From Kudoa neothunni (taxonomy: Eukaryota; Animalia; Cnidaria), in contig OZ199838.1 in the NCBI GenBank assembly GCA_964304625.1, positions 16,145,731 through 16,209,730 of the forward strand: 64,000 nucleotides of DNA, written 5' to 3'. The notes under the pieces were generated by a model. That model saw only the letters and a program-made list of their open reading frames with translations. It searched no databases and was not told the DNA's origin. Both the position numbers and the translations under genes were made by a program. Positions 1 to 64,000 of the stretch are shown here, piece after piece. Numbering within the stretch: the stretch's first letter is position 1; every line of letters begins with the position of its first letter.

Positions 1-1
1 T

Positions 2-1181
2 ATTGGAGGTTACACACGCCTCAAAAATGCCGGTCTCTCCATGGTCAAGTGGAAACTTGTTGACGATATGTTCCTTCCAAACTCAGATGAACAATGGCTC
101 ACCACCTACGAGGAATACAAACAATACCCCGAGTACCACTTTTCCGATGAGGAAATCACTTTGAATAAATTTAAAAAAATCTATTTCCTCGAATACTTCC
201 ATCGATTGTGGGGAAGATTAACAGGATTTGTATTCGTGATACCTACTGTGTTGTTTCTACTCACCGGCAAACTTAAAGGAATGGAAAAACGCGCACTTAT
301 CTACAATCTACTTGTTTTGGCTCAGGTTGGGCCTTTTTATATTAAATTAGCGTTTACAATTTGGCGGTATTATATGCGGCTCCAATTGTAGGGTCTCATG
401 GGGTGGATTATGGTCAAAAGTGGCTTGAAAGAAGAAACTATGAGTAGCCATGGCGATCCAGGTGTTAGTCAGTATCGTTTAGCGTCACATTTGGGATTGG
501 CTCTGATTCTGTACTCGTTGACCACTTGGCAAGCGTTCAAAATACTTTTGCCCCTAGCCAGTGTAGATTATCTGTTTAATATTTGTGGTTTGGATCATTT
601 GATTAATTTTTTGCGTGTGCTGATTGTTGTGACATTTTTTTTGGTTTTAGGTTCCACCTGGATTCACCTCTAAAATCTCCAAACCTATGCTTATGAGTGG
701 ACATATTGCACTTTTAATGGTGTTCATTACAAGTCTCTATGGAGGAATAGTTGCAGGTATGGATGCCGGAAAGGTTTGCGATACCTATCCTAAGATGAAT
801 GGTAAATGGATTCCCGATGGATTGGACGAGCTGAGTCCTAAGTGGAAAAATCTTTTCGAAAATCCACTTACCGCCCAATTCATCCATCGCATCCTTGCTC
901 ATATAACGGCTGGAACCTGCGTTTATGCTGCTTGTAAAGCTTTACGCCTGAATCCCACACCAATGAGAATATCATTCGCTTGTTCCGCTGTCATTTCTCT
1001 CACACTTCTTCAGATGTATTTCGGGGTCAAAACTGTGTGGAGTGGTGTCGATATAGAATTGGCATTAAACCACCAGCTTTGCGCTGTTGTCATGCTGACC
1101 AGTTTGTTGTTGCTCTCTCTGGAAATTTCACAACTTAAAAAGGGTCAATTCAAAAAAGTAATGCCAAAAAACATAATTTAA
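2..1181 (+). CDS. COX15: Heme A synthase COX15, 5'-partial. Visible exons <2-325, 392-562, 651-1181.
   Basis: Motifs [86 protein letters not shown] and ALNHQ are diagnostic of COX15/CtaA. GT-AG introns at 326-391 and 563-650 join the three ORFs in frame. Confidence 0.95.
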
Positions 1182-2164
1182 AATTAGTTTATTCGCTATG
1201 ACTGCGTTCACTCGACTTTCTGTTTGCGTGTTTTTAATATATTTAGTTTGAGTTAAACTACACTTGTAAATATACTAATTTTAAGTTGAGAGGTTTTAAT
1301 AGATTTTAATGTTAATTAAGTTATTTAGCTTAATGCTTTTTCAAACATTAATTCCTGTTATATAATAAAATTCTCGAATTCATTTAGTAAGATAATTTAA
1401 TAAATTAAACTTATATTGATATAATATAAAATTTCAAATTTTATTATTTAAAATCTTTTGTAATCTGTCCATTAAGGCGGACAAGTGGAATTTATTTACG
1501 TTAGCAAATTGGCGCAGATGAAAGAATTTTCAAATAATACTTTCTGCACTTATTTTACATAACATATGTGATATGGACACGTCAGATAGACAAAGTTTTG
1601 TCCATATTTTAGTTATTTTCTTTAAAACCTCCTGGAGTTGGAATTTCTACAAATTTTTACCTGGATCTCAAATCATTTCTACATAGGCACTGATTTGATC
1701 AAAAAATGATTAGAATAGTGTTCTCCAATCTTTTTTAATTCTAAAAAATTTTTCTTCTGAGGATGTCAGATGACCCACTTAAATAATGAAAATATTTGAT
1801 AGAATTAAAAACTAATAATTTACAGTTTATTATATTATATTTATATCCAATATTATATATAATGAAAATCTAATAATGGAAATGATTCGTTTTTCTTCCG
1901 ATTATAAATATAGTTAATACTCAAATATTCGATATATTTTTTATATACATAAAACAGAAAATATAGTATTTGAAATACCTTGGTTTTAATATTTAATTAA
2001 AATAATAAAATTTTTGTATGTAATAAGTAATATTTAACAAACAATTTTTTAGATTGGCATATAATTAATAATTTCCTCATCAAATTATCCTATTATATAT
2101 GAATTTCTATTGATTATTAAAGTTGAATAGGTTTAATAAAATGAATCTTTTTACGAAACAATAT

Positions 2165-2227
2165 AATAATCAGCTTAATTATTAGTTTTTATTGTTTACT
2201 TAACAACGATGTTCTATAATCAACAAA
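2165..2227 (+). promoter_or_regulatory. Conserved proximal upstream motifs of family 1 genes
   Basis: aatcagcttaattattagtttt and gttctataatca are conserved immediately before the ATG in A, B (~21983-22034) and C (~43818-43873), although the surrounding B sequence has diverged. Confidence 0.4.
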
Positions 2228-5200
2228 ATGAGACAGAGATATTTTGCTATATTATGTCTTTTTGTTTTGACAGGTAATCCCTCCAAATAAATACTATTCT
2301 TATTTTTTTAGTTTTTCACTCTCAGTATGGCTTCAAAAATGATATTGATAATAATATAATGGAATTAAAGTTTTCAAACGATGATAACAAATATCATATT
2401 TCGCTCTCTGGGTATAATATCGAAAATAGCCACAGAAAATGTGCTCTCCAATATTATGATAACATCACTAATGAACTTAAGAAAGTTCCTTCTTGTAAAA
2501 CCGATATATCTAATGCAGTTGAAGATGAAGCAGCTCATATGTGTGCTTATGAATGCAAAAAAGTTACATTGAAATTCAGCGCGGATGAATTTAAAAAAGT
2601 CAAATATTTCAAGTGGTGCCAAGGAAAAAATGATAAGGACGCTAAGAAATGCAATGTTAATAGAGCATTTTCAGTCAGAGGTATTTTAGAAAATTATATA
2701 TAATTTAACGTTTTATTAGATATTTACTTAAAAAGTTATTTAAAAGCGACTAAAGGAATTGATGAATTCACTGTTACGGTTAAAAGCAAAAAAAATAATG
2801 CATTTACTTCAAAAATTGATGGAAAACAAGATCAGGTTCCTGCAACTGAAGGCTTTTATGATGAAAAAAATATAACATTGTACGCTAAATCACATGGTTT
2901 AAAATACGCCATAGAATTTACAAATAATTCACCAGAAATTCAGTTAAACCCCTTAAAGCCAGTAGAAGATTGGTTTATTTCAACTGGATCCGAGCATATA
3001 GTTGGTGATCAATATTATTACTCTATATCTCTTCAAAACCCATTACCTTCGAAAATGTGTTATTTTGGAATAAAACATATGGATGACTCGCTGTTTTCCT
3101 CTTCCTGCTCAGATATGAACAAAGCTGGACCATGTCTCCAGCCTTGTCACAAAGCAACATTAAAATATTGGAAAGAGTTAAAATTTGCACAAGTAATGGT
3201 TAAATCATATGACAACCCAACATCAAAAGAATTTATTCAAACTGTTACATGTAATTTACTTCTTATGTGTATATAATTTTTAACGTAAAATAAGTTAAGA
3301 ATGATCAACCAAAAGCAACGACTACGAATAACCAAGCAACTATTCCTTTAACTAATTTAAATATGAATGAAGATGACACCAATGTTAAACTGGTTCGTCA
3401 ATTAAGGAAATTAAAATAATAAAGAAATTCCTTGGAATTAATGATAATTGGAAAGACCATACATGTATTGACGGATGTACTACAAATTTTGGCTCAATAA
3501 CTATTACCTCATTGGACGACCTAACAGAATATGTTCTCAGAGTTAAAATATCTGGATTAACAACAGTGGATTCTTCTGAAGTTAATTATTATCATAGATA
3601 TTTTTATTTCCAAACAAATGGTACTAATGAATATTTAATGATAATTATATATTTATGGGTAGGAAAGGAATTTTCTGGTTCTAAGAGTATAAAGTTCGCA
3701 ACTATATCAGAAACACATACAAAATTATCTGTTACTCCGTCCCAACTTTTCACTGATGGGGCAAATGTAAATACTAATTGTCAATTATACTACTCAACGA
3801 CAGGGGCTGAGCCCTTGAAACTACCTGCCACATGTGAAATAGGCGAAAATAAAACAATTTTGTTTAGCTAAATGCACTAGCACTTTTAGTGTAGTGAATC
3901 TTGACCCAATGACCAACTATAAATTTACTATTTGTTCTGAAGGATATACGTGCTTTGAGTTCGCCGAAGAGAAAACAAGTAATGTTTATTGTTTTGTTAA
4001 ATAATAAATATTCTTCATAGCAACTGGAGTAACGCCCACAGTTACTCCTGGTAATGATATATCTGCCAAAAAAACAAAGGTTACACTAGGTCCTCAAAAT
4101 GGAATTAATGACAACGCATGGAGATATTTACTTATAGAAAAAACATCAGAAAAAACAGTTAATGATTGTTTAAATTCCGCGTGCAAACCTACAGTAACAT
4201 CTAATGTTCTAAATTTTGATTGGACTGATCTTAATCCTGATCTTACATACAGCATAGTTCTGTTTAACGAAGATTACACTAATCCGAAAATAGCTGATAT
4301 AGAAAGTATTTCTCGATTATTACAAAGTTTGAAACTTTATAGATAATCAGGTGGAAAACATTGGTCCATTAATTCTACAATACGACACATCCACTCAAAC
4401 ATATAATGTAAAATTTAATGAAAGCCCAACAACTTTAATCGATAAAGAATGCAATGTTCAAAAATTTAAGTCAGGGAAAAATATATATGAAGGTGCTGGT
4501 AAAAATATGGGAGAAATTAGAAGAAATTGCAATGAGCTTACAGGATCAACAAATATTAATATTGATATTTCTGATAAGTTGACTTATATTTCTGTCGCTT
4601 ATGAACATACGGAAGTAACGTTGGAAAAATCTTTAAAATCAGGAGTCAAGAAACTCCAAGTTTCTAAATCAATTTTGTTTCATGACGTTCAAAGTCACCC
4701 AGTAATTTCCAAAAAAAGCAAAATAGAAAGAGTTACATTAGGCAAAGAGGAATTAACAGGTATTATTCTTAAGGAACAGAGATGAAGATAATGTTGACAT
4801 AGGTAAAGAACAAAATAAACAGGTAGGAGACAAACATATAACAGCTACAATAAAGGTTGTACCAGATAATCCGCTAACGCCGGAAAAATCTAATCACGTA
4901 ACGCCACAAGTAAAAACTGAACCAGTTATATATCCCAAAGGAAAAGTCTATTCTATTTTTATAGGTAATATAATTAATGTATTGTTGTAATTTTTATTAA
5001 AGATTATTACGAGGAAATAACATTCACTGCATCACATGATGGTGGAAAAATAAAGTTAGGATTGGATAAACGTTCATTAAGCTGTGCTGTGTATAAAGAT
5101 AATGTCCAGGATTCATCTGTAATAGCAGTAGTATCAAATTCCGGCGGTTCTTGTAACTTTGAAAGTTACTCAATTCCATTTACAGAGTTGGTCGAGGACT

Positions 5201-8200
5201 ATTATATAAGCTGTCCGGAACACTTTGATTTTCATTATTATTACGATAATAGTTTCGTAAAAAACCACGCTCCTATATTTAATCGTTTTTACTATGAGTT
5301 GGCTGTTGACGAAGAAAAAAAACAGTTAAAAGTCAAATTAGTCAACAAAGAACCATCTAAAATATGCACGTTTGAATGGATAGACACGACAGCGTCATCG
5401 TCTCTCCAATATTTTTCGAGTGAATGCAAAAACAAAGAAACCTGTTATTATGGCTTGTGTAGTAATATACGTTTCGGCAATGTTGCAGCTGAAGTGAATG
5501 CAATAAAAATACGCGCCCAAAAGCTTGGAATGTCTCCTGTTATTGGTTACCAAAACAACATTTATTTATGTAATTATTATTTATGTGTAACTAAATTATA
5601 TTAGGTTTAGTAAAACATGGAAACGACATATCTGTAAAGACCTCAAATAATAAGGTAACAATTGATATTAGTAATAATAATAAGAAAGAGGATGGTGAAC
5701 AAGTCACTGGATCCACTACAGTGCAGTGTACATTAACGTATTGGAACGCGTATGCTCCTTTGGTTAGCGAAATGGATAGGATAAGCGTCTCCAGTCCAAC
5801 GTGTAATTTCCAAGAATTAGAAATATCACCGGTTGAAACTACTTTGCCAAGTGATATTATGGTTACAGTGACAAATATTCCTAATTATAATCCAAAGAAA
5901 TATTTTTACCATAAAACTAGTATGATTTTGATTACATTATAATAACAATTATTTGTTTAGCTCAAGCAAATACTCTTAGTTTAACTAGCGAATCTGTTAC
6001 TGCTACTGCAAACGGATTCACGTTCATTCCATATTCGACGGCAACAACGAACATATGTAGTATTTACATCAAAGAAACTAAAGCTTCAGAGTATTATCCT
6101 GCTACATGCTCAGGAAACGCATTATGTGTTGGTAATTGCAAAACCTCATCCACAATTGAAGGACTCTATGCTGGTACTAGCTACGATATAATGATTATAC
6201 CTAGTGGAGATTTTGATGTTAAAACCATCAAAAATAAGCAGACATGTACATATTTTAAATATTTTAAGTGATTAAATAAACTTTAGTTGGCAGTACTGTA
6301 AAATTCGAGATTTCCAGTGATTCTACTAAAAATAATCTTAAAGTGGAACCCAACGGAATTATCGACAACCCGAGTGCTACTGAGTGTTACTATCAATTAT
6401 ATAAGCACGAATCAGATACCAGTATTCATTATTATTTATTTGAAAATTTAAAAATTTTAGCTTCACCAACAACAATATTGCAATCATGTATTGGGTGTAC
6501 ATCTAGAAATGAACCTATGAAATGTAATGAAATAGAATTCGGTTCTATTTTATATAATTATAAGAATAATTACCGATTATTGATATATGCAAAAGAAAAA
6601 ACAGCACCATTTAAGCTTGACATACCAGGTTATTTGATAATGATTTACGTTTTATATACATGTGTAGCATTTTCAAGGATGGGAAAAATTCAGCAAAAAG
6701 TTATGGCAGCTGCAACCAACGACATGGAAAAATTTTCTATAACATTATCAGGGTTTACAAATAATTTTAAATGTGCCATTAAAATTTCAAATTTCGACCC
6801 TGTTCCTACCTTTGCCAAACCGACATGTTCATCTAACATTGAAGAAAACGACTGTATTATAGATTGCAGCCGGAGTGATTTCGAAATTGGACATATTAAC
6901 TCAAAAGTTGATCGTTATATTTCAATTTGTTACGGTTCGGATAAAACGAAAGCACAAAGTTGTAGATCAGTTTCTGTTTTTGCCATAAAAATGGGTATAT
7001 TTATTATTAACGTGAATTATTACTTATGATCATGTTACTAATTAATCAATTTTTTAAGATTACTTGCAAAAAAATACATACAAATTGACACATGATGTGG
7101 GGAAAATGAAATTTTTATACAAAACAACATCAAAAACAGATTGGAGTGTTACAGTAGATGGAAACGACGATACTTTTAGTAACTCAGGAAAAACCAGTTT
7201 AAATCAATTAAAAAATTCTGAAACGCCAACAGAAAAATCTGGAGTTTTTTCTATTGAAAGATTTGTGAACTTTTATAAAATTAATTCAACACTTTTGTGG
7301 CCGGGAATCATTTATTATACAAACAACACGTTTTTGAATACAACAACCCCAATAAAGTCCCAAATTATTTATTCTATTTCATCAGTTGACGGAGACAACG
7401 AGAAAATTAATATTACATTCTTTCCCGGACCTTATAATAATGAAATGTGTCATATCAAAGTTTTTGAAGTTGGTACTAGTGGTGCAGACAATGAAAATAT
7501 ATTGAATGAATGTGGAGATAGGTTGGGCGGATGCTATCAACTTTGTCAAGATGGAGTGATTAATTTAACACAGCAATATAATAAAATCGGAGTAATCGTT
7601 AAAAGACGATTTGATAAACAAGAGTTCAAAGAATACTTTAAAAGTAATTAAGAATTATTTTAAAAATTTTATTTTCTTTAGAGGGAGACACTGGATTTTC
7701 ATTGGATGGAATTTCTAGCGCGAGTGTAACGCTCAAGGGGCTGGGAGTTTATAAAACTATTAACAAAGAAAATTTGACTCCTGCCTGTACTATTTATATA
7801 ACGATGGATAATAAAGTTTCCGAAAAAAAGCAGGCTAATTGCGACACAAATCAATGCAACACTGATTGTGATCCGTCGTACACCATTACTGATTTAAATC
7901 CCGGAACAAGTTATATAATTTCAGTTAAAATTACAAATTTGGGATTTACTGGGGATTATATAAGGAAAATGAAATTTAGAACATGTAAATACAGAAAATG
8001 TTATAATTTTTTAAATTTATTTTAGCGGATGGAACAGCGTTACCTGCATCTGAAAAAGAAATTAAAATGAAGTCAGGCGTGGCTTTATTAACACCATTTA
8101 GTGATGACGCTTCCTTGCCAATTTGTAGAATATATATAAAGAAAGAAGGTCTACCACATCCAAAATATATGGCCACGTGTGATGAAATAGGAATTTGCGA

Positions 8201-8643
8201 ACATAGATGTAGCAGTGAATTCAAGATAAATAATCTTGAGATAGGAAAAACCTATGAAGTATTTGTTGATCCTACCGATGGTAATCAGCAATCAATTTAT
8301 AAAATCAAAAGAGGTATTTTTAAAAAATGATTTATTTAACTAAATTTTTTGTAGAAAATGTTGAAACAACCATTACATATAGTTTTAACCATGGGAGCGA
8401 CTTAAAGATTACTGTTAATTTTAATGAAAACAGAGATAGTTCTGTGTGTCCCTTTATGCTTCACGAGAAAACTGAAGCGGATGGGAAGAGACCAACAATT
8501 GTTTGGTGTAATGATGATGAAGATTGTTCGGCTAACAAGTGTGTTATCGATATCAATGGTTATCAAAGGAGAATAATTACATCTTGAATGTGAAAGTGAA
8601 AGACATTTCATTATATAAAAAACATGATATTCCATGTAATTAG
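2228..8643 (+). pseudogene. Family 1 copy A: large secreted Cys-rich FN3-like multi-module protein, frameshifted
   Basis: Signal peptide MRQRYFAILCLFVLT and the same exon structure as copies B and C. Frame-breaking indels relative to B/C lie at ~3385, ~3853, ~4780 and ~8558. Sequencing error cannot be excluded. Confidence 0.7.
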
Positions 8644-11143
8644 TTTTATTATTTTTATGTTATAAAATAATAATATTTTAATGATACCAATAAAAGATGC
8701 AAGAATTATAAAAGCATTAAGGTGATAAAAATTCTGTGTATTTTTTAATAAATGTTTTCTAGTAAATTCATATATTATATAAATTTTGTCAAAATTCATA
8801 TTAGAAGAGGAAAATTTAAGGAGTGAATATTCGAATATTGATATAAACGATATAGTTCAGAAAGTGATAAAAAAGATTGAAGAAGGGTACATAATTTTAT
8901 TTTATTATATTTTCTAATATTTGATTAGTAATTAGTACTTCGGTGATAACTTTGACGTTAAACAATAATTAGAGAGTAAAGATCAGCATGAACATGCCAT
9001 AGCAGAAAGTCGAAACTCGTAAATTCTTTTTTACCTACAAATCTTAACTCTTTTATAGATCACTAAATAGCTACATGTAAATATTGCGTGTGACGATTTA
9101 ATAATATTTTTTAGTTTATATGCCATGATACCGATTGTGACAGTACTGTTGGTTGTGATAGGTATCGGTATTCGAAAGAAATTATCCATAGATACAACTT
9201 ATGATTTGTAACAGATATATTCGAGATTATTTCATTATTTTCAGATTAATTTTATATATATATATATATATTATTCATAGAATATTTTTTGTAGTAACAA
9301 AATCAAAAATCTACCTAAGAAATTACAACATTAATTAAATTTGTTAGTTATTATGTACATGATTAATATTCTTATTTATAAATAGTTACAAATGCATATA
9401 TATTCTAAAAATTTAAACAGCCTCATTTATTAAAAAATTAATATAGAAACCCAATTACATAATATCTCATATAATTAGCATGAGCGACAGTTTTTGGGGT
9501 TCATGTTGAATTATTATATAAAATTATTCAACTAATCATTTAAAGTTACAAATGAATCATTAATTCAAATTAAGAATAATATTTTTTTTAAGTATTCATA
9601 AAGCTAAAAATTATTGTTCGGAATGCAATGATGAAAATTTTTAGCACCCTTTTTTACGTAAGCGCACACAACAACTATTATTTTTTGTGCGTAGAAGATG
9701 TGATAGAAGAATCATATATTAATATCAAAATTCATCGAGGAAATGTTACGTTTATTTAAAAAGATCATTTCAATACCAAAAATCAGCTATAATATGTGAT
9801 TCTATAGGTCAGTTACAGGTCTGAGTAAACTTCTTTGATTTCGTTGCTACAACTCAAGTATAGATGAGATAAATATTAATTTTCTTATTTAAATACGACT
9901 TTAGAAATAATAGAGATAATCATAAAAAGTAACTTGAAGACCCAATAGCCATATTCTTAAATTTATCTATGTATTAATACATATACTTAAAAAATTATCG
10001 GTTAAACCTATTGTTTCAAAACCTCACTATTATTGATTTATATTAAATATCTTCTATTTTATCCATTATTTATAATTATTTTTTTTCTTAATCTCGTCTA
10101 ATTCCCAGTTTTTTCGTTGCGACAGTATTACAATTATTTAAATGTTACGTTTATTGAATAAAATAATTGATTTATTGATGAGGGTAAATATTTGGTAATA
10201 GTACAAAAGTTGTAAAATTCTAATATAATACACTTCTTAAGTATTAAAATATATCTAAGATAGTACGTAATTTACAAAGAATCGAAATATTTTAATACGA
10301 ACAATTATGATTTCCAATGTTTGCCTTATGGATATGCTTATTTCTCCACAATTATTATTTCGCAGTATAAACTAAAGAACTAATAAACAGCAACGTATAA
10401 TGCCAAACTATAATAAAATTTAATGTTTGAATATATATATAGAATATTTCTCTCTTTGGAAAATAGGAATAATCGATTAAATTCTTATGTATGTGTATCA
10501 AAAAATATTAAATTATTTTGTGTGAATTCCGCCTTTCAAAAATTTTACTTATGCTTGGGTATTATTTCAATATTTATCTATTTTTATTGATCTTTATAAA
10601 TTTTACTTGAATGATATATGAGGCCAACGTAAAATTTGAAGATCATTTTTGGGGAAATTTAAAAAATCATTATTCTCACAATCTAGAGCCTAACTGTTGC
10701 AGTGGACGGCGAAAATATATTTATCATCGTAATGGACTTAAGTTGGACACATTAATCTGGTTATGGTTCATTTTCCGTCGATAAGATGCAGAATTAAAAT
10801 TTATTGTACTTATCAATTAAATGTCACTTGTTTAACAAACATTATCATCAGCGATAAACCTCTACAACAGACAATGCACAAAAGTTAATGGAAAATTGGT
10901 TCGTTCGTGTTTTGCGCCAAGAGTGGAACATGACTTTTTATCCGTGTATATACGAAGGTGCATTACGTGATTTGTACTGTAGAATCAAATATCCTCAAAA
11001 ATCATTATATATAAAATGATGGTAAGACACAAAAAGTTTAAATATAAAGTCAAACAATAATTCAAATAACCGATAAACATAATGCTAACTAATTTTAGAA
11101 TTAATAATAATAACTAATCTAAAAGATGGAGTCATAGTATTAA

Positions 11144-13121
11144 TTAACGTTTTTTGTAGCATATTATTATAATAATGAAAACAAATATTATCACGATGGG
11201 TACGACGATTGCTATCACCAAAAATTTTTTCGATTTGGTAGACGAATTTTTTGGGTTGGATTCGGTGGAATTTGTAATATTTGGAGTAGTTGGAGTCTCA
11301 TTTTGGTCTCCTTAGATTGAGTAATAAAATAGTATATATATAATGAAAAAACCTTCAATAAATTTAATATATGTTCGATTATTGGCATAATTTTGTACCC
11401 ATGATGGTAATCTGTTCTAATATTATAATTTATAAATTATACGATATGATAATTATAAAGATACCTCGATTCGAAAAAGGTAATCGATATCTTTTTTCAG
11501 TCCTTGCTCATAAATATATGCAATAAGAGAGTACACATATATCTTCGTCACTATATCCTAAATCTATTGAACATGTATTAGTCCATATTTTATATACTTC
11601 CACATCGTAGGTGTTTGAAGTGATTTTTTTCTTTTATAGACGTGTTTATGTTGGAAAGGTCAGAGAATGAATACAGAGCTAACGTTGGATCATCAATATA
11701 AAACTAAATACACATAATAAATGTATTTTATTTTGATATAAATAAAATAATATCTATGCCTTAAAATAGTTACTTCCCGTTTTTATAGAAAAATCAATTT
11801 TTTTAAACTCAATAGTTTGATCATTCCAAGGGTGAGTTTCATCGAGAATCAACGTTACACTTTCAATAAATTCTAAGCAAGCCTCATAGTTGTAGGAAGC
11901 TACGAATTTTATTTGTCCCAAAAATTTGTTATAATCTTCCAATGTAGATATTAAATTAATATATTCTTCTGTTGATATGGAAATCGTTTCATCCTTGATA
12001 GAACAAGGGAATTTTAAAATAATTGATCCATCTCCCTGATCAACTTCAAATTTATTTTGCTATGAAATGAATTAATTGAAAATTAAATGAATGGATTAAA
12101 TTACAGTTATAAATTTGTAAATCAATCTAGGCAGAATATACTTGTAGCCGTTGGATTTCATATATTTACACAATAAAGAATGTGACGTTGAATTGGCAGA
12201 GAAAACTACAATATCATTATTATCACCATCGTGGTTGTGTATTTCTGTTGGATATCCAATCATTAACAAATCTGCATCCAATGATATATATCCAGCGTCG
12301 TTATATTGCTAATTTTTCAATACAATTATTGATATATTTTTATTTCATTTTAAAATTTAATTCCAAAAATGTTAGTTATAAAAAAACATAATTTCGATTG
12401 ATATTTGTTAAAATTATCAATTACCGTCGTCACATAGAATTTTCTATCACCCTAAACAAAGAATAAAAAACCATTTTATATTTTTATTATGTGGATACTT
12501 CTCTTCTGTATATATTGACAATATTTGAATCCACATAATTAAGAATAATTTTATCATTAGTCGATAATTTGGAATAGGATATTTGTAGAAGTTTATTATC
12601 GAGAGTAACGTTGCGAACGTTGGTACCAAAATCCACCCAATTTAGATAATGCATATTTTTCATTCTATAAAATAATATTAATTTTTCTTTTAGCATTAAT
12701 AGAATATTACGATGATGCAAAATTTTCATCAGAAATCACAACAGTTACGCTAGAGTTTTTGATCCGAACACGTTTTTTTAATATTCCCAAACATTCGTCC
12801 TCAATAACAGTCGCGTTATAAGTGACATTATTTGAATCTTAATTGACTTTTAAATAATTAATGAATAAATATTTAATTACTAGGACAAGGAAATGTTACT
12901 GATTGATCACATTTGACTCCAAAAAACATAAAATGTTCATGTTCACAAACAAATGCTTTAATATTTATTTCTCCATCATCAACATAAATCAATATCTCCT
13001 ATATATGTAATATATTATATTAATAAATTATATTTGTTGTTGCTTTTTTATATTCATCTTCTGAAGCGGATATTACAATATATAAAGTAAATAAAACCAA
13101 CTTCAAGAACCAATATACCAT
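11144..13121 (-). pseudogene. Family 2 copy 1: type I membrane protein, probably disrupted
   Basis: Signal peptide MVYWFLKLVLFTLYIVISA, a Cys-containing ectodomain, S/T/N/P stalk, TM segment FLVIAIVVPIVIIFVFIIIIIC and tail YKKR*. Compared with copy 2 it has a +1 A-run frameshift (~11625) and two GT->GC donors (13043, 11759). Confidence 0.7.
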
Positions 13122-15196
13122 TTTACTAAACAATATTAAATATTACTATAAATCAAATCAAATCAAATATGCGCACGACTATAAATCATGATTAGAAATT
13201 TTTTATTAATTGTATAAAAAAAATACTTAAAATATTTATTTTACGATTCAAATAAATGATTCTTTTTTAGAAATAAATTCGTTTCTTATTTAAAATTAGC
13301 GATTAAAAGTTACACCAGAATAATTCCAACCAAATCTAACCTAAATAATAATCTATAATATTACTTAACAAAAATTTAATATAATCTTGTATAATCAATA
13401 ATTTAATTAAAATCTGTAAGATATTTTATTTTATAGGAAATCGTAAGAAAAATTTTTAATATCTAATACAACATTGTACAGCCTTCCTCCAGATATCCAT
13501 TAGTTATATTTATAAAAACAATAATTAAAGCATATATTTTATTATAATATTTATTGTTAATCATTATTTGGAGTTGTTATTAATTATTTTATCTATTAAA
13601 ATATGCTAATTTATTAGGTATGTTTTAATTAATTTTCTCAAAATATATTATTAAGGAATTTATTTAGTTTTACTTATTATAAGTTAATTCATTGGATACC
13701 TATATATAAATCTGTCATTAAAATCGCTATTTAAGAATCTAATTCCAATTTTGGTAAAATTATTAAAAAATGTGAAGAAAAAAGTATGATGATACTATAA
13801 ATAATTAATAGATGTCTTATATGATGATAAACATAACTTAAATCTAAAAATTATGATAAATAATTTGGTTTGCAACATAAATAAAGTAATTTTTTTCATT
13901 TGTGTATTATTCCTGTGAGTTTTTGGTTTAGCCCAATTAGTGTCTCTCCCATATGTCTGTCTGATTTAAAAATTCGTTATTAAAGTTTAGAGGTGTCACC
14001 CATGAAAATTTCCTTGGGGATTTAAACCATATTCTTATTATCAAATCCTATTATTAATAATTAAAAAATTTCAATAGGTAAATAGATTTCGTCTATCCAA
14101 AAATATCGTTGGCATTGGGAGGCAAAATTTTGCTTCAAGGGTCAGGTAGCTCTAAAGTAAATTCAGGAAAGAATTAACGTTTGAAAACGTAAATAGCACA
14201 ACAATTAAAATATGTGTTTAATTTAGATATTCTGAATAAACTGACCTTATGGTATTCCAAATTATTGGTATTTAACATGAGTTCACAAAACGTTCGTGTG
14301 GCGAGGGAATGTGTCTATATATTAGAGATGGTATAAAAGTTAGTTTTTAATTTAAATATTTCAGTCTAATTAAAATTGTTCTATAAATAGAAGGAAGAGT
14401 TTTCCTATTCCAAACTTTTCTTTACACCAAACATTCCTACCAATTGTTTGCTAAAGTTTCTGTTGGGATGTTTTTACCTTTAAATGAATTATTTTATGTT
14501 AATATAACAATGCTTATTAATTTATATTGATTAAATTTGGAGAAAACTTATGAGTCATTATCGTATTAATCTCATTAAATCATTCACAGAAGTTCCCAAA
14601 AATTTACGTGTTCCCTCGGAAATTTAGGAAATACATCCGGAAATAATTAACTCAAAAAATCGTTATTTTAATAATATTTAACACTTTTCGTACGAATGTA
14701 AATTGATTTAAACATGGATAAAAATTCCTCATCAATTTGTCCATGGGTGCTGTATGTAAAGTAAAAAAAAGTAATTAGTTCATAATAAATTACAGCGGCC
14801 ACTTAAATTAACGATGCAAAAAAAATATTATCTGTTAGTTTAAATTAATACATTTAAATTTTTCAGAAATGTTGACTCTTTCTAAAGTTATCCACAGCGT
14901 CATTATATTACTATAATATTAATATATGGTCGTATTATATTTGTAGGTATACATTCTTCCGCAAGCTCGTAAATTTATTTTTGTTAATAATTAAAAAAAT
15001 GTTTAACAATTATAACGCATATAAATCTTAACTTTAACTAACATTATATAATTTTTAATAGGCGAAATAAATAAAATTTATTTTTTCCACAGAAAGGTTT
15101 TTTCACATGTCATACTAAAATGTCTAAAAAATTAAATTACAGGTTATTTTTAGGAAAAATATAATTATGATTTATTTTTGTCGAGATTTTATTTAA

Positions 15197-16575
15197 CCCT
15201 CTAGGGGGCTAGGGGTCTTTAGACCACAAAACGATTTTAATTTGTCCATAGAATATTTAATAATTAACTGGGGTACATATAATTTCGTCAATTCTCCTAA
15301 ATTATTTAAATAAATAGACTCATAAAATTATTGATGTGTAATATCGATTATTTCTTATCAAACGAAATTTTTATCCTCCAACGGGCTTTGGGGTAAAAAA
15401 GACCCCCGAATTTTTTTGATATAATGTATGTAGAAAATTGTTATAAGATAATTAGGAAATTTATAAAATAATTTTTCCAATAAATGCTGAGAAATTCAGC
15501 AATTATTAATCAATATAATCCACAATAATCCGATTAAGTATGTAAATCGGAACATGTCGTAAACCGTCATTTAAATGAATGCCTTAAAGTCAATATTTAT
15601 TAGCTAAAAAAAACAAAATTAAGACATTACCCACATGTGCTAGTAATAAATAAACTTCTACAAAATAAGCTATAGATAATTTAAGCCTTAGGACCGTATA
15701 TGAGAGTTAACAAGAAATATACACCAATTTTATCATTTGCTGCGCTCATTGAGATAATCATGGCACCGTCCGAGGATTTTAGCGATGAATATCAACGTTT
15801 AAGTAGCGACATTGATGAAACCGTTCTCGAATATTCTGGAGAATCCGATGATACATCAGATTGCGAACATCCTGCGGATTCTACGACAAGCATAAGTGGA
15901 ATACTTTGGACATTGAATAAGCCACCTCCATCAAAAATGCTGAAGGAGGATATTATGAATCCTCGTCCTGAGCTAACAGCTTATTACATACAAAGAGTCA
16001 AAAACATGTTGGACTGTTTTTTTATATTCTTCGTCAATGAAATTTGCCAGGAAATAATAAAGCAAACAAACGTTCACGGGAAATTATACTTTCTGATTTA
16101 TGGAATGATTTAGACGACGCTGACTCATGATGGTCATTTACAATATGTTGGATTTGACTCTATAAACACATATTTAACGATTTCACAAAATTGAGACACA
16201 ATTTTCTGAAAGAAATGACTGAGAGTTGTATAAACCTCTTTTTAAAATAAATTCCCAAATGAAAAAATGTTTAAAAAGATCTCATCCAACTTCTATGGAA
16301 ACATGCAACTTTACAGGTTCAAATACTCAAAATGTGGAAGTTTTTATTGTCGCGCCCACTCGTCAAATAAATGTCTAAATTGCTAGCTATTAAAATCCAA
16401 ACTTATTTGGGAACCTTGGAAATATTTTATCTTTTATTTTTTACTAACATGTTATTTCTCAATGTTACATAAGCAGAAGTTTCCCATATTTTCCTCATAA
16501 GTTTATACTAATTTTCTGCATGCATGAAATAAAAAAAAAACTTGGGCCTTTATTATCCCAAAGTCCGTTGGAGGG
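15197..16575 (+). mobile_element. piggyBac family P1, internally deleted relic
   Basis: TTAA|CCCTCTAG left end. The subterminal repeat cctccaacgggctttggggtaaaaaagacccc has an inverted copy at ~16542-16575. It retains the acidic N-terminal transposase remnant MAPSEDFSDEY..WTLNKPPP and a Cys-rich C-terminal remnant. Confidence 0.8.
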
Positions 16576-17069
16576 TACAAAACTGTCGCTACTACTTTTA
16601 TTTTTCAATTATATTGAAATATTCAGAGTTGAAATAATATAAAATTTCTTGTATCATGGTCTCTTTTGCGTTTTTATCATGGATACTTATGCTCTTCTTT
16701 GCATTGCTACATTGAACATATTCTAATTTGTATGATGACTACACATTAAACTTAGCTCATTCCAGGGTTATATCTTAGAAAATACAAATCTTTGAATAAA
16801 AGTTGATTTAAAAAGGATATTTAAATTTGACAAAAAGATCGATCGATTATGATCGCAATGGTGAAAGCTATATTTCAAATATTTGAACTAATTTTTGGTG
16901 ACCAAACAACTAATTATTTTTTTCTCAAATGTATACAATTTAATTATATTAAATAGCTGCGTATCAGAAAATGCCCCTTCGTGTGTTAGTTCGTGTCATG
17001 AGCGAACGAGGTTTTCTTCATAAGTATAAACACGAACGAAACCATTCGTGCTTTTCGTGTGCGATGATG

Positions 17070-18456
17070 GTGGTAAAGTATGCGGTGTAATGGACGAGGG
17101 TCGAACCAATGACCCTCAAACCTAAAAGTGGCAAAACCTTATTGCTTGACTATGGACCATAGCGCTGGCGCACGATTAAGCGCTATTGTTAATATGAGGA
17201 TACGCCACAGCGACACCTAAAAACGCCCTCTTGCGAATGTTTATCGAATTTCTTTTTTCACGATTTTCCACGATAAAATAAAAGAATATGGAGAGATAAA
17301 ATTTAGCTCAAAATAATAATTTCTAAATTTTAAGAATTTTTCATCCGAACGCTGTCGGATACACGTGTAATCTCCACATTTTTTCAACAAACATTGAATT
17401 TTTTCGTTTCTCTCTTAGTTATTAACTCAATAATTATTTATTATCACTATTGATATATAACAGTTTTATATGGACTAACTTTTATAATAAATTTATTGCG
17501 TGTTTCCCAAAATCGTCTCATTTTTCCTAATAAAAATACCTTATGAATTTTAAAAAAGAGATGCTAATGTCGTACAATTTTTTTTAGTTTATATTTTTTT
17601 TAATTTAATTTGTTTTTAGTAATTAAGAATTTATTCAATTTTTATTATTAAAATTCAGAAACCTATTTTTTAAAATGAAAATATACAACTGTTGTACCTC
17701 GTAGTCTGTGTGATATATTGAAAACAAAATAATAAGCAACATTTTTATTGTTTTTTAAGTTGTTGTATATGTCAAAATTTAGTAACAACAAATTCGAACC
17801 AATATACGAATTGAGGATATTCCTATGTGTAAATTTAACACCTTAACTATGGCTATTATTTTGATCAGTACACATATAATTGACTAAAATTAATAAATTT
17901 ATAGAAATAACAATTCTTTGAATTTAATAACAATATTTTTACGTTTATCGAATATTATATTAAACACACACGTAAGAATTCCTCTAATAAAGTAATAACT
18001 TCATATAATCAACTTTAAATTAGTTACCTATTGAAATTATACGTTTATCTAAAATATAGTTTTGATTTATTTTTCGAAAACTCGTCAGTTCTAATAATAT
18101 TAAGAAAATGCTTCTTAGAGAACGTGGTTGTCCTGGTTTTTAAACTATTCACAATTAAAACCAATAAAAACATGTATAGATAAATCTGATATTGTAAAAT
18201 TTATGTTCATATGCTAAAAAGTATGAACAATAACCAACTTTTGAGTGATTATAAAAACAAATTAGACAACAATTCCATGTTTGTTGAAAAAAAGATGGAG
18301 ATTACACGTGTATCCGACAGCGTTCGGATGAAAAATTCTTATAATTCAAAACTTATTATTTTAAGCTAAATTTTATCTCTCCATATTCTTTTATTTTATT
18401 ATGAACATGCACAAAAGGGCGTTTTTAGGTGCCGCATACTTTACCATTACCAAAAA
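17070..18456. mobile_element. Long-TIR (~200-250 bp) non-autonomous foldback/MITE, copy 1, nested in hAT H1
   Basis: Left arm ggtaaagtatgcgg..cacctaaaaacgccc..catccgaacgctgtcggatacacgtgtaatctcca is the reverse complement of 18270-18450. No ORF inside. Confidence 0.8.
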
Positions 18457-18834
18457 GATCTTAGATATGAAATTAATATCAAAATTTAAGCGAAGAAAAA
18501 CATGAGACATTGAATATAAACAATTAAGATATTTACCTTGATTTATTGGAATTTTTGAGGTATGTTACCCCATATCATAATATCAATATTTTATTACAAA
18601 ATAAAAATTAGATATCAGTGTTTTTTTCAAAGGTAATTAAATTGACTTACGAAACAGAGCCTCGTTATATTAAGTTACGCTATAGTCAAATCTGTCTAAA
18701 CATTTTTTAGAATGACAAAAATACTTTCAAAGTCTAATAATTAGAAGTGAATTTTTAAGTGGCTGAGTTAGGTTTGTTCAATTTGCTTTTGAGATAATGC
18801 AAAATAACACATAATAAAGAAGAGTGAATTAAAT

Positions 18835-20800
18835 TTACTCCGGAAGAGTCTTAGTTTGAATATTATTAGTATGAACTACTAATTTTCTTAATGTGTTTTG
18901 TTCAAGTCTATATCTAGACTTGGATAAAATTTTTCCAGCGTATGAAAACACCCGTTCTGACATTGAGCTGGATGCTGGTCGGCTGTATACGTTAATTGCA
19001 GTTTTTTGAGATTTTCTTTCTTTGATTTTTCCCAATAAACGAGCGGATTTTCGTAGACTTGGTTGACTTTTTCTCGGATGTACAGTTGAATTTCTGATTG
19101 AAATTCTTGTGAGTCACTATCCAGCTCATAACATATTGAATGGTTTTTCAAAGATTCCAGGCTCTTTGGGATTAATTCTAATTTTTTTCAATGTTTGTTA
19201 CAAGCAATGATTTATCATCAAATTCTTTTTTTTAATGGATAATTTGGTTCAACTATGCCATAAAAAACGACTCAACGTGGTTTATCACGAAATTTAATTA
19301 TTTATTTCGCAGACTTCACTCAATAAATTTGAATTTATTAAAATTTGGGTGGAGAAAAGCCGCGATTTTATGGTTGATATCAATACTTTGTGTGCATTTT
19401 TCGTCCAATAAACTTTCCAAAGACATACAATAATCGCCCATAAGAGTTTCATGTTGCATTTGAATCATTGCTTTGATACGATGAAATATAATAAAAACCT
19501 AACAATAATATAAAAAACGAAACTTAAACGAATTACAAAATGTGATAATGGTCTATTCACTTCCTCCTACTGATCAAATAAATCGGAAAATATTTTGAAA
19601 AATTCAACTATAGCAACACATTCGTTCCTGTCCAATCCATCAAAGTATTTTTTAGCTGGATGATTTTCTAGCACACCCTCCAAACTATCGAAACACGCCA
19701 CCAACGTCCTATATCGATCGCAGAGACCTCTCCATGGTCGCGTAGCTGAGCCCCATTGTATTTTCAATTAAAATACAATGGACTGTAAATCTGCCGTTTT
19801 TTGAACAGATCCGCACAGTTTGTCAACATTCACCCTTAGTATGGATAGACCGGATGTGCTGTTTGTACTGAGATCCCAAGTTACCCATAATAAACAAATC
19901 GAAATTAGATATTATAGCGAAAGTGAAATTTATTTATAAACTTAGTGATAAAAAATGTCATCAATAAAAATTATTTAAATTTAGATTATAACAGTTTTAT
20001 CTTGATTTACCAAACAGAATTATTATAGGAGATCAAGATAGCATATCGTTAATTACATCACTTTTACATTTATTTACTCACCTAAATTTTTACATCAATT
20101 TAATACATAAAATACCTTGGGATATAATAGTGTGAAGGCGGTGAGCAGCACATCTGGTTGTGTTGAACTCTCTTAGACCAGATAGATTGTTTTCTACGGA
20201 ATCATAAACAATTCTTAGATCAGATTTGTTAAGTGAAAATTTACTACAAAATTCCGTGCAGATTTTATTTATATTTTTTGCAATGTGTTTTACAGGATAA
20301 TAGATCATGTCATTTTGGAAATGTTGAAGGGTGAAATTTTTAACAAATAACACTGATATATCAATGAATGAATTGATTTTGGCATTATCAGTTCAAATAT
20401 CAACGGTTAGGCTCATACTCATTCATGATTATTTTATTAGCGCATTTTTTGGATAAAATCTTAAGCCTAGCACTAGGTTCATTGAACTTTCTGTCTAAGT
20501 AAAATGCGAAGTTTATCATCTCAATAAACGATGCACTTTCCGTTATTGTAAACGAAGAGATTGTTTCAACTACACAATTAGTTATTTTAGTGCCAAACCT
20601 TACCTGAAATGATACGCTTAAATTAACAATAGAAGGAGGTGAAACAAATAATTCACTAATTTTTATATCTTTATTTGTTTGAGTATGTAACTTATTATGA
20701 CTAATAAATTTCCTATTCCCCTAAGACGACTTATACGGAAATATTTTGTTGCACCTTGTGCAAACAATAAAATCAATTGAGGATGTTTTAACTCTCTCCA
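18835..20800 (-). pseudogene. hAT transposase H1, fragmented
   Basis: BED-finger remnant (CTRC..H..H, ~20690-20770), RCAAHRLH, ATRPWRGL and the C-terminal dimerization motif PASSSMSERVFSYAGKILSKSRYRL. Many stops and frameshifts. Confidence 0.85.
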
Positions 20801-22039
20801 CACTCAATTTGGACATAATGTAACTAAAAGAAGACATGAACACGAACGAAGGGGCACTGTCTGCTGAGTATATTATTACGCGCGCGCGCGCAAAATAAAG
20901 TAAAATTGGACGTTACCAATTTCACACACATTTTTTCCGCAACCCCGATTAACGACTGTGCTTTCATTTAAAAATTATTTAACGGTTTTACCAAAGTTTG
21001 CTCATTTAATTATGCTATTTAATAAATAATTGAATAATTTTCTGTCATGTGCGCGCGAAAAAGTACATAAAACCAGTCACTGACTTTAGTATGTTTCCTC
21101 ATCTTTTTTATCCGTGAGCTATATTTTTTCCAAAAAATACCAGGTGACCTAAGTAAATATTGATGATATTTAATCGAATGAAGCGGTGGAAATTTAAATT
21201 TGTTTATTATATTATATCAATCATTTAATATAATCAAGTTTTATAATTGAAATTTTATACTGTTAATATAACATATATTTGCTGATCATTTTCCAGCTTT
21301 AATTTCTTGTTTTTAAACCAATGTTATTGAATTGTCAACTTATTTTGTATCAATTTTTCATTCTCTTTTTTTAATTATTTTCGTTAATCCCACATAATTT
21401 ATATTTAAATATAAGTTTTGTATTGGTCGGTTTAATTATTAGTCAATTTTAAGAATTTAGTTTTATTGGTCCAATTGAATCGTTAAAAAGGTAAAATTAC
21501 TAATGTTTGTGGACTTGCCGCCGCCCATATTCAATGCAATGAACGCAAAATATTTTATATTTATAATTTCTCATTATTAATAAAAATATGAATAAATTGT
21601 AACATGTTTTCTGACAAATTCAATAAATTTAAATGTAACAGAAATATCGGATTCTTTCGAATATAACTCGCCACTATCTAATGCCAATATTTTTCAATAC
21701 TTCTGATGTGAAAAATAATTTAGCCAGATGATCGCTTGTTTTTTAATTATATAAAAAGTTAATATTAAAATATTCAATATTTTGTTTAATATAAACTTAA
21801 AACAGAAAAAAATTATTTTGAAATACTTTTATTTTTAATTCATGTAATGTAAAAAAAATATTTTTAGATTAACTTAAAATAAATAATTTTTCTCACATAT
21901 AATCTTATTAAATATGAATGGTTATTGATCGTTTATGTTGAATAAGTTTAATATAATGAAGATTTTTATGTAACAATCAACTAATCAGCTTAATTATTAG
22001 TTTTTGTTTATTTTATAACGAAGTTCTATAATCAGAAAA

Positions 22040-25000
22040 ATGAGACAGAGTTATGCTGGTTTATTATGCCTTGTTGTTCTCACTGGTAATCCCTTCAAAT
22101 AAATATTATTCCGATTTTTTTTTAGTTTTTCAGTCTCAGTATAACTTCGTAAGTGATATTGATAATAATATAATGAAATTGGAATATTCGGACGATGATA
22201 ACAAATATCATATTTCGCTCTCTGGGTATAATATCGAAAATAGCCACAGAAAATGTGCTCTCCAATATTATGATAACATCACTAATGAACTTAAGAAAGT
22301 TCCTTCTTGTAAAACCGATATATCTAATGCAGTTGAAGATGAAGCAGCTCATATGTGTGCTTATGAATGCAAAAAAGTTACATTGAAATTCAGCGCGGAT
22401 GAATTTAAAAAAGTCAAATATTTCAAGTGGTGCCAAGGAAAAAATGATAAGGACGCTAAGAAATGCAATGTTAATAGAGCATTTTCAGTCAGAGGTATTT
22501 TAGAAAATTATATATAATTTAACGTTTTATTAGATATTTACTTAAAAAGTTATTTAAAAGCGACTAAAGGAATTGATGAATTCACTGTTACGGTTAAAAG
22601 CAAAAAAAATAATGCATTTACTTCAAAAATTGATGGAAAACAAGATCAGGTTCCTGCAACTGAAGGCTTTTATGATGAAAAAAATATAACATTGTACGCT
22701 AAATCACATGGTTTAAAATACGCCATAGAATTTACAAATAATTCACCAGAAATTCAGTTAAACCCCTTAAAGCCAGTAGAAGATTGGTTTATTTCAACTG
22801 GATCCGAGCATATAGTTGGTGATCAATATTATTACTCTATATCTCTTCAAAACCCATTACCTTCGAAAATGTGTTATTTTGGAATAAAACATATGGATGA
22901 CTCGCTGTTTTCCTCTTCCTGCTCAGATATGAACAAAGCTGGACCATGTCTCCAGCCTTGTCACAAAGCAACATTAAAATATTGGAAAGAGTTAAAATTT
23001 GCACAAGTAATGGTTAAATCATATGACAACCCAACATCAAAAGAATTTATTCAAACTGTTACATGTAATTAACTTTTTATGTGTATATAATTTTTAACGT
23101 AAAATAAGTTAAGAATGATCAACCAAAAGTTACGACTACGAATAACCAATCAACTATTCCTTTAACTAATTTAAATATGAATGAAGATGGCACCACTGGT
23201 CCAACCGGTTCGGCAATTAACGAAATTAAAATAATAAAGAAATTTCTTGGAATTAGCTCTACTTGGAAAGTCGTTACATGTACTGACGGATGTACTACAA
23301 ATTCTGGCCCAATAACTATTACCTCATTGGACGACCTAACAGAATACGTTCTCAGAGTTAAAATATCTGGATTAACAACAGTGGATTCTTCTGAAGTTAA
23401 TTATTATCATAGATATTTTTATTTCAAAACAAAAGGTACTAATGAATGTTTACTGTTGCTTTTATATTCACGAGTAGGAAAGGAATTTTCTGGATCAAAG
23501 AGTATTAGCTTCGCCCCTGCATCAGATACACATACAAAATTATTTGTTACTCCATCCAAACTTTTTACTGATGGGACAAATGAAAATACTAATTGTCAAT
23601 TATACTACTCAACGGGAGAAACTGATCCCTCTAAATTACCTGCTACATGTGAAATAGGCAATAAAAAGCAATTCTGTTTGGATAAATGCACTAGCACTTT
23701 CACAGTAGTGAACCTTGACCCAATGACCAACTATAAATTTACTGTTTGCTCTGAAGGATACACATGCTTCGAATACACCACTCAGAAAGAAAGTAATATT
23801 TACAATTTTGTAAGATAATAAGTATTTTTATAGCAACCGGTGTTACGCCCACTATTACACCTAGTTATGTTAGCTCATCCAAAACATCAAAAATCACTAT
23901 AGGTACTCAACCTGGAATTAGTGATAGCGCTTGGAGATATTTACTGATAGAAAAAACATCAAAAATAACAGTTAATGATTGTTTAAATTCCGCGTGCAAA
24001 CCTACAGTATCATCTAACGTTCTAAATTTTGATTGGGCTGAACTTAATTCTGATCTTACGTACAGCATAGTTCTGTTTAACAAAGATTACACTAATCCGA
24101 AGATAGCTGATATAGAAAGTATTTCTCGATTATTACAAAGTTTGAAACTTTATAGATAATCAGGTGGAAAGCACCGGTCCATTGATTCTACAATACGACG
24201 CATCCGCTAAAAAATATAAGTTAAAATTTAAAGAGAACCCGATAATTGTAAGCGAAAAGGAGTGCACTGTCAAAAAGTCGAAATCAATGACAAATGATTA
24301 TGAGATTACTAGTTATGAAGACACAAGAATTACAAAAAATTGCAACGACCTTACAGGAGAAATAGATATTAGTATTGATACTTCAAATAAGCTTTATTAC
24401 ATTTCTGTCTCTTATGAATATACTGAAGGAGCGGGCGAAAAAACATTAATATCAGGTATCCCGAAACCATTAGTTTCAAAATCAATTTTGTTTAAAGACG
24501 TTAAAAGCCCTCCAGTAATAATTAAAAAAAGCAAAATTGAAAAAGTGACAATAGAGAGAAATTTAGAAGAAATGGGTGATGGGGAAGAAGAAAAAAAACA
24601 ACAAGAAAATGAACGAGAAAAAAAAGCAGAATTCAGAACATCGAGACATGACAATGCACCAACACTACAAAAATCTAAGAAGGAAACGGTCCCGGAACCG
24701 TCTCCACCAATTAATTATCCTAAAGGAAAAGTCTTTTCAATTTTTTTAGGTAAAATATAATTAATGTATTTTATAATTATGATTTAAGATTATTACGAAG
24801 AGATAACATATACAGCATCATATGATGGTGGAAAAATAAAATTAGGATTGAATAAATGTTCATTAAACTGTGGCGTGTATAAAGATAATGTCGTAGTTAC
24901 ACCCACAACAGGAACAAAATCACCTTCAAGCGGTACCTGCAACATCGAAAGCTACTCAATACCATTTACAGAGTTGGTCGAAGACTATTATATAAGATGT

Positions 25001-28000
25001 CCTAAGCATTTTGATTTTCATTACTATTACGATAATAGTTTTGTAAAAAGCCACGCTCCAATATTTAACCGTTTTTATTATCAATTGGGTGTGGACGAAA
25101 CCAAAAAACAGTTAGAAGTAAAATTAATTAACAAAGAACCATCTGAAATATGCACGTTTGAATGGATTGACACGACGGCCTCATCATCTCTCCAATATTT
25201 TTCGAGTGAATGCAAAAACAAAGAAACTTGTTATTATGGCTTGTGCAGTAATATACGTTTCGGCAATGTTGCAGCTGAAGTGAAGGCAATCAAAATACGT
25301 GCGCTCAAGCTAGAAATGCCTCCTGTTATTGGCTACCAAAACAACATTTATTTATGTAGTAATTTTTTGTTTAGTTAAATTATTTTAAATTTAGTAAAAC
25401 ATGGAAGCGATATACCAGCCACGACGTCAGATAATAAGATAAAAATTGATATTATCAAATATAATGAGGAGGGCGACCAACAAGTTATTAGTTCTAGTTC
25501 CGTGAAATGTGAAATAAAGAAATGGAACACGTATGCACCTTTGGTTAGCGAAATGGATAGGATAAATGTCTCCGATCAAACGTGTAATTTCCAAGAATTA
25601 AAAATATCACCAGTCGTAACTACCTTGCCCAGTGATATTATGGTAACCTTAACAAATATTCCAAATTATACACCGAGGAAATATTATTACCACAAAATTG
25701 GTAATATTTTTCTGTACTATAATAATTAATTATTTTTCTAGCTCAACAAAATGATATGAGTATAGCTTCTACCGAATCTGTTAGAGTTAAAGCAGACGGA
25801 TTCACACTCACACCACATTCGCAAGAAACAACGAGCATATGTAATATCTACATTAAAGTAAATAAGGCAACAGAGTATTATCCTGCTACATGTTCAGAAA
25901 ACAAATTATGCGTTGATAAATGCAGCACTCAATTTACCATCGAAGGACTCTATTCCGGCACCAGCTACGATATAATGATTATACCTAATGGAGGTTATAA
26001 TGTTAAAACCATCGTAAATAAGCAGACACGTACTTATATTAAATTTTTAAAATGATTAAATATACTTTAGTTGGCAGTACTGTAAAATTCGAGATTTCCA
26101 GTGATTCTACTAAAAACAATCTTAAGGTGGTATCGAAAGGAAATATTGATAGTGATAGTACCACAGATTGTTACTATCAATTTTATAAGCATGAATCAAA
26201 TGCTAGTAATCAATACTTTTTAATTAATGATTAAGAATGTTTAGCTTCGCCAACAACAATATCAAAGTCATGTATTGGATGTATATCGGGAGACGAACTT
26301 AAGAAATGTAATGATATGCAGTTTGATTCCACAGTGTATAATCATAACAATAATTACCGCTTATTGATATATGCAAAAGAAAAAACAGCACCATTTAAAC
26401 TTGACATACCAGGTTATTTGACGTAGATATACGTTTTGTATATTTATGTAGCATTTTCAAGGATGGGAATGTTTAAACAAAAATTTATGGCAGCTACTGG
26501 CGATGACATGGAAAAATTATCTGTAACATTATCGGGGTTTACAAATAATTTTAAATGTTCCATAAAAATTTCAAATTTCGAGCCTGTTCCCACATTTGCC
26601 AAGCCGACATGTTCATCTAATATTGTCGAAAACGACTGTATTATAGATTGCAGCCGGAGTGATTTCGAAATTGGACATATTAACTCAAAAGTTGATCGTT
26701 ACATTTTGATTTGTTATGGTTCGGATGAAACGAAAGCACAAAGTTGTAGATCAGTTTCTGTTTATGCCATAAAAATGGGTATATTCATTATTAACGTGCA
26801 TTATTATTTATGATCATTTTACTAATTAATCAATTTTTTAAGATTACTCGCAAAAAAATACGTACAAATTGACATATGATGATGGGAAAATAAAATTTTC
26901 ATACAAAACAACATCTAAAACAGATTGGAGTGTTACAGTAGATGGAAACAACGATACGTTTAGTAACACAGAAAAAGAAAAGTTGAATCATTCAAATTAT
27001 TTGGACGCTCCAAAAGAAAAATCGGGAGTTTTTTCGATTGATAGATTTATGAGTTTTTATAAAATTAATTCCACAATTTTATGGCCTGGATTGATTTATT
27101 ACACAAACAACACGTTTTTGAATACAACGACTCCAATAAAGTCCCAAATTAATTATTCTATTTCAGCAGTTGATAGGGACAACGAAAAAATTAAAATAAC
27201 ATTCTCTCCCGGACCTTACAATAATGAAATGTGTCATATCAAAGTTTTTGAAGTTGACGCCAATGAACAAGAAAACAAAGAAAAGATATTGAATGAATGT
27301 GGAGATAGGTTGGGCGGATGCTATCAACTTTGTCAAGATGGAGTGATTAATTTAACACAGCAATATAATAAAATCGGAGTAATCGTTAAAAGACGATTTG
27401 ATAACCAAGAGTTCAAAGAATACTTTAAAAGTAATTATGAATTATTTTAAAAATTTTATTTTATTTAGAGGGAGACACTGGATTTTCATTGGATGGAATT
27501 TCTAACACGGGTGTAACGCTCAAGGGGCTGGGAGTTTATAAGATTATTCACGAAGAAAATTCAAGCCCTGTTTGTACCATTTACGTTACAATGGAAAATA
27601 AAATTTTACCTCAACAGCTAGCTCGATGCGACAAAAGTCAATGCAACACTGATTGTGATCCGTCGTACACCATTACTGATTTAAATCCCGGAACAAGTTA
27701 TATAATTTCAGTTAAAATTACAAATTTGGGATTTACTGGGGATTATATAAGGAAAATGAAATTTAGAACATGTAAATACAGAAAATGTTATAATTTTTTA
27801 AATTTATTTTAGCGGATGGAACAGCGTTACCTGCATCTGAAAAAGAAATTAAAATGAAGTCAGGCGTGGCTTTATTAACACCATTCAGTGATGATCCTTC
27901 CTTGCCAATTTGTAGAATATATATAAAGAAAGAAGGTCTACCACATCCAAAATATATGGCCACGTGTGATGAAATAGGAATTTGCGAACATAGATGTAGC

Positions 28001-28431
28001 AGTGAATTCAAGATAAATAACCTTGAGTTAGGAAAAACCTATAAAGTAATTGTTGAACCTACCGACGGTAATCAGGAATCAATTTATAAAATCAAAAGAG
28101 GTATTTTTAAAAAATGATTTATTTAACTAAATTTTTTGTAGAAAATGTTGAAACAACCATTACATATAGTTTTAACCATGGGAGCGACTTAAAGATTACT
28201 GTTAATTTTAATGAAAACAGAGATAGTTCTGTGTGTCCCTTTATGCTTCACGAGAAAACTGAAGCGGATGGGAAGAGACCAACAATTGTTTGGTGTAATG
28301 ATGATGAAGATTGTTCGGCTAACAAGTGTGTTATCGATATCAATGGGTTATCAAAGGAGAATAATTACATCTTGAATGTGAAAGTGAAAGACATTTCATT
28401 ATATAAAAAACATGATATTCCATGTAATTAG
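22040..28431 (+). CDS. Family 1 copy B: ~1,900 aa secreted protein with repeated Cys-containing FN3-like modules, apparently intact; 3' end uncertain
   Basis: ATG at 22040 gives MRQSYAGLLCLVVLT. GT donors at ~22086, 22495, 23065, 23436, 23793, 24119, 24750, 25356, 25701, 26030, 26206, 26413, 26779, 27431, 27772, 28101 (and possibly 28424) join the track ORFs in frame. FN3-type strands include YTITDLNPGTSYIISVK, FTIEGLYSGTSYDIMI and FTVVNLDPMTNYKFTV. Confidence 0.85.
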
Positions 28432-29071
28432 TTTTATTATTTTTATGTTATAAAATAATAATATTTTAATGATACCAATAAAAGATGCAAGAATTATAAA
28501 AGCATTAAGGTGATAAAATTCTGTGTATTTTTTAATAAATGTTTTCTAGTAAATTCATATATTATATAAATTTTGTCAGAATTCATATTAGAAGAGGAAA
28601 ATTTAAGGAGTGAATATTCGAATATTGATATAAACGATATAGTTCAGAAAGTGATAAAAAAGATTGAGGAAGGGTACATAATTTTATTTTATTATATTTT
28701 CTAATATTTGATTAGTAATTAGTATTTTTGTGATAACTTTGGCGTTATAAAATAATTAGAGAGTAAAGATCTGCATGAGCATACCATAGCAGAAAGTCGA
28801 AACTCGTAAATTCTTTTTTATCTACAAATCTTAACTCGTTCATAGATCACTGAATAGCTACATGTAAATATTTATACGACGATTTAATAATATTTTTTAG
28901 TTTATATGCTATGATACCGATTGGGACAGTATTATTAGTTGTGATAGGTATCGGTATACGAAAGAAATTATCCATAGATACAACGTATGATTTGTAACAG
29001 ATATATTCAAGATTATTTCATTATTTTCAGATTAATTTTATATATATATTATTCATCGAATATTTTTTATA

Positions 29072-29095
29072 CAGTAGGTAACCGATTTTCCGTAA
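29072..29095 (+). mobile_element. Possible Tc1/pogo-like terminus at the unit 2 breakpoint
   Basis: TA|CAGTAGGTAACCGATTTTCCG resembles pogo/Tigger-type TIR starts and lies exactly where copy B diverges from copy A. No second end seen. Confidence 0.3.
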
Positions 29096-29355
29096 CTTTT
29101 CAACTCTAGGAGGATTTAGTGGTGTCTTTTTTTACATTTATAATGGCTGAAAAAGTTAAAAATAAGGAAATAATAAAACTAAACAATAAATTTATTGATT
29201 TTTTTTAAATTATACTAAACAGGAGTGCATAAATTCGACTTTTAGGAAATCTAAGCTCCGTTTTATTTCTACTCTAGATATCATCCTGATAAGGAAGAAA
29301 GATAAAGTTTTATCTCTAATACTGGCTTGGCTTCTTCAAAGAGAAATAATTTTAA

Positions 29356-32300
29356 CCCTCCCGGCACGGAGTAAAAATCATCACATGCGGTCCGAAGTGG
29401 GGTCACTCAGGAACCCCAGGAGAAATTGGTCTATATAATTTGTTTATTTTCAAAAACCTTAATTTAATAAATCAATAGGTATTTTTAAAGTAAAAAAACT
29501 GTAAATTAAAATTAAATCAATTCTCTCGATGCATAAAAATGATGCCTTTTTCACGCTATCGCATAACAAGAAGAAACGGGGTATTTTCCCATTCAAATTG
29601 ATCGGATTTTAATTAGTCGGTCGTATATATAAAAATGATCAAACGAAAAGGTGAAAATACACGAGAAAATTAAACTAAACAGTGTAAACGTTATCAGTGA
29701 ATCACTTCCCGCTGGTGCGTATAGCTCGTTTATTATTGGTATAATCCGATTTATGTATCACAAAATATTTGAGTCTTATTTTCACAAAGTATCTGCATTT
29801 AATTGAAATTTATCTGGTGTATATAATCAAATATTTATTTTTTATCCTATATCACGTCTCATTTACGTGTTACTTATACAATTTCACATTTTTTTAATAA
29901 TACAAAAATTATTTATTCAAATTTTTAGGTGTAAAACAAAAAATATTTTGTTTTAAGTGAATTCTTCTAATTAATGGATAAAAATATTCAAACTAAGAAA
30001 TACAACTTCTTAATTTGCATAGATTTCATTGAAAAATTAACCCGCATTGAATCGACAGCAGTAGTATACTTAATTTTGTTCTTAAATTGTTAGTTGGTGT
30101 TAAAAACTTCAAAAAACTTATAAAAACAAATTTTTAAGTAATGCACAATTAGATGATAAAATTAATGATTACAGTTGGAACAAAACGCAGTATTTCTTTG
30201 ATTTCTGTGCCGTGCACACACAAACATTCGACAATGGAAACAAACCATGTTGGTTTTTTTGTCTACGTTCCTAGGACACAAAGCACATCGTTTCCTACTT
30301 GGCTGTGGTAAACAATTCACTTTGGATGGCGAACAATCATTATTTTCATCAACAAATAAGTCGAAGCCATATTTTATATAATATGGCGAATTTTTACAAT
30401 GACTCTGGCGCTGAAGAACATTCCTCTTTGCTAACTGAATGGAAAGTTCACGCAAAAAGTATTGTCGCTTACTTCTACTGTTCCTTTTCCAATCGGGATA
30501 TTTTTACTCCATAGTATGTGTGAATTTAAACATGCTATATCCAAAATATCCATAAACACCCTCAAGGGCCACATACGCGTAGATCTAGCACAACCATATA
30601 ATACAATCATTTTATCCGCCATGTCGACACCTCCTTTCGTCTTATTGTAGTGAATTATCACATTTGGTCGTTTTCTATCTTCATTTTCAATAGAAACGTC
30701 GTTATGCTCCGTCGACAAAAGGTTTATCACGTAATTTTTGTTTGGAACATAGGAAATCACCGTAAGGTCTCCATTAAACCCAAAAATTGAAGAAAACACT
30801 TCGCGGTTGGGGGATTTAGCGAATTCTTTAGGAATTTCACGTTTGTTGAAACGGATAGCTCCAGTCAATGTAATTTTTTTGAGAAGAAATACTTGGCAAA
30901 TGGCACAGAAGTAAAAAAATTATCTACTGTAACTCCTCGACACGTACCGTAAAATGGCGCAATTAGATCTTTCACCACTCGGGCTCCTTGATTTATCTCT
31001 CTCACTCCATCAACTTTTCCAATATCTGGTTGGATGTTTAAGAGATATGAAGTTTCCGAGTCTGCAGCTGTCCACAATTTGACGCCATAACGGCCCGGTT
31101 TACTTTTCATATAAACTCGTAAAGGGCATCTACCACGAAATTTCACCAACCTCTCGTCAACGGTAATATAGGATCCCGGCCAAAAGTTTCTGAAACAGTT
31201 TTCATTAAAAGCATGAAAGATCTTTCGAAAAGCTTCGAATTTGTCGTTTGTTTCTCTTTTACGGTAGTTTCTAGTAGACTTATCATCAAACTTCACCCCT
31301 TGATATATGTGGGTAAATCGGTCCCTGGATATCGCTGCCGCAAAATACAACTGCTTGAATAATGGATTGGTATCCCACACATTTCGAAGAGCAAGAGATT
31401 GGCCATTGGAGCGGTCGGAGGCAATTAAAACACCCATAAAGGCTTTTAACTCGTCAATGGTCATTTCATCATTTTGTATATGTTTATATTGTTCGCAATA
31501 TTTATTGGTACATGAGACGATTTCTTCAAGAATATCCTCCGTAATGAATAATTCAAAGGTCTCTAAAATGGTGTTAAAATTTCCTGGCTCTCTTACAAAT
31601 TCAGAAGATGGAGGAAGAATCTTTTTATGGTAACGATCCTTTGTTTTTGTCCGAGGTTCTACACTCCATTTAAAGCCAGATTGAGAAACTAACTCAAAAT
31701 CGTGATTTTCTGTTTCAAGAGAATAGTCAAAGCCCTCAGAAAAGTCTTCTTCGACATCTCTGTTAATTTCCTCAAGAAAATCCCCAGTGGATGTATCATC
31801 TGACTCAGAAATTTCATATTCTGAAGTATCATAACGATGAGTGGAAGATGAATTATGAATATATTTCTCAGCTTAGTTGCTCATAATTACAATATAAGTG
31901 CTTTATCAAATTAAATAAAAAATTAAAATTTTTAACAACCAATTACCTTATCAGAATTAGAATAAAACTCGATCGAAATGAATTAACATGAGGGAGATTG
32001 GTAAACAGATGTCGGATTAACTTACGTAATTCCCCCAAAATATCACAAAGTAACTTTAAATTTGATTTTAACTCATGATATAAATACAAAAAGATATTTC
32101 CTATTAATACGAAAAGTTAATGTAGTTATGAAATAAAACAGGAGATGAGATAGTCATTATTTCTTAAAAAATATGTATGACGTCATTTTAAAAGCGAAAA
32201 CTATTTATTATATTATAATAAAACAAAATTATATATAAAAATATTTAAATAGAAGCCTTATATCTTTATAGAGGAATTCAGGAAATTTTACAATCGAAAA

Positions 32301-32374
32301 TTAAACGTGTTTGAAATTATAAACAAAATGGTTATTATGGGGTCTCTAAGTTACCCCGCTTCGGGCAAGCAGTG
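29356..32374 (-). mobile_element. piggyBac family P2, near full length and decayed
   Basis: TTAA|CCCTCC at 29356. The inner inverted repeat ccgaagtggggtcactcaggaacccca matches tggggtctctaagttaccccgcttcgg, followed by TTAA at 32375. Confidence 0.85.
30162..31884 (-). pseudogene. piggyBac (PGBD-type) transposase, frameshifted
   Basis: DDD motifs ITVDERLVKFRGRC..KPGRYGVKLW, VTVDNFFTS and YNKTKGGVDMAD; C-terminal Cys finger CALC..CFHC..VCARH. Split over several ORFs. Confidence 0.9.
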
Positions 32375-34460
32375 TTAAACAATGTTCAAATCGCGACATC
32401 AATACTATAGTATATGACCGTGTGAATTATTTGAGATAAAAAAATTGAACTATCTGATCATGATATCGTACATGAAAGAAACCAATTGACAAAAGAATTA
32501 AACCTAAACGTAATAATGAGCCATGATTGATTTCTTGGTTTTAAATCACGATTTAATTTAAATATATCATTTCCCATGATGATGATGCTTATGTTGACTA
32601 AAGTTTTATAGAAATATGGTAACCTAAATTGAATGACTAAATCAAAGGTAACAACGATGACTGTATCCATAATCTTGACGAAACTGCATTATCTTAGTAG
32701 AAACAAGGAGGTTCATTATTTTTAATGCTATGTTTCGTCGAGAGAAAAAAATCTAAAAAATAGTCACTGTTTCGCGACGATCATTTACGCCTGGAGGTTG
32801 CATTGAATCTCTTGTGATAGGAAATCACAAAAACCACGTTGTTTTAAAAATGCTAAATAAAACAGGAAAGAATGGATGATTAGGGAAACATTTAAAGAAT
32901 ATCCTTCTAATTTTGACAATGTATTCAAAACGAAATACAAGAGAGTTTACTACTTCTTAATAATGCCATTTGCCGCGTCGAAATTCATTCGTCCAATATC
33001 TCTCTTATATTCCTTACAAAAAATTCAACTAGCGTTTTGCAACTATTACATCATGGAATCATTTTTTCATTCCTATTAAATTACAAAAATAATTTAATAA
33101 AAAACCATATTGCTGCAGTTAGCAGTGATATAAATACATCCTCCCAAGGTATGCTTCAAACATTGTTCCTAATTATAAATAATGGGACGGTATTTCAAAG
33201 GATATTGTATTTAATCGTTTCAGAAAATATTAATTTAAGCAATAAAGAATTCTCAGCTGGAAATTCCGAGATTATTCAAAAGGAAGTCATTATGTCTACA
33301 TCAAAACACTTTGACGAGCTTGCTCCTTTGATTGTTGAATCTGCGGATTCTGAAAATAAAGATTTAGGAGTGGCAGAATTTATATCAGAAAAAGATGCAT
33401 CTAAATATTTAAACAAGAAGAATAAATGTACGACAGAGAGGAACTGATTATCTAGACGAAATTAATTTCATTAAAATAAAATAATTAATTTATTGATGAG
33501 GGTAAATATTTGGTAATAGTACAAAAGTTGTAAAATTCTAATATAATACACTTCTTAAGTATTAAAATATATCTAAGATAGTACATAATTTATAAAGAAT
33601 CGAAATATTTTAATACGAACAATTATGATTTCCAATGTTTGCCTTATGGATATGCTTATTTCTCCACAATTATTATTTCGCAGTATAAACTAAAGAACTA
33701 ATAAACAGCAACGTATAATGCCAAACTATAATAAAATTTAATGTTTGAATATATATAGAATATTTCTCTCTTTGGAAAATAGGAATAATCGATTAAATTC
33801 TTATGTATGTGTATCAAAAATATTAAATTATTTTGTGTGAATTCCGCCTTTCAAAAATTTTACTTATGCTTGGGTATTATTTCAATATTTATCTATTTTT
33901 ATTGATCTTTATAAATTTTACTTGAATGATATATGAGGCCAACGTAAAATTTGAAGATCATTTTTGGGGAAATTTAAAAAATCATTTATTCTCACAATCT
34001 AGAGCCTAAATGTTGCAGTGGACGGCGAAAATATATTTATCATCGTAATGGACTTAAGTTGGACACATTAATCTGGTTATGGTTCATTTTCCGTCGATAA
34101 GATGCAGAATTAAAATTTATTGTACTTATCAATTAAATGTCACTTGTTTAACAAACATTATCATCAGCGATAAACCTCTACAACAGACAATGCACAAAAG
34201 TTAATGGAAAATTGGTTCGTTCGTGTTTTGCGCCAAGAGTGGAACATGACTTTTTATCCGTGTATATACGAAGGTGCATTACGTGATTTGTACTGTAGAA
34301 TCAAATATCCTCAAAAATCATTATATATAAAATGATGGTAGGACACAAAAAGTCTAAATATGAAGTCAAACAATAATTCAAATAACCGATAAACATAATG
34401 CTAACTAATTTTAGAATTAAAAATAATAACTAATCTAAAAGGTTGGAGTCATAGTATTAA

Positions 34461-36434
34461 TTAACGTTTTTTGGAGCATATTATTATAATAATGAAAACA
34501 AATATTATCACGATGGGTACGACGATCGCTATCACCAAAAAATTTTTCGATTTGGTAGATGAATTTTTTTGGATGGATTCGGTTGAATTTGTAATATTTG
34601 GAGTAGTTCGAGTCTCATTTTGGTTTTCTTAAATTTAGTAATAAAATAGTATATATATAATGAAAAAACCTTCAATAAATTTAATATATGTTCGATTATT
34701 GGCATAATTTTGTTCCCATGATGGTAACCTGTTCTAATATTATAATTTATAAATTATACGATATGATAATTATAAAGATACATCGATGCGAAAAAGGTAA
34801 TCGATATCTTTTTTCAGTCCTTGCTCATAAATATATGCAATAAGAGAGTACACATATATCTTCGTCACTATATCCTAAATCTATTGAACATGTATTAGTC
34901 CATATTTTATATACTTCCACATCGTAGGTGTTTGAAGTGATTTTTTCTTTTATAGACGTGTTTATGTTGGAAAGGTCAGAGAATGAATACAGAGCTAACG
35001 TTGGATCATCAATATAAAACTAAATACACATAATAAATGTATTTTATTTTGATACACATATAATATCTATACCTTAAAATATTTGCTTCCTATTTTTAAA
35101 GGAAAATCAATTTTTTTAAACTCAATAGTTTGATCATTCCAAGGGTGAGTTTCATCGAGAACCAACGTTACACTTTTAATAAATTCTAAGCAAGCTTCAT
35201 AGTTGTAGGAAGCTACGAATTTTATTTGTCCCAAAAATTTGTTATAATCTTCCAATGTAGATATTAAATTAATATATTCTTCTGTTGATATGGAAATCGT
35301 TTCATCCTTGATAGAACAAGGGAATTTTAAAATAATTGATCCATCTCCCTGATCAACTTCAAATTTATTTTTCTATGAAATAAATTAATTGAAAATTAAA
35401 TGAATGGATTAAATTACAGTTATAGATTTGTAAATCAATCTAGGCAGAATATACTTGTAGCCGTTGGATTTCATATATTTACACAATAAAGAATGTGACG
35501 TTGAATTGGCAGAGAAAACTACAATATCATTATTATCACCATCGTTGTTGTGTATTTCTGTTGGATATCCAATCATTAACAAATCTGCATCCAATGATAT
35601 ATATCCAGCGTCGTTATATTGCTAATTTTTCAATACAATTATTGATATATTTTTATTTCATTTTAAAATTTAATTCCAAAAATGTTAGTTATAAAAAAAC
35701 ATAATTTCGATTGATATTTGTTAAAATTATCAATTACCGTCGTCACATAGAATTTTCTATCACCCTAAACAAAGAATAAAAAACCATTTTATATTTTTAT
35801 TATGTGGATACTTCTCTTCTGTATATATTGACAATATTTGAATCCACATAATTAAGAATAATTTTATCATTAGTCGATAATTTGGAATAGGATATTTGTA
35901 GAAGTTTATTATCGAGAGTAACGTTGCGAACGTTGGTACCAAAATCCACCCAATTTAGATAATGCATATTTTTCATTCTATAAAATAATATTAATTTTTC
36001 TTTTAGCATTAATAGAATATTACGATGATGCAAAATTTTCATCAGAAATCACAACAGTTACGCTAGAGTTTTCGATCCGGAAATGCCTTTTCAATATTGC
36101 CAAACATTCGTCCTCAATAACAGTCGCGTTATAAGTGACATTATTTGAATCTTAATTGACTTTTAAATAATTAATGAATAAATATTTAATTACTAGGACA
36201 GGGCAATGTTACTGATTGATCACATTTGACTCCAAAAAACATAAAATGTTCATGTTCACAAACAAATGCTTTAATATTTATTTCACCATCATCAACATAA
36301 ATCAATATCTCCTAAATATGTAATATATTACATTAATAAATCATACTTTTTATTACTTTTTTATATTCATCTTCTGAAGCGGATATTACAATATATAAAG
36401 TAAATAAAACCAACTTCAAGAACCAATATACCAT
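34461..36434 (-). CDS. Family 2 copy 2: ~500 aa multi-exon type I membrane protein of unknown function
   Basis: Near-identical paralog of 11144-13121, with canonical GT donors and an intact frame at the copy-1 lesions. Signal peptide; motifs FFGVKC, KFPC and CLEFI..V...DETHPWN; stalk, TM segment and short basic tail. Confidence 0.8.
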
Positions 36435-37981
36435 TTTACTAAACAATATTTAATATTACTATAAATCAAATCCAATAAAAATATGCGTATGATTATAAAT
36501 TTTTTATTAATTGTTTAAAAAAATACTTAAACTTTTTATTTATGGTTCAAGTAAATGATTATTTTTTCAAAATAAATTCGTTGCTTATTTAAAATTAACG
36601 ATTAAACGTTACGCCAGAATAATTCCAACTAAATCTTACCCAAATTATAATAATATTATTTAATGAAAATGTAATATAATATTGTATAATCAATAATTTA
36701 ATGAATATCTGTAAGATATTTTATTTTGTTGGAAATCGTAAGAAAAAGTATTAATATTTAATACAGCATTATACACCCTTTCTCCAGATATTCATTAGTT
36801 ATATTTATACGAAAATTAATTTAAAAAAATTATAAATTGAATATATTAAAGTATATATTTTATTATAATATTTATTGTTAATCATTATTTGGAGTTGTTA
36901 TTAATTATTTTATCTATTCAAATATACTAATTTATTAGGTATGTTTTAATTAATTTTCTCAAAATATATTATTAAGGAATTTATTTATTTTTACTTATTA
37001 TAAGTTAATTCATTGGATACCTATATATAAATCTGAAATTAAAATCGCTACTTAAGAATCTAATTCCAATTTTAATAAACTTATTAAAAAATGTGAAGAA
37101 AAAGTATGATGATACTATAAATAATTAATAGATGTCATATAATGATAAACGTAACTTAAATCTAAAAATTATAATAAATAATTTGGTTTGGAACATAAAT
37201 AAAGTAATTTTTTTCATTTATGTATTATTCCTATGAGTTTTTGGTTTAGCCCAATTAGTGTCTCTCCCATATGTGTCTGTCTGATTTAATAATTCGTTAT
37301 TAATGTTTAGAGGTGTCACCCATGAAAATTTCCTTGGGGATTTAAACCATATTCTTATTATCAAATCCTATTATTAATAATTAAAAAATTTCAATAGGTA
37401 AATAGACTCCGTCTATCCTAAAATATCGTTGGCATTGGGAGGTAAAATTTCGTTTCAAAGGTCAGATAACCCTGATGTAAATTCAGGAAAGAATTAGCAT
37501 TTGAAAACATAAATTGATTAAAAATTACAATATGTGTTTGTTTTATTGATTGATTTCCATATTTAAATGAATAATTTTTTAACTTTAATTTGAAAAACGA
37601 TCAAGATCGTACTATATCATTTTCTTGTTATTGTATGTCTGGCATTACTCTAAAAGCGCGCGTTTCCAAGTGATGTATTCAAACACGTGTAATTTAATTT
37701 ATTTCCAATCTTTAAAATCTTTAAATTATATTATTTATTGTATTCTATTTTTTAATTATGAATTTCGAAATAAATTATGCTCACTAAACTTCACAGAAGT
37801 TATGTGAATTTTCCGTTTTAGATTTCAATATAAACAAGAATTGTGAGAAAACTAATCATAATTAGGTCATTTTTTCAGAAATTAGTTGAATATAACACGA
37901 TGAACAATGTCTATCGTAGTCAAATGAATAATGAGAGATCTAAGAAAACTTAGTTTTCTTTTTGTATCCAATAGTGGTTAA

Positions 37982-39392
37982 CCCTCTAACGGGCTCGGGG
38001 TCTTATACTCCAAAACGATTTTAATTGGTCCATAGAATATTTAATAATTAACTGGGGTACATATAATTTCGTCAATTCTCCTAGGTTATTTAAATAAATA
38101 GACTTATAAAAATATTTATGTGTAATATTGATTATTTCTTATCAAACGAAATTTTTATCCTCAAACGGGCTTTGAGGTAAAAAAGACCCCGGAATTCTTT
38201 GATATAATGTATGTAGAAAATTGTTATAAGATAATTTGGTAATTCAACAAAAAATATGCCTAATAAATACTGAGAAATTCAGCAATTATTAATCGAGATA
38301 AACCGCAATAATTTGATTGGGCATGTTTATTGCAATGTGTTGGAAACAATCGCTTTAATGAGTATTGTAAGGTCAAAGTTTATTAGTTGAAAACAAATAG
38401 AATTCACATATTACCCGTGTATGCTAGCAATAAATAACCCCCTACAATGTAAGCTACAGATAATTTAAGTCTTGGGGTCGTATGAAGAGTTAACGCGAAA
38501 TATACACCAATTTTATCATTTGCTGCGCTCATTGAGATAATCATGGCACCGTCCGAGGATTTTAGCGATGAATATCAACGTTTAAGTAGAGACATTGATG
38601 AAACCGTTCTCGAATATTCCGAAGAATCCGATGATACACATAAACTAAAGTCTGAAACAATAGTGAATTACAATGATTCCAAAGGTGGAGTAGATACCGT
38701 GGATCAGATGTTAGCTTCCGTTTCGGTCCGTAGATTTAATCAACGATGGCCCATGGTGGTTTTTTACAATATATTGGATTTGAATTTGATAAATATTTTG
38801 CCTGTATAAACATATATTTAACGATCTCATGAAATTGAGATGTGATTTTCTGAAAAAAATGGTTGGAGAGTTGTATAAACTTCTTTTTTAAAAAATTCCC
38901 AAATGAAAAAATGTTTAAAAAGATCTCATTCAATTTCTATGGAAACATACAACTTTGCAGATTCAAATACTTCTAAACGTAGATGTGAATATCTTTCTTG
39001 TGAAAACGATAAGAAAACAATATCCAAATGATCAAAATGTAGAAGTTTTTATTGTCGCCCCCATTCGTCAAATAAATGTCTAAATTGCTAGCTATTAAAA
39101 TCCAAATTTTTTTGGGACCCTTGGAAATATTTTATCTTTTGTTTTTTACTATAATATCATTTTTCATTATTTCAAATAAGACTAAACATATTAAACGTTA
39201 TAACAACGATTTATCGCGATATCTGCTTAATCTTTCCGAAGAGGATTATTGAAGATTAATTATGTAGTAATTGATTGTTTTCTCAACGTTACTTAGGCAG
39301 AATTTTCCCACATTTTCCACATAAGTTTATAATAATTTTCTACATACATTAAATCAAAAAAATCTGGGGTCTTTTTTACCCCCAATTTGGGG
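37982..39392 (+). mobile_element. piggyBac family P1 relic with a different internal deletion
   Basis: TTAA|CCCTCTAACGGG left end, homologous to the 15197 element. ORF 38543 fuses MAPSEDFSDEY to YNDSKGGVDTVDQM..RWPMVVFYNILD (third catalytic D region). Ends in GGG|TTAA at 39392. Confidence 0.85.
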
Positions 39393-39759
39393 TTAAGACG
39401 TTTCGGTTTCGATCCGATATTTCGGTATCGGTTATTTCTAAAACGGTTTTCGGTTTTTTAAATAATTTTTTCAATTATCATTGTAACTTTTTGTTCAAGC
39501 AAAAAAAATTTAAATATGTGATGGAATTAAATCTTGTTTTAGTCACTCTTTGTTTAAACATACTCTTTCAACCCAAATTTTGGATTATTTTAGAATAGAA
39601 TTAATTTTTATGTAAACTTTTACTGTTATAATTAATTTTATTATTCAACATTTTTTGTCATTACCTTTAAAAACGATTATATATATTTTAAGCTAAAATT
39701 TTTTCAAACGCACTATAAAAAATTCTATAGTTCAAATTTCAATTTAGTTATTTCTATTT

Positions 39760-41460
39760 TCATAAATAAAAAAAATTGTCTCAAGTTTCAAATCACTCAG
39801 TTTTGTTCTCAAGGTGGAAATAACACGGTTGCATAGGGAAAAACATCTTTCTGAGTCAATACTTGTAGGCCTTATATTAGCGAGAGTTTTACGAACCTTC
39901 TCTAAACGATCTTACATCACACCGTGATTCATAAAATTGATAATTTCAATGGAATCCGAACAATATTTTGACTTTTTCGGTCTGGTCGCGTAATTAATCA
40001 AATCGTCTAAACCCATTTCAGCTTTCGAAGGTTCATGGTTGTGGATTTGATCATTCGGTTCAATGAAATTAATTGCTTCTTGTAACTCAAAATTTGAAGG
40101 TCTTCTGTAGAATAAACTCTTTTTACAAATGTTTGAATCGAAGCTCAAAAACATAAATATGTCAGACCAAATGGTGCGTCGTTCAAAGCAGCGTTCGATA
40201 AATTTCATTTTTAAATTTTCTGAAATTGTTCCGTCAATAAGAGAGAGATCCTTAACTGTATTAGTTAGTATAAAATCACATTGTTCAAGATTTATTTGTG
40301 ACTCTGAAAGTTTGAGAACGGCGCGATGCACAATTTCCAGACATGATGTTAATTCCTTAAAATTCAGTCATTTTTACAATATCTTTATCGATAATTACAT
40401 TGACCAAAATCATGTAAGCGTCTTCAATGGCCTCGAACATCTTCACAAATTTGCCTAACATATCGTAACAACTTGACCATCGTGTCACACAATCGATATT
40501 CATTGATAGGTATTTAATGCCTTTTCTTTCACATGATTTTCTCAAGGCGTCCGAAGCCAATCCAGATCTTGAAAAGTTACTGACAACTGACCTCACCCGA
40601 GATAAAATATCTAAGAAACTTGGCACAAGGACAAATTCTTGCTCATCAAACTCCAGCTCGTCAGTTATAGTTTCGAAATTTTTTGGATTCTGGCTATTAG
40701 CTTCTTCATACATTGTGTCTTTTACAGCTATACGTTAATGTAGGTTTGTCAATTAATAATTCAATTACCTAAATTTATTCCATGTAGCATGCACTTTATC
40801 TGCTGAAAAACCTAACTCAAAAGTGCATTTTGCCATGTTTGACGCTCCATCGGTACACATAAATAAGGACGTAAAGCCAAATTTCGATAACTGGTTTTTG
40901 ATTAAGAACGCCAATTCTACACCTGTAGATCCTTCGGTGACTCTAATAACCCCGAGTTAAATTTTTTTGTCTTCGAAATATGCTGGGATATTAAGAAATC
41001 GTTTTTTAGACCTTGACGTCCACTCATCAGAACAGAGCGCAGGTCTTGAATTGGCACTGGAAAATTTTTTTTATCTTGCTCACCATAGATGCTTCTACTT
41101 TTACGCAAGAATCGAAAATTTCATCATAGGATACTGGGATTTCTTTATTGTGAACTTTTTTCAACAATCGTCTTATGGTGGTACTTTTTGCAATTTTGGC
41201 AATATCACTATCCAGGATAAAATCCCAAAGACATTTTCTCGCAAAACTTTCAATAACGGGTTTTATTTGTATGTTTCTAAATTTCAATAGAAAAATATCA
41301 GCGATTGCAACAACTTATTTTTCGAATCAATCCCATGTAATTTAGCGTGTGCATGCAATGTACTAGTCGAACTTTTTTTGCACATAAGTACTGTATCAAA
41401 TTTTTTACCCCTTTAATATTTTAAAAACTAGTTTATTTTTTTAAAATGCTGCATCAGTTA
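39760..41460 (-). pseudogene. hAT transposase (family H2), fragmented; subterminal cggtt repeats at 39393-39460
   Basis: Motifs ALCSDEWTS, MCTDGASNMA, DCVTRWSSCYDML and RPTSIDSERCFS, plus a BED remnant SSTSTLHAHAKLH. Clearly distinct from H1. Confidence 0.85.
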
Positions 41461-41471
41461 CATTTTTACAT

Positions 41472-42912
41472 ATTTTTAGTAATATTAAAGTATTCGGCAC
41501 CTAAAAAACGTCCTCTTGTGCATGTTTTTCACGATTCTTGATAATAAGATGAAAGAATACGGAGATAAAAAATTCAGCTCAAAATAATGACTTTAAAATT
41601 ATAAGAATTTTTCATCCAAACGCAGTCGGATACACGTGTAACCTCCATCTTCTTTCAGCAAACATTGAATTGTTCTCTAACTCGTTTTGAAAATCATTCA
41701 TAAATTGGTTTCATTTCGTATTTTTTATCGTATAAAAGAAAATTTTTACGATGTTAAATTTATCTATACATGTTTTTATTAGTTTTTAAATATGAATGGT
41801 TTTAAACAAGAAATTAACCACATGCTCTCAAAATGCATTTTCTTATAACTTGTGTTTCCTTTCGTGCTTACTCAGACTTAGAATAAACACACACGCGGCT
41901 TGTTCAGGTCTGACAATAAAACAATATAGAGCTTACTTAACAAGGTGATGAAGCAGCCGTTAATTTATATAATAGTTATAATCTCCAATAGAACTGATAA
42001 TTTTTTTTTAAATAAATCAACACTATATTAAAGATAAGCATTTAATTTTAAAAGGTAAATATCATGAGGTCGATTATATGATGTTATTACTTTATTAGAG
42101 GATATTTTACGTGTGTGTTTATTCTAACATTCAACAAACGTAAACATGTTGTTATTATACCTTCAAAGAATTTATATTTCTATAAATATATCAGTTTTAG
42201 TCAATTATACGTGTACTGACATTAATAACTTTAGTTATTATATATATTTTTATATCTCGTAATATTCTCAATTCGCATTTTTTGGAGAATTATTTGTTAC
42301 CAAACTTTGACATATAAAAAAACTTAAAAAGAAATAAAAATATCGCTAAGTAATTTTTTTCCAATATTATACAAACACTGCAGGGTAAAACAAATTAATA
42401 TCATCATTTTTTAAAATTAAGTTTCTGAATTTTAATAATAAAAATTGAATAAATTCTTAATTTCTCGAAAAAAATTAAATCTAAAAAATTATAAACTAAA
42501 ATAAATCTTACTACATTAACATCGATATTTGAAAGTTCATAAAGTATTTTTATCTTAGCGAAAAATGAGATGTTTTTGTGAAATTTGAAAATAGTTTATT
42601 TTCCAAATTAGTTTATAAAATTGTTAGATATCAAAGGAAAAAAATCTAAATAGTAATAATAAATAACTTTTGAGTTAATAACTAAGATGGAAACATAAAA
42701 ATTTAATGTTAGATGAAAAAAAAGATGGAGATTAAACGTGTAGCCGACCATATTCGGATAATTCTCAAAATTTTGAAGTTATTATTTTCAGCTAAATTTT
42801 TGCATTTCATATTCTTTTATTTTATTATCAAGAATCGCGAAAAAAGAAATGCGAAAGAATATGTATAAGGGGATGTTTTTTAGGTTCCGCATACTTTACT
42901 ATTACTAAAAAT
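41472..42912. mobile_element. Same long-TIR MITE, copy 2, inverted, nested in hAT H2
   Basis: TIRs tttttagtaat..aaagtattcggcacctaaaaaacg / taggttccgcatactttactattactaaaaa. The interior is the reverse complement of 17400-18270. Confidence 0.8.
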
Positions 42913-43114
42913 GTGATTGACTACTTATTTTAGTGATTCTTTGTTTAAAATTCAGCATCAACTGATAATAGAAGCTAAATTATAACAATTAAAAAATAGA
43001 TTTTTAACAATATTAAACAAGGTTCATGCGCCAAATTAGTTAAATAAATCATCCGTTAATTGGGTAATCTTTGTACTATTTATCTAAATACTCTGATTTC
43101 ACTTTGAACATCAA

Positions 43115-43192
43115 ATGACCTTGGCCTACTCAGGGTTTTAGCCCGCGTGGTCAGGCAAGGAAGCCCATGCGAAGCGGGGCTTTTGCACTAGT
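43115..43192 (+). mobile_element. Helitron-like 3' terminus
   Basis: GC-rich hairpin aagccc-atgcgaagcg-gggctt followed a few nt later by CTAG|T (43188-43192), the canonical Helitron 3' signature. No 5' end identified. Confidence 0.6.
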
Positions 43193-43224
43193 TAACTAAT
43201 ACAATATATGCAAATTTTATAATG

Positions 43225-46200
43225 GTGGGTTTATATATTAACTATTTTTAGAAATTTAGTTTTTTAGGCCAAATAGTGACACTGAAGAAGGTTAAAATTA
43301 CTAATATTTGTAAACTTGTCGCCTCCATAATCAATGCAATGAATGCATAATAATTTATATTTATAATTTCTCATTATATAAAATTAAAAAAATTACGGCA
43401 TGTTTTCTTGTAAATTCAATAAATTTAAATATAACAGTAATACCAGATTTTTTCAAATATAACTTACCATTATCCAATATTAATATTTTTCAATATTTCT
43501 GATATAATAAATAATTTATCCTGATGATGGTTTATTTTCCTTTTAATTACTTAAAAGGTTTGTATTAAAATATTTAGTGTATTCTTTTATATAGATAAAA
43601 ACGAAAAATTAATATTTTGAAATATTTTTTATTATCGTAATATTTACTTAAAGTAATAAAAATATTACGTGACAAGTGATATATAAATAACACAATTTTT
43701 CAGATTAGCATATAATTAATAATTTCCCCAACAGATTATCCTATTATATATGAATAGCTATTGATTATTAAAGTTGAATAAGTTTAATAAAATGAATCTT
43801 TTTACGAAACAATATAATAATCAGCTTAATTATTAGTTTTTATTGTTTACATAACAACGAAGTTCTATAATCAAAAAAATGAGACAGAGATATTTTGCTA
43901 TATTATGCCTTTTTGTTTTCACAGGTAATCCCTCCAAATAAATATTATTCTTATTTTTTTAGTTTTTCACTCTCAGTATGGCTTCAAAAATGATATCGAT
44001 AATAATATAATGAAATTAAAGTTTTCAAGCGATGATAAGAAATATCATGTTTCACTTTCAGGTTATAATATCGAAAATAGCCACAGAAGATGTGTTCTTC
44101 AATATTATGATAATGCCGAACAAAGACTTAAAAACATTCCTTCGTGTAATATTCATATACCTAGCGCACCTGAGAATGATGCAGCTCAAATGTGTGCTTA
44201 TGAATGCATTAAAGTTACATTGAAATTCAGCGCGGATGAATTTAAAAAAGTCAAATATTTTAAGTGGTGCCAAGGAAAAAATGACGAGGACGCTAAACGT
44301 TGTCATGTTAAAAGATCTTTTTCAGTCAGAGGTATTTTAGAAAATTATATATAATTTAACGTTTTATTAGATATTTACTTAAAAAGTTATTTAAAAGCGA
44401 CTAAAGGAATTGATGAATTCACTGTTACGGTTAAAAGCAAAAAAAATAATGCATTTACTTCAAAAATTGATGGAAAACAAGAAGATCAGGTTCTAGCAAC
44501 TGAAGGCTTTTATGATGAAAAAAATATAACATTGTACGCTAAATCACATGGTTTAAAATACGCCATAGAATTTACAAATAATTCACCAGAAATTCAGTTA
44601 AACCCCTTAAAGCCAGTAGAAGATTGGTTTATTTCAACTGGATTCAAGCATAATGATGAGGACCAATATTATTATTCTATAATTCTTCGAAACCCATTAC
44701 CTTCGAAAATGTGTTATTTTGGAATAAAACATATGGATGACTCGCTGTTTTCCTCTTCCTGCTCTGATATGAACAAAGCTGGACCATGTCTCCAACCTTG
44801 TCACAAAGCAACATTAATATACCAGAAAAAATTGAAATTTGCACAAGTAATGGTTAAATCATATGACAACCCAACATCAAAAGAATTTATTCAAACTGTT
44901 ACATGTAACTATTGTAAATTTTAATGCACTTTTTAACACAAAGTTAGTTAAGAATGCCCAACCTGAGGCAACGACTACGAATAATCAAGCAACTATTCCT
45001 TTAACTAATTTAAATATGAATGAAGATGACACCACTGGTCCAACCGCTTCGGCAATTATCGAAATTAAAATAATAAAGAAATTTCTTGGAATTAGCTCTA
45101 CTTGGAAAGTCGTTACATGTACTGACGAATGTACTACAAATTCTTGCCCAATAACTATTACCTCATTGGACGATCTAACAGAATACGTTCTCAGAGTTAA
45201 AATATCTGGATTAACAACGTTGGATTCTTCTGAAGTTAATTATTATCATAGATATTTTTATTTCAAAACAAAAGGTACTAATGTATGTTTACTGTTGCTT
45301 TTATATTCACGAGTAGGAAAGGAATTTCCAAGATCAAAGAGTATTACCTTCGCTACAGTAGCAAATGAACACACAAAATTATCTGTTACCACATCGAATC
45401 TTTTCATTGATGGGACTAATACGAATACTAAATGTCTGTTATATTACTCAACGATATGGACTGATCCTTTGAAACTTCCTGCCACCTGTGAACAGGGTGG
45501 CAAAAAACAATTTTGTTCAGACAAGTGCACTAGCACTTTCATTGTAGTAAACCTTGACCCAAAGACCAACTATAAATTTACTGTTTGCTCTGAAGGTTAC
45601 ACATGCTTTGAGAATACCACTGAGAGGGATAGTATAATTTATAATTTTGTTAAATAATAAATATTTTTTCATAGCAACTGGTGTAACGTCCACAGTTACA
45701 TCTGAATACGAGAGCTCAACCAAAACAACAAAAATTACTATAAGTGGTCAGAGCGGAACTGTTGAGAGAGAGTGGAGATATTTACTAATAGAAAAAATTT
45801 CTAAAATAACAGTTATTGATTGCTTGAATTCTGAGTGCAAACTAAAATTATCATCTGACGCTATAAGTTTTGAAGGGGATGTTATCAATCCTTACCTTGT
45901 GTACAACCTAGTTCTATTTAAAAAAGATTATTTTGAGTCGATGATATTTGAAATACCAAGTATTTCTCGATTATTATAAAGCTTGATGTTTTATAGGTAG
46001 GCGTTGGGACGTGGAAATCACCGGCCCCAAAATTATACGATACGATAAATCAACTCAAAAATATAAAATAATATTTACTGAGATTCTAGAAAGTGGAAAC
46101 GGTAAAGAATGTATGGTAAAAAAATTTAATTCGGAGAAAAATAAATACGAAGATGCTGGTGAATATGGTGAACCAATAAAAAAAACATGTGATCAACTGT

Positions 46201-49200
46201 CAAGCAAAGAAAATATTAATATTGACATTTCACATAATTTGAATTATATTTCTGTTACATACGAACATACTGAAGAATCGAAGGAAGGAACTTTAACATC
46301 AATAATCCAGAATCTCCAAGTTTCTAGGTCAATTTTATTTCGAGACGTTAAGAGTCTCCCAGTAATTTCTAAAATGAGAAAAATTAAAAAAAGGTCAGTA
46401 GAAGAAAAATTAGATCTGAAAAAGGATGCACAAAGTAATCCGCCGGCATCAGAAAAACCTAAGAAGGAAGAGCATCCAAAAACACCTATACTAATTAAAT
46501 TTCCCAAAGGACGAGTATATTCAATTTTTATAGGTAAAATATAATTAATTCATTATTATAATTATTATTTAAGATTATTACGAGGAGATAACATACACTG
46601 CATCACATGATGGTGGAAAAATAAAATTAGGTTCGAATAGATGTTCATTAAACTGCGGCGCCTATAAAGATAATGTCCATGATTCATCTGTAGAAGAAGC
46701 AAAATCAAGTTCCGACGGTAACTGCAACTTCAAAAGCTACTCAATAACATTTACAGAATTGGTCGAGGACTATTATATAAGCTGTCCTGAACATTTTGAT
46801 TTTCATTACTATTACGATAATAGTTTCGTAAAAAACCACGCTCCTATATTTAATCGTTTTTACTATGAATTGGCTGTTGAGGAAGACAAGAAACAATTCG
46901 AAATAAAATTAGTCAACAAAGAACCATCTGAAATATGCACTTTTGAATGGATAGACACGACAAGCTCATCATCTCTCCAATATTTTTCGAGTGATTGTAA
47001 AAACAAAGATAACTGCTATTATGGCTTGTGTAGTGATATGCGGTTTGAAAATGTTGTAGATACAGTAAAGGCAGTAAAAATACGTGTTCTCAAACTAGGA
47101 ATGTTTCCTGTTATTGGCTACCAAAACAACGTTTATTTATGTAATTATTTTTATTTAAAAATTAAATTATTTTAAACATAGTAAAACATGGAAACGACTT
47201 ATCTGTCATCACCTCAGATAGTAATGTAAAAATTGATATTAGTAATAATAAGAAGATGGAGGATGGTCGACAAGTTACTGGTTCTAACCCCGTGGAGTGT
47301 ACGTTAATGAATTGGAATACGTATGCACCATTAGTTAACGAAAAGGATAGAATAAATATCTCTACTCCAAATTGTATCTTTGGAGAATTAAAAATATCGC
47401 CAGTTCCAAAAACTTTGTCAAATGATATTATGGTCATAGTAACAAATATTCCTAACTATACACCGAGGAAATATTATTACCATAAAATTAGTATGATTTT
47501 GATTATATTGTAATAGTTATTTATTCATTATTTAGCTCAAGTAAATGATCTAATTCCCGGAACTGTTACTGTCACTGCAAACGGATTCATGCTCACTCCA
47601 CATTCGCAAGAAACAACGAGCATATGCAATATCTACATTAAAGAAAAAAAGGCAACAGAGTATTATCCCGCTACATGTTCACAAAACACATTATGTGTTG
47701 GTAATTGCAAAACCTCATTCACAATTGAGGGACTCTATGCTGGTACTAGCTACGATATAAAGATTATACCTAGTGGAGATTATAATGTTAAAACCATCGC
47801 AAATCAGCAGACATGTACATATATTAAGTATTTTAAATGATTGGATTAATTTTAGCTGGTAACATTGTAAAATTCGAGATTTCCAGTGATTCTACTAAAA
47901 ATAATCTTAAAGTTATATCGACAGGAAGTATTATCCCAAGCGATACTGACTGTTACTATCAACTTTATAAGCATGAATCAGATACTAGTAATTAATACTT
48001 TTTAATTCATGATTAAAACAATTTAGCTTCCCCAACAACAATATCAAAGTCATGTGTTGGATGTATATCGGGAGACGAACTTAAGAAATGTAATGATATG
48101 CAGTTTGATTCCACAGTGTATAATCATAACAATAATTACCGCTTATTGATATATGCAAAAGAAAAAATAGCACCATTTAAACTTGACATACCAGGTTATT
48201 TGACGTAGATATACGTTTTGTATATTTATGTAGCATTTTCAAGAATGGGAATGATTAAACAAAAATTTATGGCAGCTACTGGCGATGACATGGAAAAATT
48301 ATCTGTAACATTATCGGGGTTTACAAATAATTTTAAATGTTCCATAAAAATTTCAAATTTCGAGCCTGTTCCCACATTTGCCAAGCCGACATGTTCATCT
48401 AATATTGTCGAAAACGACTGTATTATAGATTGCAGCCGGAGTGATTTCGAAATTGGACATATTAACTCAAAAGTTGATCGTTACATTTTGATTTGTTATG
48501 GGTCAAACAATGATAAAGCAAAAATATGCAGGTCACCTTCTGTTTATGCCATAAAAATGGGTATATTCATTATTAACGTGCATTATTATTTATGATCATT
48601 TTACAAATTAATCAATTTTTTAAGATTACTCGCAAAAAAATACGTACAAACTGGCATATGAGGAGGGGGGAATGAAATTTTCATACAAAACAACATCAAA
48701 AACAGATTGGATTGTTACAGTAGATGGCAGAGAAGATACTTTTAGTAACACAGAAAAAGAAATGTTGAATCATTCAAATTATTTGGACGCCCCAGTGGAA
48801 AAATCTGGCGTTTTTTCGATTGATAGATATATGAACTTTTATACAATTAATTCCACACTTTTGTGGCCGGGAATCATTTATTATACAAACAACACGTTTT
48901 TGAATACAACAACCCCAATAATGTCCCAAATTATTTATTCTATTTCAGCAGTTGATGGAGACAACAAGAAAATTAATATTACATTCTCTCCCGGACCTCA
49001 CAATAATGAAATGTGTTATATCAAAGCTTTTGAAGTTGGTACTAGTGGTGATGACAATGAAAAGATATTAAATGAATGTGGAGTTGGGTTGGGCGGTTGT
49101 TATCAACTTTGTCAAGATGGAGTGATTAATTTAACACAGCAATATAATAAAATCGGAGTAATCGTTAAAAGACGATTTGATAAACAAGAGTTCAAAGAAT

Positions 49201-50805
49201 ACTTTAAAAGTAATTAAGAATTATTTTAAAAATTTTATTTTCTTTAGAGGGAGACACTGGATTTTCATTGGATGGAATTTCTAGCGCGAGTGTAACGCTC
49301 AAGGGGCTGGGAGTTTATAAAACTATTAACAAAGAAAATTTGACTCCTGCCTGTACTATTTATATAACGATGGATAATAAAGTTTCCGAAAAAAAGCAGG
49401 CTAATTGCGACACAAATCAATGCAACACTGATTGTGATCCGTCGTACACCATTACTGATTTAAATCCCGGAACAAGTTATATAATTTCAGTTAAAATTAC
49501 AAATTTGGGATTTACTGGGGATTATATAAGGAAAATGAAATTTAGAACATGTAAATACAGAAAATGTTATAATTTTTTCGATATAATTTAGTGGATGGAA
49601 CAACGTTATCTGCATCTGGAAAAGAAATTAAAATGAAGTCAGGCGTGGCTTTATTAACACCATTCAGTGATGATCCTTCCTTGCCAATTTGTAGAATATA
49701 TATAAAGAAAGAAGGTCTACCACATCCAAAATATATGGCCACGTGTGATGAAATAGGAATTTGCGAACATAGATGTAGCAGTGAATTCAAGATAAATAAT
49801 CTTGAGATAGGAAAAACCTATAAAGTAATTGTTGAACCTACCGACGGTAATCAGCAATCAATTTATAAAATCAAAAGAGGTATTTTTAAAAAATGATTTA
49901 TTTAACTAAATTTTTTGTAGAAAATGTTGAAACAACCATTACATATAGTTTTAACCATGGGAGCGACTTAAAGATTACTGTTAATTTTAATGAAAACAGA
50001 GATAGTTCTGTGTGCCCCTTTATGCTTCACGAGAAAACTGAAGCGGATGGGAAGAGACCAACAATTGTTTGGTGTAATGATGATGAAGATTGTTCGGCTA
50101 ACAAGTGTGTTATCGATATCAATGGGTTATCAAAGGAGAATAATTACATCTTGAATGTGAAAGTGAAAGACATTTCATTATATAAAAAACATGATATTCC
50201 ATGTAATTAGTTTTATTATTTTTATGTTATAAAATAATAATATTTTAATGATACCAATAAAAGATGCAAGAATTATAAAAGCATTAAGGTGATAAAATTC
50301 TGTGTACTTTTTAATAAATGTTTTCTAGTAAATTCATATATTATATAAATTTTGTCAAAATTCATATTAGAAGAGGAAAATTTAAGGAGTGAATATTCGA
50401 ATATTGATATAAACGATATAGTTCAGAAAGTGATAAAAAAGATTGAAGAAGGGTACATAATTTTATTTTATTATATTTTCTAATATTTGATTAGTAATTA
50501 GTATTTTTGTGATAACTTTGGCGTTATAAAATAATTAGAGAGTAAAGATCTGCATGAGCATACCATAGCAGAAAGTCGAAACTCGTAAATTCTTTTTTAT
50601 CTACACATTTTAACTCGTTCATAGATCACTGAATAGCTACATGTAAATATTTATACGACGATTTAATAATATTTTTTAGTTTATATGCTATGATACCGAT
50701 TGGGACAGTATTATTAGTTGTGATAGGTATCGGTATAAGAAAGAAATTATCCATAGATACAACTTATGATTTGTAACAGATATATTCGAGATTATTTCAT
50801 TATTC
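43225..50805 (+). repeat. Tandem segmental duplication unit 3 (family 1 gene only)
   Basis: Homology to units 1 and 2 ends at ~50805 (after gattatttcattatt); no minus-strand family 2 copy follows. Confidence 0.85.
43879..50210 (+). CDS. Family 1 copy C, apparently intact; 3' end uncertain
   Basis: ATG at 43879 gives MRQRYFAILCLFVFT. Exons are collinear with B, and the frame is open at the four positions where A is broken. Confidence 0.85.
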
Positions 50806-53800
50806 ATTGGAGAGATTTCTTATTACTAAATATGTAAACATCCACCTAAGTCATTGTTTCCCAATCTTGTGTAACAAAAAATTTCCCCGAATAATTCGGA
50901 AATCGCAGGAAAAAGCGTATCCATATTCTGTAGGATATCTAAGGTAGAAAATATTATTTTAACTTTCGGAAACGAGATATATTGATCTAATATAAATAGT
51001 ATATTGATTAACATAACATGTTGTTTTGCGAGTAGCAAATCATATTTCGAGATAAAATCGGTATAAAACATACCTCACCATGGGACATGAAAGGATCAGC
51101 ATGTGTTTTATTTAGGCGATACTCAATATTTCGTTCGTTTCTTTTTGGTGTATATGAGAAACCTTTTAAAAAGTAAAAATTTGCAAGTTAATTTTTCTCT
51201 CCATTCAATTTAAGACACGATTCATTAATTATTGCACTTGTTTAATTTCATGGTACAAATTGATTTTTCTTTATAATTTGTTCTATTTTTAATTAATTAA
51301 AATTTGAATAAAACTATTTATAAATTTTATTTTAATTGAAGGGACATGTTTGGGAGATACAAATCATATTAAAATTAGCTATTTAAACTTGAAGGAGTTT
51401 TCAACCCTTCAGTTCACACGCTGAATTAATAAGCCTAATCTAGACTTTTGAATCATTATTTATCTGGTATTCATATCTAGAAAGGATTGTATGAGATAAT
51501 GACATCAATTTATAATAAATCAGACATTTGATTTATACCAAAAATGTGTTCATATTCACTTCATGAAAATATATTCCGCACTATCCAAATTAAATTTGTT
51601 ATCTCATCCTTATAAGCGAGTAACATCATATAAAATGGACGAATAATTCATTAAAATATTTTATCACGAAAAATTTTAGAAAAATATTAATTATATATGA
51701 ATAAAGTATATTTTAATTAATAAATTAAAAACAATGAATAGCACAAAATTATTACCTGTGTGATTAAAACACTATTGATTTTTCATAACTTATTGAATAA
51801 AGAAAATGAAATAGTTATGACCACTGATTGAAAATAATGAATATAAATAACCTCCAAAGCTAACTGAGAATTATAAGAATTAAATTACATCCTAAAAATA
51901 TCAATATATGAAATATTTACAAGAGCATTTTAATTATATACAATTGATAAAAATATATTTTAATTTTATCATTACAAATTATTTAGTGACTTCGCCGTTC
52001 GACAAAATGTTCCTAATAGTCTCACGTTATTGCAATAAATCTAGCTGCTAGGCAACTAAATTTACACTCCTTTGAAGGTGCTCATCTTAATTGGAAAAAG
52101 CCTTGTTCTAAAACGAATAAGTATCGGATTCGTGCAAAAAATCTCATATTGTTCGGGACACCCTACAATAATATCACAATAATATTTTACTCTTGTTTAT
52201 GCTGATATTTTTAATAATGAGCCCAACATTGCAAACCAAAATATTTAAAGAAAATAATTTTAATTTTCAATCCGTATATTACAAAATATCTCATATTTAA
52301 ATATTAATTTTTTAAAATTAAAATTAAAAAAATTTATTATTCGACTAAAATACTTTTAAATTCCAGAAGAATTAATAGGTAATGGCAAATTATATTCGAA
52401 TGAATTCAGTAAGTAATTAAATTTATTAAATTTACAAGAAAATATACCTAAAAATATTCGTTATATTCTTATTAATGGATATAAATTACAAATAAAAATA
52501 ATAATTGTCCGTTGAAATGAATATTGAAGCAAATAATTAACAAATACTGCTAGTTTCTAACGTTTAGATATAATTAATGCAAAAAGAAAAAATCCTCTAA
52601 ATTTAAAAATAATTTTTAAGACTTCTAAATTTATATTTTAAACATAAAGTAAAATATGATGAACTGATGAAAATAATTCATAAACATAAATGATAAGTCG
52701 ATAAATGAAAAGCTTGAGGGTTTAATAATAGTTTAAAAGTCAGTATTAAGGTTTAGGAAGTCCCAGTAAAATTAATGCAAAATAATATTTAAAAATAAAT
52801 ATATTATGAATAATTATTATAAAAGTATTCAAGTTCATTTGCTAAAGAGTTTCATTATATATAATAACGGATAAAAATACCATATAAAACTTAATGGTGT
52901 TAACTTTAAATTATATACAAAATGGCAATATTTTCATGTGCACATGTTATTTTTTAGAAAAAACGTGCGCCACGTCTAAAAAAGATTAAGGAAGTACCGC
53001 CTTAGAAGGTTGTACTTGAACCTATTACGTCATAACTTGTAAGTATTGGAATGAATTCTAACCATTGAATGAATGACTAAATAATAAATTTTTTATACTC
53101 TCATTATATCATTTATTATATGAAATGCGTTCATTATAATGTACGGTTGACTCTATATTTATATTTTTCGCAAATAAAAAGTTAGACCTCTTGATTCATT
53201 CTTTCGACAGAGAAGTATAATATTCCTTTACGAATAGTTTTCCTACCGAACCAATTTAAGCAAAAATAAAGATTACAAATCCAGAGAAATAAATTGTATT
53301 TCCTCATTTTCATACCGCATGTAAATAGCTAATTAAAATATTACAAACCTTTGGAAAATCAAGTGCCACTCCACACATGTACTTCAGGTATTTTTTTACA
53401 ATTTTAACATGATTAACTCCATAAACTCTTACAAAAATAAATATTTTTAAATTTATTCTTTTATATTTATGTAAAAAATTTAATTTTCACTCTGAAAAAT
53501 TTCATAAAATGATATATATATTTTTGGGAATCACCCTTCGAATATCTTCACCTGCTATTTTTTCTAAACCCATGTATAACTTCAATCTATTTAGATGATT
53601 TTCCTAATCCAAAATATTTTTCCACTAGAATTTTTTTTGCATATTTTTTTTACTTAGTATCAGTTGATAACATTTTAATTAGAAATGGGTGCCAAAGAAC
53701 CCGTTATTTTCAATACTATTTCTATTGCATATAATCACACCATATATATTTTTTTCAAGGTAATTTTTCTTTTCAAGCTAGTATCAATTCCCGAAATAAA

Positions 53801-54554
53801 ATAATTTTTGAGGTAAGACTTTGTTTTATACGATAAATCATTTAATATATATATTAAAAAAAAGTGAATGAAATCATAACCTCACACATATATAAAAATA
53901 TTAACCATAAATTATTTATAGAATGATTCGATTAAGTATTATTTGGTTAGATATTATCTTTTAGACATAAATAGTTTTGTATCCATCAAAATCTACCCAC
54001 CTCCTTATAGTTTTATTAATTTTTATATTTGTACTCACGATTAAACGTAATATCATTGTTGTTTTCAATATGAAACAAAAAATGACAAATTTTAATGTCT
54101 ACTAATTCCTCATTTGTTTTTTCATATAAATTAATTGGGTAAGATTATATATAAATAATACAATTCCATAGTTTTGATTAGTATGTTTTCTAAAATAATC
54201 ATCAAATATTGTAATTAAATTAAGAATCACAAAACAAGACATAATAATTAATGAGGATTTTTTGTAGCTGTCGAGAACAATATATCAAAAATGAATTTCT
54301 GACAAAAATTAATAAAACCGTAAAATAATAAGTTGGTAAATAATTTTTATTTACTCCAATTTTTCAGAAAATTAAAAAAATAATAGTAAAAATTCTGCCA
54401 ATAATAATGCAAATTTATCAATTAATTAAAGGGTAGCCGATGAATACAACATTACGTAATTTATTACTGATTGAAAGGCATTTATAAAACGTTTCAATGT
54501 TAAAGCAATTTAAAAATTCTTTTCACCATGCAGAGATCCCAAAACTAATGAACG

Positions 54555-54599
54555 TGCTACGGACTATGGGGTAAAGTTTACCCCGAGACCATTAGAGGG
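54555..54599 (-). mobile_element. Solo piggyBac terminus related to the 58868 element
   Basis: Its reverse complement ccctctaatggtctcggggtaaactttacccc resembles ccctctaacgatttttgggtaaattttacc at 58868. No partner end found. Confidence 0.6.
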
Positions 54600-56084
54600 T
54601 TATTTATTTCTTATTATGCAAAAGTTATAAATTTATTTAAAAAATACGCACCAATTTACATTTTTTAATTGTATTGGGTATATCAACGGATATTTCTAAT
54701 CTTGAATAAATCCACGCTTGTGCGATTACCATTTGTAACATCAACAAATCTTATTTATAATAAATGAATTAATTTTTATAAGAATTCGATATATTTAATT
54801 ATTTTTCGAACATTCATGCCAATATTAATGGCATAAAATAATTAAGCACAATGAAAAATACATTCACCTCAAAATAATGGTCCGCCATCTTAGCCACATC
54901 CAAAATTAATTTAAGTAATCATTGTCTATTACTATTACCGTTAGATATAAATTGTTTTCACACAGTAAAATTTAAAATTGCTTGAAAATATTATTTTTGA
55001 AAATAAAATTATAAAATAGACCTCTAAAAAAATTTATCATTAAATTCAATATAAAATGAATAGTTATTTTATCTGTGACAATTTATTCATTTGAAAATTA
55101 TCAGATAATAGGATTATTCGATACACCCATAAATTAACTTTAAATATATACAAATAAGGAAGTTTGGAATTTACTTTATAACTCTTTAAAAATTTCTTAT
55201 TCAGTAAAATTAATTCGGTGATATATAATATATTTAAATAATAAGTTTTCGCATTGATTGATCATATAATATCTTCAACATTAGTATAAAGAATGAATTT
55301 ATTTGATATTCAACAAATAAATGTCGAAAATATGGTCATCTTATACATACAAAGTTAGAAAATGTTGTAATAATTATTTTAATTCGATGACTTAAAATCT
55401 AATAATTTTCTTGAAAATTAGAAAATAAGTGGCATAGTTACATAACCATATAAAAAAAATGTTTAAAATATAAATATTAAATAAAAAAACACGAAATTAT
55501 ATAAGGAATGCTAAACTTTATCGTGTTCTATGCACACGAAAATATATCAATGTTTTCGACATTATATCTAATCCATAAAGTAAGAACAAAATATTTTAAC
55601 CAAAATAATATTTTGTATCAGTCACATATATTGATGAATTTAAATTAGATTAAAAAGTTAATTAGTTTTTTCCTAATTGTTAATAAAATTACTATCATTT
55701 TATATATTAATAATAGTTAATTTTGCGCCAAATAGATAATAATTCTTTACATTATTAGTCAAATATATACATATATGAAATTTTAAAAAGTATTGTAAAA
55801 TATTTTGAAAAATAATAAGGTAAAAATTAAATTCTATTTAATTTGACTATAGAAAACTATTATTTTTATAAAAGTAGGATTCGCAAATAAATATTTGGAC
55901 GGTGGGATAAAGCTATTAATGAGGAATATTAAAAATAATTGCATCATTAATGTTCGTGTTTAAATACAAAATTAATACCACCAAGCATTGTGCATAGTAG
56001 AAGCTATTACTTGAGTTAAAAGTAAAATATTTGCTATAATGTTTTTTAATTTAAAAATACAATTACTTATATCATACATACAAG

Positions 56085-59000
56085 ATGATTAATATATTGA
56101 ATTTTTTGATTTGGTATGTCTGTTTCAATACTATTTCTCCAAATGAGTTAAACGAAGAAACCACAAGAGTAATTTTACATAAAAAATAATACATTTTTAT
56201 GTTGATATAGGAGATCCTGTTATATGTGAAGTTTGAAGCATTCTATGCTCAATTATATGATTGCAACCCGGAGACAAATAGTTTCTTTGGAGTTTATTGT
56301 CACCTTAACCAATCCATAGGTTGTCCTAGTATTATATTGATTTATTTGTACAATATTCAACAAAATATCTAGAATTCAATAGTAATGACGAAGAAAGGGT
56401 TGAAGTAGAAAATAGCTGCTTAAAACTTGTTATAAGTGTGTTGAACCATCTCGTCAACCCAAACGTAACGATTATGGTGGCCAACGAAAATTTTGAATCA
56501 AAGTAATTTATTTTTATCTAGGGCAAACGAGATTGTGATAAGCTATATCACATAGGATTCGTAGTGATTATTACTTGGGCTTGTTAAAATATGAGGGTAA
56601 AATAAGAAGCGAGATGATCAATGGAAAAAATCTAAGAATACAATATTCGGAACCTACCACCTCACAAATAATATTCTATACATATATAAAATCAAATGAA
56701 AAAACCACTCAAACGGAATCAGTATACTTATTTTTCTGAAATCCATTTTTATTAATATTTATATTGTATAGGAAGCAGATGAATTAACCAACGAAAGAGT
56801 AAAATATTAATATTTTTATTAATGTTATTAAAGGCGTAAATAATGTTATATATATATATATGTTAAAATTAAAAATATAACTATTTTCGGGCATTTATAT
56901 TATGTTAGACTTATCAAGATTATGGTTATATGTGTTTGGAGGATGAGGTGTTTATGATTGGATACACTACAGAAAGTGATCAAATAAATGAAGCCACGTC
57001 TACATACACGGCGAATTCCGTACAGTATCCATTTTTCTCAACCTACATAAAACCTATGGGATTTAAATATATTCTTTGCAAAATTATAACGAAACTTATA
57101 ATGGTATTTTAATTTTAAATTAAGGATCGTAGTTTTCGATTTTAGTCGTCGAATTTTAAAAATAACTTCGACGTTAATTTTCACCGAAAATTTGAAATGG
57201 GCAAGAGCCGGAGAGAAATTATTACTTTTCTCGTTTAATAGATCGACATAGAGCAGATGGAAAATGAAATTGCTTGTATATATTGTAACGTGAAATTATC
57301 TCTACAACTGAATAGAATTTACGTGAAAATAATATAAAAAAAAAAGTTAACCTTATAAGTACCTGAAAAATTTACACCCTCCGAATAAAAATTAAAAATG
57401 GGATGGAAATATACTCCACGTTTTTATCTAAAAAAATTGTCTCAAATAAAATTCAGCATTTACTGGCAAAATATGAGGAAAATTCATCATATACATTTTG
57501 AATAAATGACCAATTATTAAAGTTTTATTCCATATACACATGCGCATAAATTTATGTTTTTACATTTCCACGGAGTATGATTGTTTCTAAGGTGTATTTC
57601 TGCGTATTTTTAATTTTACCGTTTAATTCAAGTTCCAAAACACCTGTAAAATTATTTTTCTTATTTTAAACAACGCGGTGTAAAACTCGACTGAAAATCA
57701 TATAATGATGGAAAACAGTGCATATTTCGCAAAAAAAAAATTAACAGATATTTTTTTAAAATCTTCAAAATGTTGAATTATTATATCATATGTTTTCGAA
57801 TTCTTCCTGCAACGCTGAACGAAGCAACCTAATGAAAACTCATACTTTGAATAATTATTTAAGAATAAAGAGAGAATGAAGAGCTGTCGTTGGGTTCTGA
57901 GGAGGGTAACATGTTTATATCGATTTGGCGTATACGGGCGGGAATCGAGTGCAAAATCTTTCGTTATTTATTCTTTATTTACTCGATTGAATTTTCCAAA
58001 ATTATTAAAAATGATGTGTATCAATATTTTTATTAATTTTATTTGAAGGTGTTTTTACATTAATTTTTTTGATATGTGTTGAAAAATATTTCAATTCATC
58101 TTTTTGTAGGCTTTAATAAAAATAGATGATTATAAAAACTGGAGAGGTGTTATGTCCCATTAATACGTTATAACAATGTTGTCAAACTTCACATGAGGTA
58201 AAAATCTACCCTATGTTTCTTAGAGGATTAAAAAACGCTTCAAGACACTTCTTTGCCAGTTATTTTTGTAGAGATAGAAAACAGACAAATTTGATTTCTT
58301 TCTTTTATTGTTCTCAACGTTCCTCCACTATCATTATTTGATAAGAAAAGATGTTGTGAGGAGCTCATTTCAAACTTTTTTAATTGAAATGTTTAATTAT
58401 TAACGCATGCATAATACTTACTATTGGAGCAACCAAAATAAACGTCTTAAACTACGATCCCTATTTATAAATTATATTTGATTGTAAATCGACGACTCAA
58501 TTTTTTAGCTCGAAAAATATGAAGAAACTCAAGATGAAATAACCATTGAATTTCCTTGCTCATTAGCAACAAAAAGAATAGAAATCTCTAGAGACGATTG
58601 TGATGGTTGGATATCAAATGTTGAGGAAGAATATGACAAAATTTTTAAACCCATCAATATCGTATCTACTTATAAATTAGAAACCTGCATAGAACTAATC
58701 AATTCGGTTGCATTAACCCTTAATGACACTCATCCTTGGAATAGACAAACGAGAGATTTCTTCGAAATAAAATTTCCGAAAAAAATTGGAAGCAGTTCCT
58801 TCAACGTATGACCCTATATAACATACTTGCGCGTAAAGCCGGCCTTGCTTCGGATCGAGCTTATTAACCCTCTAACGATTTTTGGGTAAATTTTACCTCA
58901 GAGCGATTTTGTATTGAGCATATCTTTTTATTTTAATTATTAAATCTCACCAAATTTTCGTTATTCCTATAACTTATAATGATTTACTTTTACTAAACAA

Positions 59001-61063
59001 ATTGGGAATAAATAATGAAAAGAACAAATTTTATACAAATATTATCGTCTAACGTTCTTTGGGGTAAAATTTACCCAACTTTTTTATTACTTTAATCTAA
59101 AGAGTATCTTGTAAGTAATCATATATTACATAAATAATATAATCGAACGAGTAGATTTGAAGAAAACAATGAATAAAATGACTAATTTTGCCATTGCGCA
59201 TGCGCACGATGTGCATAATTCTAGATGAATGACACGATTAATTTCATTGCGAATTGGACTATCAAGTTATTGATGAAAGTGATATAACGGACGAATATGT
59301 ATATATCCCGTAGATATAAATGATAATAACTTTAAAATTAAAAGTGGAATTATTTGGAGTTTATCGAAGTTATCTACAAGAAAACATTGTTCCGAAAACA
59401 TAAAGAATTCCATCCTCAGTGCTTTATCGTATGATGTATCAAATATAAAATCATTCATTTTTCTTCTATCTTATTCTGTACCTCAGAAGTCGGTAATATT
59501 ATCATAAAGTATGCAAAAATGGGCTTGGAAATCACTATTTCGATGATGAGTGACATGATACCAATAAAATTGATTTTAAAGGTTTTTTAAACGTTCTAAT
59601 ACCAATAGCTCTCGATAAAGATAGACAAGTCTCACTGATAATACTGTCATCGATGCGTCTAAAAATTTAAAACCACATACGATAATGATCATGCATTACA
59701 ATGCAACAATGAGTGGGGTTGATAATATGGATAGAATGTTGGCATCATTTTCTACACAGAAGATTAAAAGAAGATGGTCATTAATCGTCTTTTTCAACAT
59801 GAATGATATCTCATTGATTAATGCTTTTGCATTATTCTATGGCATATTTAATTCAGATAATAAATTGAGTAGAAACATTCTGAAAGAAATTTCTGAAGAA
59901 TTGTACAATTCACTGTAAATAGAACCTCCAGAAAAGTTATCAAAAGAAATTCAAATAAATCTTATATTCGAATAAAGAACCAAGTTATAATAAAAATGGT
60001 CGCGCTGAGATTATTGTGAATGATTAAATGATAAGAGAATCTCTAAATGGTGTCCTAATTGCTACAAATTTTATTTCTCGATTCATACGTCGAAATTTTT
60101 TTAATGTTACAAAATTAATTGTTGTTCTTATTTCCGCTATTTTTTAATTTTTAATGAGTTTTTTATCAACCAAAAACGTTATTTTTATTTGGTAAACACC
60201 TACGGAGAACGTCGATATATCCCTACAATGTCATAATCGAGATTAGTTTGAGATTATTTAGCATAATTAATACAATATTTCAATGATTCTACACGTTTAT
60301 ATTTGAAAGTATTTTATATTCCACAATTAATTATTTTTTTATACACTTCTGCACAATAAAAAAGTGGTGTAATTTTTACCCCAAAAGTGTTAAAGGGGTA
60401 ACGTTTTTGAGATCGTTAGAGGGTGAAATTTAGAAAATGATATTTAAGCGATAAAATTTTAATCATAAATAGATTCATGGCATTCAATCAGATTCAATTG
60501 ATTTGTTGTATGATTTGGAAAGTGCTAAAACATTAATAAATAATGAAAATCACGAATCAAGTTCAAATATGGAGGTAATAATTCTATTGGAATAAAGTTT
60601 ATATAGGCATATAGGAAACGTTGTATAGAGTTTATTACTACGCTCTAATTGTCTACATTTCGAAAAATATGGAGACCGATGACAATAAACAATACGCATT
60701 TAAAGTAAGAACTATAACTAATTATTTTCGTACATAAACATATTATACCAGGCAGACATTCCGGCATGGCAACCCGAATTTATTGGTGCACTTACTGCGC
60801 CAAAATTATCCAAAAGTAATTGAAGATCTTTTTTATAAATTAAAGGATGACAAAAATTATTAGAAAAAAGCGATAATAATGAGGATCCGAATACCGTTAA
60901 AGTAGTAGCTGAATCCTCTAAAAACAACCATACGAACTATTCAAATAAAGTTTTGGCTGTGGTGGTTACTGTCGTCGTCTTGATAATAATAACTGGCATT
61001 GTGATTGGTCTTTTTGTCAAATACAAAAGGTCAAGGACAGGCAAAGTTAATTTCAATGAATGA
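56085..61063 (+). CDS. Family 2 copy 3 (divergent paralog); two introns expanded by transposon insertions
   Basis: Leader MINILNFLIWYVCFNTIS. Exons EILLYV..DC..FFGVYC..CP, NVTIMVANENF, CLEDEVFMIGYTTE, IEFPC..CIELINSV..DTHPWN (58509-58805) and TM VLAVVVTVVVLIIITGIVIGLFV-KYKR..NE*. Intron positions match the other copies. Confidence 0.75.
57121..58463. mobile_element. Non-autonomous TIR element (hAT-like ends) inside a family 2 intron
   Basis: 15-bp TIRs TAAGGATCGTAGTTT / AAACTACGATCCCTA. It sits between an exon donor (~57104) and acceptor (58508) where paralogs have a ~40-50 nt intron. TSD is imperfect. Confidence 0.7.
58868..60423 (+). mobile_element. piggyBac relic (family P3) inside a family 2 intron
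   Basis: TTAA|CCCTCTAACGAT ... ATCGTTAGAGGG|TGAA. Transposase remnant HYNATMSGVDNMDRML..RRWSLIVFFNMNDISLINAF (59685-59918). Confidence 0.85.
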
Positions 61064-62575
61064 ATAACGTGGTTGGAAAGTAACATAACCCATTGATTGC
61101 TTACATTGGTTATATTCGTTCGTTTATTTTTGTTCGTTTACATTAATATGTTTAATTTCTTTAATGACGTATGGAAAAAATATAAAAAATAATTATCTTC
61201 AACTTTTATTTGAACTGTAATATTTATACTACATCAATAATATAATTATTTTATTCTAAATGAAGGAATATAAATGGATAACATAATTACGTTAATTCTA
61301 TTTTATATAGGAATTTTAAAAATAAAAATTTTTGAAATATTAATTATTTAAATATTCTAAGTATGCAGACTTATTTTTACTATTAAATGGAAAATTTCCA
61401 CATTTTATTTTGTTATAAAATAATATTAATTTTATTCGAATCAATATTATTATTTTATTTTCGGATAAATTTAAATACTGTGATGCCATCTGATTATTTA
61501 TAACACTGGAGATATTTGAATTATTCATCATATTTGAATATTGCTTCAAACTTATACGGTTTGAAAATAATGATAAAAATATCAAAAATGATAAGGTAAA
61601 TTTGAGTTTAAAGAAGTTCAATGAGGCGATTATTTAAATATTTATAAATATATAAATTTTATTTTAGTATTTCAAAATTTTATTAAGTAGCTTAATTTAT
61701 CATTTATATTTTTTAAAGTGATAGTTAATTATTTCGATGAGGATAAATAGTCATATGAATTAAATTTGTCTGGAAAATTTATATTTCGATATTATAATAG
61801 ATTTCTTGTTTCAAATTTCAGTAACTAGAAACATATGTAAATTAATTAAAAATATATACATTAATAAATTTAAAAATAGGTTCTAATTTATTGATTTTCT
61901 TATTATAAAGTAATTTAATTAGTATTATTATTTGCGCATGCGTATTCGACGAATACCTGTGTAGCCTCCATTTCGACACCGGGGAAATATTTTTATTTTT
62001 AAGTAGATTATGTGAATAATATATCATCATAAAGAATTTTCAAGCATATAGGAATATATACTTTTAATTTAGGTTATAGGTAGAATACTAAAATTAGGTG
62101 TACTGGAAAAAATAATAATATATTTAACAATTTTATTCGCATGGGATAAATCAGTTAAGTTAAGGAAAGTTCAAAATTACAAAATCATCCATTGAAACTG
62201 TATACTTTAATTTTCTAGTTGAAAAAATTATTGTTTTTGACATCTGTTTAAATATATTTTTGAATGCCAAATTTCGTATTTAAAATTATATTTAATAATA
62301 AAAATATTACAAAATTAACTTCTATTGTTATATTATAATATAAATATTATGATATATTTAATCCGATATAATTATTTAGGTGCGACACAAAATGAGTTCA
62401 GATTAATATACTATTTTAATCTTATAATTTCTGAATAGTTAAATAAGTTTTAATATCTAATAAAGTAATATATTATATATCAATTTATTTATAAGAACTA
62501 TTTTATATGTTATAGAATTTAAAATGTAATTAGAGATTTTTCGGCGAATAGGATTTAGGTAATTGTCATAAAATA

Positions 62576-64000
62576 ATGTTCTGTTGGATAATTTTCTCGA
62601 TCATAATTTTTTACATTCCCAAAGTATTTGGAGAGCTTGATAAGAAAAAAGTAAATATTTTGTTTATTAATATCAATATCTAATTTTCATAGGAAGTTTT
62701 GCTTTATATGTATTATGGTATTATCCAAATGGAATCGTATATATGTGAAATGGATAAAACTAAATTTTTCGGAGTAAACTGTACGTTCAAGAAACTACAT
62801 AAATGCAGTAATATTTTAATTAAAAAATGGAGTGTTATTTTGATCAAAGGGATAACTGTTGTGTTGGATACTAATGTTGATCTTGAAAATGAATGCCTAA
62901 AACAGTTTAACAAAGAATTCAGACTAATAAATACAAATGTATGGGTAATAGTAGCTGATGAAAATCTACGTAGCTCGTAATTATGTCAATCAAATATGGA
63001 CTTGTCTAATTTTCGTTTATAAAGTTTGAGAAGTAAATATTATGAAAATTATACTGATTTTGGAATTAATGTTCGCAACGTAACCATTGATGACAACAAT
63101 ATAACAATTTCCTATTGGAAACTTACAGAAAAAGGAGAAACTCTATTACAATATGTCGAATCTAATGAGTCACCGATACTAATCGGAAAGGTAAATTTCA
63201 AATTTATATCTTATAATTCTCATTCTATTTAGGGACATGAATCTTATACTCACGAGAGAGTAAATTATTTATTGAATAAATTTATTTTCTAATTTCATTT
63301 TTTAAATAAATATATGATAATTGTTTATTTTATAGGAATACAAAGATTGTGGATATATTCTAATCGATTACGATTTATTTTCACTCGGCTATCCCACAGA
63401 AAAGGACATAACAAACAATACAATAACTAGCTATATCTTTAATGGGAAAGAATTTAATTTTTTCTCAAAAAGTTTTGACAAAATGGGTTATAATAATTTG
63501 TTTTATAAACTAATTTATCAACTTATATTGGTAATTTTTTATATTTATTATTCTGTTTCATTTAATTTTGATACTTATTAGCTTGGAAAATATAACACCA
63601 TTCCGGGAAGTAATGTAATCACCATGGAATTTCCCTGTTATCATCTAAATACATCCATTACGTTTTTTCCCATTCAATATAAGAGTTGGATATCAAAATT
63701 AGAGGGCAGCCACGAAAAATTTTTGGAGCGAATTAATTTAACTGCCGGATATAGTTTTTTAGGATGCTTAGAGTTGATAAACTTAGTTACGTTTTTCCCA
63801 AATCATAGATATCCATGGAATAATAACATAGTTAATTTATTGGAAACGAAGCTTCCGAAGAAAGCTGGCACACCTTGTTTCGATGTAATAAATGTTATAA
63901 AATTGGAAACAAATTATAATTTAATCAATTACTAGGTTTATGGCTATGTATATAGTTTGATTAAGCATGATGATTACTATTCAATGGAATATTTAAATAA
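62576..64000 (+). CDS. Family 2 copy 4 (divergent paralog), 3'-partial
   Basis: Leader MFCWIIFSIIIFYIPKVFG. Exons EVLLYM..ICE..FFGVNC..KC, NVWVIVADENL, DFGINVRNVTID and MEFPC..WISKLE..CLELINLV..YPWN are homologous to copies 1-3. Confidence 0.8.

Follow-up and report, generated by a model that had tools for sequence, protein, structure and literature searches.

How have three neighbouring copies of one gene come to resemble each other in patches, with the closest pair changing from one part of the gene to the next? The question is raised by a window of 64,000 nucleotides (the whole stretch of DNA analysed here, and the one to which positions refer) from Kudoa neothunni (GenBank assembly GCA_964304625.1, contig OZ199838.1), in which three genes for a membrane protein follow one another in tandem. 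By comparing the three copies along their length, with paralogues from other chromosomes as outgroups, we hypothesize with considerable confidence that interlocus gene conversion has been overlaid on old tandem duplicates.

Three tandem copies and their protein family

The copies, here called A, B and C, are laid out as follows:

2228-9211, forward strand: copy A, a gene for an FN3-like type I membrane protein, with an ATG conserved with B and C and its stop codon at 9209-9211
3383, 3386, 3850 and 8557, forward strand: lesions of copy A (respectively a 1-nt deletion, an in-frame stop, a 1-nt insertion and a 1-nt deletion)
22040-28997, forward strand: copy B, intact
43879-50776, forward strand: copy C, intact relative to B

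All three lie on the same strand in direct orientation at a spacing of 20-22 kb, differ from one another by ~12% overall, and are separated by spacers unlike in transposon content. Copy A is a pseudogene. In copy B, exon 1 encodes a predicted signal peptide, exons 2-17 form an open frame of 5671 nt and are separated by introns of 36-64 nt, and the last exon encodes a predicted transmembrane helix and a short tail; relative to B, all exon indels of copy C are multiples of 3 and it has no in-frame stop. A, B and C descend by old tandem duplication from a single member of a large family whose proteins are anchored in the membrane and built of FN3-fold modules; the encoded protein probably lies on the parasite surface. 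The outgroup paralogues D, E and F are located on other chromosomes.

The repeated module is predicted to be a seven-strand beta-sandwich of FN3 topology: the AlphaFold2 model of the exon-15 module has a pLDDT of 85.5, and its best Foldseek matches are FN3 monobodies, the FNIII domains of sDscam, and tenascin (TM 0.60-0.75, probability 1.00). Matches to the Pfam fn3 model are weak: of the 26 family modules, 16 attain E<=0.01 (the best, at 6.7e-6, may reach the 25-bit gathering cutoff), and one copy-B module scores 21 bits against that cutoff. Each module of the family has four invariant cysteines, which are not a general feature of FN3 domains. Relatives were searched exon by exon (a word search, with an exhaustive search for one exon), which found one at 59% on an ENA metagenome contig and one 29% fragment; a PKD-repeat protein was matched weakly, and its contig also has weak terminase-like matches. 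The assembly's 18-kb contig gave no Rfam match and has few open reading frames under table 11; its length alone, as published, marks it as the mitochondrion (PMC12239612).

A statistically supported mosaic with incongruent trees

Along the gene, the nearest neighbour among A, B and C changes about 16 times, as judged by sliding identity and segmentation. Segmentation delimits about 16 pair-specific tracts of 36-940 bp, with a background of 70-80% identity on either side. The principal features, with the bootstrap support of their segment trees, are:

A 2057-2377 / C 43708-44028, forward strand: tract shared by A and C, running from upstream sequence through exon 1 and intron 1 into the first part of exon 2 (AC 100%)
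A 2378-3314 / B 22192-23128, forward strand: tract shared by A and B, crossing intron 2, with C at 0.895 here (AB 100%)
B 23196-23473 / C 45035-45312, forward strand: tract shared by B and C, containing intron 4 (BC 99%)
A 4089-4392 / B 23902-24205, forward strand: tract shared by A and B, containing intron 6 (AB 99%)
B 24206-26202 (A 4393-6418, C 46053-47984), forward strand: divergent core, from segmentation and comparison with D, E and F
B 26204-26717 / C 47986-48499, forward strand: tract shared by B and C, spanning two introns (BC 100%)
A 7535-8012 / C 49101-49578, forward strand: exact run of 478 nt shared by A and C (AC 99%)
A 7851-8881 / B 27638-28668 / C 49417-50447, forward strand: block shared by all three copies, comprising the final FN3 modules, introns included
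B 28725-28958 / C 50504-50737, forward strand: tract shared by B and C, covering the final short exons and the exon for the transmembrane helix (BC 100%)

A first-pass annotation of this DNA had already described much of this alternation, and the alignments bear it out. The upstream and leader sequence pairs A with C (at A 2057-2377, AC 0.956 against AB 0.789 and BC 0.814); A and B are then identical for what had been given as ~880 bp, and is exactly 879 nt (A 2378-3256 and B 22192-23070, the whole tract to A 3314 standing at 99.8%). The next tract pairs B with C, intron 4 included (at B 23196-23473, BC 0.971 against 0.888 and 0.860 for the other pairs; in intron 4, 0.97 against 0.77 and 0.74), and is followed by the pairing of A with B reported at 4140-4360 (at A 4089-4392, AB 0.924 against 0.70 and 0.72 for the pairs with C). 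The same is true of B with C at 26250-26720 (at B 26204-26717, BC 0.979 against 0.85 and 0.84, with an exact run of 247 nt at B 26473-26719), and of A with C at 7690-8010 with B distinct (an exact run of 478 nt, with B at 0.841 over 27405-27637). The annotation had further described the last exons and the downstream flank as near-identical in all three copies: this stands for the exons, with the three-copy block at 98-99% among A, B and C (and at about 80% to D, E and F), but not for the flank, where only B and C are so close (0.99) and A is at 0.89-0.90. In the tract at B 28725-28958, likewise, BC is 0.991 and A 0.89-0.90.

Among the 1284 informative sites (AB 494, BC 409 and AC 381), neighbouring sites that support the same pair are strongly clustered, with 549 runs where 2000 shuffles give 851±17, and the longest run comprises 77 sites, against at most 14 in those shuffles. 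Likewise, the longest exactly identical stretches are 879 nt (A and B), 478 nt (A and C) and 247 nt (B and C), against an expected longest run, with differences placed randomly, that averages about 50 nt and reaches up to about 100. When 15 segments are analysed by maximum likelihood with D, E and F as the root, the supported pair is successively AC (100%), AB (100%), BC (99%) and AB (98% and 99%), and further on BC (100%), AC (99%) and BC (100%). A single duplication tree is therefore insufficient, as had been claimed, since the segment trees flip between AC, AB and BC at bootstrap values of 98-100%. Each copy is a unique mosaic; the pseudogene A has identical tracts in common with the intact copies, and the non-adjacent A and C have four tracts in common at which the intervening copy B is distinct.

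Introns within tracts are 0.97-1.00 identical in the pair concerned and 0.65-0.85 elsewhere. Silent-site divergence (pS) rises from 0-0.1 inside tracts to 0.3-0.5 in the core, the latter equal to that between B and D. Because introns and silent sites are identical inside the tracts, recombination must have occurred at the DNA level. In the core, into which four tracts of 73-97 bp intrude, every pair is 0.69-0.84 identical, and A, B and C are mutually no closer than they are to D, E and F. The ground-state divergence among the three copies is about 20-30%, as great as that to paralogues on other chromosomes. A search of the 40-Mb assembly for an external donor of the divergent core, or of the distinct patch of B, gave nothing above 71-82% identity, and the GC contents of tracts and background overlap, with no clear difference by inspection.

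Proposed gene conversion and the competing explanations

The first-pass annotation had offered two mechanisms, segmental gene conversion and module shuffling. Given the tracts and trees, the former is the option that fits. Shuffling of exons or modules is not supported, as tract borders are independent of exon borders: their median distance from the nearest intron is 54 nt, against 73 nt for random positions (P 0.21), and of 20 borders, 6 are found no more than 20 nt from an intron, against 4.9 expected (P 0.36), showing no enrichment. In the proposed mechanism, non-reciprocal homologous recombination would repeatedly have copied patches of 36-940 bp between copies, in all three pairings (AB, AC and BC, with no direction or donor assigned) and probably at different times, because tract identity spans 92% to 100%. 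Conversion would have been most frequent at the 5' end and along the final 1.4 kb, where all three copies are now 98-99% identical, and it would have been blind to coding: tracts cross introns and upstream sequence, their borders may fall anywhere, and a pseudogene takes part. Such conversion, rather than multiple crossovers, probably took place in the germ line and on an evolutionary time scale. The term "recombinational diversification", which had also been applied to this locus, is not supported, as the visible effect is a patchy homogenisation of old paralogues.

A second tandem triple of the same family, on chromosome 3 (C3:9014300-9068600), has the same layout and the same kind of mosaic: some blocks are exactly alike in all three copies, other tracts are specific to one pair, and its informative sites form 733 runs against 1317±20. 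It differs from the array of A, B and C in being another locus and another subfamily, with an identity of about 68% to those copies at the 3' end.

We think it improbable that the mosaic is an artefact of assembly, whether by consensus bleed between paralogues or by chimeric paths in a low-coverage meta-assembly. The assembly was made from HiFi reads with hifiasm-meta at a parasite k-mer coverage of just about 7x, less than is recommended, which favours such an artefact, although the reported QV of 48.5 speaks against it (PMC12239612). The tract identities are graded (92, 96, 97, 98, 99.8 and 100%), whereas a collapse would be all-or-none. Typical HiFi reads, moreover, far exceed the longest identical run of 879 nt, and by our reasoning the overall difference between copies, together with their unlike spacer transposons, should keep whole reads of different copies from overlapping. 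The recurrence of the pattern on chromosome 3 argues in the same direction.

At the read level, the sequence of B 22001-28000 was present only as short k-mer contigs of one sample (X1), and two Illumina runs and one RNA run under the host-fish species label contained none of it. Some X1 contigs carry mosaics unlike the assembly, a point in favour of an artefact: one is C-like at 22641-22655 yet A/B-like at 22804-22849, and another is B-like at 27257-27321 yet A/C-like at 27405-27510, both differing from assembled B. These contigs are most simply read as path-switching in the graph via shared stretches of at least 31 nt. The depth of X1, by contrast, counts against an artefact, rising from about 9-10 in bins unique to B to about 21 where A and B share their tract. 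The loose end of an X1 contig at B 22902 led to C3:10355618, a locus without similarity to the gene, and was set aside as probably a graph chimera.

Somewhat less probable again is unequal crossing-over alone, with gain and loss of copies producing hybrid genes. In its favour, the copies are tandem and direct, 20-22 kb apart, the array must itself stem from duplication, and the long terminal blocks (the 5' end and the 3' 1.4 kb) could be crossover products; most tracts, however, are internal, measure 36-514 bp and are divergent on both sides, such that each would require two crossovers, and A and C, which are not adjacent, share four tracts across a distinct B. Very improbable indeed is a scenario without recombination, in which the copies arose by recent triplication, selection drove their cores apart quickly and constraint kept the ends alike: similar ends and a variable middle superficially resemble constraint, and 17 of 186 30-codon windows reach a dN/dS of 1.1-1.7 (those above 1 fall largely at the junctions of modules and in a charged linker that aligns poorly), but the median dN/dS is 0.36, for no exon is the ratio among A, B and C above 1, silent and intron divergence in the core matches that to paralogues on other chromosomes, and constraint explains neither the well-supported switching of neighbours nor identical introns.

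Gene conversion, as the preferred explanation, has several implications. The largest family of lineage-specific membrane proteins in this myxozoan parasite of fish would be shaped by ectopic conversion; its trees and orthology assignments would have to be made segment by segment, and whole-gene identity would be unusable for dating its pseudogenes. The contrast between a variable core and homogenised ends may also mark the modules that are free to diverge.

Comparison with known systems

Segmental conversion from silent or pseudogene donors underlies antigenic variation in several pathogens, including the Trypanosoma VSG, Babesia bovis ves1, Anaplasma msp2 and Borrelia vlsE systems. The present locus shares with these a parasitic organism, a large family of predicted surface proteins, mosaic genes, and a pseudogene with identical tracts; it differs in that homogenisation extends to introns, upstream DNA and the constant 3' part, as ordinary germ-line conversion would predict. 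It is improbable that the arrays are a working variation system, in which silent or broken copies such as A would be donor cassettes and conversion would yield new surface-protein mosaics within the host, and there is no evidence here of the hallmarks of antigenic variation (an expression site, one-way transfer, new mosaics during infection). If that reading were true, Myxozoa, a group in which antigenic variation has been observed, would have a mechanism like that of VSG or ves1, and the X1 contigs with deviating mosaics would be real alternative alleles.

Among myxozoans, Sphaerospora molnari has candidate variant surface proteins (VSP-, RIFIN/STEVOR- and ETRAMP-like), which resemble the present family in being expanded, lineage-restricted membrane proteins, and which have been linked to antigenic variation of unexplained mechanism; they differ in not being built of FN3 modules, and the paper refers to neither gene conversion nor fibronectin (bioRxiv 10.64898/2026.02.11.705288). 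The searchable literature mentions neither this FN3-module family nor conversion in myxozoan gene families. The array is a concrete candidate locus for asking whether myxozoan antigenic variation uses recombination.

A close parallel is the concerted evolution of tandem multigene families through interlocus gene conversion, of which the primate gamma-globin genes are the textbook case. Both involve direct tandem paralogues, short non-reciprocal patches, identical introns and flanks, incongruent trees, and a pseudogene. In contrast to gamma-globin, the array belongs to a parasitic cnidarian (Myxozoa) and to an undescribed family, and conversion is partial, leaving a core of about 2 kb that has diverged like unlinked paralogues. 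The mechanism is an ordinary one, and the locus is a new instance of a well-known process.

Three gene copies and their surroundings

Comparison of the window with itself identifies a unit of about 7 kb that is present three times in direct orientation on the + strand (copies A, B and C). Successive unit starts are separated by about 19.8 and 21.8 kb, and overall identity among the three is 84-90%. The window has a G+C content of 28% and lies at 16.15 Mb on a 17.15-Mb chromosome of a 40.26-Mb assembly (chromosomes of 17.15, 12.04 and 11.05 Mb, and an 18,219-bp contig). The copies have the following features:

Conserved ATG at 2228 (A), 22040 (B) and 43879 (C), + strand: opens the signal-peptide exon
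Exon 1 of each copy, 46 nt, + strand: signal peptide
Introns, uniformly short (36-64 nt), + strand: ends GTAAT/GTATT...TAG
Further exons of copy B, 16 in number, + strand: open across 5671 nt
Last exon of copy B, ending at 28997, + strand: hydrophobic helix and 12-residue tail
Frame lesions of copy A, + strand: 1-nt deletion at 3383 with stop at 3386; 1-nt insertion at 3850; 1-nt deletion at 8557

Copy C is intact when judged relative to copy B, and copy A is a pseudogene because of its frame lesions. Just 5' of copy A, a COX15/CtaA haem A synthase gene (2-1178, + strand; Pfam E 1e-34) forms the left border of the array. The repeat unit holds a second gene (10157-14219 and 33475-37539, minus strand) of an EFPC...HPWN motif family, with further copies at 58509-58808 and 63582-63932; its two close copies are 95% identical (0.83-1.00 in 200-nt windows) and may carry conversion patches as well, and being only two they fall outside the three-way test.

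Spacer sequences between copies show 78-86% identity and do not carry the same transposons. A piggyBac-type transposase (30165-31872, minus strand; Pfam DDE_Tnp_1_7, E 1e-48) lies in the spacer 3' of copy B, with nothing corresponding to it at the equivalent position between copies A and B. Degraded transposase-like pieces were seen by eye in other spacers, near 15685-16110, 38486-38806 and 59625-59915. Inverted matches of 78-93% between spacers (17244-18459 and 41470-42854) and within one (17273-17403 and 18268-18399) may be transposon ends by the minus-strand ORFs 18838-20720 and 39915-41314, neither of which has a Pfam match.

The mosaic pattern

In 200-nt windows of a three-way alignment, the nearest pair changes along the gene. 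The 1284 informative sites (AB 494, BC 409, AC 381) form 549 runs, compared with 851±17 when shuffled, and the longest run comprises 77 sites, compared with at most 14 in shuffles. Exact identity extends for 879 nt between A and B (A 2378-3256 = B 22192-23070), 478 nt between A and C (A 7535-8012) and 247 nt between B and C (B 26473-26719); differences placed at random would give a longest exact run of about 50 nt on average and about 100 nt at most. Four-state segmentation resolves about 16 tracts that are specific to one pair (six for AB, four for AC, six for BC; 36-940 bp long) and one three-way block of about 1 kb that is 98-99% identical; tracts and block span about 60% of the gene, against a background identity of 69-84%. 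Each segment listed in the first-pass annotation, which had described patchwork identity from the sequence alone, was recovered; the downstream flank that it called near-identical in all three copies is so in B and C but not in A.

The pattern recurs on chromosome 3 (9014300-9068600) in three tandem copies from a related subfamily, which have 733 runs of informative sites compared with 1317±20, pair-specific tracts of 100% identity and three-way identical blocks.

Origin of the tracts

Gene conversion or module shuffling had been proposed for the patchwork. Exon or module shuffling is spoken against by the tract borders, which are no closer to introns than random positions are (P 0.21 and 0.36). 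Conversion is favoured: the majority of tracts are internal, with divergent DNA to either side, and A and C, which are not neighbours, have four tracts in common; non-crossover conversion yields both internal patches and A/C sharing, and single unequal crossovers do not. A search of the whole assembly found no better donor, above 71-86% identity, for the divergent cores in the middle of the gene or for the B patch at 27405-27637, which places the exchanges within the array itself. Overall, the patchwork is confirmed and its interpretation in the first-pass annotation is partly supported: gene conversion is upheld, module shuffling is not, and diversification is unproven.

It is unlikely that the identical tracts are artefacts of assembly. 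The K. neothunni assembly came out of yellowfin-tuna HiFi data (PMC12239612: 40.2 Mb, N50 12.0 Mb, three chromosomes, 18,219-bp mitochondrial contig; HiFi k-mer coverage of only ~7x, hifiasm-meta, QV 48.5), in a paper that does not discuss the gene family, tandem arrays or interlocus conversion. In read data the copy B region (22001-28000) is represented only by short k-mer contigs from a single sample, which probably supplied the assembly; neither of the two DNA runs nor the one RNA run sharing the species label, evidently that of the host fish, contains copy B sequence. In the run carrying the sequence (X1), bins unique to B have a depth of ~9-10 and the A=B tract one of ~21 (contig depths being flat means), weak evidence that agrees with two identical copies. 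Two X1 contigs (22482-22902 and 27220-27541) join paralogue variants unlike assembled B, and the linkage of variants in assembled B is therefore provisional. Such mixed contigs are expected because k-mer graphs change paths through shared stretches of at least 31 nt; they probably reflect this path-switching but could be alternative alleles. One X1 contig follows B to 22902 and then chromosome 3 sequence (10355618-10355647), at a locus (10354118-10357147) where no gene similarity was found. Against an artefact stand the graded identity of the tracts (92% to 100%), the ~12% overall difference between copies, their distinct spacers, the like pattern of the second array, and a longest identical run that typical HiFi reads greatly exceed in length.

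Three full-length paralogues, D and E on chromosome 3 and F on chromosome 2 (76-78% identical to B), served as outgroups. In the core (A 3600-6400), mutual identity of A, B and C is 0.74-0.83, no higher than to D, E and F; synonymous differences are 0.3-0.5 per site, equal to the B-D value; and introns are 0.66-0.89 identical. Within tracts, pS drops to 0-0.1 and intron identity rises to 0.97-1.00, the latter in the converted pair only. Maximum-likelihood trees of 15 segments alternate among AC, AB and BC in the main tracts (bootstrap 98-100%), and over parts of the core the three copies do not even form a clade. This excludes a recent triplication whose middle evolved fast; the pattern fits old duplicates overwritten patch by patch.

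Selection, protein family and comparison

Among A, B and C, dN/dS over whole exons lies at 0.2-0.75; the exceptions are two near-identical exon pairs, in which very few changes set the ratio. In 30-codon windows of the intact copies the median is 0.36, and values above 0.9 (17 of 186 windows) occur mainly where modules meet and in a charged linker that aligns poorly; these figures do not establish diversifying selection. The effect of conversion here is to reduce divergence between paralogues, and the "recombinational diversification" of the first-pass annotation is a hypothesis.

Translated in six frames, the genome yields at least 68 matches to the exon-15 module, and four cysteines are invariant in the 26 modules compared. 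AlphaFold2 on the alignment of these modules predicts a beta-sandwich (pLDDT 85.5), and the PDB structures most like it are FN3 domains (monobodies, sDscam FNIII and tenascin; TM 0.60-0.75); Pfam fn3 matches 16 of the 26 at E<=0.01, and the single module with a bit score given reached 21 bits against the 25-bit cutoff. Exons were searched singly; for one exon, outside matches among 1.84 billion representatives consisted of one fragment of 59% identity, one 29% fragment and one weak match to a PKD-repeat protein; with so few, the family is essentially lineage-restricted and undescribed. The 59% fragment (209 aa, identity measured to exon 14 of copy B) is from a metagenome scaffold (ENA ERZ28624939 scaffold_5067, 1987 nt), presumably of another Kudoa-like parasite.

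No searchable paper was found linking myxozoans to FN3 proteins or to gene conversion in gene families. According to a 2026 preprint (bioRxiv 10.64898/2026.02.11.705288), myxozoan antigenic variation occurs by unknown mechanisms, and other protein families are proposed. Patchwise conversion among tandem paralogues is a well-known process, of which this array is a new example in an undescribed parasite gene family.

What the first reader, a model, noticed from the sequence alone, without database searches (positions are those of the whole stretch)
2228..64000. Candidate variant surface/recognition locus: a mosaic secreted FN3-like gene co-amplified with a novel type I membrane protein family
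Seen: two unrelated secretory-pathway gene families I cannot name account for nearly all recognisable host genes after COX15. The giant family 1 gene and a family 2 membrane gene lie tail-to-tail and were duplicated together (period ~20-22 kb). Two more divergent family 2 paralogs follow the third family 1 copy. Both families show localized amino-acid variation. Known: linked, diversifying ectodomain arrays are typical of parasite variant-antigen loci and invertebrate allorecognition complexes. Inference: this may be an undescribed ligand/anchor or antigen system in which the membrane protein tethers or senses the secreted multi-module protein.
Basis: partly seen in the sequence, partly recalled or inferred. 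Interest (0 to 1): 0.85.

Follow-up and report, generated by a model that had tools for sequence, protein, structure and literature searches.

The report
Two unlinked parasite surface-protein gene families
The repeated genes are real, but they mark the spot where a three-copy cluster of one very large surface-protein family happens to abut a roughly 25-gene array of a second, orphan membrane-protein family in a fish-muscle parasite. Nothing indicates that the two proteins work as a pair.

Summary
Observation: largely confirmed. After COX15 the window holds three tandem copies (period 19.8 and 21.8 kb) of a ~2,000-aa gene built from Cys-rich FN3-like modules. Two tail-to-tail copies of a ~400-aa type I membrane gene (family 2) were duplicated with it. 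Two more diverged family 2 genes lie at the right end.

Corrections:
- Family 1 is not secreted. Four micro-exons and a conserved TM exon (…YDL*) follow the last module in all 27 paralogues examined elsewhere in the genome.
- Copy 1 of family 1 and copy B of family 2 carry frameshifts, so each "pair" has one broken partner.
- The two right-hand family 2 genes begin a tandem array of about 20 further family 2 genes, covering about 150 kb, that contains no family 1 gene.
- Of 64 family 1 genes found genome-wide, only the three here lie within 20 kb of a family 2 gene. The others are at least 97 kb away.
- Mosaic variation fits gene conversion (dS runs from 0 to >1 along the gene; overall dN/dS is 0.43), not focused diversifying selection.

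Family 2 is an orphan. It has no Pfam or PDB match, and its only outside homologue sits on two short metagenome contigs.

Verdict: lineage-specific surface-protein arrays in what is probably Kudoa neothunni. The ligand/anchor idea is not supported. No RNA evidence exists.

The parts
41..1181 (+). 3' part of a COX15/CtaA gene (three exons, short introns). It is the left neighbour and not part of the repeat.
   Evidence: Pfam PF02628, E 2e-34 and 6e-22. Sequence read.
2228..9211 (+). Family 1 copy 1 (c1): a Cys-FN3-like type I membrane protein gene, probably a pseudogene. It has 1-nt frameshifts at 3383, 3850 and 8557, and a complex frame break at about 4740-4850.
   Evidence: Gene models and three-way alignment. 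TM exon at about 9115-9211.
11144..13121 (-). Family 2 copy A: an intact 406-aa type I membrane glycoprotein. My exon model (9 exons) is 13121-13077, 12998-12881, 12837-12711, 12664-12499, 12451-12425, 12308-12105, 12059-11774, 11678-11598 and 11310-11144. Its features are a hydrophobic N-terminus, 10 NxS/T sites, an S/T/N/P-rich stalk, a TM segment and a YKKR tail.
   Evidence: Manual model. ORF check. Exon conservation against the array.
18835..19035 (-). hAT transposase remnant (C-terminal dimerisation domain) in the spacer of unit 1.
   Evidence: Pfam PF05699, E 1.4e-8.
22040..28997 (+). Family 1 copy 2 (c2): intact, 21 exons, 2,017 aa. Exons 1-16 each carry one or two modules, separated by phase-1 introns of 26-64 nt. 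The stalk micro-exons are 28485-28508, 28592-28672, 28760-28805 and 28846-28863. The TM/tail exon is 28901-28997 (…ILYAMIPIGTVLLVVIGIGIRKKLSIDTTYDL*).
29072..33474 (.). A 4.4-kb insertion present only in unit 2. It contains a frameshifted piggyBac-type transposase (30431-31464, - strand).
   Evidence: Self-BLAST gap. Pfam PF13843, E 5e-41 and 2e-13.
34461..36434 (-). Family 2 copy B: 97% identical to A but probably a pseudogene. The exon 6 donor is changed GT>GC, and a 1-nt deletion in exon 7 removes the TM exon from the frame.
   Evidence: A/B alignment and translation. Split exon 7 HSPs.
43879..50776 (+). Family 1 copy 3 (c3): intact, 21 exons, 1,994 aa. No - strand family 2 gene follows it.
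56330..61060 (+). Family 2 paralogue C, the first gene of the + strand array. Exons E3-E5 lie at 56330-57109, E6 at 58509-58808 and the TM exon at 60851-61060. A 1.4-kb insertion and a piggyBac fragment (59625-59915) interrupt it.
   Evidence: tblastn, open frames, Pfam PF13843 E 1e-6.
62693..64000 (+). Family 2 paralogue D (E2-E6; it runs off the window). About 20 more paralogues follow every 5-12 kb.

Best explanation
The window is the junction of two independent, lineage-specific surface-protein gene arrays, in a 40-Mb, 4-contig, AT-rich animal genome that matches the published Kudoa neothunni assembly.

Family 1 is a subfamily of about 65 genes, part of a larger family, for ~2,000-aa type I membrane proteins. 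Its parts are:
- a signal peptide;
- about 16 exon-encoded modules, many of them FN3 folds stiffened by four conserved cysteines;
- a ~60-aa stalk encoded by micro-exons;
- a TM segment;
- a 12-aa tail ending in Y[DE]L.

Family 2 is an orphan family of at least 31 genes for ~400-aa type I membrane glycoproteins. Each has a non-FN3 alpha/beta ectodomain, a mucin-like stalk of variable length, a TM segment and a 4-10-aa basic tail.

A ~20-kb segmental duplication at the edge of the family 2 array copied one family 1 gene together with one inverted family 2 gene. A further duplication copied family 1 alone. Afterwards:
- non-allelic gene conversion among the three family 1 copies, and possibly from distant paralogues, produced the mosaic of identical and very divergent tracts;
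- transposon insertions and frameshifts began to erode copies (family 1 c1, family 2 B and C).

This is ordinary birth-and-death evolution.

Shown: the anatomy, family sizes, lack of genome-wide linkage, FN3 fold, TM anchoring, mosaic structure and frame breaks.
Inferred: surface location, and a role as the parasite's adhesion or coat proteins facing host tissue.
For: - Triplication and mosaic. For example, 2487-3234 is 100% identical between c1 and c2, 7564-7864 is 100% identical between c1 and c3, and 4426-4876 is 43-78% in all pairs.
- Gene models are complete for c2 and c3.
- The TM exon is conserved in all 27 paralogue loci examined elsewhere in the genome. Among the three window copies, by my reading of the alignment, changes in it are almost all synonymous (about 6 synonymous against 1 replacement).
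- FN3 fold: AF2 pLDDT 88.8 with seven strands. The top Foldseek PDB hits are nearly all FN3 domains or FN3-derived scaffolds (NCAM, tenascin, PTPRF, monobodies), at TM 0.55-0.70. The module profile hits tenascin, fibronectin, titin and Dscam at E 6e-4 to 8e-3. Pfam fn3 is found in 9 of 37 modules.
- Family sizes: 31 E6 hits for family 2. For family 1, 64-66 loci each for exons 6, 14 and 15.
- Linkage: only 3 of 64 family 1 genes lie within 20 kb of a family 2 gene. About 20 further family 2 genes lie on the + strand out to ~208 kb in window coordinates, with no family 1 gene among them.
- Decay: c1 frameshifts; B frameshift, and exon identity 97.4% equal to intron identity 97.1%.
- Selection: dN/dS 0.43 with dS from 0 to >1.
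- Family 2 is an orphan: no Pfam hit, one hit among 1.84 billion representatives, no PDB or Atlas fold match.
- Organism and assembly quality: PMC12239612 describes three chromosomes plus a mitochondrial genome, QV 48.5, 49-nt introns and 26% intronic GC. It does not mention these families.
Against: - No RNA or protein evidence exists. The two RNA runs laid held no reads of this organism. All splice models are therefore computational.
- Surface location and function rest on architecture alone.
- The family 2 counts come from one exon at E<=1e-3. Very diverged members next to other family 1 genes could have been missed.
- The frameshifts in c1 and B could be assembly errors. This is unlikely at QV 48.5, but the paper says coverage was low.
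- The public-run contigs I laid over the near-identical parts of copy 1 carried the letters of copies 2/3 and B. Copy-specific read support for c1 and A in those parts was therefore not obtained.
Confidence: 0.75

Rival explanations
1. Programmed antigenic variation. Family 1, perhaps with family 2, is a variant surface antigen repertoire. One or a few genes are expressed at a time, and gene conversion shuffles a hypervariable module (exons 5-6) onto a constant stalk to evade fish antibodies.
For: - The family is large.
- Conversion tracts are clear.
- Exon 6 is only 41-56% identical among the tandem copies, and is as close to a paralogue on another chromosome (C3:10402186, 45%) as to its neighbours.
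- The 3' cassette is constant.
- Antigenic variation is reported for some myxozoans, with the mechanism unknown (preprint 10.64898/2026.02.11.705288).
Against: - There are no expression data.
- dN/dS is below 1 nearly everywhere, and the variable tracts have equally high dS.
- No expression site was identified in the window. The locus lies about 0.95 Mb from the contig end, so it is not subtelomeric.
- Earlier follow-ups on sister arrays also found nothing that shows switching (s1-701596, s1-701629).
Confidence: 0.12
2. Functional ligand/anchor pair. The small family 2 membrane protein tethers or senses the large family 1 protein, and the pair is co-amplified because they work together.
For: The tail-to-tail arrangement is duplicated once, as units 1 and 2. 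Both products would enter the secretory pathway.
Against: - Family 1 has its own conserved TM anchor.
- 61 of 64 family 1 genes have no family 2 gene within 97 kb, and 27 of 31 family 2 genes have no family 1 gene within 20 kb.
- Copy 3 has no partner.
- In each pair one partner is frameshifted.
- A and B show no excess exon conservation over introns.
Confidence: 0.04
3. Assembly artefact. Units 1 and 2 are divergent haplotypes of one locus placed in tandem. The published assembly reports haplotypic duplication before purging.
For: - Family 2 A and B are 97% identical.
- c1 and c2 share 100%-identical tracts.
- Contigs from the public runs laid on copy 1 carried the letters of copies 2/3 and B wherever the copies are nearly identical.
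- The genome paper describes low coverage.
Against: - There are three copies, not two.
- The units differ by a 4.4-kb transposon, by many indels and by tracts of only 43-80% identity.
- The sequence is contiguous, with no N in 243 kb.
- One run holds 82% of the 31-mers sampled from copy 1 (4000-13500), much of which is only 70-90% identical to the other copies.
Confidence: 0.07

Closest known systems
Metazoan FN3-repeat cell-surface and ECM proteins (tenascin, fibronectin, NCAM/Dscam, receptor PTPs, titin)
   Same: - Seven-strand FN3 fold.
- The E-F strand signature L..G..Y.v.V.
- One module per exon with symmetric phase-1 introns.
- Type I membrane topology.
   Different: - Four conserved cysteines in the B strand and the C-E loop region.
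- Scores fall below the Pfam fn3 gathering threshold.
- No Ig, EGF or catalytic domains.
- The tail is only 12 aa and ends in YDL.
- About 65 or more paralogues in a 40-Mb genome.
- Several 180-230-aa exons have halves that match nothing.
Parasite variant surface antigen families (Giardia VSP, Plasmodium var/rif/stevor, Trypanosoma VSG; VSP- and RIFIN-like genes reported in Sphaerospora molnari)
   Same: Large lineage-specific families of single-pass surface proteins in tandem arrays, with mosaicism driven by gene conversion and very short cytoplasmic tails.
   Different: - The domains are FN3-like rather than CXXC, DBL or VSG folds.
- There is no evidence of exclusive expression, an expression site or subtelomeric placement.
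- The weak Pfam RIFIN hits (E 0.013-0.018) cover only the stalk/TM segment and are compositional.
Hydractinia allorecognition complex (Alr genes)
   Same: A cnidarian cluster of polymorphic type I membrane proteins with tandem beta-sandwich ectodomains.
   Different: From general knowledge, not tested here: Alr ectodomains are Ig/V-set-like, many have signalling motifs in long tails, and their function depends on allelic polymorphism in a colonial animal. Here the domains are FN3, the tails are 4-12 aa, and the organism is an endoparasite. Polymorphism could not be tested.
Sialomucin-type type I glycoproteins (CD34/podocalyxin, endomucin, dystroglycan stalk), as an analogue for family 2
   Same: A Ser/Thr/Asn/Pro- or acidic-rich stalk of variable length, then a TM segment and a short basic tail. 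Pfam hits are sub-threshold and confined to this part.
   Different: The ~300-aa N-terminal ectodomain (exons E2-E6; motifs FPC, HPWN, FPxKxG) has no detectable relative or known fold.

Membership tests
FN3 domain (Pfam PF00041, fibronectin type III) | A ~90-100-aa, seven-strand beta-sandwich. | tested here: met
   AF2 model of exon 15: pLDDT 88.8, seven strands. The best PDB matches are nearly all FN3 domains or FN3-derived scaffolds, at TM 0.55-0.70, probability 1.0, E 6e-3 or weaker.
FN3 domain (Pfam PF00041, fibronectin type III) | Sequence match to the family profile at its curated threshold. | tested here: not met
   The best single exon scores 21.4 bits against a cut-off of 25. 9 of 37 modules reach E<=0.01, the best at 6.7e-6. 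The module profile hits tenascin-R, fibronectin, titin and Dscam at E 6e-4 to 8e-3. This is a divergent FN3-like module, not a canonical member by score.
FN3 domain (Pfam PF00041, fibronectin type III) | Conserved tyrosine and leucine of the E-F region. | tested here: met
   L70, G73 and Y76 are invariant in 37 modules.
Variant surface antigen system | A large paralogous family of surface proteins. | tested here: met
   64-66 loci each for exons 6, 14 and 15. Signal peptide and TM segment are read from the sequence.
Variant surface antigen system | Mutually exclusive or switching expression. | not testable with these tools
   No RNA reads of this organism were in the runs laid. The genome paper reports very few transcriptome reads.
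Variant surface antigen system | Diversifying selection on exposed parts. | tested here: not met
   c2 against c3: dN/dS 0.43 overall. Only a few isolated 40-codon windows reach 1 or more. Variable tracts have dS of 0.8 to >2.
Linked ligand-receptor or partner gene pair | The partners are adjacent wherever the families occur. | tested here: not met
   3 of 64 family 1 genes and 4 of 31 family 2 genes have the other family within 20 kb, and all of them are in this window.
Linked ligand-receptor or partner gene pair | Both partners of a duplicated pair are kept intact. | tested here: not met
   c1 is frameshifted while A is intact. c2 is intact while B is frameshifted.
Linked ligand-receptor or partner gene pair | Physical interaction or co-expression. 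| not testable with these tools
   The joined spliced proteins have no reference, so they could not be given to the fold tools. No RNA data exist.
Type I single-pass membrane protein (both families) | An N-terminal hydrophobic signal, one C-terminal TM helix, and basic residues after it. | tested here: met
   - Family 1: MRQSYAGLLCLVVLT… at the start and …IPIGTVLLVVIGIGIRKK… at the end.
- Family 2: MVYWFLKLVLFTLYI… at the start and …FLVIAIVVPIVIIFVFIIIIICYKKR* at the end.
These are read by eye. No signal-peptide predictor was available.

The most novel reading that the evidence does not exclude
The ~65-gene Cys-FN3 family has one hypervariable module (exons 5-6), a gene-conversion mosaic and an invariant stalk/TM/YDL cassette. 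It could be the repertoire of a true antigenic-variation system in an animal (a myxozoan). The adjacent orphan family 2 array could be a second, independent coat component.
Probability: 0.1. Interest if true: 0.8.

Novelty: new member of a known kind. Interest (0 to 1): 0.35.

Why it matters
Myxozoans such as Kudoa spoil fish flesh and cause food-borne illness. What they display on their surface is almost unknown. The published K. neothunni annotation was built from protein hints, and its paper never mentions these families.

This work gives usable gene models for both families:
- Family 1: 21 exons, including micro-exons and two unusual introns.
- Family 2: 9 exons.

It also gives the first description of family 2, which has at least 31 members, mostly in one ~150-kb array.

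It removes a tempting but unsupported "co-evolving pair" story. Such adjacency should be tested genome-wide before it is given a functional meaning.

These proteins are reasonable candidates for diagnostic or vaccine antigens once expression is shown.

Tried and rejected
- RNA evidence. Two metatranscriptomic runs carrying the same species label as the best holder (coded 'organism A', probably the host fish) held no reads on 7250-13249. This is no test.
- Read support for copy 1. The public-run contigs laid on 7851-8937 and 10170-12971 proved to be copies 2/3 and B (8/8 and 31/32 diagnostic letters). They neither confirm nor refute the c1 frameshifts.
- A simple 'secreted' end for family 1 (an in-frame TAG right after exon 16). 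Rejected: that donor position is not conserved, whereas T|GTAA, four micro-exons and the TM exon are.
- A plain GT-AG model for introns 17 and 18. Every alternative gave a stop codon. Only G|GT…AG|TAA… nested introns keep the frame.
- Family 2 homology. There was nothing usable from Pfam on all exons, a PDB profile search, ESM Atlas by features (scores 0.80, noise), an AF2 model of exon E6 (pLDDT 70) against PDB (Z 2.2) and the Atlas (TM<0.5), or hhalign against the family 1 module.
- Read-through of the E5-E6 intron, to fold a longer piece by reference. Every paralogue has stop codons there.
- Family 1 outside this genome. The word-indexed search with the module alignment found nothing at 1e-5.
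- Fetching flanks of dispersed family members.
- Joined (spliced) proteins were built only inside scripts, for ORF checks and dN/dS. All searches were made exon by exon, by reference.
Full report
**What is in the sequence**

The window is AT-rich (GC 22-35%) and holds genes with very short GT-AG introns.
- 1901-9293 ~ 21746-29071 ~ 43568-50804, at 83-90% identity.
- 10157-14225 ~ 33475-37545, at 95% identity.
- The periods are 19,845 and 21,822 bp.

The left neighbour is COX15 (PF02628). The extra length of unit 2 is a 4.4-kb insertion (29072-33474) that carries a frameshifted piggyBac-type transposase. A hAT remnant sits at 18835-19035.

**Family 1**

I built models with a splice-aware dynamic-programming script, then refined them by hand against paralogues. 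Copies 2 and 3 are complete, with 21 exons each:
- c2 is 22040-28997 and encodes 2,017 aa.
- c3 is 43879-50776 and encodes 1,994 aa.

Exons 1-16 are separated by phase-1 introns of 26-64 nt, and each carries one or two modules.

The ~95-105-aa modules have four conserved cysteines and the L..G..Y.v.V signature. Several lines support an FN3 fold:
- AlphaFold2 on exon 15, with 37 paralogous modules, gives pLDDT 88.8 and a seven-strand sandwich.
- Its best PDB matches are nearly all FN3 domains or FN3-derived scaffolds, at TM 0.55-0.70.
- The module profile hits tenascin, fibronectin, titin and Dscam.
- Pfam fn3 is found, below its threshold, in 9 of 37 modules.

"FN3-like" is therefore right at the fold level.

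"Secreted" is wrong. I fetched 30 loci through the genome search: the three window copies and 27 paralogues elsewhere in the genome. In all of them, exon 16 is followed about 470-490 nt later by a conserved exon that encodes a TM helix and a 12-aa tail ending in Y[DE]L*. Between the two lie four conserved micro-exons. Among the three window copies the TM exon differs almost only at synonymous sites.

Two of the introns in this stretch keep the reading frame only if they are read as G|GT…AG|TAA…. That is an intron nested inside the donor of another intron.

**Family 2**

Copy A (13121-11144, - strand) gives an intact 406-aa model. Its features are:
- a hydrophobic N-terminus;
- 9 cysteines;
- 10 NxS/T sites;
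- an S/T/N/P-rich stalk;
- a TM helix;
- a YKKR tail.

Exons E2-E6 are conserved in paralogues. The motifs are FPC, HPWN and FPxKxG. The last exon of many paralogues is a low-complexity stalk of 30-230 aa plus a TM segment and a short basic tail.

Nothing known resembles the ectodomain:
- Pfam found no family.
- A PDB profile search found nothing.
- An exhaustive HMMER search of 1.84 billion representatives gave one hit. It is an 82-aa ORF on two short metagenome contigs with 29% GC, which carry E3-E6 in the same order. The family therefore exists in at least one other organism, presumably related.
- The AF2 model of E6 is only moderate (pLDDT 70, alpha/beta). It matches no solved or Atlas structure.
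- It is unrelated to the family 1 module.

**Are the two families a pair?**

The window is G000:C1:16145731-16209730, in a genome of 40.26 Mb on 4 contigs.

Family 2 (exon E6) has 31 loci:
- the two - strand copies in the window;
- about 22 + strand copies spaced every 5-12 kb, from window position 56.9 kb to about 208 kb (the first two lie inside the window);
- one more about 170 kb beyond the array (C1:16527793), and nine scattered on the three large contigs.

Family 1 exons 6, 14 and 15 each detect 64-66 loci on all three large contigs.

Only the three family 1 genes in this window have a family 2 gene within 20 kb. The other 61 are 97 kb to several Mb from any family 2 gene. The long family 2 array contains no family 1 gene.

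Within the duplicated pairs, one partner is broken each time:
- c1 has 1-nt frameshifts at 3383, 3850 and 8557, plus a complex break near 4740-4850, while A is intact.
- c2 is intact, while B has a GT>GC donor change and a 1-nt deletion that takes the TM exon out of frame.
- A and B are as similar in introns (97.1%) as in exons (97.4%).

The published assembly has QV 48.5, so several indel errors in 7 kb are unlikely. I could not check copy-specific reads. The contigs I laid turned out to be the other copies.

**Mosaic and selection**

Identity among the three copies switches partner along the gene:
- c1 = c2 at 100% over 2487-3234.
- c1 = c3 at 100% over 7564-7864.
- c2 ~ c3 at 99% over 6517-6817.
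- All pairs are 43-79% over 4426-4876 and 5624-6067.

Between c2 and c3, dS runs from 0 to >1, and overall dN/dS is 0.43. Only a few isolated 40-codon windows reach 1 or more.

Exon 6 of c2 is as close to a paralogue on another contig (45% over its full length) as to c1 and c3.

This is the signature of non-allelic gene conversion on an old duplication, possibly with ectopic donors. It is not the signature of focused positive selection. It agrees with the earlier follow-ups on sister arrays (s1-692986, s1-701596, s1-701629).

**Organism and literature**

Earlier notes name Kudoa neothunni. The published assembly (PMC12239612) fits the genome here. It was built from HiFi and Hi-C data of an infected Thunnus albacares. 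It has three chromosomes plus a mitochondrial genome, 49-nt introns, 26% intronic GC and 46% repeats. I did not verify the identification by a marker gene.

That paper was annotated from protein hints. It contains no occurrence of "fibronectin", "surface" or "gene famil". Searches for myxozoan FN3 families found nothing relevant. A Sphaerospora molnari preprint reports VSP- and RIFIN/STEVOR-like families and cites evidence of antigenic variation in some myxozoans. The weak RIFIN hits I obtained cover only the stalk/TM part and are compositional.

**Verdict**

The interpretation survives only as "undescribed surface-protein families with mosaic variation". The co-amplified ligand/anchor system is not supported.

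The scan had already followed up family 1 on other DNA. This report adds:
- the anatomy of family 2;
- its size and orphan status;
- the genome-wide linkage test;
- complete gene models.

**Limits**
- No RNA or protein evidence exists.
- Spliced proteins were assembled only inside scripts.

Noticed in passing
window 28509-28591 and 28673-28759 (c2); the same places in c1 and c3, and in loci L022-L048: Two consecutive introns of family 1 keep the reading frame only if each is read as G|GT…AG|TAA…AG, that is, an intron nested in the donor of another ([D1,2] stwintron-like). The motifs GGT[AG]A and TAGTAA are conserved in 12 diverged paralogues.
   Followed up: partly
window 28485-28863: The ~60-aa stalk of family 1 is encoded by four micro-exons of 24, 81, 46 and 18 nt. 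They are conserved across paralogues, and an annotation built from protein hints would miss them.
   Followed up: partly
L049 1-1158 and L050 1-707 (ENA metagenome contigs ERZ28624939 and ERZ4740346): The only outside homologue of family 2 lies on two 99%-identical short contigs with 29% GC, from two metagenome assemblies. They carry exons E3-E6 with short introns. This is probably another Kudoa-like parasite hidden in metagenome data.
   Followed up: partly
window 30431-31464 (-), 59625-59915 (+), 18835-19035 (-): Remnants of piggyBac-type (PF13843) and hAT (PF05699) transposases lie between the surface-protein genes and inside them. One piggyBac insertion accounts for the longer period of unit 2.
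   Followed up: yes
window 11147-11311 (-) and 60851-61060 (+): The stalk/TM exons of family 2 give sub-threshold Pfam hits to RIFIN, CD34/podocalyxin, endomucin and dystroglycan, confined to the TM region. This is a compositional effect. It may be worth bearing in mind when RIFIN/STEVOR-like genes are reported in other myxozoans.
   Followed up: no
G000:C1:16209731-16353400 (right of the window; loci L001-L017): A tandem array of about 20 family 2 genes, all on the + strand and 30-45% identical in exon E6. Their stalk exons vary greatly in length (30-230 aa, acidic or Ser/Asn-rich).
   Followed up: partly
window 24158-24748 (c2 exon 6) and G000:C3:10402186-10402761: The most variable family 1 exon is as similar to a paralogue on another chromosome as to its tandem neighbours. 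This suggests ectopic gene conversion, or long retention of divergent versions of this one module.
   Followed up: partly
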